A stretch of DNA of 63,872 nt, filler included, from Kipferlia bialata (taxonomy: Eukaryota), in the NCBI GenBank assembly GCA_003568945.1. It is 4 parts of 4 records of this genome, joined end to end, with 100 filler letters (N's around TTAATTAATTAA, not from the genome) between each part and the next. Parts side by side here need not be neighbours in the genome. Positions count along the whole stretch, not along the records: positions 1 to 20,605 come from BDIP01000368.1; positions 20,706 to 41,256 come from BDIP01000370.1; positions 41,357 to 61,808 come from BDIP01000372.1; positions 61,909 to 63,872 come from BDIP01000471.1. One strand, written 5' to 3'. The translations under genes and the position numbers were made by a program. The notes below the pieces were generated by a model. That model had not been told where the DNA came from. It did no database searches and saw only the letters and a list, made by a program, of their open reading frames with translations. How positions within the stretch are numbered: position 1 is the stretch's first letter; each line of letters begins with the position of its first letter. Shown here piece after piece: positions 1 to 63,872 of the stretch.

Positions 1-70
1 GTGTGCTGAACTCCAACAGGGTCCTGCCGTTGCCAGGTAGCTCTATCCTGACACAGAGGGGGCACGTCAT
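1..70 (-). CDS. 5' end of a hypothetical protein (MTCPLCVRIELPGNGRTLLEFST...), running off the window edge; paralog of the gene at 40979
   Basis: ATG at 70-68 on the minus strand. Sixteen consecutive residues (VRIELPGNGRTLLEFS) are identical to ORF 40979, with only synonymous codon differences. Confidence 0.65.
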   Translation of the reverse strand, partial: MTCPLCVRIELPGNGRTLLEFST

Positions 71-235
71 CAGATAGAGAGAGATGGACGCATAGAGAGG
101 CTGCCTGTTTTCAAATCGGAATATTCCGATTTCTGGATTTCTGACTCAGGGGGCTTGTGAGTTACAATGTCGCAACCAAACTGACCCAGCTTTGATTTAC
201 CCCCTGACAAATACAAAGAACACAACCTGTATATA

Positions 236-3200
236 TTACACCACCTCCGACACACTGGAGCTGACCTCAAGCTCCTCCAGATCCTCCTCTACATCTTCTA
301 CATCTTCTACGTCCCTCGCAGCTTCCGCATGAGAGGCAGACGGAGTGGAGGCCTCACCGTCCACACCATCGGTACCATCTAGAGGCAGTCCGTCCACTAT
401 TGTTGTACCCTGCATCTTGGGTACCTCAAGAACACATGTGACGGGGCCTAGACCAGAACATCCCTCACCCACCACACCAACTACAGCGTCGGTAGGCACC
501 ACCCCTGTCCACACCACTCCACTGGACAGGAGTAAGGGTGCAGAAGCCTTGACAGGAGATGCACAGACTGGAGTGCCAGCATCGGCATCATCAGTACCTG
601 CAGTACCCACACTAGGTGCTGTGGAACGCTCTGGTACATACCCAAACCACCTCTGGCGCTTGGCTAGCACTCTCCCATGCTGGGCAACATCAAACAGCTG
701 AGAGGTGAGGGAACCAATGGAATCAGAGAGACATGAGAGAGACAACAAGTAATATACACAGAACCAAGTGTAGCTGACAAGTATCAAATATGTATTTCAT
801 CTCACCTTCAGTACCGTGTACACAACCAATGCCTGCACTTGGAGACTGGTCCTAGTAGAGGCCACCAAGGTGTACAGAACAACGAGAGAGAGTGCATTGG
901 TGACCCAGTTGATTGGGTAGTGCCTCACACCATACTTGACTAGAAGAGGAGGGGAGGACAGAGTGTCACCAATAGAGGAGAGGGCCGGTCCCACCAGGGG
1001 TAGTAACACCAGACCAGTACACCTTAAGGATGATGCAAGCTCTCCATACCGCTCCTCTACCCCTAGGTCTCTCTCCCTACCCTTCCTGTCCAGATCAGCC
1101 TTGTACACCGCTGGCACAAGACGGCCAAGTGCTACTGTAGCACTCTCTCCCCCATTCTCTCCATCTCCTTCTGGTAGAGCTGTAGAGCCCCCTCTCTCAC
1201 TATTCCTTCTCTCCAACAAGAGGGAGAGAGAAAGACAGGACAATACAGCAAAGCACCCGACGCCTGCAGCCACTGGGGCTGCAGAGTACATACACAGAGT
1301 GTATGCAGCTCCTACTACAAGGCATAGGATAGAGTGTGCGACAGCTGTCACTCCAGTGGATAGAGTGCCCTGGACACCTACCGAGGCCATCAAGGAGTAC
1401 ATGAGTGCATGGGTGGCGGGGGATAGTATCGTGTAGCACAGGTAGCTTGGGGTCAATAGGACAGCCACACACCACCTAAGCACCACACTGCCCATAGTGC
1501 CAGGGCGGTTCAGCCAGTTGTAGACAACAGCAAAGCTATCCTGGGGTGAGATGTAGTAACTTAGATTAGAATTCCAATCACTATGAATGGTATAGTGGCA
1601 TAGTTATATATGGCCTGACCTTAGTGTGTCTGGATATGGATCCCATCTGGCCAAAGTATGCCATGAGAGTGAATCCCAAGATTGCACACACACTGTATAG
1701 CAGTATAGGTGCATCGGTACTGGTCACAGTATCAGTGGAGAGGGCCCACCAGACAGCGTCACTGAGTACACAACCGACATAGAGAGTGACAGCCCTAACC
1801 AGAGGGAACAGAGTGTACCAACAGAGGCGGACACCGACTGTCCTAGTCTTGGCCTAAGGGTGAGAGGTTGTCATTACACGTATATGCATATAATATGCAT
1901 ACAGGTAAATGGAAGAGACCGCTTGTATATACTATGTGTATATACTATACAGAAACATAATTATTAGGTGTTGACTCAGCAGCTAGGTTGGGACTAAGGG
2001 TCCAGGAGAGATAGAGAGAGACAGACAGATGCTTCACCTGAGCAGCCCCGATACCGTATAGCACCCATCCGCACAGTACTAGGACAATCACCCCCCCTAG
2101 GGTAGCCTCTATCCATCGGAGACTAGACCCTGAGGCCACCACACTATCTAGCACCCACTGCACAAGGCTAGATGTCACTCTGTCTAATAGGGTGACTAGG
2201 TACATCAGGTACTTGACAACAGGCATTGTGGAGAGGGGGACAGAGACCTGGTGGTTAGAAAGAGAGCTGACAAACAGAGAGTGAGTATGTGTACGTGTAG
2301 CAGAGAGAGGTAGTGAAAGATACCTGTGTGGAGACGAAACTGCCCAGGAAGCGAAGTGCCACGTAATAGTCCACGACAAAGCGAAGCACGGCGAGGATCA
2401 AGAGGACCCCAATGGAGTATGAGTATCTCTCGTAGAATGCAAGTCTGTCCTTGGAGGACGGCCGCTTATAGCGTGTGACAGTTGTTGGCACATCAGTCCT
2501 CCGCATCGTGTAGAAACGGAGGCCAGCGAGTACAATCACTAATAAAACACAGGGCACACACACAAATGGTAGAGTGAGCCAAGAGAGGCTACTGGACACA
2601 ACAGCTATGGGGATGGATGTGATGGTGGAACCCTCGTACTGTACGTCCATGCGGTAGTTGGGAGGGGCAGAGTCCGGCACGACATAGTGGAGTGTACAGT
2701 GATCAGAGTCAGCACCCATGGGGTACACAAAGTACTGCTCGATGTCCTATAGTAAGTAGACACTGAACATGGATTTAATGTATACACATACCTCATTATT
2801 TCCATGTGTGACCACTCTAAGAATACTGTATATAGTATAGTCAATGAACTCCAATATATACATGTACACTGATGCATACCTCATTCTCCGGCTGCACCAG
2901 TGACACCCTCTCTGTGCCACATGAGACATAGGCACCGGTGTCATCATACAGTGCCAGGGTGAGACTAGATGATAGGCCTCTAGGTATAGGGGTTCTATCC
3001 ATATCAAGGACCTCTCCTCTGACTGGGGCGCCTGTGTTAGACACAATGGTTGCATGTATGTATCCGCAATAATACAAAGGGAGATCTGTCCATATCCACA
3101 CTCATGTATACAAATATATATATATGGGAGCTCTCCTCTGACTGGAGTGCCTAAGAGTGGGAAGATCTGAATTTGTAGAGTTTTCGTGATATATATATCC

Positions 3201-5597
3201 GATTACGTGACCTGAGGGTGGATATCTTTATATGTATACATACTGTATGGATATATCCTGTAGATGGTACCTGATGATGCCGTCCCAAGTATCCACCCTG
3301 TGCCACTCTCAGTAACAGTCACAGTGGTATTCTCAGTATCCTTTGATACCAGCGTAGTATCAGTGGGTGGATCATCTACTGATATGGCAAGGGGGACTGG
3401 TAACAGCTGCCGGTGAGTCATAATATGATAATGCTGCATGTACAACAAATACACACTTCCGCATACGGTTGGTTGCCAGTCTAGTAAGACTATACATATC
3501 CTATAGAGAATACATATGTATAGTGTACATAATAGCCATATACCTGTCCCTCTGCTCCCGGTTGCCAGTCTGCTGGTATCACTAGTGGTACATCAAGCAC
3601 AGCGGAGCAGACACTAGAGACACACTCAACAGTGGCAGGGACAGATACACTGTCGGAACCTGAAACGTCAGGACATGCTAGATTACATAGCGATAGACCG
3701 AATTACAGAACCTAGTATCACCTGGAAGCATATGACGAGAGAGAGAGAGAGGGAAATACACACGTTGGCCTGATACGTATGTGTATATATACTATATATA
3801 TACCTATTGACAGACTAGCCGGGCTCCCCTCCGCATAAGTTCCCCCAAGCTCCACAGAAGAGATGGATTGCCCCTCCATATCCAGCATGGGGACACTGTT
3901 GGTCACAACGGCCAGCACATCCACAGTGTTGACACAATTGACACAATTGACACAATTGGCTCCCACTTCCAGTAACTCTGAGACGTAGTGCAGCCCCAAG
4001 TGAATCTGGATGTAGTCGCCTGGTACCAACCACTCAGAGTCCCTAGTATACACTACATCACTACTCTCTTGTGAGAGGGAGAGAGAGAGCGATGGGGAGT
4101 CTATCTCCGGCTGGTATGTGACCCCAATGGGAGTGGCGTTGGGTACATACACATCTAACAGTGCAGGGGATAGAGACACCTCCACCCCTCCGTTCCCATC
4201 TGAGGCTGATACACTCAGACCCTCGGGATAGCACCCACTCCAGTCAGAGCTGAAGACGGCAACGCGGGAGTCTGCAACCTGATATCAGTATAGTAACATA
4301 CATTAATCTGTATTGACACATTCATCATTCAATCATTACATACAGTGTGTATGTGTATCTGTAACCACCTGCATGAGAAGAGTCCCCTGATACAAGGCAA
4401 TGGAGTCAGCCTGCCTCTCTCCCTCCCTCTGCCCACTCACAGCTACGTCCCACACCAGCTCCCAGGCACCATTCTCTTGACCCATCTGGTATATGTACAC
4501 ACCGTCACCACCACCCACAATAAGTGTGTAGTAGAAGAGATATAGATAGTCTCCGTAGTGAGAGAGATCAGTCTCGGAGTAGGGTGACCCCTGGGATACA
4601 GTCTCCTTGTATGTCCACTCATATACAGGGTCGTCGTCGTCGTCTGTGTCCTCGACCTCCACCTCCTCTAGGTTGTATATGTGTATGGACTCGGTACCCT
4701 CCTCTCTGTACGTGACTGCGAGTACATCACTGTACACACCCACTGTACCACCCGGACAGGTGAAGGCCCAGTTCCAGTATCTGTGTTAATGACAATACAG
4801 CATATATCTAGTATATATATCGTATACATCACTCTGCCACCGGAACAGGTGAAAGCCCAGTTCCAGTACTGGTATATGAAGGTGTGATCCTCGAATATAA
4901 GTACATATATATATACATATATACCTTGCCGTGGCTGTCCTCCTCTCAAACACCGTGGTGCGCTCCTGGACCTAATGTCAGTGGATATCTGACTATATAC
5001 GCGTGTGTGTATATGTATGTATGTATATACTCTACTGTATACCTCTCCATCAATGGTGTACAGGTATGATACACCGATCCAGTACCCATCTGTATCTACG
5101 TGTCTGCCCCACTCAGACACAGTGCCAAGGGCCTCAGTGTCAAAGGCCTGGTATTAGCGGACATGAATATATGAATATACTTGTGTAGTATATATATATA
5201 CTATATACTGCCCCACTCAGACACTGTGCCAAGGGCCTCAGCCTCAGTCTCATAGGCCTGATATTAGCGGTATATATATATATAGTATAGTATATAGTAT
5301 AGTATATGGTATATATATAGTATATATATATACTATATACTGCCCCACTCAGAGACAGTGCCAAGGGCCTCAGCCTCTGTCTCAAAGGGCTGGCATTAAT
5401 GAACCATAGTATATACAGTGCAGATAGGACACTACACTATATATATACTATATAGTGCCCCACTCAGACACTGTGCCCACACTCTCCTCTATCTCAAAGG
5501 CCTGATGTAAGGGGATCACAATGTATATATATGATGGAACACTATAAGATGCAATATACATGTGCCAAGTGCCTCCTCCTCTGTCTCATAGGCCTGT
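236..5597 (-). CDS. Multi-exon membrane protein: N-terminal beta-rich (propeller/Ig-like) region, several transmembrane segments, acidic Ser/Thr-rich tail; 5' end uncertain or in the gap
   Basis: Chain of minus-strand ORFs (4668-5120, 4336-4743, 3718-4185, 3203-3454, 2841-3101, 2255-2728, 1945-2379, 797-1495, 236-787) bounded by GT..AG introns, e.g. exons 2746-2324, ~2247-2037, ~1853-1618. Hydrophobic stretches such as LPFVCVPCVLLVIVLAGL and IGVLLILAVLRFVV. Not every junction is resolved. Confidence 0.55.
5105..5597 (-). repeat. Five tandem copies of an acceptor plus exon-start segment (exon echo array)
   Basis: Motif tgccc(c)actcagacac(a/t)gtgccaagggcctcag..tc(t)ca(a/t)aggcctg at ~5105, 5209, 5341, 5456 and a partial copy at 5561, separated by (TA)n spacers. 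Confidence 0.85.
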
Positions 5598-5793
5598 GAT
5601 GAGTGGGAATAGCATGCAATACAACACACTTTACATGTATCGTGCACGTCTCACATCAGTGTATGTCTCCTCCTCTACCTAATACGCCTGATATGGGGAT
5701 TGATATATATATTTGCTTTTGCATATGTATATATATATACATGAGGGTGTGTGTGGGGGGGGGGGGGGGGGGGGTTTTTTTAAAAACTTTTAA

Positions 5794-6492
5794 NNNNNNN
5801 NNNNNNNNNNNNNNNNNNNNNNNNNNNNNNNNNNNNNNNNNNNNNNNNNNNNNNNNNNNNNNNNNNNNNNNNNNNNNNNNNNNNNNNNNNNNNNNNNNNN
5901 NNNNNNNNNNNNNNNNNNNNNNNNNNNNNNNNNNNNNNNNNNNNNNNNNNNNNNNNNNNNNNNNNNNNNNNNNNNNNNNNNNNNNNNNNNNNNNNNNNNN
6001 NNNNNNNNNNNNNNNNNNNNNNNNNNNNNNNNNNNNNNNNNNNNNNNNNNNNNNNNNNNNNNNNNNNNNNNNNNNNNNNNNNNNNNNNNNNNNNNNNNNN
6101 NNNNNNNNNNNNNNNNNNNNNNNNNNNNNNNNNNNNNNNNNNNNNNNNNNNNNNNNNNNNNNNNNNNNNNNNNNNNNNNNNNNNNNNNNNNNNNNNNNNN
6201 NNNNNNNNNNNNNNNNNNNNNNNNNNNNNNNNNNNNNNNNNNNNNNNNNNNNNNNNNNNNNNNNNNNNNNNNNNNNNNNNNNNNNNNNNNNNNNNNNNNN
6301 NNNNNNNNNNNNNNNNNNNNNNNNNNNNNNNNNNNNNNNNNNNNNNNNNNNNNNNNNNNNNNNNNNNNNNNNNNNNNNNNNNNNNNNNNNNNNNNNNNNN
6401 NNNNNNNNNNNNNNNNNNNNNNNNNNNNNNNNNNNNNNNNNNNNNNNNNNNNNNNNNNNNNNNNNNNNNNNNNNNNNNNNNNNNNNNNNNNN
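5794..6492. other. Intra-scaffold assembly gap (N run) flanked by poly-G/poly-C tracts
   Basis: Run of N, with a G tract at ~5755-5774 and a C tract at ~6517-6536. Confidence 0.95.
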
Positions 6493-6793
6493 CCCATTAT
6501 TTGGGGGGGGAATCGCTCCCCCCCCCCCCCCCCCCCACACACACACACTATGTCTCTCCCTCCATTTCTGACATGACCATCCACTTGACACTTATAGCTG
6601 TGCATGTAACTAGCGTTTGTAGTGTATCTGCTTCTCCCCTCTCTTTCCTTTCGACCCTCTACACCTTGAGTCATCACTGTCACAGCAGTTCATATCTACT
6701 CTTTGTGTCAATAGCCGCAACCTCATCCCTTCTCTTATCCTACAGGTCCCCTGGAGCTACAGCCTCCCCCTAGCCTCAGGCACTCCAGTTGCT

Positions 6794-9115
6794 ATGTCCA
6801 GAGATAACTGGGTGACATTCGCCCGTAAGGTGGACGTCGCATTCGCAGTCTATGGCCCAGGTATATATATGAATATATAATTACATTTATACCTGTATAA
6901 TTCATCCAGTTATTACATATATACATGTATGATATGGGTATTTTAGGTCAGGTTTATATGTATACATAAATATAATATTATATATAGTGCTATACTGCCC
7001 CCGACCCCCAGGTGACAAGGGCTCCGAGGACCCCCATGTGATCAGGGCCCATGTCCTGGGTGTGATGGCTGGAGAGGCCAAGGACGTGATAGCAGAGAAC
7101 CTCACAGACTCACCCTTCTACATGGCTGTGCTGGACCATGAACACAAGCAGGTAAGGGTTGTGTCATATATATATATATAGTTGTATATACATATATATA
7201 GTTGTCTCTACATGGCTGTGCTGGATCACAAGTACAAGCAGGTGGGCAACGTTACATATATAGTAGGATATATATAATATAGTTGAATCTACAAGGTCTA
7301 TGTCATTGTCATGTCTAGGAGACTCGGCCCCAGGTCGTTGTGTCTGTCAGGGGCACAGCTGTATCTATATATGTAATGATATATATATGTATGTATATAT
7401 ATATATATATGTATGCATGTAGCACCTATATATATATACATATATATCTCACACCCAGTCATATATATATAAATATGTATTGGGTATATTGGCGCACTAC
7501 CAATGCCAGGTCTTGGTGTCTGTCAGGGGCACCGCCAACACGGCCGACATGCTGCTCGACTCAAACGCCTTCCCCGCCCTCTTCCAGTGCCCCCCTCCCC
7601 CAGACCGTGTCCCTATCAGGGGCACTGAGGGGGGTGAGTGTTGCCACGAGGGGATGCTCTCTGCCGCATACCGCATCAACCACGAGCTGAAGGAGACTCT
7701 AGCTAATGCCACTAGGGAGTACGGGTACCCTGTGCATGTGACAGGCCACTCCCTGGGTGCTGGCACGGCCTCTCTCCTCGCCCTGCTGCTACAGAGACAG
7801 GGCATGAGTGGTGTTAGCATGACTGGGTTTGGGTGCCCTGCCTGCTGCTCTATGCCACTGTGCCAGGAGCTGGAAAGACTGGAGGGGGGGAGCAAGAACT
7901 ACGTGTACCGCAGTGACATTGTGCCCCGTCTCAGTGTACACTCACTCAAGGTTTGGGGTATAGTGTTCAGTACTCCTCTCTCTCTCTCTCTCATGCAGTA
8001 TGAGTGTCATCCATGTGTATGTATAAAAGTCACCACAGCGTATATATATATAAGAATACCCTTTGGAAACTGACCCTAGGTGTCTGGGGAGAGACTCAAG
8101 GCATGCGCCGATGAGATATGTCCATCCAGCAGGTATTAGTATATATATATGTAAATAATCGCATAGTGTATTGTATATATACATTACATATATACCCCAA
8201 ATACATATACCAATATATATATATATATACATCACTGACCTCCAGCAGCTACTTCGCCCAGGGTGCTGCCATGGTGGCTGCACTGGCATCCATAGGGACA
8301 GCAGACTTCAAGAGGAGGTGAGAATATACTTGTATATATTCATATATATATACTATGTATATATAGTGTCATACAACACTGGCATCCATAGGGACAGCGG
8401 ACTTCAATCAAGCGCAGGTGAATATATATATATGTAGTGTGTGTATGTCTATAGAGACCCTTTTCTCACCCCCAGGGTCACCACCAAGGCCATCTCTGAG
8501 CGCATTGCTGCCCCCTATGATCTCTTTGTCCCAGGCAGCCTTGAGCTGCTGCATGCTGAGGAGGGTGCCACAGACTATGACGTGACTGTGCGTGGCATCT
8601 CCCCCTTCGACCTAGCCGAGCCTGTCCTGGCCATGTGCATGACCCCTGACCACTCAGACTACGTCTCTGTGGCACACAGGATAAGGGAGGCTGTGGAGAC
8701 GGACAATGCGGTGGACGCTGACCCTGTGAGGGGGTTCGTGCATGGCCTGGCCAGGGGAGAGGAGGCTAGGGTGGCAGAGGGGGCAGACACCTGGAGGTGG
8801 TGTGCAGAGGGAGAGTACTCCTGGGACATTGGACATACACAGGAGGGGCCTGTGGTGCATAGGTACAGGGAGGAGTGGCAGAAGGCAGGGGCATGGACAG
8901 GGTACAACTACCGCACATTCACCCACACCGCTGCACCTGGCATGGTTATAGTGGGTGTGAAGGTGCAGTCTGTGATACAGGACGGGTGGGGTGGGGGCAG
9001 CTGGCGTGTCCCCTCTGCCCTAGTGATGCAGTCGAGGGGTGAGGTGGAGGTTGCCTCTGCCCTGTGCAAGGGTGCACACTGGGTGGTGGAGTGGTACGAG
9101 ACAGAGGCCCAGTGA
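6794..9115 (+). CDS. Class 3 lipase (alpha/beta hydrolase) with an extra C-terminal beta-rich domain; 6 exons
   Basis: Exons 6794-6860, 7012-7151, 7510-7950, 8080-8132, 8246-8317 and 8476-9115 splice in frame. Motifs: VSVRGT, HEGM, VHVTGHSLGAG (nucleophile elbow), FGCP, DIVPRL (catalytic Asp), PDH (candidate His). Confidence 0.85.
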
Positions 9116-9336
9116 GAGTGTTGAACAGTGTGGGATGTAGAATGTGTAGGCACTGGTCTGGAGGGGGCGGGGTGGGTTGTGGTCTACAGTGCTAGTGTCT
9201 CAGTGTGTTTGTATATACGCTGTGTTTTGAAGGCACAGCATGTACGTGTGAGTTGAAATATATACGTGTCTGCTGGAATCACAACGTGTATACATTCTAT
9301 TCGTCACAACCATCAATATATACTCACACATACTCT

Positions 9337-10043
9337 CTATTGACTCTGCTTCAGCCTCTCCACCTCCCCCTGCAGGGAGTGCACCTCTAGCAGCAGTGCT
9401 TCTCTCTCAGCAGCTGCGCTCTCCTGCACCTCCCTCACCCTGCCCTCCAGCCAGGCCTCTCTCTCCCTCGCCCTCTCCAGGCTCTGGATGTACACCTCTC
9501 TCTGCGCATCCCATGCACTCTGTCTCTCTCCCTCCCCCTCTCTACTTAGGTGGCCGTCACCCATCAGCCTACCCACTTGGATGCAGACAGCTGCACCTAC
9601 CAGTGCCATCATCAGGGCACATATCACTATGAGACCCAGCCTCAGACCCCTGTTCCGATTTGTTTCAGGGAGGGAGGGGGCGGCCTTGGGGGTGGGGGGG
9701 ACCTGGGTTAGACAGTGTATGGAATTAACATGATGTGGACAGGTTGTATGCGTATAGTATATATATGGACAGGTCCCACCTCCCCCACTGCCGGCACTGC
9801 CTCTACACAGGCTTCCACTTCCATGGCAGGGCCCTTGGTCTTAGCCCTGCGTCTCCCCTTGGCCTTAGGAGGGGAGGCACTCTTCAGTGGGGTGCTGGGT
9901 GAGTTGGATGGAAGGAGACAAAGAGAGAGAGAGAGAGGGGAGAGAGAGAGTGGGAGAGTGAGGGCATCCTCCTTCACATGAGGTACTAGGGGTGGAAAGG
10001 GGGGGGGGGGTTGTACTGCGTGAGAGAGACTGGATTGCATCAA
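9337..10043 (-). CDS. Putative small single-pass membrane protein with C-terminal coiled coil (at least 2 exons)
   Basis: Acceptor ctgtctaacccag at ~9703 opens a frame PPTPKAAPSLPETNRNRGLRLGLIVICALMMALVGAAVCIQVG followed by an E/R-rich heptad segment to the stop at 9337. Start is uncertain. Confidence 0.4.
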
Positions 10044-10663
10044 GCTGATACACGGTTAGTGGAGGATCAAGGATTGAGTAGAAGATGAAGCCTCTGTCTT
10101 CTGCAGTATCCAGTACCCCCTCAGTTGTGAATTATTCATATCACATCGTAGTATCTAGCAGTCAGCCCACTCCCCCACCTCACTGACTGGCCCAGTACAA
10201 ATGTCTCATCCAGACACACACCCTCAGTGGCACAGGGGGGAGGGGACATGGGTACACACTGTAAGGTAGAAAGATGGAGGGAGGGATGATCGGAGGGATG
10301 ACCGTGTAGTGCTGTTGATAAGCAGGGGATACTTGTCACGATGACTACCACTAATAAAACGGAATGCTAATCGGTAAAACAGATAGCTAAGTTTAACTTG
10401 TGCTCTGTACTCGCGGGTTGCGCAGTACTTACAGGTATTTCATTTACAATCCTAGATCTGTCCGATTTGAGACCAACACAGCGGATTGTCGCCATGGCGT
10501 GTTAGTAATTGCTCTAATCATCACCTCCTTGGAAGGCAATTGGCCTTAGCTAACTCGCGTAAGTGTCAATTGACCAAATAGTTCACGTTGGGTATTTCGG
10601 ACACACAGAAATGAACATGACCAATGCTCCTCTCTCTTGTCTGTCTCTGGCGTATACTGACTG

Positions 10664-13600
10664 ATGCACGAGATACTGATCTTCCTCCTGACTGCAATTG
10701 TGTGCTATGCCGTGTGGCGCTTCTTCCCCAGGTATGTGTTCTCCTTCGCCTCTCTCTCTCCCTCTCTGACCCCTTAGGCCTGACCGCCGCTTCATGGCCC
10801 TCGAGCTGCCCGAGAGCGACCCCCACCAGAGCGAGGTGGACCAGGCGAAGCTGGAGAGGTATGTGCTGTGCATATTATGTGCATTGGGTGTAGTGTGCAT
10901 GCATGGTGAGTGATGTCATATTCGTCCAAACCTGCCATACCCCTCCACTCCTGTACTCCCCCATTCCATCTGCTTCCATATCATTAATTAATGCATTTGG
11001 TGGTGTACCTCTCCCTAAGATATGTGGAATGAGTGGAATATAATGCCACATTGTTCATTCTCTCCGTTCGTTCTGTTCATTCGTCAGTGCCGCACCGCTC
11101 AGATGCATATAGAATAGATAGAATAGATAATATATGCATGTTCATCTATTTATCTATATATAAATAGGAGCACTCTCTCCCATTGATACAGTCTGTATTT
11201 TCAGTTTCTCAGAATAGATATGCTATTCTGAGGGCACTTCCGCTTGTCTAGGACCAGACTCTCACCCACACCCACACACACTCTCTCTCTCCTACTTTCT
11301 GTAATAGTAGACGTGTTCCCTCACCCCCAGGTGCCGCACCGAGGCCGAGTCCCTGACCCACCGCTCCAGGATGTGTGACTGGATAGACTACCACGCAAAG
11401 ACAAGGTGGGTGTGTATATATATATATATGTATACTACAGTGTATACCTCACCCTCTAGGCCCAATGAGATTGCCCTGATTGAGCATGACACCGACTCCA
11501 CCCTGACCTGGGCACAGCTGTCCACAGCCACAAAGGTAATATATGATATATATACATATATATATATAGTATATATTGATAGATAGAGAGATAGACACCG
11601 ACTCCACCCTGAGATGGGCACAGCTGTCCACTGCTACTAAGGTATGTACTGTATTATCGTGGATATATTCATGCATGTATATATATGCATACTGATACTA
11701 ACCCCAGGCCTTTGCCGCCCAGCTGATGGCCAATGGCATTGGCAAGGGAGACGTCGTGGCAACCACTCTGGTCCTGCTCAAGGTAGGCAGGGTGGATATG
11801 CACATATATATGTATGTGTATGTATATGAAGGATATGAGGAGGTCTGGTCCTTACTGGCTACCACTCTGGTCTTGGTGGATATGTAGAATATATGGTATA
11901 GGGCATTGCCACTCTACCTCTCTCTCCCCCTCACCCCAGGAGCACATCTACGTGATGTATGCCTGCTACAGGATCGGTGCCATCATCGCACCCCTCGACC
12001 CCAGGTACAGTCATGTTGTATACATAGCACTCTGTGGTATACATACCTTCACCCCTGGTAGTAGTGGTATATACCTAATATTATATATATATGTGTGTGA
12101 GTATGTATATGTGTGTGTGATATGTAACCCACCCCCAGGCTGAAGCTCAACGAGATCAGGGTACTGGTGTATACCTAATACTATATATATATGTGTATAT
12201 GAGTATATCCCTCACCCACCCAGGCTGAAGCTCAATGAGATCAGAGAGGCCTTTGACGCCATGAACCCCAAGGTACCTCACGGAGTGTACCTACATATCT
12301 CGACATCTCTCTCTCTATATATATATATGTATATACACACCCACCCCCAGGCCTACCTGTACCTTGGCCTCACCAGTGAATTCATCATATCTCTCTCTGT
12401 GTGTATTCATTCTCTCTGTCTCTATATCTATTTTCTTACTACCAGGCCTACCTGTACCTTGGTCTCACCAGTGAATGCATGATCTCTCTCTGTGTGTGTA
12501 CATTCATTCTGTCTATACTATCTATACGGCTTACTACCAGGCCTACCTGTACCTTGGTCTTACCAGTGCAGCAGACTTCAGGAAGGCAGCCAAGGGTATG
12601 TATAGTCATATATACATTGATATAGTGTATATATGTTCTTCTTACCCCAGTCATGATGGTTGAGCACACGTCTCTCTCTGTTGCTCTCTCCCTACATGCT
12701 TGTCGATTTATATAGTGTATATGTACATATATATGTATACCCCTTTGACCCCAGTCATGATGGTTGAGCACCCTGAGACCTCTCTGTTTGTGCAGTTCCA
12801 GGGAAAGGGGCCTGACGGTGAGTGTCATTATTATATGAGTGTACATATACTTGTGTATGAGTCATAGTATTCCATATATGTGTCCGTCTCTGCATTTCCA
12901 GGGCTAGGGGCCAGACGGTACGTATTGTCTGATATATATCTCTATATACCATAGGATATCTTTACTAAACATCTGACCGTTCATACTACCAATGCATACC
13001 CCATTGATCTCATGTAGTATATGAATATACTGTGCATAGCAATACTTCCCTAACCCCCAGGTGAGGACCCCGAGTCTCTCATCATCGAGGGGGCTGTGTC
13101 TGCCACAGGGTAAGTGCATACCCATATGTTTATGTCCTATGTATATATATATATATATATATCCATGACAGTGTCTGCTACAGGGTATGTTGTGTATAGC
13201 AGTATCGCACCTATGTGCCACACAACATCCCTATTGGCATCAAGGGCACTCACTCTACATGTCTTGTGTTAGTACCAAAACATATATATATACTTGTATA
13301 CCCCTCCCACCCCAGCTTTGCCCAGGGCATCAAGGGCACATACATCAGGTCACTAGTCTCTGGATCACTCGACAGGTGGGGACAGCGTGTATGTATCTAT
13401 ACTTATCTTCTCGGGCATATACATTTCTACTACAGTACCCCCCTCACCCCCAGGGCCATGCGCCGTGTGTCCCCCACCGACCCATGCCTCATCGTGTTCA
13501 CAACAGGTGGGTTAATGGATTATATATACTCTGTACATATATACAATATACATCAGAACACATGTATGCCGATACCTGCCTCAACGTGTTCACAACAGGT

Positions 13601-16600
13601 GCAGGGGGTGACTATGTCTCTATACTATATATACTACATACACTATGTATACTCATGCACTCATTCAATGAGTCATTGTGTTCACAAATAGGTATTACCA
13701 CATACTATAGTTAAGAGTATGACTAAATGTGCCGTAAATGACAAATTTGCCATGCCTCTATATGTATATTCAGAAATATCTCTGCGTTATTTCTCCATCT
13801 CTCTTCCTCTCTCTCTCCCACCCCAGGCTCCACTGGTAAGCCCAAGCCCGCCCTCCTGACACACCGTGGTATCCTGTGCCAGGTACGCTATCTCTCTCCC
13901 TCTCTCAATATGTCAGTGTGGTAGATACTTTCATGTGTACACACATACAAACACCCCAGTTCCTGTCACTTGTATGTGTATTATTCTCTCTCCCTCCCCC
14001 TCACCCCAGTCCCTCTCCCTGGCATGCATGTTCGGAGTGACCCAGCAGGACAGGTGTGTGTAATATATTGAATTATATATGCATTGAGAGAGAATGTATC
14101 CCTCACCCCAGGATTCTGGCCAACCTCCCCCCCTCCCACGTCGGTTGCCTCTGTGAGGTCCTCGGACTATGTACGTTGTGTGACATACTGTACTCACCTA
14201 AGTACCCTTGCGTTCACCTATATACTGTTACCAGATTGGTATGTTCATCAGCATTATGACCTCTATCCTAGTTGCCTACTGCGGCAACTCCCTCTCTCTC
14301 TCTCTCTCTTACCCCCTCTCCCTTTCTCAGTGCGTATATACAAGAGCATGTATTCTCACCCGAGCTGCCTACTGTAGCAACTCCATGTGTGGACTCTTCT
14401 CTCTCTATATGTATTGTGTGTGAATAGCATGAATTCAACTGTCTCCTCACCCCAGCTGCCTACTGCGGCAACTCCATGGTTGTGCTGCACATGTTCACAC
14501 CGGAGGGGTCCCTGGAGGCCATCCAGAAGCACAAGGTAATTAATATGAATATATGTGTACTATATATATAGCATAGAGTATGTATATGCATACATATCTA
14601 TATGTATACATGTTCACACCCGAGGGATCACTCGAGGCTATCGAGAAGCACAAGGTATGGTGTATATGTGTGTTGATATATGTGAACTGATACATACTCA
14701 TACATATGTGTTTGATTCCTGATTTATCATTCCAACCCCAGGTGACTGCCCTTGGCCAGATCCCTGCCCTGTACAGGATGGAGTGGAGGCACAAGGACTA
14801 TGCTCAGGTGTGTATATGTATAGTGTATGCACATATATATACCCCCAGACCGACCTCTCCTCCATGACATGTGTATATGTATGTATCTATATGCATATGT
14901 GTGTGTCTCCTATATGCCCTCACCCTCCAGACCGACATCTCTTCCATGCGGTTTGCTGTCCACGGTGGGTCCATGGTGGATGCACAGTTCATCGATGACC
15001 TGAGGTAGGGTTGTGTATAGATATTTGTACAGATATTAGTGTGAGTATGTTGACTCTCTGTATGTGTATATATGCACACACACTCTCTCACCCCCAGGGC
15101 CATGGCCCCCGAGGCCAGCACCTCTGTCTCTCTCTCACTATACACACATATATATTTACAAATGTAGTTCTGTTTAGTGCTGCCTTACCCCCCAGGGCCA
15201 TGGCCCCCGAGGCTGGCATCTCTTTCTCTCTTTCTCTCTATTCATATATATAAGTGTTTATGTTTAGTGCTGCCTTACCCCCCAGGGCCATGGCCCCCGA
15301 GGCTGGCACTGGCCTGGGTCTGACCGAGACATCAGGCTTCTGCACATACACACCCACAAAGGGGACAGCAGAGGAGCTGGCAGCATCTGTCGGTACGGGT
15401 ATTCTTTTGGATATGTAGATATATGCATGTATACATATATATCGTTTTACCCTCACCCCAGGCCACGCCTCCCCCATGCTGGCCATGTCCATCAGGACAC
15501 CCCTGTCCACAGAGGGCACATCCACAGAGGTCATGGGTGGAGAGGTAGGGGGTGTATATATGTGTTTGGAAATGTATACGTCAACTGACATATTATCCAC
15601 AATACCAATGTTTCAATACATATCTAGGTACCCACCCCCACCTCCAGATCGGCGAGGTGTGCTTCAAGGGCCCCCAGGTCTTTGCCGGGTACTACAAGGC
15701 AGAGGCTGAGACACTCAAGTGCATGTCCAACGACGGCTGGCTCCACACAGGTATATATGGATAGATATATTTGTGTATATATATAGGGAGAGAGAGGCAG
15801 ATACTATTAGTATATATTATATATTTAAGTGCATGTTCAAGGACGGCTGGCTCCACACAGGTGTACATAGAAATTTATCCCCATCTATATATATATATCT
15901 ATATATTTCCGGACACCTGTTGCTCTCTCTCTTTCTCTCTCGGTATGTGTCACCTTCTCTACCTCTCATCCCTGGACTACGTTGGCTCAATAGCCCCCGA
16001 TGCATGTTTCTCTCTGGCTCTCCCTCTCTCTCGCATATTTCATATATATCCTATTTCTATTATACTTAACCATATTACCCCAGGTGACCTAGGCACCATC
16101 GCCCCCGATGGCCTCCACCTCAAGGGCAGGTCCAAGTTTGTGGTCAGGCAGAAGGGGTACCAGGTACTGTTATTGTCAGATACAGAACACAGAGTATACT
16201 TTATCTTGTGAATGTGTGTATATGTATATGTATATGTGTCTGTATGTGGTCAGGCAGAAGGGGTACCAGGTATTGACAGTATATGTATTATATGGGATGG
16301 TACATTAAGTATATCACATATATTATGCACAGTGTAGTGTTTGTGGTCAGGCAGAAGGGGTACCAGGTACTGTTATTATCAGATACAGTATACTCAGGGT
16401 AGTATATGTATATTTGTTTGTGTATGTGTGTGTGTATGATACTGGATAATAGTGTGGCCCTCCCATGTCATGTGTGTAGTGTGTATCCCTCTCCCTCTTC
16501 ACCCCCAGGTGTACCCCCCCGAGATCGAGGACTTTGTCACAAAGAGAGTGCCAGAGGTATGGTGTGCATATCTACATACATAGAAACTGGTACTGATACA

Positions 16601-17291
16601 AATTTACATTGGATATATACATATGACATTGTCACAAAGAAAGTGCCCGAAGTATGTATGCATACATGGATATACACATACACCCCTATGTAGCAATGCT
16701 CCATTATATATGTGTAGATCCCCTCACCCCCCAGGTTGCCCAGGCCGTTGTGGTCGGGTCCAAGCACGCAGTGTATGGCGAGGGCATTGTGCTGTTTGTG
16801 GAGGCAGAGGGACACGCAGAGGCAGAGGCTGAGGGTGATGCCGACTACTGTGAGGGGGTGGTCAAGGCAGTGCATGCAGTGTGCAAGGTGTGTGGTGTAT
16901 ATAGTATATGTGTAGTGTATATATATATATATAGTATTATAGAGTATTTTTTTTACATTATATGTGAATTTTCCCTACCCCCCAGGAGATGGCTGCCTAC
17001 AAGAGAGATGTACATGGTAGATGGGTATATATATATATTATTGGTATATATATATACATATCATATATATATATATATATGCCTCTTATCTATCAGGAGA
17101 TGGCTGCCTACAAGCGGCCCCTCCACGTTGTCGTGCATGGCGGCCCTGGGTCCCTGCCCCTGAACAGGGTGTCCAAGATAGACAGGAAGGCACTCACGGC
17201 CCAGGTGAGTGGTGTATGTACACTATGATACTAATGCACACTGGGTTTTGTACAGTTTGTGCTACCTTTACTCACTCACTCTCTCTCTCAC

Positions 17292-17328
<37 letters not shown>

Positions 17329-17416
17329 GCACTCTCTCCCCCCCCCTCATGTGTCTGACCCCCAGGGTGAGGATGTGGTCCAGACCCTGAGGACTGAGGG
17401 AGGGTGGGACGCTTAA
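10664..17416 (+). CDS. Acyl-CoA synthetase / AMP-binding (class I adenylate-forming) enzyme with N-terminal membrane anchor; about 26 exons
   Basis: Hand-spliced exons start at ~10664, 10778, 11331, 11460, 11708, 11940, 12224, 12541, 12755, 13061, 13316, 13454, 13827, 14010, 14112, 14456, 14742, 14931, 15286, 15462, 15648, 16084, 16509, 16735, 17097 and 17366. They give MHEILIFLLTAIVCYAVWRFF, IVFTTG|STGKPKP (P-loop), GLGLTET, GEVCFKGPQVFAGYY, DGWLHTG|DLG, GRSKFVVRQKGYQ|VYPPEIE, PLNRVSKIDR and a stop at 17416. Confidence 0.9.
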
Positions 17417-17752
17417 GTGCCCAGAGACAAGAGGTTGACAGAGAGAGAGAGAGAGAGAGAGAGTGAGAGAATGGCTGGAAGATCAAGACACCTGCACTCT
17501 CTAAGTGATACTATACATATAACTATACCCCTATACCTGGGCTGTGCCCTTGTCCATAGGTGTCCACAGGTGCCATTGGACTAGGGACACAGTCGTCATA
17601 ATAGACAGTGCTCTGAGGGTGCATTGTCATTGATCTGGCTCCTGTACTTTCACATCAAGATTATCGTGCGCTACCATCATACTGTATACCATGACCCTTT
17701 CTCTATATGCTGATGAAGACTGGGCCGTATGGTACAAGATATCCTTTCATCT

Positions 17753-20430
17753 CTATTTGAGGCCCAATCTAACGGATATCTCTTCATATGCCTCCAGTAG
17801 CTCAGTCTTGATACCGCTGTATAGTTTGCTGAATATCCTAATGTACTCCTCCCCACTGCACGTGGGTGTACCTCCAAACTCCTCGGAGGCCTCAGTGTAC
17901 TTGTTCCACACGTCCTAGGGGTGAAAAGCTCCTATGTAAAGAGTACTCACAATATCTGTATTGATATAGGCACCTATTATGTACTGTATTATACATCTAA
18001 GGGCAAATGGGTGGATATCACACAAGTCGAGACCTGCGTCCCTACCTCTGTGAATAGGCCTGCCTCCATGGCCTGGCGACACAGTGCACTTCTCTCCTCC
18101 CTGCGATAAGGTGGGAAAGGTGGAAGCCTTCCACTGGAAGGGTAAGTGTATCGGGCAAGACAGGAGAGAGGGGGGGGGGGTCACACAAAGAGAGAAGGGG
18201 GGGGGGAGGGCGTCACACAGAGTAATATATGGAATCCCAGGAAGACCAACTACACTAGAAGACCTAACTCTCAGTGTGTATATATCATGTCATGTGTATG
18301 TAGCACTGCTATTCACCGACCTAGATAAGTCTGTCATCAGTGCAACCCCCTCCATCTTCCTATAGTGACACCATGCCACTTGGTCCTCTGTATGGTCTTC
18401 AAACTGGGTACAGGCGAAGATACTGGGGTGAGACAAGAGACCCATCTCGAAGAGAGACAACTGCGCATACAAATTGACATAACTAGAGTATAGTAATAGT
18501 CTCGGTATTGATAACGCATATGCAGTAGAACACGGACTATATTGCATCCGATACAGAGAAACTTTCCAATACCAGTTAACCACAATGTTTTGATGATGAA
18601 GTAGAGTGATATTCAAGCTAGGGCATAAGATGAGCTATACAACACCCACCCCTGTGCTATCTTGTAGTGATAGTATGTGTGCAGCTCCTCCTCAGTGAAC
18701 ACCCGGGGGTCCCACAGGGGGTCATATGCATCACACTCTACGTGTGTAGGGATCATACCCCATATAATGGTCACTAGAGAAGGGTGCCTAAAGTCGGATA
18801 GGGAATCGGATATTCCGGTGCTGGCCACACACTTCTCCGAGGGTTCTATCATACCGTGTACGGTACAAGAGCCAGAGATACGTTGAGTTTGATGTATATC
18901 AGTGTCTTATATAGAGAGAAAGGGTGTATCGTATACAATCTAGAGACAAGCACCGTTTCTGACTGTCAGCCTTAATGTAGGTGACACTCCTCGGTTATGA
19001 CTGTACATAGTGTCACCAGTCTCTGCCATATACATAAGGCTCAATATTCCAAGTAATACAGGATTTAGTAATGAAGTAAATCCTGGAAACACACTTCATA
19101 ATACTCTTCCTCCTCGTTCTAGTCTAGAACCCATGTGCAACAATTTCCCAGCTAGTTCTTCTAGTCACAACATCCATCTTGCCTCTGGGCCTCTCTCCTT
19201 CTCCTCATCTCTGCCATCCTCTCATGAAACCTCAGACGTCTAGCCTCTATCTCAGGCCGTTTAGCCTCGAGTTCGGCGGTTATCGCCTCACTCTGTCTCT
19301 GAAGTGCACGGGTTCTGTCCCTACACGCCTCTGTCTTGTGCTGCTGCTCCTCTATCCACTGATTTTGAATCTGACAGAGCTTCGCAGCCTCTGCCTGCAC
19401 TGACTCCACCAGTGCCGCCATGTCTCTCTCAGCCTGTGCCTTAGTGTCTACCAGTCCTTGTCTCAGTTGTATGACCTCTGCTTCAAGACTAGCCTTTGCA
19501 CAAGTACACTCCTCTAGCTGGGCTGTAAGGCTGGCCTCTCTCTCTCTCCCTAACCTCTCTCTCTCCCTCCCTCTGGCAATCTCTGCCATCAGTGAGTCCA
19601 GGACGTCATCCATTTCCCTCCTAGCACGCTGTCTGTACTCTTGTACCCGTTGCTCAAGAGCTGTCAGGTCAGAGAGGTATGAGAGGTTATGTGCAATATA
19701 CACACATATATATGCACATATGAACATATCCTGTTTTAGCAGGGCAACAACAACTATATCAACAAGTACTTTCATACAGGTAGTGCATGTGACATGCACA
19801 GAATGAAGCGGATACACAACGAAGAATGTATAATGATACAGAGCTATACTTTATATATTGGCCAATAGCTGTCGAGTCAGAGAGGTATAAGAGCAAACAG
19901 AAATACACATACATACATATAATGAACATATCCCGTTCAAGCAGAGCCAAATATCAATGATCGCAATCTGAAGTGTATGTGACATGTACGCATTGAAGTG
20001 GATACACAACGAAGAATGTAAATATAGAGCTAGAAGTATACATGTCAAGTGGCGTAAACCTATGCACTCGGTATCATACTATGAAAAGGGACATACACAT
20101 TGTATACATGTCGCCCACCTGACGTAGGTCCTGAACCCTGAGAGTCATCAGTCACATCATCCATGTGTGGCTGTGTGTGTAGTGGAGTGGCGTCTGCCTC
20201 TGACACCCCCAGCCCATCAGTACCATCAGCACCAGATGACATAACAGGAGACATGCCCTGGCCTAGAGTAAGCAGTCTGGGGATATATACCTATAACTAT
20301 ACATATATATATATATATACTCTGACCCTGGAGGAGACATGTGGTGGCCTATAGTAAGCAGTCTGGGGATATATATATACTATACTATACTATATATATA
20401 TACTCTGACCCAGGAGGAGACATATGGTGG
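17753..20430 (-). CDS. Putative multi-exon protein with a central coiled coil, function unknown
   Basis: Coiled-coil ORF 19161-19817 (LEQRVQEYRQRARREMDD...) plus further exons at ~18852-18645, ~18460-18325 and ~18133-17995. A terminal exon follows the acceptor cttttcacccctag (17914) and reads DVWNKYTEASEEF...VRLGLK to a stop at 17753. Could be more than one gene. Confidence 0.45.
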
Positions 20431-20605
20431 CCTGAGGTGAGAAGAATGGGGTGAAGGATGCCAGGAATACACAAGAGAGAGGTTAAGAACCTGTTCAACA
20501 CAAAAAAGGTGGAGGATTGAAGTGTATATATATATAGTATGCGAGATCCCGAGTGAGATGGGAAGGGGGGGGGGGGGGGGGGGATTTTTCCCCCCCTCTA
20601 AAAAA

Positions 20606-20705
20606 NNNNNNNNNNNNNNNNNNNNNNNNNNNNNNNNNNNNNNNNNNNNTTAATTAATTAANNNNNNNNNNNNNNNNNNNNNNNNNNNNNNNNNNNNNNN
20701 NNNNN
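20606..20705. other. Artificial scaffold-joining linker (44 N + TTAATTAATTAA + 44 N)
   Basis: TTAATTAATTAA at 20650-20661 puts stops in all six frames. The same 100-bp layout recurs at 41257 and 61809. Confidence 0.95.
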
Positions 20706-23700
20706 CTCTGTGTGATGTTGACTCTGAGTACTCTCTCTTGGGAGAGACAGTCTGTACCACGTGCCCTGCTGGCTACTCTTGCTCCAATGCCGCTGCACCA
20801 TCTCTCTGTCTGGCGGGTACATTCTCCGCCTTGGGAGACATGACCTGTGATAATTGCTCCGCAGGTAGCTACTGTCCCATCGGATCCTCTCTTGAGACCG
20901 CCTGTCTGACTGGATACTGGTCTGCATCCAATGCCGATGCGTGCACTGTATGTGCTGCTGGTAAATACTGTTCCGACAGTGCCGTTTCTGGCGACTGTCT
21001 CGCCACCCAATACTCTCTGGAGGGTGAGTCTGACTGTACCATCTGTCCAGCCGGATACTCCTGCTCTGACCTTGCTGTCCCTGTCCTCTGCAGTGCCGGA
21101 GAGTACTCGGCCGCTGGTGAGCTCACATGCACCGAGTGTGGCATCAACACCTACTGCGAGGCTGGTGCTGCGGCTGAGACGTCCTGTCCCGATGGCCAGA
21201 TGTCGGCTGCCGGGTCTGGATCATGCACACAGTGCGGGAATGGAAACATCTTCGACACTGACACTGGAACCTGTATCGGCTGTGTCTCTGGTACCTACTC
21301 GATTGATGGCATCGAGTGTCACGTGTGTCCTGCCAACTACTACTGTCCTGACACTGATGCCACTACCACCATCATATGCGAGGCTGGTACATGGGCCACA
21401 GGTGGATTTTCTGCCTGCACTGAGTGTGAGGAGGGTTTCAGCTGCCCTGCCTCAGTGAGTGACACTGGCGTCCCTGTTGCCTGTGGTGACGGGTACTACA
21501 GTGACGCCAAGGCCACCTCCTGCATCCAGTGTGAGGCAGGGTATGCCTGTCCCTCCCCAGGCAAGGCCTCCGATAGGTATGCCTGTGGAGACTCCCCTGG
21601 GCCTGTTGGATCATGGTCCCATGCTGGGTCTATGGAGTGCACACAGTGCGTGGCTGGTGAGAAGCTTGACTCCGCTAGCACTGGGTGCGAGGACTGCCCA
21701 GCTGGTTTCTACACGAAGCTGGACGGTCAGCTCGAATGCATAGAGTGCGCTGCAGGATATGAGTGTCCCAACATCGACGGCACTGGTATTCTTGAGTGCA
21801 CTGAGGGTAGCTACTCGCTGGCTGGTGCCACTGCCTGTACATCCTGCCCTGCCAACAGCTACTGTCCAGATAAGGGTCTAGCCACTGTCACTACCTGTGC
21901 CGCAGGTACATGGGCCACTGGGGGATTCTCTGCCTGCACAGAGTGTGAGGAGGGATTCTACTGCCCCGTCTCTGTTAGCACTACTGGTGTGCCTCTCGAG
22001 TGCCCGACTGGGTGGTACTCTGGCCCCAATGCCACTGCCTGCACTGAGTGTGAGGCCGGATATGCCTGTCCCTCTGGTAAGGAGTCTGAGAAATACGCCT
22101 GTGACAGTGACGATGGCCCTGTTGGCTCTTGGTCCACACAAGGAAGTACCGAGTGTACTCTCTGTGTTGCTGGTGAGTACCTGGCCTCTGACAACACCGG
22201 TTGCCACAGCTGTTCGCCCGGAGAGTACACCAGCACAGATGGAGCCCTAGAGTGCATATCCTGTCCCATTGGCTTCGCCTGTCCCAACGTTGACGGGTCT
22301 GAGAACGTGGAGTGTCCATCTGGTAGTTACACCCTTGGCGGAGAGACTGCCTGCAACGACTGTCTGGCTGGATACTCCTGTGACAGTAACAAGACCACCG
22401 GTACTGCGTGTGAGGATGGCTACTACTCCCTAGGTGGGGAGGCCCTCTGCACCTTGTGCCCTGCTGGGTACTACTGTGACCAGCCAGATGAGGAGCCTAC
22501 CCTATGTGCCGATGGGTACTACTCGGCTGGGGGCACCGACACCTGCCACGAGTGCCCAGCTGGATCAAGGTGTCCTGATCCCTCTGGATCCCCTATCGAG
22601 TGCACAAGTGGATACTATTCCTCTGCTGGCTCCGTCTACTGCACCGAGTGCGATGGCGGATACTTCTGCGGAAACGGAGAGGTTACTGCTACCCCCGCGG
22701 CCGGTATATGCCCTAAGGGGTCCTACTGCCCAGCAGGTAGCAAGGTGTCCTACCTATGCCCTGCCGGTAAGCTTGGTAGCTCCACTCACCTTGCCTCCAT
22801 AGATGAGTGCACAGACTGTCCTGCCTCATACTACTGCCCTGCTGGTACCACGGACGCCACCCCTCAGACATGCGAGCCTGGATACTACTGTCCCGAGGGC
22901 ACCAGATATGCCTCTGAGTTCCCTTGCTACTTAGACTCTTCCAGGTTGGCTACATACTCCACCTCAAGCGGCCTGTCCTCACAGGACCAGTGTACGCTAT
23001 GTCCTGCTGGCAAGTACTGCCCCCGTGGTCAGTCCGACCTCTCCTCCTTCGACTGTCCCACTGGGTACTACTGCCCAGAGGGCACATACTCCTACGCCAC
23101 ATTCCCTTGCCCAGCTGGTACTTATCGAGATACAACAGGTGCCGAGAGCTCAGATGAGTGTTCCACTTGTACCATTGGCCACTACTGTCCTATTGGCTCT
23201 ACCACTGCTACAGAGTGTCCTGCCGGCCGTTACAACCCCTCCACCGGTGGTGTCTCTGTTGCGTCCTGTCTTCTCTGTACCGAGGGCCACTCCTGTGACA
23301 GCGCTGGTCTCAGTGCTGTAACAGATGATTGTGCCGCTGGCCACTACTGCCCCGCTGGCACTGCTGGATCCACCAGCCACCCTTGCCCAGCAGGCACCTA
23401 CACGACGTCTGTGTCTCTGACTGGGCGTGATCAGTGTACCATATGCCCTGGCAAGTATGGATGTCCCGAGGGCTCTGCGGACTACTCTCTCTCTTGCGCC
23501 GCTGGACACTACTGTCCCGAGGGGTCCCCCAATGACCACTACTTCCCCTGCCCTGCTGGTACCTACTACGATGGTATTGGGGATAGCCTCGAGGCAGCCT
23601 CTGAGTGCACGCCTTGCACTGCAGGGTACTACTGCCCCACTGGGTCTACAGCTGTGACCGAGGAGTGTCCAGCTGGGTACTACTGCGAGGAGGGCACAAC

Positions 23701-26700
23701 CTACAACTTCGAGACCCCCTGTGCTGCCGGTACCTTCAGGTCTACGCGTATGGGTCTCTCCCAGGATGACTGCTCTGACTGCACCTCTGGACACTACTGT
23801 CCTAAGGGGTCCAGTGAGGAGGTACCCTGCCGCGATGGTTACTACACGTCAGTCTCCAACACCTATGGGTCCATGGGTGGTGCAGTGGGTGAGACCTGCC
23901 AGGAGTGTGAGGCCGGGTACAAGTGTGTGTCACCATGCACTACCCCCGTTGCCTGTCCTGTCGGGTACTACTCTGCCGCCGGGTCCTCCCAGTGCATGCT
24001 CTGTGAGGCAGGCCACTACTGCTCCTCCGAGGGCACCACACAGTCTGCTATGACTGCCGCCACCTGTGCCGCTGGCTACTACTGTCCCGAGGGCACAGAT
24101 CACGCCCCAGCTGTCGCTGACCTCTGCTCCACCGGACACTACTGTCTGGCTGCCACTGAGCTGGAGGAGCCCTGTCCTGCAGGCAGATACCGCGACGCTG
24201 TGGGTGCCACTATGCTCACTGAGTGTGCCCTCTGTCCAGCAGGTGACTACTGTGCCGGTGGGGGTGCTGCTGTGAGCGGACTCTGTGCAGCCGGTCACTA
24301 CTGTCCCGAGGGCTCTCACGGACCTACTCAGAAGCTCTGTCCTGCTGGTACCTACAACCCTAGCACGAGTGGAGAGAGTCTGGACGACTGTGAGTCATGT
24401 CCTGCTGGCAGCTACTGTGCAGCAGGGTGTGACACACCCGTGATATGCACCATGGGATACTACTGCCCACTTGGCACTGCCACTCCCATCCCCTGCCCTA
24501 TTGGCACCATTGGTATCGCTGAGGGATACAATCTAGTGGAGCAGTGCGACGCCTGTGACGCTGGGTACTTCTGTGATGGTCTCGGCCGCACTACTGCTAA
24601 GGGTCTCTGTGACGCTGGATACTACTGCACAGGAGGCGCATACACATCTGCTCCTCCTAACGACGAGACAGGTGGAGTGTGTCCCGCTGGTGGATACTGT
24701 GGAGTGGGTTCGGCCTCTAAGGAGTACTGCCTTGCCGGTACATACAACCCCACCACCGGTGCCAGTAGCGAGGATGACTGTATATCTTGCCCTGGCGGCC
24801 AGTACTGTGAGGGTAACGACTCCTCAGAGACCACTGGCGAGTGTCTGGCTGGCTACTACTGCGACGGAGGTGCCAGCACAAGCACACAACACGAGGCACA
24901 GGCTGGGTACTACGCCCCTGCTGGTAGCAGTAGTCAGTTCCCGTGCCTCCCCGGTACATACAATGCCCTGGCACACCAGGAGTCCTGCACTGAGTGTCCA
25001 GAGGGGTCATACTGTGAGGACTCGACCATGGATGCATACGTGTCCTGTCCCGCTGGACACTACTGTCCTGCTGGCACCATCGTCCCCAAGTCCTGTCCCT
25101 CTGGTACATTCCGTGCCGATGAGGGTGGTGTATCAATTGATGACTGCACCTCATGCACTGCCGGTATGGCATGTACTACGTCTGGCCTCTCTGCCCCTGA
25201 CGCTACGTGCCTTGCCGGGTACTACTGCAAGGGCGGGGCTCAGGTCCGTGACCCAATCGGGCTATCGGATACCCAGGGTGATATTTGCCCTGCTGGTTCG
25301 TACTGCGAGGCTCAGAGTGAGACACACACCCCATGCTCCCCTGGGTACTGGTCGTCCACTCTTGGCAACACTTCCGTCAGTGACTGTAGTCTCTGTGCAG
25401 GTAGCAAGTACTGCCCCAACAGTGGCATGAGCAGCCTGGAAGGGTTCGACTGCGATGGTGGATACTACTGTGTGAGTGGTGCCATTGTGGCTACCCCTAC
25501 TGACGGCACCACTGGAGACAAGTGTCCTCTCGGAGAGTACTGTCCAGCTGGGTCTAGTGCCTCCATCCCATGTCCTGCCGGTACTGTTTGTGCCTCCCAG
25601 GGTCTGTCTTCCCCTGTCACATGCAGTGCTGGCAACTACTGCCCATACAACTCCCAGACAGAGACCCCCTGCCCGGCTGGCAAGTACTGTCCTGCTGGAA
25701 CCAGCAGTGAGATCCCCCTGTGTCCCATCGGCACATATTCTGCTGACCTCTCCCTCTCTGATGAGTCTCAGTGCACTCAGTGCGACGGTGGTCACTACTG
25801 TCCCTCTGCTGGTCTCACTGAGTCTGGGCCCAGCTGTACCGAGGGCTACTACTGTACCTCAGGGTGTAGCTCTGCGCTTGGCTCTGGTCCTGCTGACTCT
25901 GTCGGTGGCATCTGTCCCAGCGGTCACTACTGCCCTGCCGGTATTAGCTCTGCCCAGAAGTGCCCTGCTGGTACATACCGCTCCAATGTCGGTGGTGTAT
26001 CCGCTGAGACTAGCTGCATTGCGTGCGATGCTGGATACTACTGTCCCGATGAGGGTATGGACGCCATGGACGAGTCCTACCTCTGTAACGTGGGCTTCTA
26101 CTGCTCTGGAGGTGCCTCGGTTGGCAACCCCAGTGACGCCTCTGGTGGCAGCTGTGCCGCAGGAGAGCGCTGTCCTCTTGGCTCATCTGCACCCATAGCG
26201 TGCTCTGCAGGCACCTACCAGAAGCTCGCAGAGCAGGGTGTGTGCCTGGACTGTGTGGCTGGTTACTACTGTCCCGATGGGGCCGAAGACTATGAGAGCA
26301 CACCTTGCAATGCAGGATACTACTGTCCCGTTGGCACCACCTCTGCTGTTGAGTTCCCCTGTTCGCCTGGTACATACTCTGCCGGTACCATGATGACCAG
26401 CTCTGACGACTGCGATGCATGTGACACTGGCCACTACTGTGTGGGTTATGCCCAGACAGTCATGACCGGTACTTGCACAGCTGGGTACTACTGCAGTGGA
26501 GGTGCCACCACCGCAACACCCGCTACTGAGACCGAGGGAGGAGGTCGTTGCGGTCCTGGATACTACTGCCCAGCTGGTATAGCCACTCCTACCATCTGCC
26601 CCGCTGGTAAGTACTGCCCCACCTCTGGCCTCTCTGCTGCCACTCTGGACTGTGTTGCAGGCAGCCTCTGCATAGAGGGCGCCTCTGTCTCCTCCCCCAC

Positions 26701-29700
26701 CGATGGGACCACCGGTATGACGTGCCCTCTGGGTAAGTACTGTCTGGAGGGTACCACTGATGCTGTCGAGTGCTCTGAGGGTTCTTACAACCCCAACACT
26801 GGTGGCACAAGCTCTGATGCTTGCCGTACCTGCGACGGTGGTTCTTACTGCTCGGGCACTGGTCGTTCCGCCGTAAGCGGTGATTGTCAGCAGGGATACT
26901 TCTGCCCTGCAGGCTCCACCACTGCTAACCTCGAAGCTAACATCTGTCCTGTGGGCCACTACTGTCCAACTGGATCCGAGAGTGCTATACCATGCGAGGC
27001 AGGTACCTTCCAGTCGTCCACAGGTCAGTGGACCTGCGACACGTGCACTGNNNNNNNNNNNNNNNNNNNNNNNNNNNNNNNNNNNNNNNNNNNNNNNNNN
27101 NNNNNNNNNNNNNNNNNNNNNNNNNNNNNNNNNNNNNNNNNNNNNNNNNNNNNNNNNNNNNNNNNNNNNNNNNNNNNNNNNNNNNNNNNNNNNNNNNNNN
27201 NNNNNNNNNNNNNNNNNNNNNNNNNNNNNNNNNNNNNNNNNNNNNNNNNNNNNNNNNNNNNNNNNNNNNNNNNNNNNNNNNNNNNNNNNNNNNNNNNNNN
27301 NNNNNNNNNNNNNNNNNNNNNNNNNNNNNNNNNNNNNNNNNNNNNNNNNNNNNNNNNNNNNNNNNNNNNNNNNNNNNNNNNNNNNNNNNNNNNNNNNNNN
27401 NNNNNNNNNNNNNNNNNNNNNNNNNNNNNNNNNNNNNNNNNNNNNNNNNNNNNNNNNNNNNNNNNNNNNNNNNNNNNNNNNNNNNNCTGCTGGACACTTC
27501 TGTGGAACTGCTGGTATGGATTCGGTTGGAGCTGAGTGCAGCGAGGGTTACTTCTGCCTTAGCGGGTCTAGCGTCAGCAACCCAACTGACACTACCCATG
27601 GCAACATCTGTCCTGTTGGCCACATGTGCCCAGCCGGCTCAGCCGCAGCCGACTCCTGCGATGCCGGTACCTATCAGAACGAGGAGGGAGAGGCTGTCTG
27701 CCTAGCCTGCCCTGCTGGATACTACTGCCTCTCCACCTGCACTGACTACTCCCCTAACACCTGCCCCCTTGGCTACTACTGCCCTGAGGGTACTTCTGGC
27801 CCCAACGTACACCCTTGCCCCCCTGGGACATACGGTGGATCCTCAGGTCTCAGTGCTGAGGGTGAGTGTCTGGCCTGCACTGCCGGTACGTACTGTGCTG
27901 GGTATGGGCTGAGTGTGGAGTCTGGGGACTGTTCTGAAGGCTACTACTGCACCTCAGGTGCTAGCACCAAGACCCCCTCTTCTGAGGATGAGGGCGGAGA
28001 CCAGTGCTCACCTGGAAACTACTGTCCCGAGGGATCCCCTGCTGAGATTCCATGTACAGTTGGCAAGTACTGTCCTACCTCTGGTCTTGCTGAGGCCACT
28101 CTCGATTGCGCTGCCGGTAGCATCTGCTACCTGGGAGCATCAATCTCTGCCCCCATTGACGGCACCACTGGTGAGGCCTGTCCTGCCGGCCACTACTGCC
28201 CAGCTGGTTGCACCACCGAGCAGAAGTGTCCTGCTGGTACCTACAACCCCAACACCGGAGGCACCAGCAGTGACGCCTGCCAGGCCTGTGATGTCGGCAA
28301 GTACTGTGCCGGCGAGGGCCTTGATGATGTCACTGGAGACTGTGACGCAGGGTTCTACTGCCCCTCTGGCTCTAGCGTGTCCAACCCAGGTGCCACAATC
28401 TGCCCTGTTGGCAACTACTGCCCTGCCGGCTCTGCTGACCCTCTTCCCTGCCCTGCAGGTGAGTACCAGAGCAGCACCGGTCAGTCCACATGTGACGAGT
28501 GCCTCGAGGGGTACTACTGCGAGGAGGAGTGTGCCACACCGGAGGAGTGCCCTGCTGGTAGCTACTGTCCTGCCGGTACCACTAGGGCCACTGAGTTCCT
28601 CTGTCCCTCTGGTACCATGTCTCTCGTGACTGGTATCACACAGTCCAGCGACTGTACGTCCTGTGCCGCTGGTAGCTACTGTGCCTTCCCTGGTATGACT
28701 GACTCTGCCGCAGACTGTAGTTCAGGGTACTACTGCCCTGCTGGCCAGAGCTCTGCCACGCCTGTCGACTACATCTGTCCCATCGGCTCATACTGTCCTG
28801 TGGGTTCCTCCACCCCTACCCCTTGCCCAAGCGGTACCTTTGCCCCTACTACCCAGGGCACTACCGTGGACCATTGCACTGCATGTACCCCTGGTAGCTA
28901 CTGTGATAGTGTCGGGCTTGGAAGTGTCGCAGGAGACTGTGACGCTGGATATTACTGCTCTTCAGGTGCAGTGGACTCTCAGGATGCGGAGTGTACCGTT
29001 GGACACTACTGTCCTGTCGGCTCCTCCTCGCCCATCAGCTGTCCCTCTGGTACATACACTGATGAGGTGGGACAGTCCGAGTGCACAGCCTGTACCGCTG
29101 GGTACTACTGTGACGGAACGAGTCCCTCCCTCCCCACTAGTTGCCCTGCTGGATACTACTGTCCTGAGGGGGCCTCCAGTGGGTATGTCTTCCCATGCCC
29201 CATCGGCACCTACAACAGTGGGGGAGGCCTAGAGAGTGAGGATCAGTGCACGCAGTGCCCGGGTGGCCAGTACTGTGGGTCCAAGGGCCTGTCAGCACCT
29301 TCTGGTGACTGTTCCGCTGGATACATATGCTCTGGAGGCAACACCGCATCCATGTCGCTCGCTAACGCATGCCCTGTGGGCCACTACTGTGAGGCTGGGA
29401 GCAGTGCCGCAGAGCCATGCCCGACTGGCACCTACAACCCTAGCACAGTTGGACGCTCTGACGGTGACTGTGTCCCCTGTCCATCTGGCAAGTACTGTGA
29501 CGCCACGGGTCTCTCTACCCCAGTGGGGTCGTGTACCGCTGGATACTACTGCACAGGTAGCTCCCCCACCGCTACTCCAGCTCTCGTGGGTGGTGTCGAT
29601 GAGTATGGATCCACCTGTCCCATTGGGTACTACTGCCCAGAGGGATCTTCTGCTGCCTACCAGTGTCCTGCTGGTGAGTACCAGCCCCTGCCCGGACAGT

Positions 29701-32700
29701 CCACATGCGAGGCCTGTCCAGAGAGGTACTACTGCGATGGTAACGAGATCACCCCCGTGGTCTGTCCTCCTGGATACTACTGTCCTGCTGGTAGCGTAGT
29801 CTATGGAGACAACCCCTGTCCCATCGGTACCTTCAGCAGTGAGGAGGGACTTATGGAGGAGGCTGAGTGTGTCGCATGCTCTACAGGTAGCTACTGTGCT
29901 GTCCCTGGCTTGTCTGCGCCCACTAGTGAGTGCAGTGCAGGATACTACTGCTCTGGAGGTGCATCCACGTCCACCCCTAGCGACCCTGACGCCAACAATG
30001 ACAAGTGCCCTGCTGGGTACTACTGTCTGGAGGGTACTCTCTCCCCCGTGGCCTGCCCTGCTGGTACCTATGGTATCTCCACAGGTGGCACGAGCGAGGG
30101 AGACGCCTGTATCCCATGTGGGAGCGGGGACTACTGTGAGGACACTGGTCTGACCGAGGCTACTGGACAGTGCGCTGCTGGCTACTTCTGCAAGCAGGGT
30201 GCTTCCTCTGCCACGCCGACCCTCGATGCCACGTACGAGTATTACGGACCCTGTCCTGTGGGCTACATGTGCGAGGAGGGCACGTCCCTCCCCACTGCAT
30301 GTACCAAGGGTACCTACAACAAGGATGAGGGACAGAGCTCCTGCCTCGACTGCCCTGCTGGGTTCTACTGTGAGACATCGGGAGTGAGCGAGCCTGTTGC
30401 CTGCCCAGCAGGATACTACTGTCCCACTGGTACTGTCAACTTTGTTGATACCCCTTGCCCACCAGGTACCTACAGTGGTACAGAGGGTTTGAGCTCTGAG
30501 GACTCATGTGTGGAGTGCTCCCCTGGTATGGCATGCCCCTCGGCTGGTCTCAGTGCACCAGCAGGGAACTGCAATGCCGGATACTACTGTGAGGGCGGGT
30601 CAGACTCCTACTCTCCAACTGACTCCACTGGTAATGCCATCTGTCCCGTTGGACACTACTGCGATGCTGGGTCTGCCAGCCCTGTGCAGTGCCCTGCCGG
30701 TACATACAACCCGAGTACCAAGGGAGACTCCATCAGTGACTGTCTGGCATGCACGGCGGGAATGTACTGTGAGAGTGAGGGTCTTTCCTCTCCCACCTCC
30801 TACTGTGCTGCCGGTTACTACTGCCCTTCCAGTGAGTCTATCAGTGACTCCAAGCCTGACGCCTTCATCTGCCCTGCTGGCTCGTACTGCCCTGCTGGCT
30901 CTGCGTCAGCTATCGAGGTGCCAAGTGGCAACTACCAGTCTGACGAGGGTGCGTCTTCTTATGAGACATGCCCTAAGGGATACTACTGCATGAAGGGTTC
31001 ATCCACACCTACCATATGTCCAGCTGGCAACTACTGTCCAGTCGGCTCTAGCACTGGTACCAAGTGTGATGCCGGTACATACTCTCTGAGTGAGGGTCTT
31101 GGCGAGGCCTCAGAGTGTCTGGCCTGTATCTCTGGCAGCTACTGTCTCAATGGTGTGGTGGCAGACGAGTGCACAGGAGGGTACTACTGCACCTCTGGCG
31201 CCTCTACCCCAACTCCCTTCGACGGCACCACTGGTGACATTTGTCCCATCGGCTCCTACTGTCCCCCTGGGTCTTCTTCCTCCACCCCCTGTCCCGACAA
31301 CACCTGGTCCACCTCTGAGGGTGCAGACGACATTGACAAGTGCGGCACATGCCCAGCCGGATACATCTGCACCTCTCTCACCATTGAGGTGTGCCCTGCT
31401 GGATACTACTGCCCCCTCAATGAGGACCCCCAGGCCTGTCCCGTCAACACATACAACCCCGACACACAGAGCTCTGACGCCTCCTCCTGTATCACCTGCC
31501 CAGCTGGGTACCTGTGCGATGAGGTGGCTGTTACATCTGTCTCCTCGAGGCTCTGTGACGTTGGTAGCTACTGCCCCCAGGGTACTCCTGTTGCTGTCAA
31601 GTGCCCTGCTGGTACCTACCGTACGGAGGCAGGTGGTGCCTCCGCTGATGACTGTGTGGCTTGCTCAGCTGGCCACTACTGCCCACTCGGCTCTCAGTAC
31701 GAGATTGAGTGCTCTGCTGGATACTACTGTCCCGATAACTCCTCCAGTCCCACTCTCTGCAGCGCAGGTACCTGGTACCAGGACAATGCAGATATCCACG
31801 AGAGCCTCGAGACAACATGCTTCGACTGTCCCGTTGGATACTACTGTGCCGACTCCCGGCGCACATCTTACGCGATGTGTGAGGCTGGCTACATCTGCAC
31901 TGGCAGTGCCACCACTGGCACCCCCCTCACTACCGAGGAGGGAGGATACATCTGTCCTAGCGGGTACTACTGTGAGGCTGGAGCTCTGACTCCCTCTGCG
32001 TGTCCCCCTGGCACCTATGGTGCATCCACAGGTCTAGGCTCCATTGATGAGTGCACAAGCTGTCTGCCAGGCAGCTACCAGCACCTGTACGGACAGAGTG
32101 CGTGCAGTACCTGTGGTGCCTCTTCCTACTCTGAGGAGGGCGCAGTCTACTGTGAGTGCACTGGTACTTACAGGGCATTCCAGACAACCGACGCCAGTTG
32201 CCTGTGCTATCCGGGATATGAGTTCTACGATGCTGCCCAGCAGCTAGGCTCTGGTGACTCTACCATTGACTGTCAGCGCATTGTGTACGATCGCTGTACC
32301 ACTGCCCGTGACGCCAGTGGCAACTGCATCACTTATGATTCAGACGGCAATGTCGTATCATGCTCTGAGTTCTGTGTATCCGGGTCTGGTACCTACGACT
32401 CCTCAGGTATCTGTGTCTGTTCGGACCTTCAGGACGAGGACACTATCTGCAACGCGGCGTGTAGAGCGTCAGCGACTGAGGTCACCTATGCCACAGGGGA
32501 CGATACCCTCTCTGTCACTGACCCATCGACTGGCACTACATCGGAGATTGACACCACTAGCGACTCCTTCGTGGGCCAGCTCACCTGTTCAAGTGCAGAT
32601 GGGTGCAGTCTACACGCCGTTGTCGGAAACGACGAGGGTTTCGTGGGAGTGTACAACCTTCCAGATGGATACTTCTCAACCGAAGCATCTGTCGCCACGA

Positions 32701-35700
32701 CCAAGAGCGACGATGTGACTGGAATCAGACAGCCCATCATGTGTCTTCTCCTAGGAGAGGGTATCGTGTGGGACGTTTCTGCTGGACACTACCCCGTGTA
32801 CGAGAAGGACTCACTCTTCAACTCCAACGATGACTTCGATTACGGAGTCTTCAGGACCCTTGCTAGGAAGATTGAGGCAGGAGGTTCTGTCTCTGTGTTT
32901 GCATACACCTTCACAGAGGCTGGTGTCTACGTCTTCTACGACGCTGGCGACACTGCCAAGCGCATGATTGTCACAGTCCTCGAGGACGGTGAGAGCTGCG
33001 GCAATGCCTACGCGATCTCCACCACCAAGCCAGAGACCCTTGCCCAGCTTGGTATCTCCCTCTCTACCGACATCGTCCTGGCCCCTGACTGGGTCCTGAT
33101 CCTGCTCTTCTCCATGCTGGCTGTTAGTGTGGTGGGCGGCATCATATCCGCCTTCCTGGTCTTCAACAAGAGGTCCTGGGGCTCGTCTCTCAAGACACAG
33201 CCCAAGTACAGGTCGGAGGCCAAGTCCTTCAACCTCGACTCCCTTGCATCCAAGGGCCAGTCCTTCTCCAAGCATAAGAAGGTGCACCCTGCCGCTGCCA
33301 CTGGTGCTTCCCCTGCCCCTGCTGACGCCGGGTCCCTTGCTGGATCTCTGGTATCTGCAAACGGTGCAGCGGGAGAGACCGAGTACCGTTCTGATTTTTG
33401 GGACTTTGAGCGCCAGGTTGACATCGAGGGCTTCTCCGCTCGCGATCTCTACAAGCAGCTCGACAGCCAGACTTCGAGTATCGCTGACATCGTCTCTGGA
33501 AGGCAGGGCGAGTTCCGCCACTTCTACCAGTCTCTGCGTTCTGATATGGACCAGCTGAGACAGATGGTTGTGGGCCAGCTCAACATGATGACCGAGGGCC
33601 AGGACAAGCTCGGAGAGGCTGTTATTGAGGACCACTCGGCTGCACTCGAGCAGATGCTGTCGCGTAAGTCTCGCGCCTCTGCCTTCGCAGCCGTGCTCCG
33701 TGACCAGTACCTAGTTGTGACAAACGAGTTGAAGCAGCGCCAGGCTTTCGAGCTGGCCGTGCGCTCCACTCAGGACATGATATCTGGGTACAGAGAGGAT
33801 ATGATGAAGGTGATCCTCGCTGAGCTCGACGACCCCAACGCCCAGGACATCGAGGAGTACATCCCAGTCATCGACGACGCCAAGGACGCCATCAACGCCC
33901 TCGTTGACGCTGTCAGGAACGAGCTCGACAGACGTGGCCTCGACGACCAGTCCGTCATTGCAGGAGGCGCTCTCATCATCACCCCATCTGGTGTCACTAT
34001 CGACCCCCAGTCCCTGGTTGGAGAGGGAGGAGACCCCGTTGCTGTAGACAGCATCACCTTCGGCTGCCCCAACACTGGTCTCATCCACCCCCAGCGTGGC
34101 GTTGACCTGCAGCTGGCCTCAGGGGAGGTGCTCCCAGTCAGTACCGACAACGCTAGGGAGTTCTGTGTGCTGCCTGTCTCTGGCATGGTTGTGCCATGTG
34201 TGGCAAGTGTCCTAGTACAGCGAAACACTGGCTCTGTAGTCCATGTTGCACAGACTGTCTTCTCACAGGACCTGCCCGACCCCGAGGGTGCATTCCTCCC
34301 CTACCACCCCACCCCTCCCTTCTGCTCCATGGTCATCCCCTCAGACGCCGATATGGTACTCAGCGGGGGTGCATCTGCCTTCACTGATCCCGTCACAGGT
34401 TTCAAGGTGCCTGTCTTGTCTGTCACTGTCGACCACCGCAGTGGGGTCCTGATCCCCCTTGGAGGCACTGTGCGTGACCCAATCTCCAACGCCCTAGTGC
34501 CTCTAGCCGACGGACAGCCGTTCATGCCGCCTATCCAGGGAGAGGACACTGACTCTGAGGTGATACTGCCCATTGGCGGCATTGGGTTCAGTACCAATGG
34601 CCAGGTCATCCCCCTTGTCGCTGCCACACCCATCGGTGATGGAGAGAGAGACATGGCTGCTGGATTCGGCAACGAGTACATTGACCCCATGACTGGCGTT
34701 ACCAAGCGCTCCACTGGACTTTGGGTACCCACCAGTGGTGACAACGTCCACCTCTTCACAGGGCCCAACGAGACTAGGATGTCCGCCAGTGAGCTCTTCA
34801 GCCTGCTGCGCTATGCCGAGGCTGTCTCCACCGATGTAGAGGCCCTGCACAGCCTGATATCCAACCTCACTGATATTGAGAGGCTCACCAATGCGTCTCT
34901 GTCCAATGCTGAGAACATGGAGCAGAGAGCCACTGCCCTTGCCTCCAAGCAGGCCTCTCTGGTTGACATGTACCGCCAGGCCAACACACTCAGCACCAGT
35001 CCCAGCCTCATGAACGCTATTGAGGAGACATCCACCGCCAGACGCCGCTCCAAGGCTATCTGGATACGCAATGCCCTCAGGCTCAAGCACGAGATCAAGG
35101 AGTGCGAGAGAATCGAGGCCACTGGTGAGGTACCTCCCTCTGTTCTCGCTCTCTCCATCAACGGAGGTCACCTCTCCCGAGGCATTGCCCCAGACGGTAC
35201 CGAGATCAACTCCAACGTGACTGAGAGCGACATCCAGAGGGTGGCTGCCATCAGTGACAGTGAGACTGCCTCGCGCCAGGCCTACCACCGCCAGGTCGAG
35301 GACGCCCTGGCTAGGCTGAAGGGAGAGATTGAGACTGCCAACCAGCTCTTCATGCAGAGCCCCATGGTGGAGCCCAACAACTCTGCCGCACACGCTGCTG
35401 AGCTCGCAGACCAGATTGGTGCCATGGTGGCTAGGATAGCAGGTGTGGAGACACTGGTAGAGTCTGAGTCCCAGAGGCGCTCTGCCCTGCGCCAGTCCCT
35501 GGCCAACGCCTCGCCGTATGTACGGCGTGTGCTGAACAACCTTCTGGACACCTCTGACGACAACGTTGCCGAGACTCTCTCCTACATGCGTGGTATCGTG
35601 GACTCCATCGAGGGCGGTGCCTCCGACGTCGCTGACGCAGACATCAAGATCATCAAGAAGCTGCAGCGGTCCCGCGACCCAGTCTCTTCACTCTCCCGCC

Positions 35701-38700
35701 GCACCCAGCAGCTGGGAGACATCACCAACGAGGTCATGATGAACGTGGCCAACATTGGCATGAGACTCGAGGCGTCTGAGCGCCTGCTGCAGGGGGACAT
35801 CGAGGACGAGGGCATCACGAGGAGCCTTGTCGACGACTTCTCCCAGGTGCAGACCCTGATTGTGCAGAGTGCCAACCCGGTGGCCGAGGAGGAGGCTGCC
35901 GAGGAGCAGGACGAGCTATCCATGCTGCTGCAGAGGATGATGCAGCTGGTCGGCCTCGATGCCGCGGCCCTCAACCCCCAGGGAGTCCGCGCCTCTTCCA
36001 GCCTGAGCTTCGACTCCCGTGGAGGCGCAGTGTCCCCCGACCCCATGTACATGGATGATGACGAGGACCTTCACTCCAGCATGGTGTCCCGCAACCAGTC
36101 CAGAATGTCCTCGGCTATGAACGGCCTCGAGCAGCAGCGTGCAAGGCTGCAGTCGAGAGTGCACGGCAAGGACGAGAGGACCAGGCTGCTCAGGCAGCTC
36201 GAGAGTGAGCGCCAGGCTCTGGAGCAGTCCCTGAACGAGGAGGCTGCTAGGCAGAAGAACCTACTCGATGAGAGACTGGCTGCCCGTCAGCGCGCTAGGG
36301 ATGCTAGCAGACGTGTGGCTGAGCTTGAGAACGAGGTGAACAACCAGGATAGACAGAAGGAGGAGGAGGAGGCGGCTCTCGACAGCGAGCTTGCAGCTGA
36401 GACCGCCGCCACTAGGGACGCCGTGACTGCCTCTATCACCAGTGCAGGCGAGGCTGCCAAGCAGCAGTTGGAGTCTGCACACCAGGCTGAGCTGAGCGGT
36501 AACCTCACCGACTCTGCCAAGGCTGCTCTTCTGAAGAGACATGCCGAGGAGGCTGCTAGGCTCGAGGAGCACCTGGCGAGCGAGGCTGAGAGGCAGCGCG
36601 GTCTTCTCCAGGCTGAGCTGAAGGCACGCAGGAAGCGCCGCATGCTGGATCTCGCCAAGCAGAGTGCCAACGACAACTACGCGCTCTCTACTGCCCTAGA
36701 GCAGGCCAAGGCTGAGCTTGCCGAGAGTGAGATGGCTGCCGAGGAGGCCGAGAAGGTTTCTGCCATATCCGACATGCTCACTCAGAGACACGTCGAGGCA
36801 ACCTCAGAGCTCACTACCCAGCTAGGTAGGGAGCTCGCCTCCTGCACCACCAGTGCCGGTAGGGCAGCCATTCTGCAGCAGCACGACGAGAACCTGCAGC
36901 GCCTCGACAACGACCTCGCTGTGGAGCGCCAGAAGCAGATGGCCGACCTGAGGCAGAGGCTGAGCCTGAGGAACACAGAGAGGCAGATGAAGGAGGCCCA
37001 GAAGGAGCAGGCCAACCTGCGCAAGTGCGACACCGTCAAGGCCAACGTCTCCAGGGACCTGGTTGAGGCCGAGACAGCCGAGGAGGAGGCCCAGGAGCTG
37101 AGGGCACAGGCTGCCTCTGCGGCTGCCCAGCAGCACGAGGAGGAGATGAAGCTGCGGAAGAAGACAGCCCGGGCCCTTGCCGGAGCCACCACTGCCGCAG
37201 AGAGGCGCCAGTTGCTGGCCCAGCACGACGAGAGGGAGTTGCTCCTCCAGGACAAGCTGACCATTGAGAGGGAGAGACAGGACCAGGCCCTTCAGGTGAG
37301 TAACCTACTACTCTTCAATACCCTGGCACTAGTATATATACTGGTATGTATGACTGATATCTTTACTCATCCCTAGGCCAGGTTGCTGGCTCGCAAGAAG
37401 CGCCGTATCGCCGAGATCGAGCGTAAGCGCATGCACACACCCGCCCCCCGCCCTCCCAGTGTAGCTGCTGCACCCGTTGACGTACAGCTGAAGCAGGAGG
37501 TAGGAGATCATTCTATGTTGAGTATACATGATGATTATTCTAACAGTGCAGGTCACCCAGATGATGGAGGATGTGTCCAGGGAGTACGAGCAGGAGGCCG
37601 AGCAGGATGTGATTGAGGAGAAGCAGGAGGCAGACGACTTTGAGGCCAGGCAGAGGTCTGAGGAGGAGGCCCTTGAGAAGGAGCTCGAGGCCCAGAACCA
37701 GGCCGAGCTGAAGCGGATGCAGGTGTTGCATATATATTGCGAAGTCGATACTAGTCCCTTTGTATGTATGTGGAAGGAGAGAGAGTATCTGACCCCTAGG
37801 AGAAGCAGCAGGAGGCCATCACCGCCGCCGTTGCCGATCTCGAGAAGGAGCACGACCGCATCAAGGCAAAGAAGATGTCTGCCGACAAGAAGGGCGAGCT
37901 GCTAGCTGCCAACAGGGCCCATGTGGCCAAGATCGAGGAGGGCATGCAGGAAGAGCAGGCCAGGCAGAACCAGATGCTGGAACAGAAGCTGGCCATGCGC
38001 GCCAAGAGGAGACGGATGCGTCTGCAGCAGAGGCAGCAGGCGGAGTCTAGAGAGGCTCTGGTTGCTAGGTGCCAGGCGGCTGACTCCAAGGCCCGTGCCC
38101 GTGCTGAGGTTGTGGAGAAGAGGGTCATCCAGGAGATCTCTGAGCGTGGTGACGGCCAGGTCTCTGACATCGTGGAGCTGACCCTCCAGAACAGGCACAC
38201 TGGGGAGCTGGAGCAGCTGGTTGCCAGGCACTCTGAGGTCCGCGAGCGCATTGACGCCGAGACCTCTGCTATGGTGGACGCCCAGTATGCCGAGAGGGAG
38301 GAGGAGATGCTGACCCAGAACATGGCTGAGCTAGAGCAGCTGAGCGCCAGAACTGACATTGACGCCGCCACCAAGGATAGGCTCAGGGCTGATACCGAGG
38401 GCAAGCACCGCGCCATGTCGGCCAGGCTCAGGCAGCAGCACGAGAGTGCCAAGGCTGATAGCCTCGCAGACTCTAGACAGAGACTCGAGGAGGAGCTGGC
38501 TAGAGAGAGGAGTGATCTCTTCACCAGGCAGCTGTCAGACAGGATGAAGGTATAATTACTGGTATCGCATGTCTCTAAGAGTGTCGTTGTTGGTGTTTCT
38601 GACGTTCAGGTTATCCAGGAGCTGTTCCCCGAGGCTGGCAGGGACGCCCTGGTTGCAGCCTCTGCCCAGCAGCAGGAGCTCGACGCTCTCAGGATGCGTA

Positions 38701-40470
38701 TGATGACTGCTAAGGAGGCAGAGGTATGTGCTTCAAGGATATTGTCGTGTCATTATGTGTCTCCATAAGCCACGGTCTATTCGATGTTCACTTACCCTCT
38801 AGGTCAAGGCTATGGAGGAGCGCCGCGCTGCCATTGTCGAGGAGGAGACTAGGCGCATGCAGGCCGAGTTTGCTGAGATTGAGAGGAAGCAGCAGGAGGA
38901 GAAGGCCAAGCACGGGGCCCAGATTGTAGAGGCGAGGAAGCGCCTCGAGCTGCAGCAGGCCCAGCTTCTAGCCGCTGAGAAGAAGAAGCAGCTGCGGCGC
39001 CTCTCCATGGCCCACTCTGACGGACAGAGAGCGCAGCTCATCGCTGAGTTCCAGGCTCAGACCGTGGCCCTGGAGGGTGCGCTCAACAGCGAGAGGGAGA
39101 GACAGTACGCCCAGCTGGAGGCCATGCTCAACAAGAGGCGCGAGGCCAAGCGCAAGCAGCGTATCAAGGCTGCCCAGCGTGAGATGGCCGACAGACTGAA
39201 GGAGGAGGAGGAGGCGAGGGCGAGGCGTCTCGAAGCCCTGGAGGACGAGAGGCAGCAGAACGAAGTTGCCATACTTGAGCAGCAGGAGGAGGAGGCCCTC
39301 AGAGCCACCGAGGCTGAGGGTGCTCAGGTGGCAGAGGCAGACGAGGAGAGTGAGAGAGAGGCAGAGAGAGAGCCTGCCCTCCTCAAGCCTAGCGCTGGTC
39401 GCCACGCCAGGGGTAAGCACACGCGTCCCAAGCAGGGTGCCCACGTCCACAAGGCCAAGGCCAAGAGGACCGGTGCACTCGACAGAGGCTCTGTTCTTGC
39501 CGCCTTTGAGGGCTCAGAGCTCTACACCCACATGGCCGCCATCGTAGCTGCCTCCCAGAGTGGACTGCCCAAGGTGGTCCACAGCCCCAGGAGCCCGAGG
39601 AAGGCTAGCCAGGGCCTGGACACCGCTGCTCTCAGCAGATACTGTGACGACAGGGACGCTCTGTTCACCCCGGGCACCAGTCTGTCAGTCGTGCCCAAGA
39701 GCAAGCTGAGCCCCAGGGAGCAGGCCACCCTCGCAGAGAGCAACGCCGCCCTCAAGCGAATGCTGCCCCCTCTCCTCAAGAACGTGAGCCTGCGTGTTGC
39801 GTCTTCCATGCCTGTCCAGTACCCCGAGACTGTCTTCCCCCGCTCCTACAACTACAGCGCCAAGGACAAGATTCTCTTCATCAGGAGGGACAGACTCAAG
39901 CACACTGGCGAGCTTGGAGTTGTCCTTGCCCACGCCGTGGCCCACGTCGAGACCAACACCTCTGCAGACGCTGACCCCAAGTTCGTGCGTGCCTTCTACT
40001 CGAAGCTTGCCTCCATGCAGGTTCCCGAGGCACCCAAGGCTCCCGCTGCCCCTGAGAGGCCTGTCTCTAGCAGGCAGGGCGCCAGGGGAGGAGAGGCCAG
40101 TGCTGAGGAGCTGGATGAGATTGCTAGGCGTGTGCGTAGCCTCGAGGGCGACCTGGGTACCTCTGATACTGTACCAGAGCCCGCTGAGGCTGAGTCCTCT
40201 AGGGAGTGGCACCAGACGCTCTGCAGACACGAGGCCCAGGCCCTTGAGAACACCATCGACACCCTCAACCAGCAGTTCATCAAGCTGCGGGGTGGGGCTG
40301 CTGATGATGCTGGTACCAAGGCTGAGCTGGAGAGAGTGCAGCTGAGGCTGGCACAGTTTGAGGAGAGACTGGCGCAGGTCAGACAGACAGAGAAGGACTA
40401 TCTCAATGGGTCAGGGGCAGACAGAGAGGCCGCCGATAGGGAGGCCTTCCGTCGCATCTCAGACCAGTAG
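20706..40470 (+). CDS. Giant (about 6,400+ aa, 5'-truncated) Cys-rich GCC2/GCC3 (ephrin-receptor-like) repeat protein with one transmembrane helix and a long coiled-coil C-terminal region
   Basis: Open frame 20706-27050, an N gap, then 27487-37295, with many CPAGxYCP / CxxCxxGxYC repeats. Block YPVYEKDSLFNSNDDFDYGVFR at ~32790; TM WVLILLFSMLAVSVVGGIISAFLVF at ~33090-33165. Further exons 37377-37499, 37552-37722, 37800-38549, 38610-38723 and 38803-40470 splice in phase 0. Confidence 0.9.
27051..27486. other. Assembly gap inside the giant Cys-rich CDS (estimated size; causes an apparent frame change)
   Basis: 436 N. Both flanks encode the same repeat type in different nominal frames. Confidence 0.95.
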
Positions 40471-40978
40471 GGATTCCCTTCGGTCGATAGTTTTGTGTGT
40501 TCTAGGGTGGATTGTGTTTCTGAACTCTGTATGTACAGGGTGAGGTAACCATTTTCCACCAATGTGTGAATTCAATATGTGACCATTTTGTTTGTGTAGT
40601 GAACTCATTGAGTGTCTTGTTTGTTAATAGACCAGTAAGTGATGTATGAAGTTAGAGCCATCATCGTCAGAGGAGCCGTCAAGTGATGATAGTTTACTAC
40701 TGTGGTGTTGCATAGAGCTAAGGGGCCTTTCATTGCTTTGGGGTTAACATAACTGTTTGAGATGACAATAGAGCATGCTTGGGATGATATCTACATGCTC
40801 TATATGTAGCAGAGGATTCATAGCGGAAGCCTACTCTTCTCATAATTAGAGTCCACAGTAATGGGAGTAGACCATACGTTAGAGGGTATCATTTCTACAA
40901 CATGCCTTCTAGCTGTATACTGGTACCAGGTAGTTCCTACCCCACTAGCAACTCCACACCCGTAGGTGAGTCCCTGGA

Positions 40979-41256
40979 ATGACCACTACCCTATCTGTCC
41001 GTATAGAGCTGCCTGGCAATGGCCGAACCCTGCTGGAGTTCAGCTGCCCTGGGGATGTGGACCCATGCACCCCTCTACAGACAGTGGTGGCTGGTATAGC
41101 ACCCCAGCCTGATGAAGGTATTGTTATGCAAACCATGGATGAGCTACTCTCACAGCAGGTCATATATGTCTCATGCTTCTTACGTTACTGGTGTATAACT
41201 AAACGCATCTGTCTCACCCTCAGAGACCAGCTCTGGAGATAGTTACACAGAGGAGC
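40979..41256 (+). CDS. 5' part of a hypothetical protein (MTTTLSVRIELPGNGRTLLEFSC...), truncated by the scaffold end
   Basis: Exon 40979-41158, intron ending ctcaccctcag (41223), and a next exon that runs into the linker. Paralog at 70-1. Confidence 0.65.
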
Positions 41257-41356
41257 NNNNNNNNNNNNNNNNNNNNNNNNNNNNNNNNNNNNNNNNNNNN
41301 TTAATTAATTAANNNNNNNNNNNNNNNNNNNNNNNNNNNNNNNNNNNNNNNNNNNN
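41257..41356. other. Artificial scaffold-joining linker
   Basis: 44 N + TTAATTAATTAA (41301-41312) + 44 N. Confidence 0.95.
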
Positions 41357-41894
41357 AGAGGGGGGGGGTCCCTAACCCCCCCCCCCCCCCCCCATGTCAC
41401 GACTTCAGTATCGATACCGGTACTGGTACTCTTGACATGTAGCAATATCTACCCCTCTTTCTCTCTGTGTTGATAACTCCTCTCCTCCTTCTCTTCCCAA
41501 CGATATATCATTCTCTATCTCTCTATTTCTCTCTCTCTCTCTCTCTCTCTCTTTCGCCTTGGCACTCCTTCTCTTCCTTTACTCTCCTCCCGTCACTACT
41601 CTCCCATCCTTGTCTCTCCCCATCCCTCTCTCTCTCTCTCTCTATGAAGTGTATGACTCCCTCTACACAACCATTCTCCGCTCTTTATGTGTGTCTGTCG
41701 TTCCCCAACCCCCCCACGCTTCTTATGAAGCTAATAACAATACAGGATAGTGAAATACTATTTAATGTATAGCATTATATCTATTCCTTACCCCTAGGTC
41801 CGCAAGACGCTGAAGGCAACCATTCTCTCTACTTCACTCTCTATTTTGTGTAGTCTGTCCATTATTACACTACAAATCATACCCTTACCTCCAG

Positions 41895-43232
41895 GTCCGC
41901 AAGACCCTGAAGGACCTGATCGCAGTGTTCGAGAGAGGTATGACGTGTATGTATGGAATAAGATGAATAGTGATATTGGATATTTGATGAATTCACTTGT
42001 ATGTAATTATATATTAATATATTATATTAGTATATTATTAATATAATATGTTATAGTTATTGTAATATGGTGTGGACAAGGTCCTTCAGTTCACACATCA
42101 ACATGGCAGTCTTACTGTAGGCATCCATATATTACTGTGATTGTATGTAGCTTTCATATATATATATTTATATATATATATATATCCGTCTAACCTTAGG
42201 CATCCAGAATGTCAACAGGATAGACCCACCCAAGAAGAGTGCCAAGGCAGTGAATGAGGAGCTGAGGTACTCTATCTGTATGTATAACCATATATAGTTA
42301 TGTATGCATATATCATAGTCACCACTGTAGCATATGTGGTATATCAGTATATATACCATTTGAATGAAACATATAATTTAATCACTACTTCAGCATACGT
42401 ATTGTGATGTATATATATTATTGGGTAATGCATTGACACTCAGGGAGCTCCACTCTGACCTCCTGTCCCAGAGACCACCCCTGCTGGAGGGGACAGAGGC
42501 ATCGGAGGTATATACACTATACACTATATACCCCTTATACAGATACATATACTTCCACATGTACAGCAGAGTGGATATATACATATACACTGCTTTCACT
42601 TATACTAGGCTGCCCAGGCTGCTGCCCAGCGCATTGTCAAGATACAAAAATAGTTAATATTGTATACCGTTGCATTAATTACCATAAGTAGATATATATA
42701 TTCATATGTACATATATATGTTTTGTCTCATTTCCAGGTTGCCCAGGCTGCTGCCCAGCGCATTGTCAAGAGACTGCTGCTGGAGACAGTGTTCACACCC
42801 ATGATGAGGGGTATGTATGTACAGTGTGGAGTAGATATAGTATACAGTGTACCCTATAGTATGAGGCATGTCTTCTATGGTGGGTATGTTCCCCTCTATT
42901 TCTCTCTCTCTCTCTAATGCAAAAGGACACCTTCAAATGGGCCTCTCTCTCTCTCTCTCTCTCTCTCCCTCTCCCTCTTTGTCTCTCTGTGACAACTCTC
43001 TAATGCATCGACACTTACAGAGTGCACTTGATTCCCTCCTTGTCAGTACAGATGCCCTTGTGGCAGAGTCTCTCTCTCTCTCTCTCTCTATCTCTCTCCC
43101 TCTCTTCCTAATATATAGGCCATCTACAGAGTGCACTTGACTCTCTCCTTGTCAGTACAGATGCCCTTGTGGCAGAGTCTCTGCGGCACAAGGCATTTAT
43201 ACCCAACAAGCACAGGTATAGAGTGTATAGGG

Positions 43233-43274
<42 letters not shown>

Positions 43275-43440
43275 GAGGGTCTGAGACACAAGGCATTCAT
43301 ACCCAACAAGCACAGGTATATATATATAGTGTATATATATATATAGTATATATATATATATAGAGAGAGAGAGATAGAGAGAGAGATGGCCTTGTGGCAC
43401 AAGGCATTCATACCCAACAAGCACAGGTAGATATATGCAG

Positions 43441-43473
<33 letters not shown>

Positions 43474-43629
43474 GGAGAGAGAGTCCCTGAGGCACAAGGC
43501 ATTCATACCCAACAAGCACAGGTAGATATATAGTGTGTATATATATAGAGAGAGAGAGAGATAGAGAGAGAGAGATGGCCTTGTGGCACAAGGCATTCAT
43601 ACCCAACAAGCACAGGTATATATATATAG

Positions 43630-43672
<43 letters not shown>

Positions 43673-45875
43673 TCCCTGAGACACAAGGCATTCATACCCA
43701 ACAAGCACAGGTAGATATAGCGCATATAGTGTATGTAGTGCATGTATATAGATAGAAAGAGTGAGAGAGCATAAAGCACAAACAATCACAAGGTTATGTC
43801 TATAGAGTGTATAGTTATCATATATAGTATATATATATAGAGAGAGAGAGAGAGACAGTCATAAGGGTATGTCTATAGAGTGTAGCTCTTTACTCCTTCT
43901 CTCTATACTTACTCTCTCTCTCTCTCTCTATGCTTTACTGTAGAGTTGTAGAGGCTCTTACCTTTGGCTGGACCACCCTGTGCTACTCTCTGTCTCTCTG
44001 TCTCTCTCTCTCTAGCATCTCTGTTTAATGCTAGGGTCATTGAGACCCTGACCTTTGCCTGGACCACCCTCTGTTACCTCTTTGAGAGTGAGCAGGGACT
44101 GTGCACACTGGCCAGAGGTACTATGAGTAATACATATACACTGTGTATGTATATATTCACTATATGTGTATGTATGTGTACTTCTCTAGTCTAAGTGTTT
44201 TAGAGTGAGCAGGGACTCTGCACACTCGCTAGAGGTATAGAGACTGTATATAGTAGTAGTATGCTTGTGTATTTGGTCTAGCTCTTTTCTGTCGTGTCCC
44301 GCGTTAATTTACATACTACCACTCTCTATCTCTGGCTTTTGTGACCCTCGACACCCTCGACACCCTCAACGGTCAACTTACTACAACCATTACTTCTCTC
44401 TATCGATCTCGTGTGTGTGTGTCTCATGACTCCCTCTATTCCCTCTGACCACCAGCCCTGTGGCCCAACGAGTATAAGTGTAAGTATTCACTAGAAGTAT
44501 ACATATGTATATTATATATGCATATATTATTGTATATAGTATGTGTACGTCTATTGTATCTCGTTACCCCCATCTGACACCCAGCCCTGTGGCCCAACGA
44601 GGAGGGACGGGCAGAAGGTATGGGCAACCATGTATATATGCATTTATATATGTACTATATGTACTACCTGGGTAGCTCTACCTAATATATATATATATGT
44701 GTGTGTTATATCATATATATATCATATATATATATGCACTAATCTTTAGGTGTCACTGATGCCGAGTGGGAGCAGGAGGAGAGAGAGAGCAGTAACAATA
44801 TACATACCAATTCATGTGTATAGTGTATCTCTATACATACTGACACCAGGTCTCACTGACGAGCAGTGGGAGCAGGAGGAGAGAGAGAGGGAGGAGGCCC
44901 ATGGGGTCATGGTGACAGAGAGTGACCCAGCTGGGCTAGATAAGTGAGTGGTCTACATCTGCTCCACCTATGCCCAGAAGAAATAGTGTTTGTTTTATGT
45001 TTCTAATGTATTAAAAATACTCTATTGCTTCTATTGCTATACTCTTGCTAACCTCAGCTACATCTGCTCCACCTATGCCCAGGAGAACCTGGCTGAGCAG
45101 CTGGCTGTGTTCATATCAGGGGGCATTAGGTAAAGACATGTATTTGAATGTATATATATGTGCGTGTGTGTATGTATAAGAGAGTATCTGGCTGAGCAGC
45201 TGGCTGTGTTCATATCGGGGGGTATCAGGTATATGGTACATATCCTTTATACCCATGTATATAGTATATACTTCATATTCATATAGCATTCATATCTGGG
45301 GTATCAGGAACTCGGGAATACACATTATACAGTGTAATTCATCTGATAGTTGTACCTGTATAGTGGGACATCCCCTACTATATATTTCTCTCTCTCTCCC
45401 CCCCTCGTCACCCCTATTTCACCTCAGTGAGATGTTCACCTAAAAAGTGTTCTCTCTCTTTCTCCCTCTACACCCCTTATTCACCTCAGTGAGATGTCCA
45501 CATACAGGTTCAGGAAGTGTGTGAACGGACTGCCAAGGCTCAAGGTATGTATATACCAATGTGTATACTACATTCTGTTCCATGGATGTGTTTCGACGTG
45601 GATGTGTGGTTGTTGCATTCTGTTTGGTGTGTCAACGGACTGCCCAGGCTCAAGGTGTGCATTGACATATGTCCTTTCTGTAGATATACCTAATACATTT
45701 CTTCTGTTTCAATGCTATTCAACTGTATTTATGCGGGTCTTTGTCCATATATGTGAGTTTTGTATCTACGAACTGCCAAGGCTCAACGTAGAACTCTTTT
45801 TCTCTCTGAGTGTATGTAGATATTATAGTTCATTTCTTACCCAGGCCGCTCTGAAAATTGCCCTGACTAACAAGG

Positions 45876-45921
<46 letters not shown>

Positions 45922-46493
45922 TTCTATATATACTATACCCATCTCACCCCCAGGCCGCTCTCAACATTGCCCTGACCAACAAGGCTCTCTCTCTCTCTCA
46001 CACACACACACACTCTGAATATATGAATATATAAACAAAATAATATATATGTACTATAGTCCATTTCTTACCTCAGGCCGCCCTCAACATTGCCCTGACC
46101 AACAAGGCTCTCTCTCTCCCCCCCTCTCTCTCTGATTATATACATATATATATAAACTATTCATTGTATGTCTTACCCCAGGCCGCCCTCAACATTGCCC
46201 TGACCAACAAGGCATACACCATATATATATATGCATATATAATATATACATACATACATACATATATATACATATATATATATATATACATATCTAACCT
46301 CAGGCCGCCCTCAACATAGCCCTGACCAACAAGGCATACACCATATATTTATACATATATATATATATACACCATATATTTATACATATATATATATATA
46401 GATGCAGATATATAATTAATACACACATATATATATATATATATGTATACATTCCTTACCCCAGGCCACTCTCAACATCGCTCTGACCAACAA

Positions 46494-46536
<43 letters not shown>

Positions 46537-46650
46537 GATATATGAATACATATATATATACTGTAGTCCATTTCACACCAGGCTACTCTCAACATTGCCC
46601 TGACCAGCAAGGACTACACCATATATATATACATAGTTATATATAATATG

Positions 46651-46701
<51 letters not shown>

Positions 46702-49700
46702 ACATCTATACATTTCTAACCTTAGGCCGCTCTGAACATCGCCCTGACCAACAAGGCATACACCAACAGGACAAACATATTCCCTACCATTGCATCCCTC
46801 AGGTATGTAAGTATCTATATATGTATATATGTATGTGTTAATGTATATATGTACATTATGGTATACACCAACATATTCCCTACCATTGCATCCCTCAGGT
46901 GTGATTTGTATCCGTCCATAATGTTTATGGATACATATTTCTAATATCGATGTCTATATTGTCGGTATCAGTGTCAGGCGTCCACCCCTGACTTTGTGCA
47001 ACTTTTCAGACGTAGTTCTATGCCATATTTAGTCTTTAAACTACTATTGTTCTATAATGACTATACTATTATAGTTACTGACCCTTTAGGAACTGGCTGA
47101 GACTCAGTGAGAGGGACCCAGTGGCTGTCAAGAGGTATAGTGATACATATAACTGTAATTTGTATATCGTATAGTACTTATATATATACATATTAATAGT
47201 GTATATATGTTGTATATGTATCAGACTCAGTGAGAGGGACACAGTGGCCGTCAAGAGGTATATTAGCATATTACAGTATAGTTAGTAGGAATCTATATTT
47301 ATGTTGATCAGAAGTACCGGTTCGTATTTGCATTATATGAGTGTATGTGTAAGCCCCATTCTCCCCCCAGACTCAATGAGTGGATCCAGATGGACCAGCT
47401 GGTGTATATGTATATGTATATATGTATATATGTACATTTTGTATATATGTATATGCAGTACATTGTGAATAGTACCAGTATCATATATATAACCTTACTC
47501 ACCCCAGACTGAACGAGTGGATCCAGATGGACCATCTATACAGTACAAGTTATGTATAGTATCAGTATTGTATGTTAGAATATATGTTTATGTATCTAAC
47601 CCCCCAGACTGAACGAGTGGATCCAGATGGACCAGCTCGGGTTCCACACGGTACGTCTCCCTCTCTCTCTCTCTCGCCCTACACCCTTATTCTATTATTA
47701 TTAATAATGTCTAGGACATGGTCTCCCACCTTGTGCAGGTCTCTCTCTCTCTCTCTCTCTCTCCCTCTACACCCCTATTCTCTCTCCCCTCTACACCCTT
47801 ATTCCAGGACATGGTCTNNNNNNNNNNNNNNNNNNNCTCTCCCCTCTACACCCTTATTCCAGGACATGGTCTCCCACCTTGTCCAGGTCTCCACATCCAG
47901 GAGGGCAGTGCCCAGAAAGATGCCTAAGAGGTATATATATATACACCCACCCACCCATATATATATATATGTAATGTAAATACATATTTGTAGTATATGA
48001 GAGAGAGAGAGAGAGTACACAGCAAGGAGGGCAGTGCCCAGGAAGATGCCAAAGAGGTATGTATATATATATTAATTAATGTATATTAGTATACTATTTA
48101 CGTACTCTTTATACGGTAAGAGAGAGAGATAGTGTCTACATCAAGGAGGGCAGTGCCCAGGAAGATGCCAAAGAGGTATATATACACACGCACATACACA
48201 CATATATATAGTGTAAATAGATATATATATGTAGTATATGGGAGAGAGAGAGAGAGAGTACACATCGAGGAGGGCAGTGCCCAGGAAGATGCCAAAGAGG
48301 TATGTGTATATGTATGTTCACTATATTTACACATTGTCTATTATGTATATAGTAGGGTAGAGAGAGAGAGAGGGAGACGGGAGGCGCCCAGGAAGATGCC
48401 AAAGAGGTATGTATGTGCACACATATGTACACCCATACACATATATACATATGGTGTAAATAGATATATATGTAGTATATACGAGAGAGAGAGAGAGTGT
48501 GCACATCAGGAGGGCAAAGAGGTACGGGTATATGCCATGTTGGGTGCATGTATTATGGTACTTATCATCCCATCTCTCTATGACCAAATGATTGTTTATG
48601 TATATTTTCATTGCAGGCTCAACTCTCGTGGCTTGAAGATCTTCTCTCTCTCTCTCTAGTTATATATGACTATATATGTGTATATGCAATGTACTCACTC
48701 TAGGCTCAACTCCCGTGGGTCCCTTGTGTCCAGAGACCACAGGCCATCGTGCTCACCAGAGGTATGCATGTATATGTACATATATACATATAGTACGTAT
48801 ATATATATATATATATATATATGGATAGAGACCCAATGGGGGAGAGAGGGACCACAGGCCATCATGCTCACCAGAGGTATGCATGTATATGTACATATAT
48901 ACATATAGTACGTATAGATATATGGATAAAGACCCATTGGGAGAGAGAGGGATCACAGGCCACCGTGCTCACCTGAGGTGTGCACTATATTCCATTATGT
49001 AATATGAAGTTGGGGTAGTTATCTGTCCTCACCGAGGCAACTCTCTCTCTCTCTCTCTCTCTCTCTAATGTCTCACTATTCATACATACCCTTACCTGCA
49101 GCTGGCCGACCCCGTTGCCGAGGCAGAGAGGCAGAGGGAGAGAGAGAGACAGAGAGAGGCAGACGCCAAGCTGCACAGGGTGGAGGGTATGTATATGAGC
49201 ATATGTATTTGTATATATATAGAGAGAGAGAGGGGGGGGGAGAGAGGAGAGGGGGAGAGAGAGGCAGACGCCAAGCTGCACAGAGTGGAGGGTAGGGACA
49301 TATTCTCTCTTACTCTAATGTTTGTATAATGACTTTCTGGTATTGTTTAGGGTAGTTGTACTCTCTCTTTCTCATATCCAGGCACTGTTGTCAAGAGGGG
49401 CATTCAGTTATATTATGCAGAATACAATAATTAGTAGTGTATAGTAATGCGTGTCATTCTTTGGTTCTATCTGATCCCTTAGGCACTGTTGTCAAGAAGG
49501 CTCTCGACCTCTAGTGATACTTGTAAACAATGACGTTTTGGTTGACACTAGTGTTATATATATTCAGCATATATATACATTGTCTGATCCCTTAGGCACT
49601 GTTGTCAAAAGGGGCAGGGCCAGGAGGGCATTTAGTTCTATTTTACAGTTTATGTTATGAGTAATATAGTGAAGCATGTCACATTTTTTAGTACTAATAT

Positions 49701-51255
49701 CCAGGCACCGTTGTCAAGAGGGGCAGGGCCAGGAGGGCAGAGGTGGAGGAGAGTGAGGGAGAGAGAGAGAGTGAGGGAGAGAGAGAGAGTGAGGAGGAGT
49801 CCAACGCAGAGGTATTAGTAGTGTTAGTCCCCATACTTCTAGAGTCTATGCTCCGTATATGGTATAGTGTGCTGAGTTGGATGAGTCAGAGGGAGAGAGA
49901 GAGTGAGAGGGAGAGTCTGAGGAGGAGTCCAACACAGAGGTAGTGAACAACTCTATATACACACACAACTGGATATATGTGTATACGGTTTCATATATTC
50001 TATACTCTATATGTACTATTCAATAGTGTACACGTGTACTCACCAGATACAAGTATATCATATACATCATATATACAATATATATAGTAAAATATATATA
50101 TGCCCTCACCCCAGTCCAGCACCGAGATGGTCGAGGTCGAGGGAGAGGTAGAGAGCGAGGCAGAGAGTGATGGAGAGAGTGAGGGCGAGGGAGAGGGAGA
50201 GAGAGAGAGTGACACTGAGGAGGAGAGCACTGGCAGTGGGTCCGAGGGACGTATACTCACCATATACAAGTATATCATATGTATCATATATACAATATAT
50301 AGTAGTAAGTCCTTACACCCAGAGCACTGGCAGTGGGTCCGAGGGAGACAGTGACTCATCCTCTGAAGGTCCTACACCACCAGGTATATTAGAGTGTATG
50401 TGTTCATTCCTATACTGATATATATATCCATACTATTATTATATAGTATATATAGTATTATATATATATATGTTGTTGGGTGACAGTGACTCATCCTCTG
50501 AGGGACCTACACCCCCAGGTATATCTATATATATAGTCTGTATTTATGGTTACTTAGGATATCACATACACACATATATGTAAAGACTGTGACTCATCAT
50601 CTGAGGGACCAACACCGCCAGGTACCCACACACACACACACGTATATATATATTTGTATATATTATTCTCTGTATTAGTCTGATAGCCAGTCCCCTCCAG
50701 GTACACCCCCTCCAAGCAGAAGCAGAGACCTTGCATATAGTACAACATATACTACTATATACATGTCATTGTATATATTTACCTCCAGTGCCCTCCAGGT
50801 ACACCCCTTCCAAGCAGAAGCTGAGACAGAAGCAGAAGGAGAGGGAGAGAGAGAGAGAGAGAGAGACTGAGGGAGAGGAGGGCATGGCTGCTGACATGGA
50901 GCTGGGGTCATTCGACTTCTCAGGTAGCTATATATACGAATATCACTATGCCCATTATTGCTGCATTACCTCTCTATCTAGTAGCTACTGACATGTGTAT
51001 ATGTATACATATACCTATATGCTGACATGGAGCTGGGGTCATTCGACTTCTCAGGTATGCATTCCTTACCCCTCTCTCTCTCTATATATATATACTATCT
51101 TACACACCAGAGGGAGAGGCCCCATCCATCGTGTCTGAGCCAGAGTCTCTCTCTCTCTCTCTCTGTCTCTCTCGCTATATGTATATATGTCTAACCTTCA
51201 AGAAGGCGAGGCCCCCTCCATTGTGTCTGAGCCAGACTCTCTCTCTCTCTGTCTG

Positions 51256-51287
<32 letters not shown>

Positions 51288-53962
51288 GTATATATCTATA
51301 TATACTTACATACCAGAGGGCGAGGCCCCCTCCATTGTGTCTGAGCCTGAGACAGGTGGCAAGAGAGAGAGGGAGGACTCAGACTACATACTGGCAGAGG
51401 TATGGTGTATATAATAGTATATATACAAATATGTTATGATACGTGGAGATAGAGAGAGAGAGAGGACTCGGACTACATACTGGCAGAGGTAGGGTATAAT
51501 ATATATGTATATATATACATAGAGAGAGAGAGAGAGGGAGGACTCAGACTACATACTGGCAGAGGTGTATAAACTGCATATAGTCTTTCTCTGTCTGTCT
51601 CTCTACACCCATATTCATAGGGCCCCAACCCCTTTGTCAAGAAAAATAGACATCTCTCTCTCTGTGTCTCTCTCTATATGAGTGAACGTATATAATAGAG
51701 TTTATAATAGAGTGTATTACATAGTGGATATTCACCCCAGGTCCCCACCCCCCTTGTCAAGAGGAGGAGACGTGCCCTGTCCAATGCAGCTCAGGTGGCA
51801 GAGGTATAGAGGGGTATATATATATGTATGTATAGAGAGATCATAGAGAGAGAGAGAGAGAGAGAGACGTGCCCTGTCCAATGCAGCTCAGGTCGCAGAG
51901 TTAAGGTTTCTATTTACATAAAGTGTATGTTTATGTATAGATTATACCTTTGTCGTACTCTCCTATATATATATGTGTGTATTTTTGTATTTATGTCTCA
52001 CTCCAGAAGGGGCAGGATTATCTCTCTCAATATATATGATAGTATTGTATCTTTCTATACTATCTCTATTTTTTTTTCATATCTAACCCTCCAGGAGGAC
52101 CATGTGTATATACTCTCTCTCTCTATGTACTCTCACTGTATATAGTCTCTCTCTTATGTATATGTACCTCTGTCTCACCCTAGGAGGCCTCTGTCTCCAC
52201 CAGAAGGGGCAGGAGGACAAGGAAGGAGACACCCACACAGGTGTGTAGAGAGTACTGTGTGTATATATATATATTTGAGGGAGAGGGAGAGAGAGAAGAA
52301 GAAGGACAAGGAAGGAGACACCCACACAGGTATATAGAGAGATATACAAGTATATATATATAGAGAGAGAGGGGGGGACACAGGTATATAGAGAGAGACA
52401 CAAGTATATGTACACTTATAGAGAGAGAGGGGGGAGGGGAGGGACAATGAAGGAGACACCCACGCAGGTATATAGAGAGATGTGGTATATATACATATAT
52501 ATATATGTATATTCACTGTGTATGCTACCTTACCCCAGTCTGAAACTCTGCTTGATGTACTATCAGACCTACACGAGGTATCAGTGTATTATGGTTACAG
52601 TGGGGTATATTATATATACTCCAATACATTTACATACCTCCAGTTCTAGACAGTCAGATACTATCACTCTCCCCCGCTCTGTATAATTAGTGAGTATAAT
52701 GATTGTACATTGTACCTCTCTCACCTTCTAGGAGTCCTCCAGATCATATATTCATGTGTGTATATACCCTAAGTATATATATATGTGTGAATGTATATTA
52801 CTTACCCCCAGGAGTCCTCCAGCTCAGAGCAGTCTGAGTCTGAGACTAGTACTACTGTCTCTCCATATAGACACTATTCATCACATATTTATGTGGTTAT
52901 ACATATATATATATATATATATATAACTTTCTCACCTTCTAGGAGTCCTCCAGCTCAGAGCAGTCAGAGTCTGAGACAGAGAGTGAGGGAGAGAGAGAGA
53001 GAGAGGAGGAGAGAGAGAGTGGCAGTGAGAGTGAGAGTGAGGTGACTGTCAGCATGGGAGAGAGAGAGGAGGAGGAGGAGGAGGAGGGGACTGAGACCCC
53101 AAAGCCTACATCTAGGTATCTGAGTGCTACACCTATTAGTAGTAACAGTGTCCTGAAATTTAGGGTGCATATCTATATATATACTAATCCTTATCTAACC
53201 CAAGCCTACATCTTGGTATGTGCACTACCCTTACTACATTGATCCCTTTTGTCTCTCTCTTTGTGTTCCTATACATATATATGGGTGTGTGTATATGTTA
53301 CCTTCTAACCCCAGGTCCGAGAGGGCTGCCAGGAGGGAGAGTAACAGGGTGGCCAGTCTCAGGTATATACTCTCTCTCTATATATATATACAAAGTGCTT
53401 TATGTATATGCTCTCTCTCTATATATATGTACATAATACATAATACATAATACTATGTATATATACCATATTTGTATAATATGGAGAGTGTCAGGAGGGA
53501 GAGCAACAGGGTGGCCAGTCTGAGGTACAGTGGAGTGATATACTATTTACTATATATGAGTAATACTAACTCTCATATCTCTATGTATATGTATGTACTA
53601 CTATAGTTTTATATGGGAGAGCAACAGGGTGGCCAGTCTGAGGTATGGTACTATATGAATATATATACTCTCTCTATATATATGTACATAATACTATGTA
53701 TCTATACTATATTTGTATAGTATATAGATAGTAATGGAGAGTGTCAGGAGGGAGAGTGTCAGGGTGGCCAGTCTGAGGTATATACTCACTCAATATATAT
53801 ACAAAATACTTTATGTATATGCTCTCTCTCTATATATATATATACATAATACTTTATATATATACTGTACTTGTATAGTAATGGAGAGTGTCAGGAGGGA
53901 GAGCAACAGGGTGGCCAGTCTGAGGTATAGATGTTTACACACCATGTGCCGTACATACACAC

Positions 53963-53995
<33 letters not shown>

Positions 53996-54152
53996 CTCTA
54001 TGTCTTTTACTCTAAGTATATGTATATGATAAAGTGTCAGGGTGGCCAGTCTGAGGTACAATCATCAAACATACACACAATGCGTTTTGTTAACACTGTA
54101 TAATGGTGACATACTGCAGTGAGTACAAGTCACTCTCCAGGGTCAAGCCCCC

Positions 54153-54193
<41 letters not shown>

Positions 54194-54207
54194 CCCTTAC
54201 CCCTAGT
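41895..54207 (+). CDS. Highly fragmented (>25 small exons) protein of unknown function: helical N-terminal half, acidic low-complexity C-terminal half; partial
   Basis: In-frame spliced chain VRKTLKDLIAVFER|GIQNVNRIDPPKK..|ELHSDLLSQRPP..|VAQAAAQRIVKRLLLETVF..|HLQSALDSLLVSTD..NKHR|VIETLTFAWTT..|..|YICSTYAQENL..|EMSTYRFRKC..|AALNIALTNKAY..|NWLRLSERD..|LNEWIQMDQ..|DMVSHLVQ... Ends are uncertain. Confidence 0.65.
43187..43712 (+). repeat. Donor-side exon echo array, 6 copies
   Basis: cacaaggcatt(t/c)atacccaacaagcacag|gta at ~43187 (exon), 43287, 43398, 43493, 43587 and 43682, separated by (TA)n(GA)n. Confidence 0.95.
45835..46802 (+). repeat. Acceptor-side exon echo array, 8 copies
   Basis: YYYAG|gcc(g/a)c(t/c)ct(g/c)aacat(t/c/a)gccctgaccaacaagg starting at 45845, 45954, 46077, 46182, 46304, 46465, 46582 and 46726. 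Only the last copy continues to a donor (46802). Confidence 0.95.
47887..48525 (+). repeat. Donor-side exon echo array, about 6 copies (RRAVPRKMPKR)
   Basis: aggagggcagtgcccag(a/g)aagatgcc(t/a)aagag|gta at 47899 (exon), ~48024, 48143, 48267, and partial copies at 48384 and 48503. Confidence 0.9.
53315..54058 (+). repeat. Donor-side exon echo array, 6 copies (RRESNRVASLR)
   Basis: Exon 53315-53362, then cagggtggccagtctgag|gta ending at ~53524, 53642, 53776, 53924 and 54054. Confidence 0.9.
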
Positions 54208-54268
54208 GATGACGTCACCTTCTCCGTCCCCCCCCCCCCCCCCCCCCCCTCCACCCCTCATTTTTCTT

Positions 54269-54639
54269 NNNNNNNNNNNNNNNNNNNNNNNNNNNNNNNN
54301 NNNNNNNNNNNNNNNNNNNNNNNNNNNNNNNNNNNNNNNNNNNNNNNNNNNNNNNNNNNNNNNNNNNNNNNNNNNNNNNNNNNNNNNNNNNNNNNNNNNN
54401 NNNNNNNNNNNNNNNNNNNNNNNNNNNNNNNNNNNNNNNNNNNNNNNNNNNNNNNNNNNNNNNNNNNNNNNNNNNNNNNNNNNNNNNNNNNNNNNNNNNN
54501 NNNNNNNNNNNNNNNNNNNNNNNNNNNNNNNNNNNNNNNNNNNNNNNNNNNNNNNNNNNNNNNNNNNNNNNNNNNNNNNNNNNNNNNNNNNNNNNNNNNN
54601 NNNNNNNNNNNNNNNNNNNNNNNNNNNNNNNNNNNNNNN
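54269..54639. other. Intra-scaffold assembly gap flanked by poly-C tracts
   Basis: Run of N, with C tracts at 54228-54249 and 54661-54674. Confidence 0.95.
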
Positions 54640-54998
54640 CAGGTGCTGTATGAGTGGTTGCCCCCCCCCCCCCCTCTCTCTCTCTCTCTTTATACAGTAC
54701 TCATTCCAGACCATACCCACCTTATGTATATGTATGACATGTAAGAGTAGTTGTCCCACCCCCCTCTCTCTCCTGCAGTAGACTGAACTATTTCACTCCA
54801 GACCATACCCACCTTGTGCATCTGTACGAGTGGGGTCCCCTCTCTCTCTTCATATACATATTATATACATCTGTGTAAGTATTTTAGTTTGTCCTGATTC
54901 CAGACCATACCCACCTTGTGCATCTGTACGAGTGGGGTCCTCTCTCTCTTCATATATATATACCTCTATGTAAGTATATTATACAATACTCATTCCAG

Positions 54999-57900
54999 AC
55001 CATACCCACCTGGTATTTGTGTATGACATGGCTCAGGGACTACCACAGTTCGGAATCATTCCAGATGGTTATGAGGTATGTGATGTACTTTGAATACCCC
55101 TCCCCCCTCCCACATCATACCAAACTTCTGCATACTATACTGTATTAATTACTGCCCTCCAACACCTCCTCCCTCCCTCTATCCCCTCTAACACCACACA
55201 CATTTCCCCCCCCCTCATACTCAAACGTAGATCCATATACTCCCTCCCTCTCTCCCATGTGTGTGCTATTCTTAGTGTAATGTGTTTCTGGGTATACTCT
55301 CTCTTCCTCACTACGTAGCACAAGATTATACTGATAGCAGAAGGGGTACACATATTCACCCCATACGTATATACAGTACATGGTATAGATTACCGTATAC
55401 ACCCTCTCCTCTCTGTCACCCCCCAGCATACAGAAGTCCCAGACGGCACAGTGCCTCTCAGACTGACAGATACTACATAATACTTATCGTATACAAATAG
55501 TATCTATTTGATGTATGTGTATATATATACCCATTCTTACCCCTAGACCCAGTCCCAGATGGCCCAGGGCCTCGCAGACTGGGTGAGGAAAGTGGACCCA
55601 GAGAGGTACGGTATATAGATGAATGTATACATATACACATATATATGTGTGTGTATAGAGAGAGGGTACTGGGTGAGGAAGGTGGACCCAGAGAAGCAAG
55701 ACATATTCACATTATATACTATGCATGTATAATGTTATCTACCTTACTATAGAGTGTGTGCAATATACATGTATCTATCTGTCTATTTTTCAGGATCATA
55801 CTAGTCTAACAGCCAGATTCACAGAGCTAGTGGCTGCCCTGCTGGAGTCTGTGCCTGAACCACCTCCCAAGGTATATGTGTACTGTATATACATATGTAT
55901 AATACGCTATGAATACTATTCATAGTGGACACCACGAATACTATTCATTGAATAGTGTGGGTACGGTTCATACTAGATGCTGGAGTATGCGCCTGAACCA
56001 CCACCCAAGGTATATATACTGCATATATACATCTATATAAGGATAATACACTATGAATAGTGGGTGGGTGTGTTATATACTAAATGCTTGAGTCTGTGCC
56101 TGAGCCACCCAGGGTATGCATATATATATATACATATCAATACCCACACACATATATATATATATGTATATGTGTATATCTATTTATAGTGCACGGAACA
56201 TTGAGAGTCATAGTTATACTATATATATATATATATATACTATATTAATACATACTATCTATATATTCTGACTCTCTAGGCACCTGAGCCTCCTCTAGCC
56301 TTTCCAGTCTATCCCTACTACCACCTTGGAGGGTCTTCTCTGGGTACACCCATTTCACGTCTCTACACGTTACCCAACGTCGCTGTACCCGGTACACCGC
56401 ACACCGTTCCCAGTACCACCCAGAGACCCAGCACTGGACCGAGACTCTATAGCCGCAGGGGATTCGACAGGCCTCTAGAGCCACCAGAGGTAGAAGGGGG
56501 CATGGGAGGAGAGAGGGAGAGACCTAAGCAGTGGGAGGGCGAGAGACATGGGGAGGGCAAGAGGCCTATGGCAGTGGGGGAGGGAGGGAGAGAGGAGAAT
56601 GTGAGTCTTCAGACTATTGGTACTGTAGGTACTCGCACTAGGATAGAAGAGGGAGGAGAAGGGGGAGAGAAGGATCCCTGGCCTAAGGTGTATCCTCTGT
56701 ATACATATGAGGTATACACCCCAACTGTAGGGGTAGGAGAGGTAGATAGACGGGAAGTAGGACAGGGAGAGAGGGACACAGAGAGCTTTGGCTATGCTGC
56801 CTATACAGCACATACCCAGAGTGTGAGTGGTGCTAGTACTCGTACTCATACTCCCTCACTCTATGGGGAGTGGAGATGGGCAGAGGGAGGGGAAGAGAGA
56901 GGGGGGGAGAGAGAGGGAGAGGATACAGCCCAGGCCCAGAGTGTGGGTGGTAGTTATACTGATACCTATCTCCCTATGGCGGGGAGATGGTCACAGAGAG
57001 ATGAAAAGGGAGAGGGAGAGGAGTTCTCTGGTGCAGGGTCTGAGACCACAGAGGAACTGGAGAGTGAGATACTAGGAGATGGAGACCGGGAAGGCGAGGA
57101 AGAGACTCTAGTAGAGACTCCCTTAGAGAGTGTGTCTGCGTCTTCTGTCCATGAGTGCACCTTTGCAGATCATGAAACTGGTGCTGATACTGCTACGTCC
57201 TCTGTGCATGAGCGGGTAGCAGAGGCTGTGTGGGTGACAACTGACCCTGACTCTAGCATAGGCTCTAGGGTCACAACCCCTAGTGGTGAGGGTGTCCCAC
57301 TCAGAGTAGCAGAGACAGAGGGAGAGAGAGAGGGAGAGGTGGAGCCAGCTAGTGATAGTGAAGGCTCTGAGCTTGATGGCATAGATGGAGAGGGAGACAG
57401 AGAGCCGGATGCAAAGGGAGAGGGAGAGGGAGAGAGTGGTGGGGACAGGTGGTACTGGGACTGTGATGGTTCCGATGACATGTCAAGAGAGAGAGCAGAT
57501 GGAGAGAGAGAGAAAGGTGACAAGTCAACAGAGGGGGAGAGAGAGCAGGACACAGAGAGAGAGTACAGTGATGGGTTCAGTGAGTCCTCCGACTTGGGTG
57601 ACCAGACCTCAACACAGAGAGAAGCAGAGGAAGGTGGAGAGAGGGAGAGAGAGAGGGAGAGAGAGGGGGGGAGAGAGAGTGATGTGTTCAATGAAAACCC
57701 AGTGGATATGGACTTGGACACAGACTCAGACGCCTCGGAGCCAGCAACGTACACCGTCAACCGTACACCGTTCGGCGCTTCAGAGCCAGACGCCTCGGAT
57801 CCAGAAGCACCTAGCCCAGCATCAGCTGGCACCAATCACCGTACGGATTACACCTCCCTGAGGTGCTGTCAGGAGGTATGATGTACTCGTAGGCCTTCCA

Positions 57901-58095
57901 CCGTGCCACCCTTCAGATAGCCAACTGGTAACTCAGTATATGATTGTTATAGACATATTCATATACTTAGATCCATTGAGTCCACGAATATCTTATCCCA
58001 GGCCTTCCACCGTGCCACCCTACAGATAGCCAGCCTCAATGCCAGGCTGGAGGACGCTCAGGTATAGTGTATGTATATATATACCCATCTAATGA

Positions 58096-58126
<31 letters not shown>

Positions 58127-58332
58127 ATAGAGACAAGCAGTAGAGACAAGCTGCCAGGTTGGAGGACACACAGGTATAGTACAACGATCAGAACACCTCG
58201 AGCTCTTTCAATCTAATGCATACCCTAGTTTCTGTCATTCTTGTCTCTCTGAAGTGATCCTTCTAACCCCAGCGCCATCTCTCTGAGGAGCAGAGGGGCC
58301 GGGAGGGAGAGCAGGTATGACAAAGATTCATG

Positions 58333-58365
<33 letters not shown>

Positions 58366-58418
58366 TGGCAGAGAGGGAGAGGAGGTACGACAAAGATTCA
58401 TATATATATACTTGTACA

Positions 58419-58451
<33 letters not shown>

Positions 58452-61400
58452 AAAGTGCTGGGGTGGTAGCAGGGGGCAGCATGTAGCGTGTATCTTCTGA
58501 ATCTCTAACTGCAGAAGAGGACTGCCCAACTCATCCCGACCCATGAGAAACCAATATATATCGATATATATACAGAGAGAGAGACAGTGAGTATCTATAC
58601 CCTCTATATATATCCTCACAACAGGAGAGGGCAGCTGAACTGATCCAGACCCTGAGGGAGGAGAGAGACACAGCACAGAGTCAGGCAATGGCACTGGCAT
58701 CACAGTTGGCAGCAGCTAAGGTGATATATAGAAATCTAGACCCACTTCAGACCAATCTTCTATACCTCGTATACAAGTTTTAGCCTCCGCTATCCATTCT
58801 TCGAGGTGTCAATGCACATATTCTTTTGCTTTCAAATTGAGAGAAAGAGATAAATAGTATTGAGACTCACTACTTACCCCAGCGCCGTATCTCCACTGTG
58901 CAGCGGGGTGTGATGAGCAAGTACTGCAGGTATGCACTTGGTATATAACCCAAACTCCCATAGAATACCTATGTGATATATGCATGTGTATATGTATACA
59001 TGTATATCTCCACTGTGCAGAGGGGTGTGATGAGCAAGTACTGCAGGTATGCACATGTGATATACTCGTATAGACTACTTATATGGTGTATGTACAAAAT
59101 GTGTACATGACACTGCAGGATAACTATCACTCAAGGAGAAGACTACCCTATTGTTATCATATGTTTATATTATATGTATAATGATATATATATACATATA
59201 TATATATATATACCATAAACCATATGCACTGACATCAGGATGACTATCGAGTCCCTCAAGGAGAAGGCCACCCTATACAGCAAGGAGAGGGACAGCGAGA
59301 GACAGGAGAAGGAAACGATGAGGTGAATATATACTACAATGTATAGTGTGAGTATATAGTATCTTATCACTTGTTCCAATGAATACCGTTTGACTAACGT
59401 TCTAGGCAGTCACTGAACTCAGTTCTGACAGAGAACACGTCACTACATGCCAGGATACAGGTGGGTTACTGCCTAGATCTATACCTCTACCAGTATTCAT
59501 TCACCTATCCATAGGAACTGGAGGCCCAAACCGTTTTCCACATACACATATTATTTCCTTTATGGTTGCCATATAGATCTAGTACGTGGTAGGATTAGTC
59601 TGTCGGTGACAGTGTGTTAACGGGTACACTATTGCACATATATATACTCTTACGTATAGGAACTTGAGGCCCAACTGAGCGCCAAGAGCACTCCTGCCGA
59701 GACACCATCTGTCACTCTACATGCTCCAGATTCTGAGAGTGCAGAGACAGCTGGTCATACCGGTGATGTAGTAGAGAAGGGAGAGATAGACGGAGAGGGA
59801 GAGAGGGATTATGAGATGGATGGGGACAAGACCGACAGTCTGGGCGAGACTGAGCTGCTGAGACAGGTGGGTGCATAGGAGTAATTGTAATATTGCATGG
59901 CTATTCCATATACATATTGATATTAGGGGATATATCAAGGACACTTACCAATACAGGTTGCCGTGCTCATTGGGGAGAGAGAGCTGGAGAGGGAGGCCAG
60001 GGAGAAGGCTGAGCGTAACAGAGACGACAAGACCCGGCAGTACGAGAGACTCAGAGAGAGACTAGAGGTGGAGTGCGCCAAACTATCAGGCTTGGCTGAG
60101 ACTGAGCGAGAGGCACGTGTTAAAGCAGAGAGACAAGTGCAATCACTCACGCGTCAGCTAGAGAGGGAGAGAGAGAGCAGCGGGGCCAACGAGGCCAGGC
60201 GCCAGAGGGAGAGAGAGCGAGTGGCGCAGGAGAATGCAAGAGAGAGGGAGAGAGTGGCCAATGAGATGAGGCAGAAGAAGAAGCAGAGAGAGAAGGAGAG
60301 GAAGGAGCAAGAGAAGAGAGAGAGAGAGAAGAGAGATGTCGCTGATGAGGAGGAGAGGCAGAGACGGAAGAGGGAGAACGCCAATGCTAGGGCCAGGGCC
60401 ACCAAGTATAGTTCGTGTCAAGAGGACTACTATAAGGTAAGATACACATATATATACATATTGATAGGTATGTGAATTATTGTGTATTTGCCAAGTATCA
60501 TTCATTGGCCACCAAGTCTAGTTCGTGTCAAGAGTACTACTATAAGGTATGTGTATACCATATACCATATACCATAGTTTACCATCAGAGTCCTGGCGTC
60601 CCTCTGCCACTGTCCCTGAGAATTGAATCGTATAGTGTACTACATTAGTATAGTATCAAGCACAATTGCCATTATAGCAATTATATAGCACTGCCTAATC
60701 CTTTCACATTTGGTGTCACTACCTGAGGTAGTCTATCTCTGCCACTGAATACTATCTTCAATACGAATATCTATGTGTATGTATTCATGTATGGTTACAC
60801 TAATATATTGACTCTAATAGTATATGAATCCCCCTCTGCCACTGTCCCTCAGATCAAGACGGCGTACTGTACCAATACTATATGTATCGTATTCCAACCC
60901 CAGAGCCTTGGCGTTACCCCCTCTGCCACTGTGTCTGAGATCAAGAAGGCATACCGCAAGTTGGCCCTGGAGTGGCACCCTGGTGAGTATGTACTCATAT
61001 TACATATATGATATATATATTATATATATATATAGTATATATATAATGTATATAATGTATATATATATAATATAGTAGACTATAGAGCACTATATATATA
61101 TATCACTATATACCATGGTATCATGGTAGATCAGGAAGCTGGCACTAGAGTGGCACCCTGGTGAGTACATACTACATACTGTTACACTACATAGTAATAC
61201 CTTCTACATGTACTGTATGTGCTATATACAATTCGTATGCACGTACTATCGTAGGATGGCCCTGGAGTGGCACTCTGGTGAGTATAAGTGTAGACCATTG
61301 ATTATAGACTATAGACTATATAATAGTAATGTATATATCTTTGTCCTCGCGTCATCCTCTGCACCATCTCTCACTGGTCAGACAGCTATCTAGTGTTAGA

Positions 61401-61808
61401 TGTTCTATAACCTGATTGTAAAAGAAATTGTATCTTGTTCTCTCGCTCACTTTTCAGACCGCAATCTGGACAGATCAGAGGAGGCCACAGAGGTCTTCAA
61501 GCGTCTCAAGGTATCAATTATTACAGTGGTCTCTTGCACCTTTGTATTGTGACCATTATAGGAGGTATTTTTGTATCTTTTGAGGTATATGAGGTCTTCA
61601 AGCGTCTCAAGGTACATACAGTACCCAGCAACTTGTGATCTCTTGCAAACAACGATATATGTATACTTGTTTGTGTGTACACTAACTCAAGGCCGCTTAT
61701 GACACCCTGAGTGATGCAGATGAGAGGACATGTACATATACATATATATATATAAATAGAGATAAGTCTAAACTAACCCTAAGGCTGCTTATGAGACCCT
61801 GAGTGATG
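54999..61808 (+). CDS. Large acidic/coiled-coil protein with a C-terminal J domain (class C DnaJ-like); partial at both ends
   Basis: Exons include 56280-57875, 58002-58061, 59957-60435 (..QEDYYK), 60904-60982 (SLGVTPSATVSEIKKAYRKLALEWHP), 61458-61510 (DRNLDRSEEATEVFKRLK) and AAY(D/E)TLSD. The HPD motif is rebuilt across a phase-1 intron. Confidence 0.8.
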
Positions 61809-61908
61809 NNNNNNNNNNNNNNNNNNNNNNNNNNNNNNNNNNNNNNNNNNNNTTAATTAATTAANNNNNNNNNNNNNNNNNNNNNNNNNNNNNNNNNNNN
61901 NNNNNNNN
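61809..61908. other. Artificial scaffold-joining linker
   Basis: 44 N + TTAATTAATTAA (61853-61864) + 44 N. Confidence 0.95.
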
Positions 61909-61950
<42 letters not shown>

Positions 61951-62472
61951 CGTTGTTACTGGAACGCAATATGTATTTGGCCCTTACATACATTAGCACA
62001 TATGTATGGCAAGGGGTTATGTACATATACTTGGGACACAAATAGAGTGGGGCGTTGAATGCTCCTGGACACGGGAGATAGAGAACGCCCTCCCATATTA
62101 AGACTGCACTAATATGCTATACACTCGCATATCCACTGTACAATGTAAGATTCAACGGAGATATGTGCACAACTACTAGAAACCCAGTCTCTTGATAGAA
62201 CTGGGAGTACATACGCACTGTGCCAGTACCTGAGCGTGGAGAGAGCCAGCGTGTCCTTCCGTGTTGCAAACATCGACCCCACTCCATCTGAGCTGTTGTG
62301 GGACATCCTCAACGATGGCAGACGACCTATGGAGAGAGAGAGAGAGGATGCTGAGCTTTACTGACAGCAAAATCACTGAACACATTTTTGGCAAAATTTT
62401 CTACACCCTTTGGTCTGTGCCGGAGAGCTACCACCAGCGGCTTTCACCCATTCACCGCCCGTAAAGCGAGGA

Positions 62473-63571
62473 ATGAGCGAGGAGACTGACAGATATCTGG
62501 AGGATACCCTCGGGTACCTCACCAAGAAGGATGCGAGTGGCGAGTCGCTGTACAGCCACCTGTCTGACATGATTGTGCGTCTTCTGGAGATCCAGGAGGG
62601 CCAGGTGTGTATTACAGCCCTATATTGCAGCTAATATTTGTATATAGAGTGGTATATGGAAGGAGTGGGAGCATGGGAGTGCACCCTGGGTGAGATGTGT
62701 GTGTTCAGTCTATCCACCTATTCCCTCTCTCTAGACAGTGCTGTATCCTTAGTATGTATATTATCCATCCACATTACATTCAATATTGGTTACATGAATA
62801 CTATATGTGGTGGGGTTGTTATTATTGGGTGCTGTAGTATACTCTATGTGCGAACTTTCCTCTGTCCAATATGTACCTGAACTCGTGTCTCTCTCTTTGT
62901 AATTCCCACGCCCTCTACCGCCTCAATATGTATACAGAGTCTCGATCTCTCTGTATGTTGGCCGCATAATGTTGTTTGTAGTGCAGTGTGGGTCTTATCC
63001 TTTGACAGTTTACAATTGTCTTGACTATAGTGTGGGTCTGGTATGTGTCTATACCGAGATATTCGATTAGTAGCTCACCCCTAAGAGTCTAGTGTGTGTC
63101 ATAGCAGTCTGTACTGTGCTTTCTATTGTTGCTCACCTCTAGGACCCAGACAGCAAATATATATATACTAATACGGACATTTAGTGTAGGTAGGGTATGT
63201 ATATATAGAGAGAGAGTATGAATGGTATATATATATATATATCTATCCACTGCTCACCCCTAGGACCCAGACAGCAATGCAGCCCCACCATCCTTTGAGG
63301 CAGTGTCCAGGGATATCAAGGTGGGTATACATATATGGCTATATAGAGAGAGATGTAGTGTATAGTGTATACATATAGAGACATACCTTTGAGGCAGTGT
63401 CCAGGGACATCAAGGTGTGTATAGAGAGCGAATATAGTATATATATATATCCACTCCTCTACCCCTCAAGAGTCCCACTGTGACCATTGTATATATAACC
63501 CTCAGGAGTCCCACTGTGACCAGCCTGTGCAGGATGAGCTGAAGAGCCAGTTCGACATATCACCGGAGCAG
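62473..63571 (+). CDS. RSP4/6: Flagellar radial spoke head protein 4/6 family, N-terminal exons (continues beyond the window)
   Basis: Exons 62473-62604, 63264-63320 and 63506-63571 give MSEETDRYLEDTLGYLTKKDASGESLYSHLSDMIVRLLEIQEGQ|DPDSNAAPPSFEAVSRDIK. This matches the family N-terminal pattern YL..xxSGxxLYxHLSxMxxxLL...FExxSxDxK as I recall it. Confidence 0.7.
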
Positions 63572-63819
63572 GTACATAACTATTCAATTGTATACATATT
63601 CATGTATAATACTATATATATTACAAATATACTACATGCTGTAATTACTGTTGTAATTGTAATCCTTGGTCAGTACATTAGGGGTCAGATCGACATATCA
63701 CCGGAGCAGGTACCGCAATATACTTAATACTGTATATTCATGTTTCATCTTATATACATTTTACTTTTGTCAGTACATATCGCTGGCGCAGAGGAATGTA
63801 CACATTTATGTATGTTGAT

Positions 63820-63872
<53 letters not shown>

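Follow-up and report, generated by a model that had tools for sequence, protein, structure and literature searches.

We analyzed a window of 63,872 nt, i.e., the whole stretch of DNA studied here, from the free-living protist Kipferlia bialata, in which four scaffolds of the fragmented, short-read assembly GCA_003568945.1 are joined and along which all coordinates are counted. Its introns often hold echoes, by which we mean short copies of the neighboring exon edge, and these were located by scanning every exon against its two flanking introns.

Genes and echo arrays in the window

Six modelled gene pieces bear echoes, two of which may be one gene interrupted by a gap. The first, a minus-strand gene with 12 modelled exons (245..5257), has acceptor echoes at 4868-4830 and 3150-3115; a further acceptor array was noted upstream of 5147, as well as a tandem array at 5104-5452. 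The remaining pieces lie on the plus strand. A class 3 lipase gene with six exons (6794..9115), whose model equals database protein P0001 and matches PF01764, carries three echoes in two of its five introns. The gene at 10664..17416 encodes in 26 exons a 627-aa AMP-binding (acyl-CoA synthetase-like) enzyme with an open frame and RNA contig coordinates that agree with the model, and 16 of its 25 introns together hold 21 echoes; PF00501 matches a single exon weakly (E 0.033, under the curated cut-off), and the family name is otherwise our assumption from sequence motifs. The large gene, whose exon model and arrays are based on open-frame continuity, comprises a first part of 25 modelled exons (41895..53362; open frame of 607 aa), where 52 echoes are spread over 21 of the 24 introns, and a second part of 15 modelled exons (54999..61808; open frame) that ends in a DnaJ domain (PF00226, E 1.3e-9) and whose 17 echoes occupy 10 of its 14 introns. 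On scaffold 4, a gene start of three exons (62473..63709) shows echoes at 63143, 63386-63414 and 63470 and one ending at 63709. The control gene (37055..40470, plus strand) has six exons, five short introns (52-81 nt) and no echo, and none was found in the five modelled introns of scaffold 2. A seventh piece, near 20.3 kb and outside the modelled set, shows a period-83 repeat.

Several arrays illustrate the pattern. In the AMP-binding gene, two acceptor echoes (12351-12378 and 12446-12473) precede the exon start at 12541; both are present in DNA contigs (depth 471 and 492), and the RNA joint 12272>12541 skips both. A 47-nt donor echo (14608..14654) of exon 14456-14535 differs from it at six positions, five of them synonymous, and the RNA joint 14535>14742 takes the first donor. 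Two acceptor echoes, starting at 15098 and 15196 (15098..15218), lie before the exon start at 15286 (RNA joint 15004>15286). The scan places two donor echoes (16242..16366) behind the exon end at 16163, the evidence at this site including RNA contig piece coordinates; the second echo, ending at 16366, has its intron start in common with the functional copy, which the first, ending at 16269, has not. In the large gene, five donor echoes (43274..43710) follow the exon end at 43215; this array arose partly by later duplication of a two-unit block, seen as a repeat of period 189 (two copies, 94%). The scan located seven acceptor echoes (45845..46621) before the exon start at 46726, with a distinct acceptor tail in front of each and with differences chiefly at third codon positions, four donor echoes (48018..48406) after the exon end at 47930, two (51451..51564) after that at 51399, and two (55978..56113) after that at 55871. 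Three acceptor echoes with unalignable spacers (49382..49630) stand before the exon start at 49705. Five donor echoes (53489..54055) behind the exon end at 53362 and three acceptor echoes (54710..54931) before the exon start at 54999 fall outside the echo count given below. Repeats over the whole unit, with 84-94% matches, were found at 12347-12568, 15091-15309, 43339-43719 and 48735-48984.

The initial annotation had described such echoes. All five acceptor and three donor sets checked were present, and echoes proved denser than it claimed. Its positions were exact for 12351/12446/12541, 49382/49483/49596/49705, 16163/16269/16366 and 51399/51488/51564 and off by one at four other sites (15195 is 15196, 54709 is 54710, 54801 is 54802 and 56112 is 56113). 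It had spoken of at least seven genes on three scaffolds and both strands; scaffolds 1, 3 and 4 and both strands are borne out, and the gene count here is six modelled pieces, with the unmodelled seventh showing the period-83 repeat.

Echo geometry and splicing

Our systematic scan of the modelled introns returned 103 local matches in 172 adjacent exon-intron pairs, against three in 1,116 non-adjacent control pairs, or 0.47 once scaled for length, which is the chance expectation. After removal of five rows (three duplicates from overlapping head and tail queries and two from the ambiguous 50115/50323 exon), a total of 98 echoes remained in 53 of 86 modelled introns, with a median length of 31 nt (range 14-67 nt). 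Every upstream match aligned to the 5' part of the exon and every downstream match to the 3' part (0/98 reversed). The initial annotation had read this polarity as a rule of its own, but it follows from geometry, because the last acceptor copy alone runs on into the remainder of the exon, and the first donor copy is the only one with that remainder in front of it. Most echo-bearing introns (38/53) hold one kind of echo, and donor echoes come first in all 15 that hold both, one of which contains two donor and seven acceptor echoes. Arrays reach up to eight versions of one exon edge; each of the 98 echoes covers a single edge, and a whole exon with both splice sites was never duplicated. Echoes longer than 42 nt made up 8 of 71 in exons of at least 60 nt, compared with 54% expected under a uniform breakpoint model, although selection could also produce this excess of short echoes. 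Intron length was described by 125 + 113 x echoes (r = 0.86), i.e., about 113 nt per echo, and roughly 11,000 of 21,819 intron bases are attributable to them; the earlier claims of a major source of intron length and of the unit size are therefore supported. Only 8 of the 86 introns contained non-exonic repeats, most of which flanked echo units, and Rfam gave no match within the window.

The splice site is intact in most echoes, with AG in 37 of 40 acceptor and GT in 44 of 47 donor echoes, and the decoy equalled or outscored the real site in 21/40 acceptors and 26/47 donors, in agreement with the initial description of near-perfect decoys. Their use could be checked in one gene, the AMP-binding gene, where a 1,926-nt contig skipped all 18 echoes compared and agreed exactly with the functional exons and no others; it represents one isoform, but contigs lose rare ones, and its run (X2) was taken as RNA by assumption, the record bearing no RNA label and the contig being spliced at GT..AG joints. 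The use of decoys in RNA junctions, raised by the initial annotation, was thus not seen in this gene. Recursive splicing, raised there as well, is unlikely because AG|GT occurs in just 2 of 40 acceptor echoes. Donor-like sites behind acceptor echoes were not depleted relative to shuffles (5 vs. 6.2), nor were donor-like or acceptor-like sites in the spacers.

DNA contigs of run X1, which is from the same sample as X2 and may itself be the source of the assembly, contained every echo unit of this gene at single-copy depth (431-503 vs. about 470), and contigs of 600-1,100 nt ran across exons and echoes together, copy into copy, without mismatch.

Divergence and origin of the echoes

Differences between echo and exon are strongly silent. 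Among unique changes, 98 of 161 (61%) were synonymous, while neutral decay predicts 26%, or no more than 41% if drift also affects the functional copy (p 6e-7), a ceiling that becomes 47% when trinucleotide context is considered (p 2e-4). Counted per copy, 90 of 415 fourfold sites (22%) differed, compared with 19 of 804 second positions, and gaps appeared in 2 of 98 echoes. The RNA-checked gene alone gave 20 synonymous changes out of 30, a sign test over exon edges gave 31 vs. 15 (p 0.013), and 30 of 43 sites variable between echoes of the same array (19 arrays) were third positions; the bias was weak in one gene piece (18/128 vs. 22/257). No measurable conservative bias of amino-acid changes was detected (p 0.21), and 22 of the 98 echoes showed no difference within the trimmed core. 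Divergence did not grow with rank along the arrays (rho 0.07), and first and second positions were no more decayed in echoes distant from the exon (12/500 vs. 52/1113), so that no age order is seen. Judged from these sequences, the mostly silent differences suggest that the echoes probably derive from other versions of the gene that were themselves functional.

On its intron side, a unit was detectably homologous to the adjacent copy in 21 of 95 cases, and the other 74 flanks were no nearer than unrelated introns, whereas a duplicate simulated at the echoes' own divergence was detected in 99-100% of cases. In simulation, about 40% substitution plus indels was needed before 78% of flanks were hidden, against 22% at fourfold sites; hence intron turnover must outpace that of silent sites, unless many spacers are of non-allelic origin. 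The 21 echoes with homologous flanks were equally diverged at silent sites (pS 0.22). Identity falls once the junction is passed; over the first ~10 intron bases it remains modestly above that of unrelated introns. Introners or other mobile intron-making elements would form a dispersed family of similar intron sequences; within the window, spacers matched other introns at background level only. Donor-side spacers carried (GA)4+ in 15 of 50 and (CT)4+ in none, and acceptor-side spacers carried (CT)4+ in 17 of 48 and (GA)4+ in two; these tracts are strand-symmetric and lie near the junctions, whose breakpoints are approximate. A spliced mRNA can be discarded as template, since acceptor echoes follow acceptor-type intron ends instead of the upstream exon, and mutual gene conversion in cis is rejected by argument, as it cannot lower pN/pS below ~0.5.

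We propose, with belief and doubt in about equal measure, that the echoes are pieces of diverged working alleles, stacked into the intron by DNA break repair and then end-joined. A break in the intron would lead to strand invasion of a diverged allele, in which the short exons would be the sole good homology; synthesis would pass through the template intron and stop ~30 nt inside the following exon. The attempt to anneal with the other end would then fail, and the new end would be joined to the resident intron half by polymerase-theta-type end joining, in many cases where the growing strand has a (CT)n tract. Repair of the left end would leave an acceptor echo and repair of the right end a donor echo, which within this proposal accounts for the polarity as well as for donors preceding acceptors. 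The product may be near neutral, because a decoy acceptor has no donor following it and a decoy donor no acceptor preceding it, and exon definition would ignore decoys lacking a partner site. Species with about 20% silent diversity exist. The diverged templates are something we can only infer, because no second allele, strain or relative was found by searching longer proteins with a lipase exon, shorter proteins with the lipase, and metagenome contigs with both the lipase and an exon of scaffold 2, and no variant letters were seen in the DNA contigs, which drop variants and of which only matches of at least 95% were compared. Failed synthesis-dependent strand annealing (SDSA) with theta-mediated joining yields tandem duplications from ~100 bp (PMC8654963); in fornicates, NHEJ and Rad51A are missing and Dmc1 is retained (PMC8516963), a recombinase that is mismatch-tolerant (PMC8682777). 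PolQ is listed for K. bialata, and XPF and ERCC1 are present (PMC8516963 supplement); the latter two could cleanly trim flaps, which argues against the proposal. Flanks more diverged than silent sites predict, the lack of an age order, the weak third-position bias in one gene piece, the lack of a conservative bias in amino-acid changes and the undepleted donor-like sites behind acceptor echoes weigh against it as well, and the comparison with RNA and DNA covers one gene. HELQ was not mentioned in the PMC8516963 files searched.

Other origins must be weighed against this one. The resident exon edge might be copied in cis next to a foreign spacer (filler from simple-sequence synthesis or a captured intron end), with the functional exon later swapped by short gene conversions. 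The number of flanks resembling unrelated introns, beyond what silent divergence predicts, and the 22 echoes with identical cores speak for this scenario, yet every spacer would have to bring a working acceptor or donor end immediately, the excess identity near junctions and the array-specific donor types suggest common ancestry, and the echoes with homologous flanks are no less diverged at silent sites; it requires a highly diverse population as well, and we regard it as unlikely, though the strongest of the alternatives. Another possibility is that, as the initial annotation read it, the resident junction was simply duplicated in tandem time after time; the copies would then have decayed neutrally, and microsatellite-rich intron DNA would mutate far more quickly than exon-like DNA. 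This accounts for geometry, polarity, the narrow unit size and the units that are ordinary repeats over their whole length. It is nevertheless improbable: the synonymous fraction exceeds its ceiling of 41-47%, third-position bias between echoes is unexplained, intron sides are recognizable far less often than simulated, breakpoints would be expected throughout the exon, and non-exonic intron repeats are few and mostly echo-unit flanks.

Coding-type constraint and intact, strong splice sites would also be seen if echoes were now or formerly spliced, as rare alternative sites, former mutually exclusive exons or nested and recursive removal, and so under selection at the protein level, and contigs are unable to reveal rare isoforms. 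The RNA contig has functional exons only, however, echoes possess no second splice site and rarely AG|GT, paired nested removal is ruled out in the 38 introns with a single echo kind, and decayed whole-exon duplicates predict both polarities, so this explanation has a similarly small chance. That a short-read assembler concatenated two or more haplotypes is highly implausible; the assembly is fragmented and synonymous differences resemble allelic ones, but separately assembled X1 contigs cross the copies without mismatch at single-copy depth and join exons to echoes, and arrays reach eight versions.

Related systems and implications for K. bialata

No description of such exon-edge echo arrays was found in the literature searched, and known systems resemble them in part. 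Recursive splicing and stwintrons involve extra splice sites within an intron, with an AG|GT ratchet site in recursive splicing; echoes likewise add intronic splice sites, but 38 of 40 acceptor echoes lack AG|GT and the donor and acceptor numbers are unbalanced. Dinoflagellate genes carry relic spliced leaders stacked at gene starts, derived from recycled mRNA. Both are tandem stacks of truncated, formerly functional elements beside a working one, but echoes keep the intron-side splice signals, so that their template was not spliced mRNA. In the potato RdRp gene, intron end plus exon start are repeated head to tail, as in an acceptor echo, and this was one event in which the donor in the upstream copy creates a new intron (PMC4974935); K. 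bialata instead has 98 copies in 53 of the 86 modelled introns, which are skipped in the checked RNA, diverge in a coding-type manner and have intron parts that for the most part cannot be aligned. Duplications by failed SDSA and polymerase theta in C. elegans helq-1 and brc-1 mutants share with echoes the direct repeat of the copied stretch, a non-homologous junction and a smallest size of ~100 bp, and aborted SDSA in Drosophila offers the same class of likeness (PMC8654963; PMC8951532). The C. elegans events occur in mutants on a sister template, with identical copies, a median of ~1 kb and positions anywhere in the genome (PMC8654963), whereas K. bialata is apparently wild type and shows ~113-nt units at exon edges with allele-like divergence. 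The failed-SDSA pathway therefore fits K. bialata only with a diverged homologue, not a sister, as template.

For gene annotation, predictors may mistake echoes for exons, as the initial exon parse did repeatedly here. More broadly, we tentatively suggest, as a possible but doubtful extension, that K. bialata introns are routinely built and renewed in this manner across the genome: homologous repair between hyper-diverged alleles would swap and stack whole intron ends, each intron would be an archive of as many as eight earlier alleles, this process would account for about half of the intron DNA, and the reduced spliceosome would have to rely on strict exon definition, with a minimum exon size near 40 nt, to select the outermost sites among equally strong decoys. 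The K. bialata spliceosome has 87 of 174 surveyed proteins (PMC6679479), and the echoes offer a natural genome-scale test of how a reduced spliceosome ignores decoys as strong as real sites. If true, break repair from diverged alleles would be an unreported route of intron growth and turnover, and would provide, from one genome, indirect evidence that this lineage, of which one culture has been sequenced, has sex or exchanges alleles and is very diverse. With 124,912 introns, K. bialata is the sole intron-rich fornicate with a published count (PMC5874029), and the proposal, if true, would bear on whether its introns reflect the ancestral state.

Gene models and census of exon echoes

The window joins four pieces (1-20605, 20706-41256, 41357-61808 and 61909-63872), and its linkers (20606-20705, 41257-41356 and 61809-61908), each a 12-base stop-codon spacer between two runs of 44 N, are artificial and non-biological. 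Hand curation of a rough parse, in which echoes frequently passed for exons, gave seven gene pieces with 93 exons and 86 introns, all 86 of them GT-AG, with frames open throughout. In the lipase gene (6794..9115, plus strand), one exon matched a Kipferlia bialata database protein at 99%, and the translation of the six-exon model is that protein.

Echoes are short intronic copies of a neighbouring exon edge, mostly with an intact splice site; acceptor echoes lie upstream of the exon and donor echoes downstream. All echo coordinates cited in the initial annotation were present in the sequence, within one base. A first BLAST pass (score at least 16) found 82 same-strand matches in 172 adjacent exon-intron pairs versus 16 in 7,826 non-adjacent pairs, and zero on the opposite strand of the introns in those 172 adjacent pairs. 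After masking of dinucleotide runs, iterated local alignment returned 103 matches against 0.47 expected. Removal of five rows (three duplicates and two of the ambiguous 50115/50323 exon) left 98 echoes (48 upstream, 50 downstream) spread over 53 of the 86 introns; arrays adjoining terminal exons were observed too and are left out of this count. Median intron length was 103 nt without echoes, and each echo added about 113 nt (r 0.86). The biggest array (45845-46621) holds seven acceptor echoes. At 43339-43719 a block of two echoes has itself been recently duplicated (period 189, 94%), so arrays can grow by ordinary unequal exchange too.

Several individual features were also recorded. An exon-like stretch of 136 nt at 50115 has a tail that copies the start of the 50323 exon, preceded by 111 extra bases (37 codons); 50115-50383 is either a long echo, derived from an allele carrying an in-frame indel, or includes a small additional exon at 50115-50147. 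At 44944-44982, just 9 nt past the donor, lies an echo of the first 30 nt of the following exon, with no acceptor. By eye, the lipase donor echo at 8377-8417 apparently reads CGC against exonic AGG (both arginine, differing at two bases) and apparently carries a 4-nt duplication. An open frame exceeding 16 kb (20706-37295), rich in GC, almost without introns and with one assembly gap, encodes cysteine-rich repeats with weak ephrin-receptor-like matches (PF07699, E 4.5e-6 and 1.7e-4) and runs on into exons of coiled-coil-like character; none of its five short introns contains an echo. The first exon of the fourth scaffold (62473-62604) weakly matches a radial-spoke-head family (PF04712, E 0.13). 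A further intron-rich gene on the minus strand (17537-20431), whose model is uncertain and which lies outside the counts, has a period-83 acceptor-type repeat at 20259-20433.

Nucleic acid support and splice-site choice

In the single gene checked, the 26-exon putative AMP-binding gene (10664..17416, plus strand), the DNA contains the echoes and the RNA skips them. Across 12130-16880, DNA contigs of run X1 ran from copy to copy without mismatch, at a depth of 431-503 in echo units versus about 470-500 in unique stretches; X1 is possibly the assembly's own source, in which case this is a separate assembly of the same reads and not a second sample. Run X2, taken as RNA, yielded a single contig of 1,926 nt whose 12 listed GT..AG joints all agreed with the gene model. 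Its piece coordinates fit the entire model at a constant offset, so all 18 echoes of the stretch were skipped and the functional copies, the exon edges actually used, were used letter for letter. Because rare forms are lost in contigs, echoes may still be used at a low level.

The polarity rule proposed initially holds as a pattern without exception: reversed echoes numbered 0 of 98, and donor echoes preceded acceptor echoes in 15 of 15 mixed introns, the test being circular in genes other than the RNA-checked one, whose functional copies were chosen by frame continuity. It is not a separate law and follows from geometry, because just one copy of a head-to-tail repeat ending inside an exon is continuous with the remaining exon. 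The same geometry means that no echo offers an acceptor and then its own donor. Among the decoys, that is, the splice sites of echoes, 37 of 40 acceptors retained AG and 44 of 47 donors retained GT, and decoy scores were not below those of real sites; site strength therefore cannot account for splice-site choice, and putative exon definition is the simplest inference. Recursive use, also raised initially, lacks its signature, AG/GT occurring in only 2 of 40 acceptor echoes. Exons starting with GT were, if anything, echoed less often (4/34 vs 17/52, p 0.04). The echoes of two such exons, 42609 and 51621, start with GC and GG, with loss of the AG/GT site, which may hint at selection against AG/GT decoys.

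Divergence of echoes, flanks and junctions

Judged from the sequence, echo divergence resembles that of working alleles, a point absent from the initial annotation. With 6 nt cut from each echo's far end, 161 unique changes were scored: 98 synonymous, 61 amino-acid-changing and two stop-making. Random relocation of each change to a same-base site gave a synonymous share of 26%; the ceiling rose to 41% with the functional copy also drifting at silent sites (p 6e-7) and to 47% with trinucleotide context (p 2e-4). Per copy, 90 of 415 4-fold sites differed versus 19 of 804 second positions, and two of the 98 echoes had a gap. The RNA-checked gene alone had 20 synonymous changes out of 30, and between echoes of the same array third positions held 30 of 43 variable sites; the third-position bias was less marked in the large gene's second part (54999..61808, plus strand). 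Such coding-type divergence implies that most of an echo's separate history would have passed under protein selection, junk status being recent.

The initial interpretation was recurrent tandem duplication in units of about 90-200 bp. Ordinary tandem repeats of recent origin make up a minority of the units. Among 95 testable echoes (three flanks were too short), only 21 had a flank, the intron side of the unit, that resembled the flank of the adjacent copy more closely than 95% of unrelated introns did. Identity drops at the junction and stays modestly above background over some 10 bases; for several echoes with 100% identity to the exon, the flanks could not be aligned. Simulated duplicate flanks were detected almost always at 5-7% divergence and in 87-94% of cases at 22%; matching the observed flanks required about 40% substitution plus indels. 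Plain tandem duplication with even decay is thereby rejected, and a simple allele model is strained too, unless intron turnover outpaces silent sites.

At the junctions, donor-side spacers contained (GA)4+ in 15 of 50 and (CT)4+ in 0 of 50, and acceptor-side spacers (CT)4+ in 17 of 48 and (GA)4+ in 2 of 48. The acceptor tracts could alternatively serve as polypyrimidine tracts; on the strand ending inside the exon, both kinds run on into (CT)n, and this symmetry suggests a DNA-level join and not a splicing signal. Echo length has a ceiling near 40 nt irrespective of exon length (above 42 nt in 8 of 71), and at 33, 39 and 42 nt the smallest internal exons in the models lie near it. The ceiling could reflect repair-synthesis overshoot or selection against exon-sized decoys.

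Proposed mechanism and novelty

The copies and their polarity are demonstrated, as are the skipping in one gene, the coding-type divergence, the divergence of the flanks and the tract asymmetry. The best mechanism, to which we give about an even chance, is break repair from diverged alleles with overshoot and end joining: breaks would arise inside introns, diverged alleles would act as templates, synthesis would overshoot before end joining, and exon definition would pass over the resulting decoys. In worms, polymerase theta is described as joining failed SDSA intermediates, which yields tandem duplications of about 100 bp upwards, a precedent for the proposed pathway (PMC8654963), and aborted SDSA is known in flies (PMC8951532). 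Fornicates are reported to lack NHEJ and Rad51A and to retain two Dmc1 paralogues, and the supplement of the same paper lists PolQ, XPF, ERCC1 and five Rad52 entries for Kipferlia bialata (PMC8516963); Dmc1 is described as mismatch-tolerant (PMC8682777). Protein searches and two metagenome scans found no diverged allele or close relative, the main gap in the mechanism.

Kipferlia bialata is a free-living fornicate. Its genome paper reports 124,912 introns, regarded as likely ancestral, and the examined portions of the main text make no mention of exon-edge repeats (PMC5874029). A spliceosome survey gives it 87 of 174 proteins and zero snRNA candidates (PMC6679479). Within the open-access literature searched, a coverage that leaves out subscription papers, no description of the echo pattern was found; the nearest known case is one junction-crossing duplication in potato, which created a new intron (PMC4974935). 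Overall, the initial observation was confirmed and its interpretation supported in part. We class the echo pattern as a variety of junction-spanning duplication, and echoes may, as a tentative and rather doubtful possibility, represent a new way in which introns are routinely built.

Follow-up and report, generated by a model that had tools for sequence, protein, structure and literature searches.

Exon edges copied within introns of Kipferlia bialata show a synonymous excess and may descend from diverged alleles

Introduction

The closest described counterparts of the structures reported here are the amphioxus 'mirage' repeats, known from Adh3 and the globins BflGb6 and BflGb9 (PMC3087553). 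Like ours, these are tandem duplications across the exon-intron boundary, on the 5' as well as the 3' side, that carry the AG/GT signals and can form arrays of several units. Mirage repeats leave splicing undisturbed, are described from a few genes and consist of units 81-100% identical along their length, with concerted evolution and with copy-number variation between haplotypes or cells; the passages of that paper that describe them contain no codon analysis. Human CBS 844ins68 similarly duplicates an intron-exon junction, with the distal acceptor used and the upstream exon piece spliced out, and has been proposed to serve the real exon as a template in gene conversion (PMC2630376). Unlike our case, it is a single 68-bp event whose skipped copy carries a damaging missense change, and the passages describing it mention no silent excess. 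In the 37-bp VNTR of human F7 intron 7, as in our introns, a real donor is followed by pseudo-donors that are silent though potentially functional, and the most upstream one wins (PMC1557585), but its units are identical minisatellite repeats, whereas ours measure about 105 nt and have diverged spacers. Direct repeats at the edges of Daphnia neointrons have been read as scars of break repair (PMC4202315), and growth by duplication links our case to the gain of introns through tandem duplication that PMC3087553 cites. Both of these create a new intron, whereas here existing introns are lengthened by units that each lack one splice site.

We analysed a single 63,872-nt stretch of the K. bialata genome (GCA_003568945.1; four record parts joined), hereafter the window. 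Within its introns we define as an echo an exon edge of about 30 nt that is copied, together with its splice site, inside the flanking intron. Our best reading is that echoes are junction duplications of the mirage kind, probably supplied by diverged functional alleles. A literature search, with subscription papers mostly outside its coverage, returned no description of such copies for K. bialata; in the main text of the genome paper, 'duplicat' and 'heterozyg' are absent, and among the passages listed for 'intron' or 'repeat' none describes such copies.

Results and discussion

Echoes are frequent and polar in flanking introns

Each modelled exon was compared with its own flanking introns in an unbiased scan of 84 modelled introns, 53 of which, most of the longer ones among them, contained a total of 109 echoes (54 donor, 55 acceptor); the control scan gave 2 matches in 90,680 nt of non-adjacent introns. 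Curation and counting passed over two regions with genes, 9200-10600 and 17500-20605 (minus strand), as well as that part of gene C which precedes the gap; the stretch 50115-50249 was taken as intron. All main counts use the 109 echoes, while the tests of splice-site scores, transition ratio, echo order and four gametes use a set of 99. The features are listed below.

1620..5477, minus strand: gene G, 10 exons, 5 echoes
6746..9114, plus strand: gene A, 6 exons, 3 echoes; presumably lipase-like, by its GHSLG motif
10664..17416, plus strand: gene B, 26 exons, 20 echoes; class I adenylate-forming (acyl-CoA synthetase-like) enzyme, PF00501
11594..11641, plus strand: donor echo of exon 11460-11535, 3 synonymous to 1 non-synonymous codons
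12883..12917, plus strand: donor echo of exon 12755-12817 in a decayed state; it contains a stop codon and is altered at invariant Q195
14456..14535, plus strand: exon B16, the copy present in a spliced RNA contig with 0 mismatching letters
14608..14654, plus strand: donor echo of B16, 47 nt followed by GT, 5 synonymous to 1 non-synonymous, skipped in the RNA contig
14849..14866, plus strand: acceptor echo with the family-consensus L361 (L in 101 of 119 homologues, the exon's I in 18)
15827..15860, plus strand: donor echo with the consensus K474 (50 versus 2 homologues); its change at S473 is one of decay
41895..53362, plus strand: gene D, a predicted model of 25 stop-free exons with 58 echoes and the strongest synonymous excess
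43274..43710, plus strand: array of 5 donor echoes of exon 43119-43215, (AG)n before most
45845..46621, plus strand: array of 7 acceptor echoes of exon 46726-46802; the branch-point/AG variant is particular to each echo; variants mosaic
48018..48406, plus strand: array of 4 donor echoes of exon 47863-47930
49382..49630, plus strand: array of 3 acceptor echoes of exon 49705-49811
50478..50621, plus strand: 2 donor echoes of exon 50323-50383
53489..54055, plus strand: array of 5 donor echoes of exon 53315-53362
54999..61808, plus strand: gene E, 15 exons with 19 echoes; at 49%, the synonymous share does not exceed the null; its C-terminal stretch we take to be DnaJ-like
62473..63709, plus strand: gene F (5' part), 3 exons, 4 echoes

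The model of gene B is identical to the K. bialata protein KIPB_002297, which confirms its frame. Protein searches for an annotated product of gene D gave no match, so its frames rest on the stop-free exon chain and on mismatches that fall in register.

The echo unit has a median of 105 nt, and echoes with their spacers make up about half of the intron DNA here. Spacers are of whole-intron size (medians 71.5 and 77 nt; below 40 nt in 3 of 95). The copies carry a single splice site, a feature that an earlier note on this DNA had described and that holds in its eight pairs. Polarity is strict in 108 of 109 echoes, the remaining one being a tie at a gap-cut exon, and donor echoes lie ahead of acceptor echoes in all 12 introns that contain both. 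The splice dinucleotides are kept in anchored echoes (GT in 49/51, AG in 42/47), whereas no more than 21/98 have related intron flanks. Echoes differ from mirage repeats, as far as the latter are described, in occupying 53 of 84 introns rather than a few genes, in their mostly unrelated flanks beside a kept exon edge and splice consensus, in their silent excess over a dead-copy null, and in lacking identity along the unit except in the youngest arrays.

Divergence extends to the splice sites themselves. Of 12 nt at the acceptor, 4.75 are changed in echoes relative to the real site, and yet echo acceptors score 6.2 bits, against -1.8 +/- 0.7 for an equal number of random changes; echo donors score 5.7, against 0.8 +/- 0.5 on the same basis. 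As these scores lie far above the random-change controls, the differences are splice-neutral as well as silent.

Several familiar arrangements were considered. Tandem or mutually exclusive exons, whose copies each have both splice sites and enter mRNA, do not fit, as AG precedes 12/54 donor echoes (mostly as (AG)n), GT/GC follows 2/55 acceptor echoes, and the echo is not in the RNA contig at B16. Introners, or mobile introns, form dispersed families of similar inserts with identical short flanking repeats. Within the window they do not fit: among the 60 self-matches listed, those at a distance were only microsatellite-rich or Cys-repeat matches, and copies differ by a pS of 0.2. Ciliate-type pointers guide a programmed, precise deletion between repeats in the somatic genome. 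At B16, DNA contigs, which drop rare forms, held no echo-to-exon deletion joint over 383 nt.

DNA and RNA contigs at exon B16

One 383-nt stretch, comprising exon B16 and its donor echo, was compared with DNA and RNA contigs. The exon, the spacer and the echo lie on one 909-nt DNA contig with 0 differences, in a run that may be the assembly's own source and so not independent; the same run contains 0.98 of the sampled words from 10600-17450. Misassembly, which the earlier note had named as a possible refutation, is therefore not the cause of the copies at this locus. For the window as a whole, a serial joining of haplotypes or strains is highly improbable: the echoes are strictly polar and truncated, although this is a short-read draft in which near-identical units (43339-43719, 94% alike) could be miscounted.

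In a spliced contig from what is presumed to be an RNA run, the exon copy of B16 is taken and a GT..AG joint skips 206 nt including the echo. Echo variants in spliced mRNA, which had been suggested as a check, are thus not seen at this locus, and splicing is undisturbed in this one intron of one gene, as in mirage repeats. The contig also counts against the idea that echoes are used at the RNA level, through rare alternative, recursive or stage-specific splicing, and so are directly selected. Intact splice signals and whole-intron-sized spacers would suit such use. In recursive splicing, or in stwintrons, a first splice regenerates the missing site, and the AG that ends 30/33 exons with donor echoes could act as a recursive acceptor. 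However, AG also ends 44/51 exons without donor echoes, GT starts only 4/34 exons with acceptor echoes, and there is no enrichment of exon-end AG or exon-start GT in echo-bearing exons. Recursive splicing, moreover, would not constrain codons, and stops and frameshifts are present. We regard RNA-level use as very unlikely.

Echoes and exons differ by an excess of synonymous changes

The earlier note had compared eight hand-picked pairs, six of them from gene D (41895-53362), and concluded that the copies diverge almost only at synonymous sites. Its 29 synonymous to 3 non-synonymous codons were reproduced, with the places right and two off by one base, and its null of about 40% synonymous for a decaying copy is correct (39-45% at transition ratios 1-4). 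In the 109 echoes, trimmed by 4 nt at the inner end, differences at codon positions 3/1/2 numbered 150/44/21, or 149.5 synonymous to 65.5 non-synonymous (70%), and the echo-exon pS was 0.20 and pN 0.031 (ratio 0.16). With each variant counted once, 110.5/175 were synonymous (63%, CI 55-70%), where the null expects 41% (p=6e-9). The unbiased scan thus bears out the excess over the null but not a divergence almost entirely at synonymous sites. The share was 61% without trimming and 53-55% under lenient scoring, which gave 13 control matches.

By gene, unique synonymous changes amounted to 60/85 in D (71%), 21.5/36 in B (60%, p=0.012), 18.5/38 in E (49%, not significant), 5/7 in G and 4.5/8 in A; without D, the genes together gave 50.5/90 (56%, p=0.003). 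A frame-free test using one echo per array found 36/60 mismatch pairs in register in gene D (null 0.34, p=0.0002) and no excess outside D (39/113, p=0.40). This last result, gene E and the lenient scoring are what would be expected if the echoes were ordinary mirage repeats in neutral decay, with an excess local to gene D or created by mutation or detection bias. We nevertheless judge that explanation improbable, given that the frame-based excess persists outside D and in the frame-confirmed gene B, that it holds for transition ratios 1-4, and that neutral decay leaves the consensus-preserving divergence of splice sites unexplained.

Variants segregating among echoes within arrays were 38 synonymous to 16 non-synonymous; the neutral share is 27% and its ceiling 42% (p=3e-5). 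Each of the 16 non-synonymous variants is private to a single echo. Gapped alignments revealed 12 indel cases, 5 in frame; the three acceptor echoes of gene G at 5208-5477 carry in-frame indels of 3-6 nt relative to the exon.

Past constraint and present decay

Protein-level constraint on the copies, which the earlier note had proposed for the present or the recent past, is supported for the past but not for the present. The synonymous excess supports the view that echo lineages once passed through such constraint. At present the echoes are decaying: in gene B, 12/17 amino-acid differences introduce a residue found in 0/119 homologues; these include a stop and hits to the invariant residues Q195 and G314. 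Overall, the path under constraint is 4-10 times as long as the path of decay. When a dead copy and its exon show a low dN/dS, selection on the copy need not be implied.

In 3/17 of the gene B differences, it is the echo residue that accords better with the family consensus. Consensus residues of this kind would also be expected if the templates were a lost set of homeologues or paralogues from an old hybrid or polyploid phase, rather than alleles of the present population. Such a set predicts the same silent, splice-neutral differences and requires no present hyperdiversity. Yet one seven-copy array holds more acceptor and codon variants than two subgenomes would give, and no second K. bialata copy of gene B occurs among the 120 best matches, so that we find this origin hard to credit.

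Diverged alleles as the probable source

We favour, with a probability of about 0.55, the reading that echoes are tandem duplications of exon-intron junctions whose silent excess stems from copying from, or exchange with, working alleles about 20% synonymously divergent, followed by brief neutral decay. The source was likely other alleles of the same gene, reached through past exchange between individuals. Under such copying, echo and exon would share a long purified path (about 0.2 per silent site), the echo alone would have a short dead path (about 0.01-0.03), and selection on the echo itself would not be needed. In a toy population with piS of about 0.2 and inter-allelic birth or exchange, its rates chosen to bracket the data and so speaking to sufficiency rather than truth, pS was 0.19-0.25, pN 0.02-0.04 and the synonymous share 0.68-0.78; without inter-allelic exchange the share was 0.35-0.38. 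Of the two models in the earlier note, stacked divergent alleles thus fare better, reproducing pS, pN and share. The allelic reading also draws support from the polarity, the splice dinucleotides kept beside mostly unrelated flanks, the splice-neutral differences, the spacers of whole-intron size, the private nature of non-synonymous array variants, the three consensus residues in gene B echoes and the strand-symmetric tracts described below.

No second strain was found, and the allelic origin is therefore one that we infer. Searches of metagenomes for a relative or second strain gave 109 and 104 pattern matches, none confirmed, the protein cluster of KIPB_002297 has one member only, and no second allele appeared at 80% likeness over the 383 nt at B16, in contigs that can show presence but not absence. 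Set against the allelic reading are the extreme value of piS near 0.2, with recombination, that it needs; the allelic introns unalignable at that distance that it requires; the unevenness of the excess (gene E at the null, the frame-free test blank outside D); and the weakness with which pN rises, as predicted, at greater distance from the splice site.

Mechanistically, a DNA break may have been mended on a diverged homologue, with synthesis traversing the homologue's unlike intron and then about 30 nt of exon, after which the new strand would be end-joined to the broken end rather than annealed. The product would comprise the own exon, nearly the whole own intron, the echo, and the homologue's splice site and intron. 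Survivors would be those products whose innermost splice sites still win, which would yield the polarity. Misaligned exchange between an echo and the mate's exon edge would add and refresh copies. Aborted SDSA completed by end joining is known in Drosophila (PMC8951532); our literature search, again with subscription papers mostly outside its coverage, found no direct precedent for the proposed mechanism. According to PMC8516963, metamonads are without NHEJ, fornicates lack Rad51A and have two Dmc1, meiotic genes are kept, and sex has not been directly observed in Metamonada.

The other model of the earlier note held that echoes are spare parts. In the form considered here, they are recombined into coding position, by single-strand annealing or unequal exchange, often enough that damaged ones are selected against. 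The kept splice consensus suits it, as does a lower pN beside the splice site (0.021 versus 0.038), although that difference has p=0.02 at the 4-nt trim and 0.26 at 8; single-strand annealing is, moreover, open to metamonads (PMC8516963). In a simulation, likewise a toy with chosen rates, however, swapping within one lineage (duplication, deletion and conversion, with selection on the exon only) gave 32-39% synonymous in 15/15 settings, never exceeding 39%. We also argue that promotion at a policing level would homogenise echoes unless diversity were already high. Echoes with a stop and changes at invariant residues, and the missing deletion joint in the B16 contigs (which drop rare variants), weigh further against spare parts, an unlikely explanation by itself that could still add to the allelic one, since reciprocal products of the exchange proposed there would promote echoes.

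A bolder extension of the allelic reading, tentative and in our view rather doubtful, is that K. bialata routinely swaps introns in homologue-templated repair, taking the mate's unlike intron with about 30 nt of exon. Failures would remain as echoes in most long introns, misaligned recombination would refresh and promote them, and one apparently single-allele genome would be an archive of the population's past alleles. If so, it could be used to read diversity and outcrossing in a group in which sex has not been directly observed (PMC8516963). More generally, if the allelic reading is true, stacked echoes let one free-living metamonad genome reveal variation at the level of alleles as well as signs of genetic exchange, and would represent a route for intron growth and content change in a lineage without NHEJ or Rad51A. 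Echoes would also offer naturally occurring material for testing how a splice site is chosen when several intact ones compete.

Tracts beside the echoes

The four-gamete test found 1 incompatible pair among only 3 site pairs. (AG)n adjoins 13/48 donor echoes and (CT)n 16/48 acceptor echoes (null 3.1 each), never the reverse, an arrangement that is symmetric across the DNA strands. The idea that (AG)n and (CT)n pair and so loop the echoes out is not supported, their co-occurrence being no more than chance (p=0.36). AG lies before CT in 30/32 tract pairs.

Exon edges are duplicated within introns

Gene finding with hand curation produced seven gene models, all free of stops, whose 84 introns have canonical GT-AG sites. 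The one externally confirmed is gene B, whose spliced model is identical to the K. bialata protein KIPB_002297 (626 aa); protein searches with gene D gave no match. The genes named below are:

10664-17416, gene B, acyl-CoA synthetase-like
41895-53362, gene D
54999-61808, gene E

We compared every modelled exon with the introns on either side of it by ungapped alignment. The full scan recovered 109 echoes (intronic copies of a neighbouring exon edge and its splice site) in 72 arrays, or runs of echoes of one exon edge, within the modelled introns of the window; an initial scan without some long echoes had given a set of 99. Non-adjacent introns, our control, yielded 2 matches in 90,680 nt. Echoes are absent from all 15 introns below 100 nt; they occur in 10 of the 24 introns measuring 100-199 nt, and 43 of the 45 longer introns carry them. 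In 108 of 109 cases the upstream copy carries the acceptor and exon start and the downstream copy the exon end and donor, the exception being a tie. Median echo length is 30 nt and the median repeat unit 105 nt. Echoes are real and pervasive within the window. That they are an assembly artefact is extremely improbable, since a single 909-nt DNA contig covers exon, spacer and echo at 14430-14812 with 0 differences, its run being possibly the source of this DNA.

A very large Cys-rich gene at 20706-40469, which spans a gap and exceeds 6,000 codons, shows just five introns in its modelled part, all short (52-81 nt) and echo-free. The 12-nt linker TTAATTAATTAA, repeated between N runs at 20650-20661, 41301-41312 and 61853-61864, marks joins of separate contigs, the window being a concatenation of at least 4 records.

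Passages describing amphioxus 'mirages' (PMC3087553), human CBS 844ins68 (PMC2630376) and the F7 VNTR (PMC1557585) show the same layout. Mirage units are described there as similar over their full length; those of K. bialata are not, and we therefore term the echoes mirage-like. That they are simply neutral mirages seems quite improbable. Echoes go unmentioned in the text passages and methods section of the K. bialata genome paper (PMC5874029) and in the passages seen of an intron paper that includes this species (PMC6679479).

Differences from the exon are enriched at silent sites

An earlier note had claimed, from eight hand-picked pairs with a 29:3 codon ratio, that echoes diverge almost only at synonymous sites. 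All eight pairs are present and the ratio is reproduced, six of them belonging to gene D. Across the 109 echoes, with 4 nt removed at the inner end, differences at codon positions 3/1/2 number 150/44/21, and differences per synonymous (pS) and non-synonymous (pN) site are 0.20 and 0.031. Synonymous changes make up 110.5 of 175 unique variants (63%, CI 55-70%), and 53-66% under other scan settings. The expectation when a dead copy is compared with a fully constrained exon is 41%, which the 63% exceeds (p=6e-9). The excess therefore holds, at about 63% rather than the near-exclusive 90%. It is uneven among genes (D 71%, B 60%, E 49%), and a frame-free test is strong in gene D (p=0.0002) and without signal outside it (p=0.40). 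Variants segregating within an array's echoes are 38:16 synonymous to non-synonymous, and those common to every echo 10:1; each non-synonymous segregating variant is confined to one echo, without exception.

Echo splice sites keep their consensus

Of the anchored echoes, 49 of 51 donor copies retain GT and 42 of 47 acceptor copies retain AG, while the intron beyond the echo is related to the flank of the exon itself in just 21 of these 98. In the 99-echo set, echo and real acceptors show 4.75 differences over the last 12 nt. Acceptor consensus scores are 6.2 bits for echoes, 9.1 for real sites and -1.8 +/- 0.7 after equally many random changes; donor scores are 5.7, 6.0 and 0.8 +/- 0.5, respectively. 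Because these sites differ and yet keep their consensus score, selection acted on both splicing and coding in the lineages from which echoes derive, once these had split from the exon lineage.

In the modelled introns, a branch-point-like YTNAC lies 3-6 nt upstream of the 3' AG. A small number of acceptors and echoes terminate in AAG, such as the acceptor at 61784 and the corresponding echo at 61692. Other individual features are:

44944-44982, echo of exon 45058-45129, starting 9 nt past the upstream donor, without its own acceptor
45058-45129, gene D exon with a STYAQENLAE stretch, presumably similar to zinc-peptidase motifs
50115-50249, open 45-codon stretch corresponding to an extended beginning of exon 50323-50383, with the matching intron end also duplicated upstream of it; either a genuine exon or a long echo whose source was an older or allelic exon
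54710-54919, three acceptor echoes that are protein-level variants of exon 54999-55075 (readings HTHL-MYMYDM and HTHL-VHLYEW; exon HTHL-VFVYDM)

Echoes appear to be dead at present

In gene B, 12 of 17 amino-acid differences introduce a residue absent from all 119 homologues, among them a stop and changes at invariant positions; one decayed echo supplies five of the 12, and five lie within 5 nt of a junction. Three differences run the other way, the echo holding the commoner residue (I361L, 101 v 18; N474K, 50 v 2; R520K, 44 v 6). The proposed protein-level constraint is supported for the past, by the silent excess and kept splice consensus, and not supported for the present, given the stop and altered invariant positions: echoes appear dead now and formerly constrained.

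Use of echoes at the RNA level is very unlikely. At 14430-14812, the one locus concerned, a 1926-nt contig of a presumed RNA run holds the exon copy, skips the echo by omitting a 206-nt intron at GT..AG, and extends into the modelled neighbouring exons. The run's share of sampled words in the gene B region, 0.18, is close to the exon-only expectation of 0.161. Since low-frequency forms are lost from contigs, occasional use of echoes or an infrequent second allele may escape notice.

Other alleles as the probable source

A single-lineage model with birth, loss, unequal crossover and conversion, in which damage to the exon was rejected, gave synonymous shares of 0.32-0.39 in 15 of 15 settings. 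This argues against the earlier proposal of constrained spare parts, which we consider unlikely. Overall, the observed distances split into a constrained path of ~0.2 and decay of ~0.01-0.03. A toy haploid population (eight settings, three runs apiece, rates chosen by us), in which selection never acted on echoes, gave shares of 0.68-0.78, pS 0.19-0.25 and pN 0.02-0.04 when silent diversity (piS) was ~0.2 and other alleles either gave rise to echoes or underwent exchange with them. Without such inter-allelic birth or exchange the share was 0.35-0.38, and at low diversity pS was at most 0.07. We favour duplication of exon-intron junctions fed by other alleles, with a probability of roughly 0.55; a lost homeologue as the template source is quite unlikely.

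Spacers, the intron-like DNA between copies, have medians of 71.5 and 77 nt, the size of a whole intron, with 3 of 95 below 40 nt; the shortest echo-free introns measure 46-60 nt. (AG)n lies directly upstream of 13 of 48 donor echoes (6 of 33 arrays) and (CT)n directly downstream of 16 of 48 acceptor echoes (10 of 34 arrays), each against a null of 3.1; the reverse is seen in 0 of 48. The two associations are one arrangement viewed from opposite strands. Alternatively, a putative splicing role might account for the (CT)n tract. Under allele-fed duplication, a break would be mended on a diverged homologue as template, with synthesis passing through its dissimilar intron, halting ~30 nt inside the exon and closing by end joining. 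Such repair would yield the observed sizes, polarity and allele-like differences. The pN gradient along the echo that it predicts is weak. Two metagenome scans found no second K. bialata strain, nor did a protein search with a gene B exon, which matched a single protein.

Aborted SDSA is finished via end joining in Drosophila, according to passages of PMC8951532. Those of PMC8516963 report that metamonads lack NHEJ, that fornicates lack Rad51A and retain two Dmc1 copies, that key meiotic genes are retained, and that a relative, Carpediemonas membranifera, is predicted to be haploid.

Ancestry of gene B

Among the best 120 matches to the gene B protein (26 exons), archaea and bacteria supply the nearest relatives (45-52% identity), with Promethearchaeota leading the named matches, and no other eukaryote is named. 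This similarity hints at lateral transfer, possibly followed by many intron gains.

Follow-up and report, generated by a model that had tools for sequence, protein, structure and literature searches.

The window analysed here (the whole stretch of 63,872 nt from Kipferlia bialata, assembly GCA_003568945.1, in whose positions all coordinates are given) contains a host gene region with the focal locus, which comes from BDIP01000372.1. The region comprises two gene models that are separated by an N gap and counted as separate models, the second being the J-domain protein KIPB_000497 (NCBI protein). The first contains an intron in which acceptor sites are stacked, each followed by a copy of the head of the next exon. 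The features of this array are given in Table 1, together with the host region and a control gene.

Table 1. Features of the focal array, its host gene region and a control gene (X1, DNA contigs; X2, RNA-like contigs)
Feature	Position	Strand	Remarks
Control gene encoding the AMP-binding enzyme KIPB_002297; 26 exons, 19 detected exon-edge copies	10664..17413	+	First donors and last acceptors in the NCBI protein
Host gene region	41895..61510	+	26-exon stop-free model 41895-53362, then N gap, then 14-exon model 54999-61510
Upstream real exon	45490..45544	+	First donor GT 45545 used; X2 contig joins 45129>45490 and leaves window sequence after the exon
Focal intron, 1181 nt, 2 donor-side and 7 acceptor-side copies	45545..46725	+	Longest among 78 modelled introns
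Silent copy, last 28 nt of upstream exon + GT	45627..45656	+	Alignment; no X2 depth
Second silent copy, upstream exon end + GT	45768..45789	+	Alignment; no X2 depth
Unit 1, branch point/AG + 32-nt head (head start 45845; N>K), then (TC)n	45836..45876	+	In X1 DNA contig without differences; no X2 coverage
Unit 2, acceptor + 32-nt head (head start 45954)	45943..45985	+	Sequence alignment
Unit 3, acceptor + 32-nt head (head start 46077)	46067..46108	+	Sequence alignment
Unit 4, acceptor + 40-nt head (head start 46182), then (TA)n	46172..46221	+	Sequence alignment
Unit 5, acceptor + 40-nt head (head start 46304)	46294..46343	+	Sequence alignment
Unit 6, acceptor + 32-nt head (head start 46465; A>T)	46455..46496	+	Sequence alignment
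Unit 7, acceptor + 40-nt head (head start 46582; A>T, N>S, A>D)	46572..46621	+	Sequence alignment
Unit 8, the real 77-nt exon (start 46726)	46726..46802	+	X2 loose-end letters; keeps 618-aa model open
Silent copy, last 32 nt of real exon 46726-46802 + GT, in next intron	46867..46900	+	Sequence alignment

All eight acceptor units with near-synonymous heads described in the first-pass annotation are present, each directly preceded by a branch-point-like motif and AG, and they translate in order as AALKIALTNK, AALNIALTNK (four units), ATLNIALTNK, ATLNIALTSK and AALNIALTNK. Their alignment scores (23.5-32.5) lie far above the maximum of 12 among 559 mismatched exon-intron pairs, so the similarity is not due to chance. 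That annotation had also reported mostly third-position variation with a few replacements, and this holds: counted against unit 8 there are 11 distinct differences, 8 of them in third positions and 7 synonymous (3.9 expected under neutrality, P = 0.03), while the replacements are the N>K, A>T (two units) and N>S it had listed and, in addition, A>D in unit 7. As it had likewise stated, the seven upstream units run into microsatellites, units 1, 2, 3 and 6 ending after 32 nt in (TC)n and units 4, 5 and 7 after 40 nt in (TA)n; all seven keep their AG, none reaches a GT, and the donor at 46803 is reached by unit 8 only. The focal copies share end points and fall into two spacer families. The real exon gave no protein match (six candidates, none scored) and no Pfam family, which for so short a query is weak evidence.

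The focal array is one case of a window-wide pattern, which the first-pass annotation did not note; nor did it list the two donor-side copies at 45627 and 45768 in the focal intron. Within the four scaffold pieces of the window, on which all copy counts are based, 98 exon-edge copies occur in 45 of the 78 modelled introns (one of them, at 50226, adjoins an exon with an uncertain boundary and was dropped from all statistics). Exon heads are copied upstream (42) and exon tails downstream (46), with 10 interior pieces and no case of opposite polarity (0/98), and the AG is retained in 38 of 42 heads and the GT in 42 of 46 tails. Simple introns had been put at under 100 nt, which applies to 10 of the 33 introns in which no copy was detected; their median, at 144 nt, is longer. 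The (GA)n tracts tend to lie in the first half of an intron (25/36) and the (TC)n tracts in the second half (32/54), a bias too weak for a model in which the two pair with each other, and the donor side of the focal intron has no (GA)n tract. A metagenome scan yielded seven loci, none of them a near match for the gene of Kipferlia (42-47% identity in the best long matches), and in the literature, with subscription journals and bioRxiv supplements outside the scope of the search, we found no description of exon-edge copies in Kipferlia; duplication is unmentioned in PMC5874029.

Two familiar arrangements do not account for these copies. Nested, stwintron-like introns carry matching numbers of inner donors and acceptors, and here the counts are unequal, with 2 donors and 7 acceptors in the focal intron and equality in only 5 of the 51 copy-bearing introns or flanks. 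Mutually exclusive tandem exons are rejected because none of the seven silent units reaches a GT and no intact duplicate exon is found among the 98 copies. The copies might instead be remnants of such whole-exon duplicates after loss of one splice site, for which long joint selection on both copies would be expected and of which the near-whole copy at 59005 (42/47 nt) could be an example. The lack of any intact duplicate, the break points shared by several copies and the presence of up to seven copies per exon make this highly improbable.

A further alternative is that alleles or strains were joined through microsatellites during assembly. The assembly is a draft from short reads with many (TA)n and (TC)n tracts, the assembled DNA may itself derive from X1, and the comparison with the X1 (DNA) and X2 (RNA-like) contigs covers 44900-45878, which takes in only unit 1 of the eight and leaves the copy number outside its scope; two further runs, X3 and X4, gave no contigs there and weigh neither way. 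Nevertheless, a 749-nt X1 contig that spans 45179-45878, and with it the donor copies, one acceptor copy and unit 1, shows 0 differences at a depth of 436, against 432 in the adjacent contig that carries a unique exon. The same tail-AG-head-tail layout is seen in X1 contigs at other loci, and exon-to-microsatellite junctions are absent from an intact allele. We regard an artefact as extremely improbable.

As to which splice sites are used, the first-pass annotation held that seven good 3' splice sites must be skipped, and the contigs bear this out. In X2, whose RNA nature is a guess (none of the listed runs is on record as RNA) though it skips GT..AG introns, donor 45544 is joined directly to 30 loose-end letters with the codons GCT CTG AAC ATC, a set found only in unit 8. 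The outermost sites are used at three successive introns in this one contig, and the five copies within 44900-45878 have no X2 contig coverage, although contigs hide rare forms. A rule of first donor and last acceptor gives stop-free frames in 6/6 gene models and reproduces the NCBI proteins for two of them, neither of which includes any copy sequence. Neither site strength nor RNA structure explains the choice of unit 8: its acceptor ranks 6th of 8 in a leave-one-out matrix, the real site is the stronger in only 18 of 41 acceptor pairs and 19 of 46 donor pairs, and the accessibility of the real acceptor (0.57) is no greater than that of the others (0.41-0.71). Since the sites left unused match the used ones in strength, site choice looks positional, and we infer that it is exon-definition-like.

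Exon definition and recursive splicing had been offered as alternatives, and only the first of these remains a reasonable inference, given the first donor/last acceptor rule in six models. Recursive splicing uses AG/GT ratchet points, in which the acceptor AG is followed by a GT that regenerates a donor. The focal intron resembles such introns in having several successive acceptors, but its AGs precede coding-like heads, all eight read AG/GC, which regenerates no donor, and among the 26 exons that have head copies, just 4 start with GT. The usual cross-exon bridge involves U1-70K, U2AF35 and SF1. None of these three is recorded as detected in K. bialata in supplement 10 of PMC6679479, and this bridge may thus be missing in the organism, a point against pairing across the exon.

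Could the copies nevertheless be used today in RNA or protein, as alternative acceptors, as GC-donor micro-exons or through a rejoining step? Coding use would yield a synonymous excess, and a GC follows base 30 in 6 of the 7 silent focal units, which would give in-frame 30-nt micro-exons in the focal array only. We consider present use quite improbable, as the X2 contig runs from 45544 straight to unit-8 letters, five copies lack X2 contigs altogether, the two NCBI proteins contain no copy, and no more than 14 of the 41 heads have a GT near the free end. Moreover, in 75 of 79 cases splicing at a silent site would change the reading frame or introduce a stop, and hence the copies are not useful isoforms.

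The history of the copies is recorded in their differences. Among unique differences between copy and exon, 104/170 are synonymous, compared with a neutral expectation of 44.4, or of 50.1 when trinucleotide-matched (maximum 70 in 5000 draws). Differences between silent copies show the same proportion (36/59, P = 0.0015 versus 41%), and divergence amounts to 24% at fourfold sites and 4% at non-degenerate sites, close to the decay of AG and GT in the copies. The excess is weaker in the two NCBI-matched gene parts alone (36/68, P = 0.02 over 40%); in 15 of the 53 arrays replacements outnumber silent changes, and the private changes left when the most changed copy per array is dropped (2/6 synonymous) are too few to inform. 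Ordinary tandem duplicates of a single lineage, older exon versions frozen and decaying neutrally since, would be the simplest account of mirages, and the head-upstream/tail-downstream polarity would follow from tandem geometry alone. This account is already disfavoured and we give it little chance, because neutral decay, when only the real exon is under selection, should give at most 41-46% synonymous changes (P = 1.6e-7 and 3e-5 against the observed 61%), the observed fraction was reached in 0 of 900 single-lineage simulations (maximum 0.48), and flanks should be as similar as the exon parts and are not. Intronic flank identity is 63-64%, compared with 58-60% for random pairs. A synonymous excess never simulated by a neutral single lineage, next to spacers that are nearly unrelated, argues that protein selection acted on the copies' sequences through most of their history, and we consider the synonymous excess in such copies a new point of analysis and the more unusual one, which the first-pass annotation, treating the array as a local oddity, had not raised.

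The copies also look as if they were born diverged: 12/97 are identical to their exon, compared with 11.6 expected from one depth (without overdispersion, which is partly forced by the score threshold), only 1 of 79 has an intronic flank at least 90% like the real flank, and no age gradient with position is seen among the copies. These numbers bear on the idea that the copies arose in place long ago as duplicates and that selection keeps them coding-competent, since slippage deletion or conversion between copy and real exon often moves copy sequence into the gene. Such a reservoir would account for both the synonymous excess and the intactness of the splice sites with no need of sex, as well as for conserved exon parts beside near-unrelated spacers, and the silent share of changes is indeed higher within 15 nt of the splice site (45/65, against 47/87 farther away; P = 0.066). 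Yet it would probably need high collapse rates over 20-40-nt repeats and a very large population, sister-sequence copies should include young ones with identical flanks, of which there is the single case just given, and no collapsed form appears in the X1 contigs over 44900-45878 (contigs drop rare variants). On balance we think it unlikely.

We lean, with modest confidence, towards the proposal that the silent units are pieces of former alleles, stacked or refreshed by out-of-register recombination between diverged haplotypes, as a selection signature beyond the neutral single-lineage model points to such exchange. A rare break-repair join from the exon interior to a (TC)n or (TA)n tract in the intron upstream would found a repeat, and the focal array would have had two such founding junctions, at +32 and +40. 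If alleles share little beyond their exons, repair or crossover could pair a functional head with a silent head of another haplotype, and this out-of-register pairing would add or remove a unit, or overwrite the exon part of a silent copy, so that the exon part of each copy would have been under protein selection until recently. The shared end points and two spacer families fit exchange within heads. A spliceosome that pairs across the exon, taking the nearest acceptor before a donor and the nearest donor after an acceptor, would let such stacks cost little, and duplications that span one splice site would survive while others are purged. According to PMC8516963, NHEJ and Rad51A are missing from fornicates, which carry two Dmc1 paralogues, and Dmc1 is described in PMC8682777 as tolerating mismatches. 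Four-gamete evidence is thin (1/4 informative pairs), the DNA is from one sample, a sample and locus search found no second Kipferlia strain, and no second allele was seen in X1 over 44900-45878. Flank identity simulated from the 24% fourfold divergence is 73-74%, higher than observed, and the allele proposal hence needs added fast intron change or exon-limited conversion; an allele simulation fits the observed data only with parameters that we chose.

A wider and rather doubtful extension is that the introns constitute a genome-wide archive of exon-end alleles, recycled by Dmc1-based recombination and tolerated via strict exon definition in a spliceosome without detectable U1-70K, U2AF35 and SF1. 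Extrapolation from about one copy per intron would put the archive at the order of 100,000 splice- and coding-competent edges, and if this were true one genome would record a population allele pool and cryptic sex. If the allele proposal itself is right, one assembly records allelic diversity and recombination in a lineage with little-documented sex, exon-definition-like splicing operates in a protist whose spliceosome is reduced, and a way for introns to grow is at hand. In practice, exon-edge copies can lead gene prediction astray and raise splice-site counts in the K. bialata genome.

Among known systems, exon definition as surveyed in PMC2397502 offers a likeness, in that pairing across short exons (median length 72.5 nt in Kipferlia) gives outermost-site choice, but the survey describes intron definition as predominant in fungi and most protists, and an exon-definition-like Kipferlia would be an exception. 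Introner elements are likewise repetitive intron parts, and many X1 contigs match one 30-40-nt Kipferlia intron tail, which has no second match within the window. However, introners are families of similar whole introns at unrelated sites, whereas the Kipferlia repeats are copies of the neighbouring exon with intronic parts that bear little resemblance to one another, and K. bialata is scored without introners in the survey of PMC9860276. In the Rogers model of intron gain, as outlined in PMC3443670, a local duplication of gene sequence is also spliced out and leaves the protein unchanged, but there the duplication in tandem, within the genome, of an exonic AGGT makes a new intron, while in Kipferlia it is splice sites already present that are duplicated and an intron already present that lengthens.

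The closest likeness is to the mirages of amphioxus, described in PMC3087553 and PMC3902484 for the globins BflGb6 and BflGb9, Adh3, troponin C and PGBD5. In both cases tandem copies span the exon-intron boundary at either exon end and stand next to the real exon, many units retain AG or GT, and normal splicing is undisturbed (for Kipferlia, in one RNA-like contig over three successive introns). Unequal crossing-over has been proposed as the source in amphioxus, and misaligned recombination is proposed here. Units are about 125 nt in Kipferlia and 150-160 nt in the amphioxus globins. The differences are that Kipferlia is a unicellular fornicate flagellate with copies in more than half of the modelled introns rather than at single loci, that its exon parts are about 92% identical beside far less similar flanks whereas BflGb6 units are 81-100% identical throughout, and that the amphioxus passages report no synonymous excess or selection test. 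As the Kipferlia units are not homogeneous minisatellites, we class them, on their sequence features, as a variant of the amphioxus mirages and not as a plain member. The origin of mirages is described as unclear in PMC3087553, and K. bialata, with about one per intron and a measurable signature of selection, makes that origin testable.

The first-pass annotation described eight stacked acceptor units before a single exon, and this is confirmed: each unit has a branch-point-like motif, an AG and a near-identical exon head, units 1–7 end in (TC)n or (TA)n, and unit 8 alone reaches a donor. Four units enter (TC)n after 32 nt and three enter (TA)n after 40 nt, and together they depart from unit 8 by 11 distinct differences, 7 of them synonymous (3.9 expected, P 0.03). 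The array is not the local oddity it was taken to be, as there are 98 exon-edge copies across the gene models of the window. The six models (84 exons, 78 introns) resolve repeated sites in favor of the first donor and the last acceptor; all six are stop-free, having been selected to be so, and NCBI proteins, which are likewise predictions, equal two of them exon for exon. Each exon was aligned to its flanking introns and a score of at least 13 defined a copy, the maximum being 12 in 559 mismatched exon-intron pairs. Upstream of the 84 exons are 42 heads (acceptor plus exon start) and 9 interior pieces, and downstream are 46 tails (exon end plus donor) and 1 interior piece, with no tail upstream or head downstream among the 98. 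Copies (median 30 nt, with a median unit of 125 nt) are present in 45 of the 78 introns, the median intron being 287 nt with a copy versus 144 nt without, and AG/GT is intact in 80 of 88 head and tail copies. Other features are listed below.

Coordinates of features in the window
Position	Feature	Observation
10664-17413	AMP-binding gene	25 introns
16735	51-aa exon	100% match to Kipferlia bialata KIPB_002297
20606-20705, 41257-41356, 61809-61908	N runs flanking TTAATTAATTAA	linker-like; the window appears to consist of four separate scaffold pieces joined by them
20706-40470	very long gene (open reading frames)	nearly without introns amid intron-dense genes; cysteine-rich repeats, coiled-coil-like end
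43174-43720	five donor-side copies	include a two-unit duplication (period 189, 94% match)
43945-43990, 54710-54940	some head copies	several conservative replacements versus the real exon (e.g. D>E, I>V), which points to coding variants of far greater age
44953-44982	30-nt head copy of next exon	9 nt past donor, no AG before
45182, 45627, 45768, 45845	copies	covered by no X2 contig
45451-45490	intron tail	dispersed intron-end family
45835-46802	eight-unit array	unit 8 at 46726-46802
46899	duplicated donor	use would extend the exon by 96 nt (46803-46898), in frame and stop-free, one of few such silent sites; candidate for minor alternative use
50115-50383	in-frame coding-like sequence leading into exact 24-nt copy of next exon's head	may be a new intron created by duplication of exon sequence
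50226	copy	exon boundary uncertain; left out of all statistics
56280	exon	matches KIPB_000497, J-domain protein

Synonymous changes make up 104 of the 170 unique copy-versus-exon differences (97 copies), versus 44 predicted by random placement and 50 by trinucleotide-matched placement (maximum 70 in 5000 draws). They also account for 36 of 59 differences between silent copies, those lying unused in introns, and 25 of 47 changes private to one silent copy (13.3 expected). The excess is weaker in NCBI-matched genes alone (36 of 68, P 0.02 against 40%), 15 of 53 arrays lean the opposite way, and the strictest private-change test, a small sample, gives 2 of 6. A single lineage in which copies decay neutrally and selection acts on the real exon alone predicts 41–46% synonymous (P 1.6e-7 and 3e-5) and fares badly, 0 of 900 runs of an explicit simulation reaching the observed 0.61; the copies can be older exon versions only if those versions came from other haplotypes. 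Divergence from the exon is 24% at fourfold sites and 4% at non-degenerate sites, and given this and the retention of AG/GT, neutral decay accounts for at most about a sixth of it.

The copies look diverged from birth. Those farther away from the real exon are no more diverged than nearer ones, and 12 of 97 are identical to it where one common depth predicts 11.6 (the score threshold narrows the spread). Between silent and real sites, intronic flank identity is 63–64%, compared to 58–60% for random pairs and 73–74% simulated from fourfold sites, and 1 of 79 is at least 90% identical to the real one; pure stacking is thus insufficient, and fast intron change or exon-limited conversion is needed too. 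We lean toward an origin in which an exon interior joined into an upstream microsatellite would found a repeat, after which the functional exon end would pair out of register with a silent copy carried by a diverged haplotype, adding, removing or refreshing units and reusing old junctions. No second allele is visible over 44900–45878 in X1, an assembled DNA run, and no second K. bialata strain was found in sequencing samples and metagenome contigs; the main rival, in which selection would act on the copies in place via collapse or conversion, seems to us rather improbable. The two shared end points and the two spacer families of the eight-unit array agree with exchange between diverged haplotypes, as do one of four informative four-gamete pairs and a trend for silent changes to be commoner near the splice site (P 0.066). 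Fornicates have no NHEJ, no Rad51A and two Dmc1 paralogues (PMC8516963), and Dmc1 tolerates mismatches (PMC8682777), which makes this route plausible. The two-unit duplication among the donor-side copies is recent, so in-place expansion happens as well.

The comparison of runs spans 44900–45878 and, of the eight units, takes in unit 1. X1, possibly the source of this DNA, matches 44900–45144 and 45179–45878, which includes unit 1, with 0 differences at a depth of 432–436, and the tail-AG-head-tail layout recurs at other loci in its contigs. Many of 223 X1 contigs match the dispersed intron tail, and it has roughly 300 copies since the summed depth is 130,094 versus ~430 for single-copy sequence; the window holds no second copy at up to 4 mismatches per 22 nt. 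Contig 9 (depth 86) of X2, a run assigned to RNA by guess, joins 44943 to 45058 and 45129 to 45490 with GT..AG introns removed, passing over donor-side and acceptor-side copies and skipping the head copy near the first donor. The suggestion that seven acceptors are skipped is supported by this contig, which runs from the exon end at 45544 into 30 letters with a codon set that only unit 8 has. Minor use of the four copies without X2 coverage is possible, as contigs drop rare forms.

Site strength was rejected as the cause of this choice, as the real site is stronger by leave-one-out matrix in 18 of 41 acceptor and 19 of 46 donor pairs and the unit-8 acceptor ranks 6th of 8, and so was RNA structure, real sites being no more accessible in the computed fold. 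Recursive splicing, also proposed earlier, is not supported: it needs AG/GT, whereas this array has AG/GC and a GT start is seen in 4 of the 26 arrays. Nested removal requires equal site numbers, and the silent sites here comprise 2 donors versus 7 acceptors. Since none of these accounts for the choice, what stands of the proposed exon definition is a positional rule favoring the outermost site, presumably through pairing across the short exon. Use of a silent site would cause a frameshift or added stop in 75 of 79 cases. Intron definition predominates in most protists in a 42-species survey (PMC2397502). SR proteins and U2AF65 are retained in K. bialata, with U1-70K, U2AF35 and SF1 undetected in a fragmented draft that may hide them (PMC6679479, supplement 10).

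The AMP-binding gene has uninterrupted relatives on metagenome contigs (L001–L004, 42–47% identity over ~550 aa). If it were prokaryotic in origin, all of its introns would have been gained within Kipferlia's lineage, which would bear on the ancestral status given to Kipferlia introns in the available text of the genome paper (PMC5874029); that text reports 124,912 GU-AG introns and contains no match to 'duplicat'.

This kind of structure is already known from the mirages of amphioxus (PMC3087553; PMC3902484), in which exon-intron boundaries at either exon end are duplicated in tandem. Such duplications often retain AG/GT, leave splicing unharmed and arise by a mechanism termed unclear. The Kipferlia copies resemble mirages in being tandem boundary duplications with AG/GT mostly kept. 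The array is real, and the Kipferlia copies differ from known mirages in that their units are not homogeneous and go beyond them in density, unicellular host and signature of selection.
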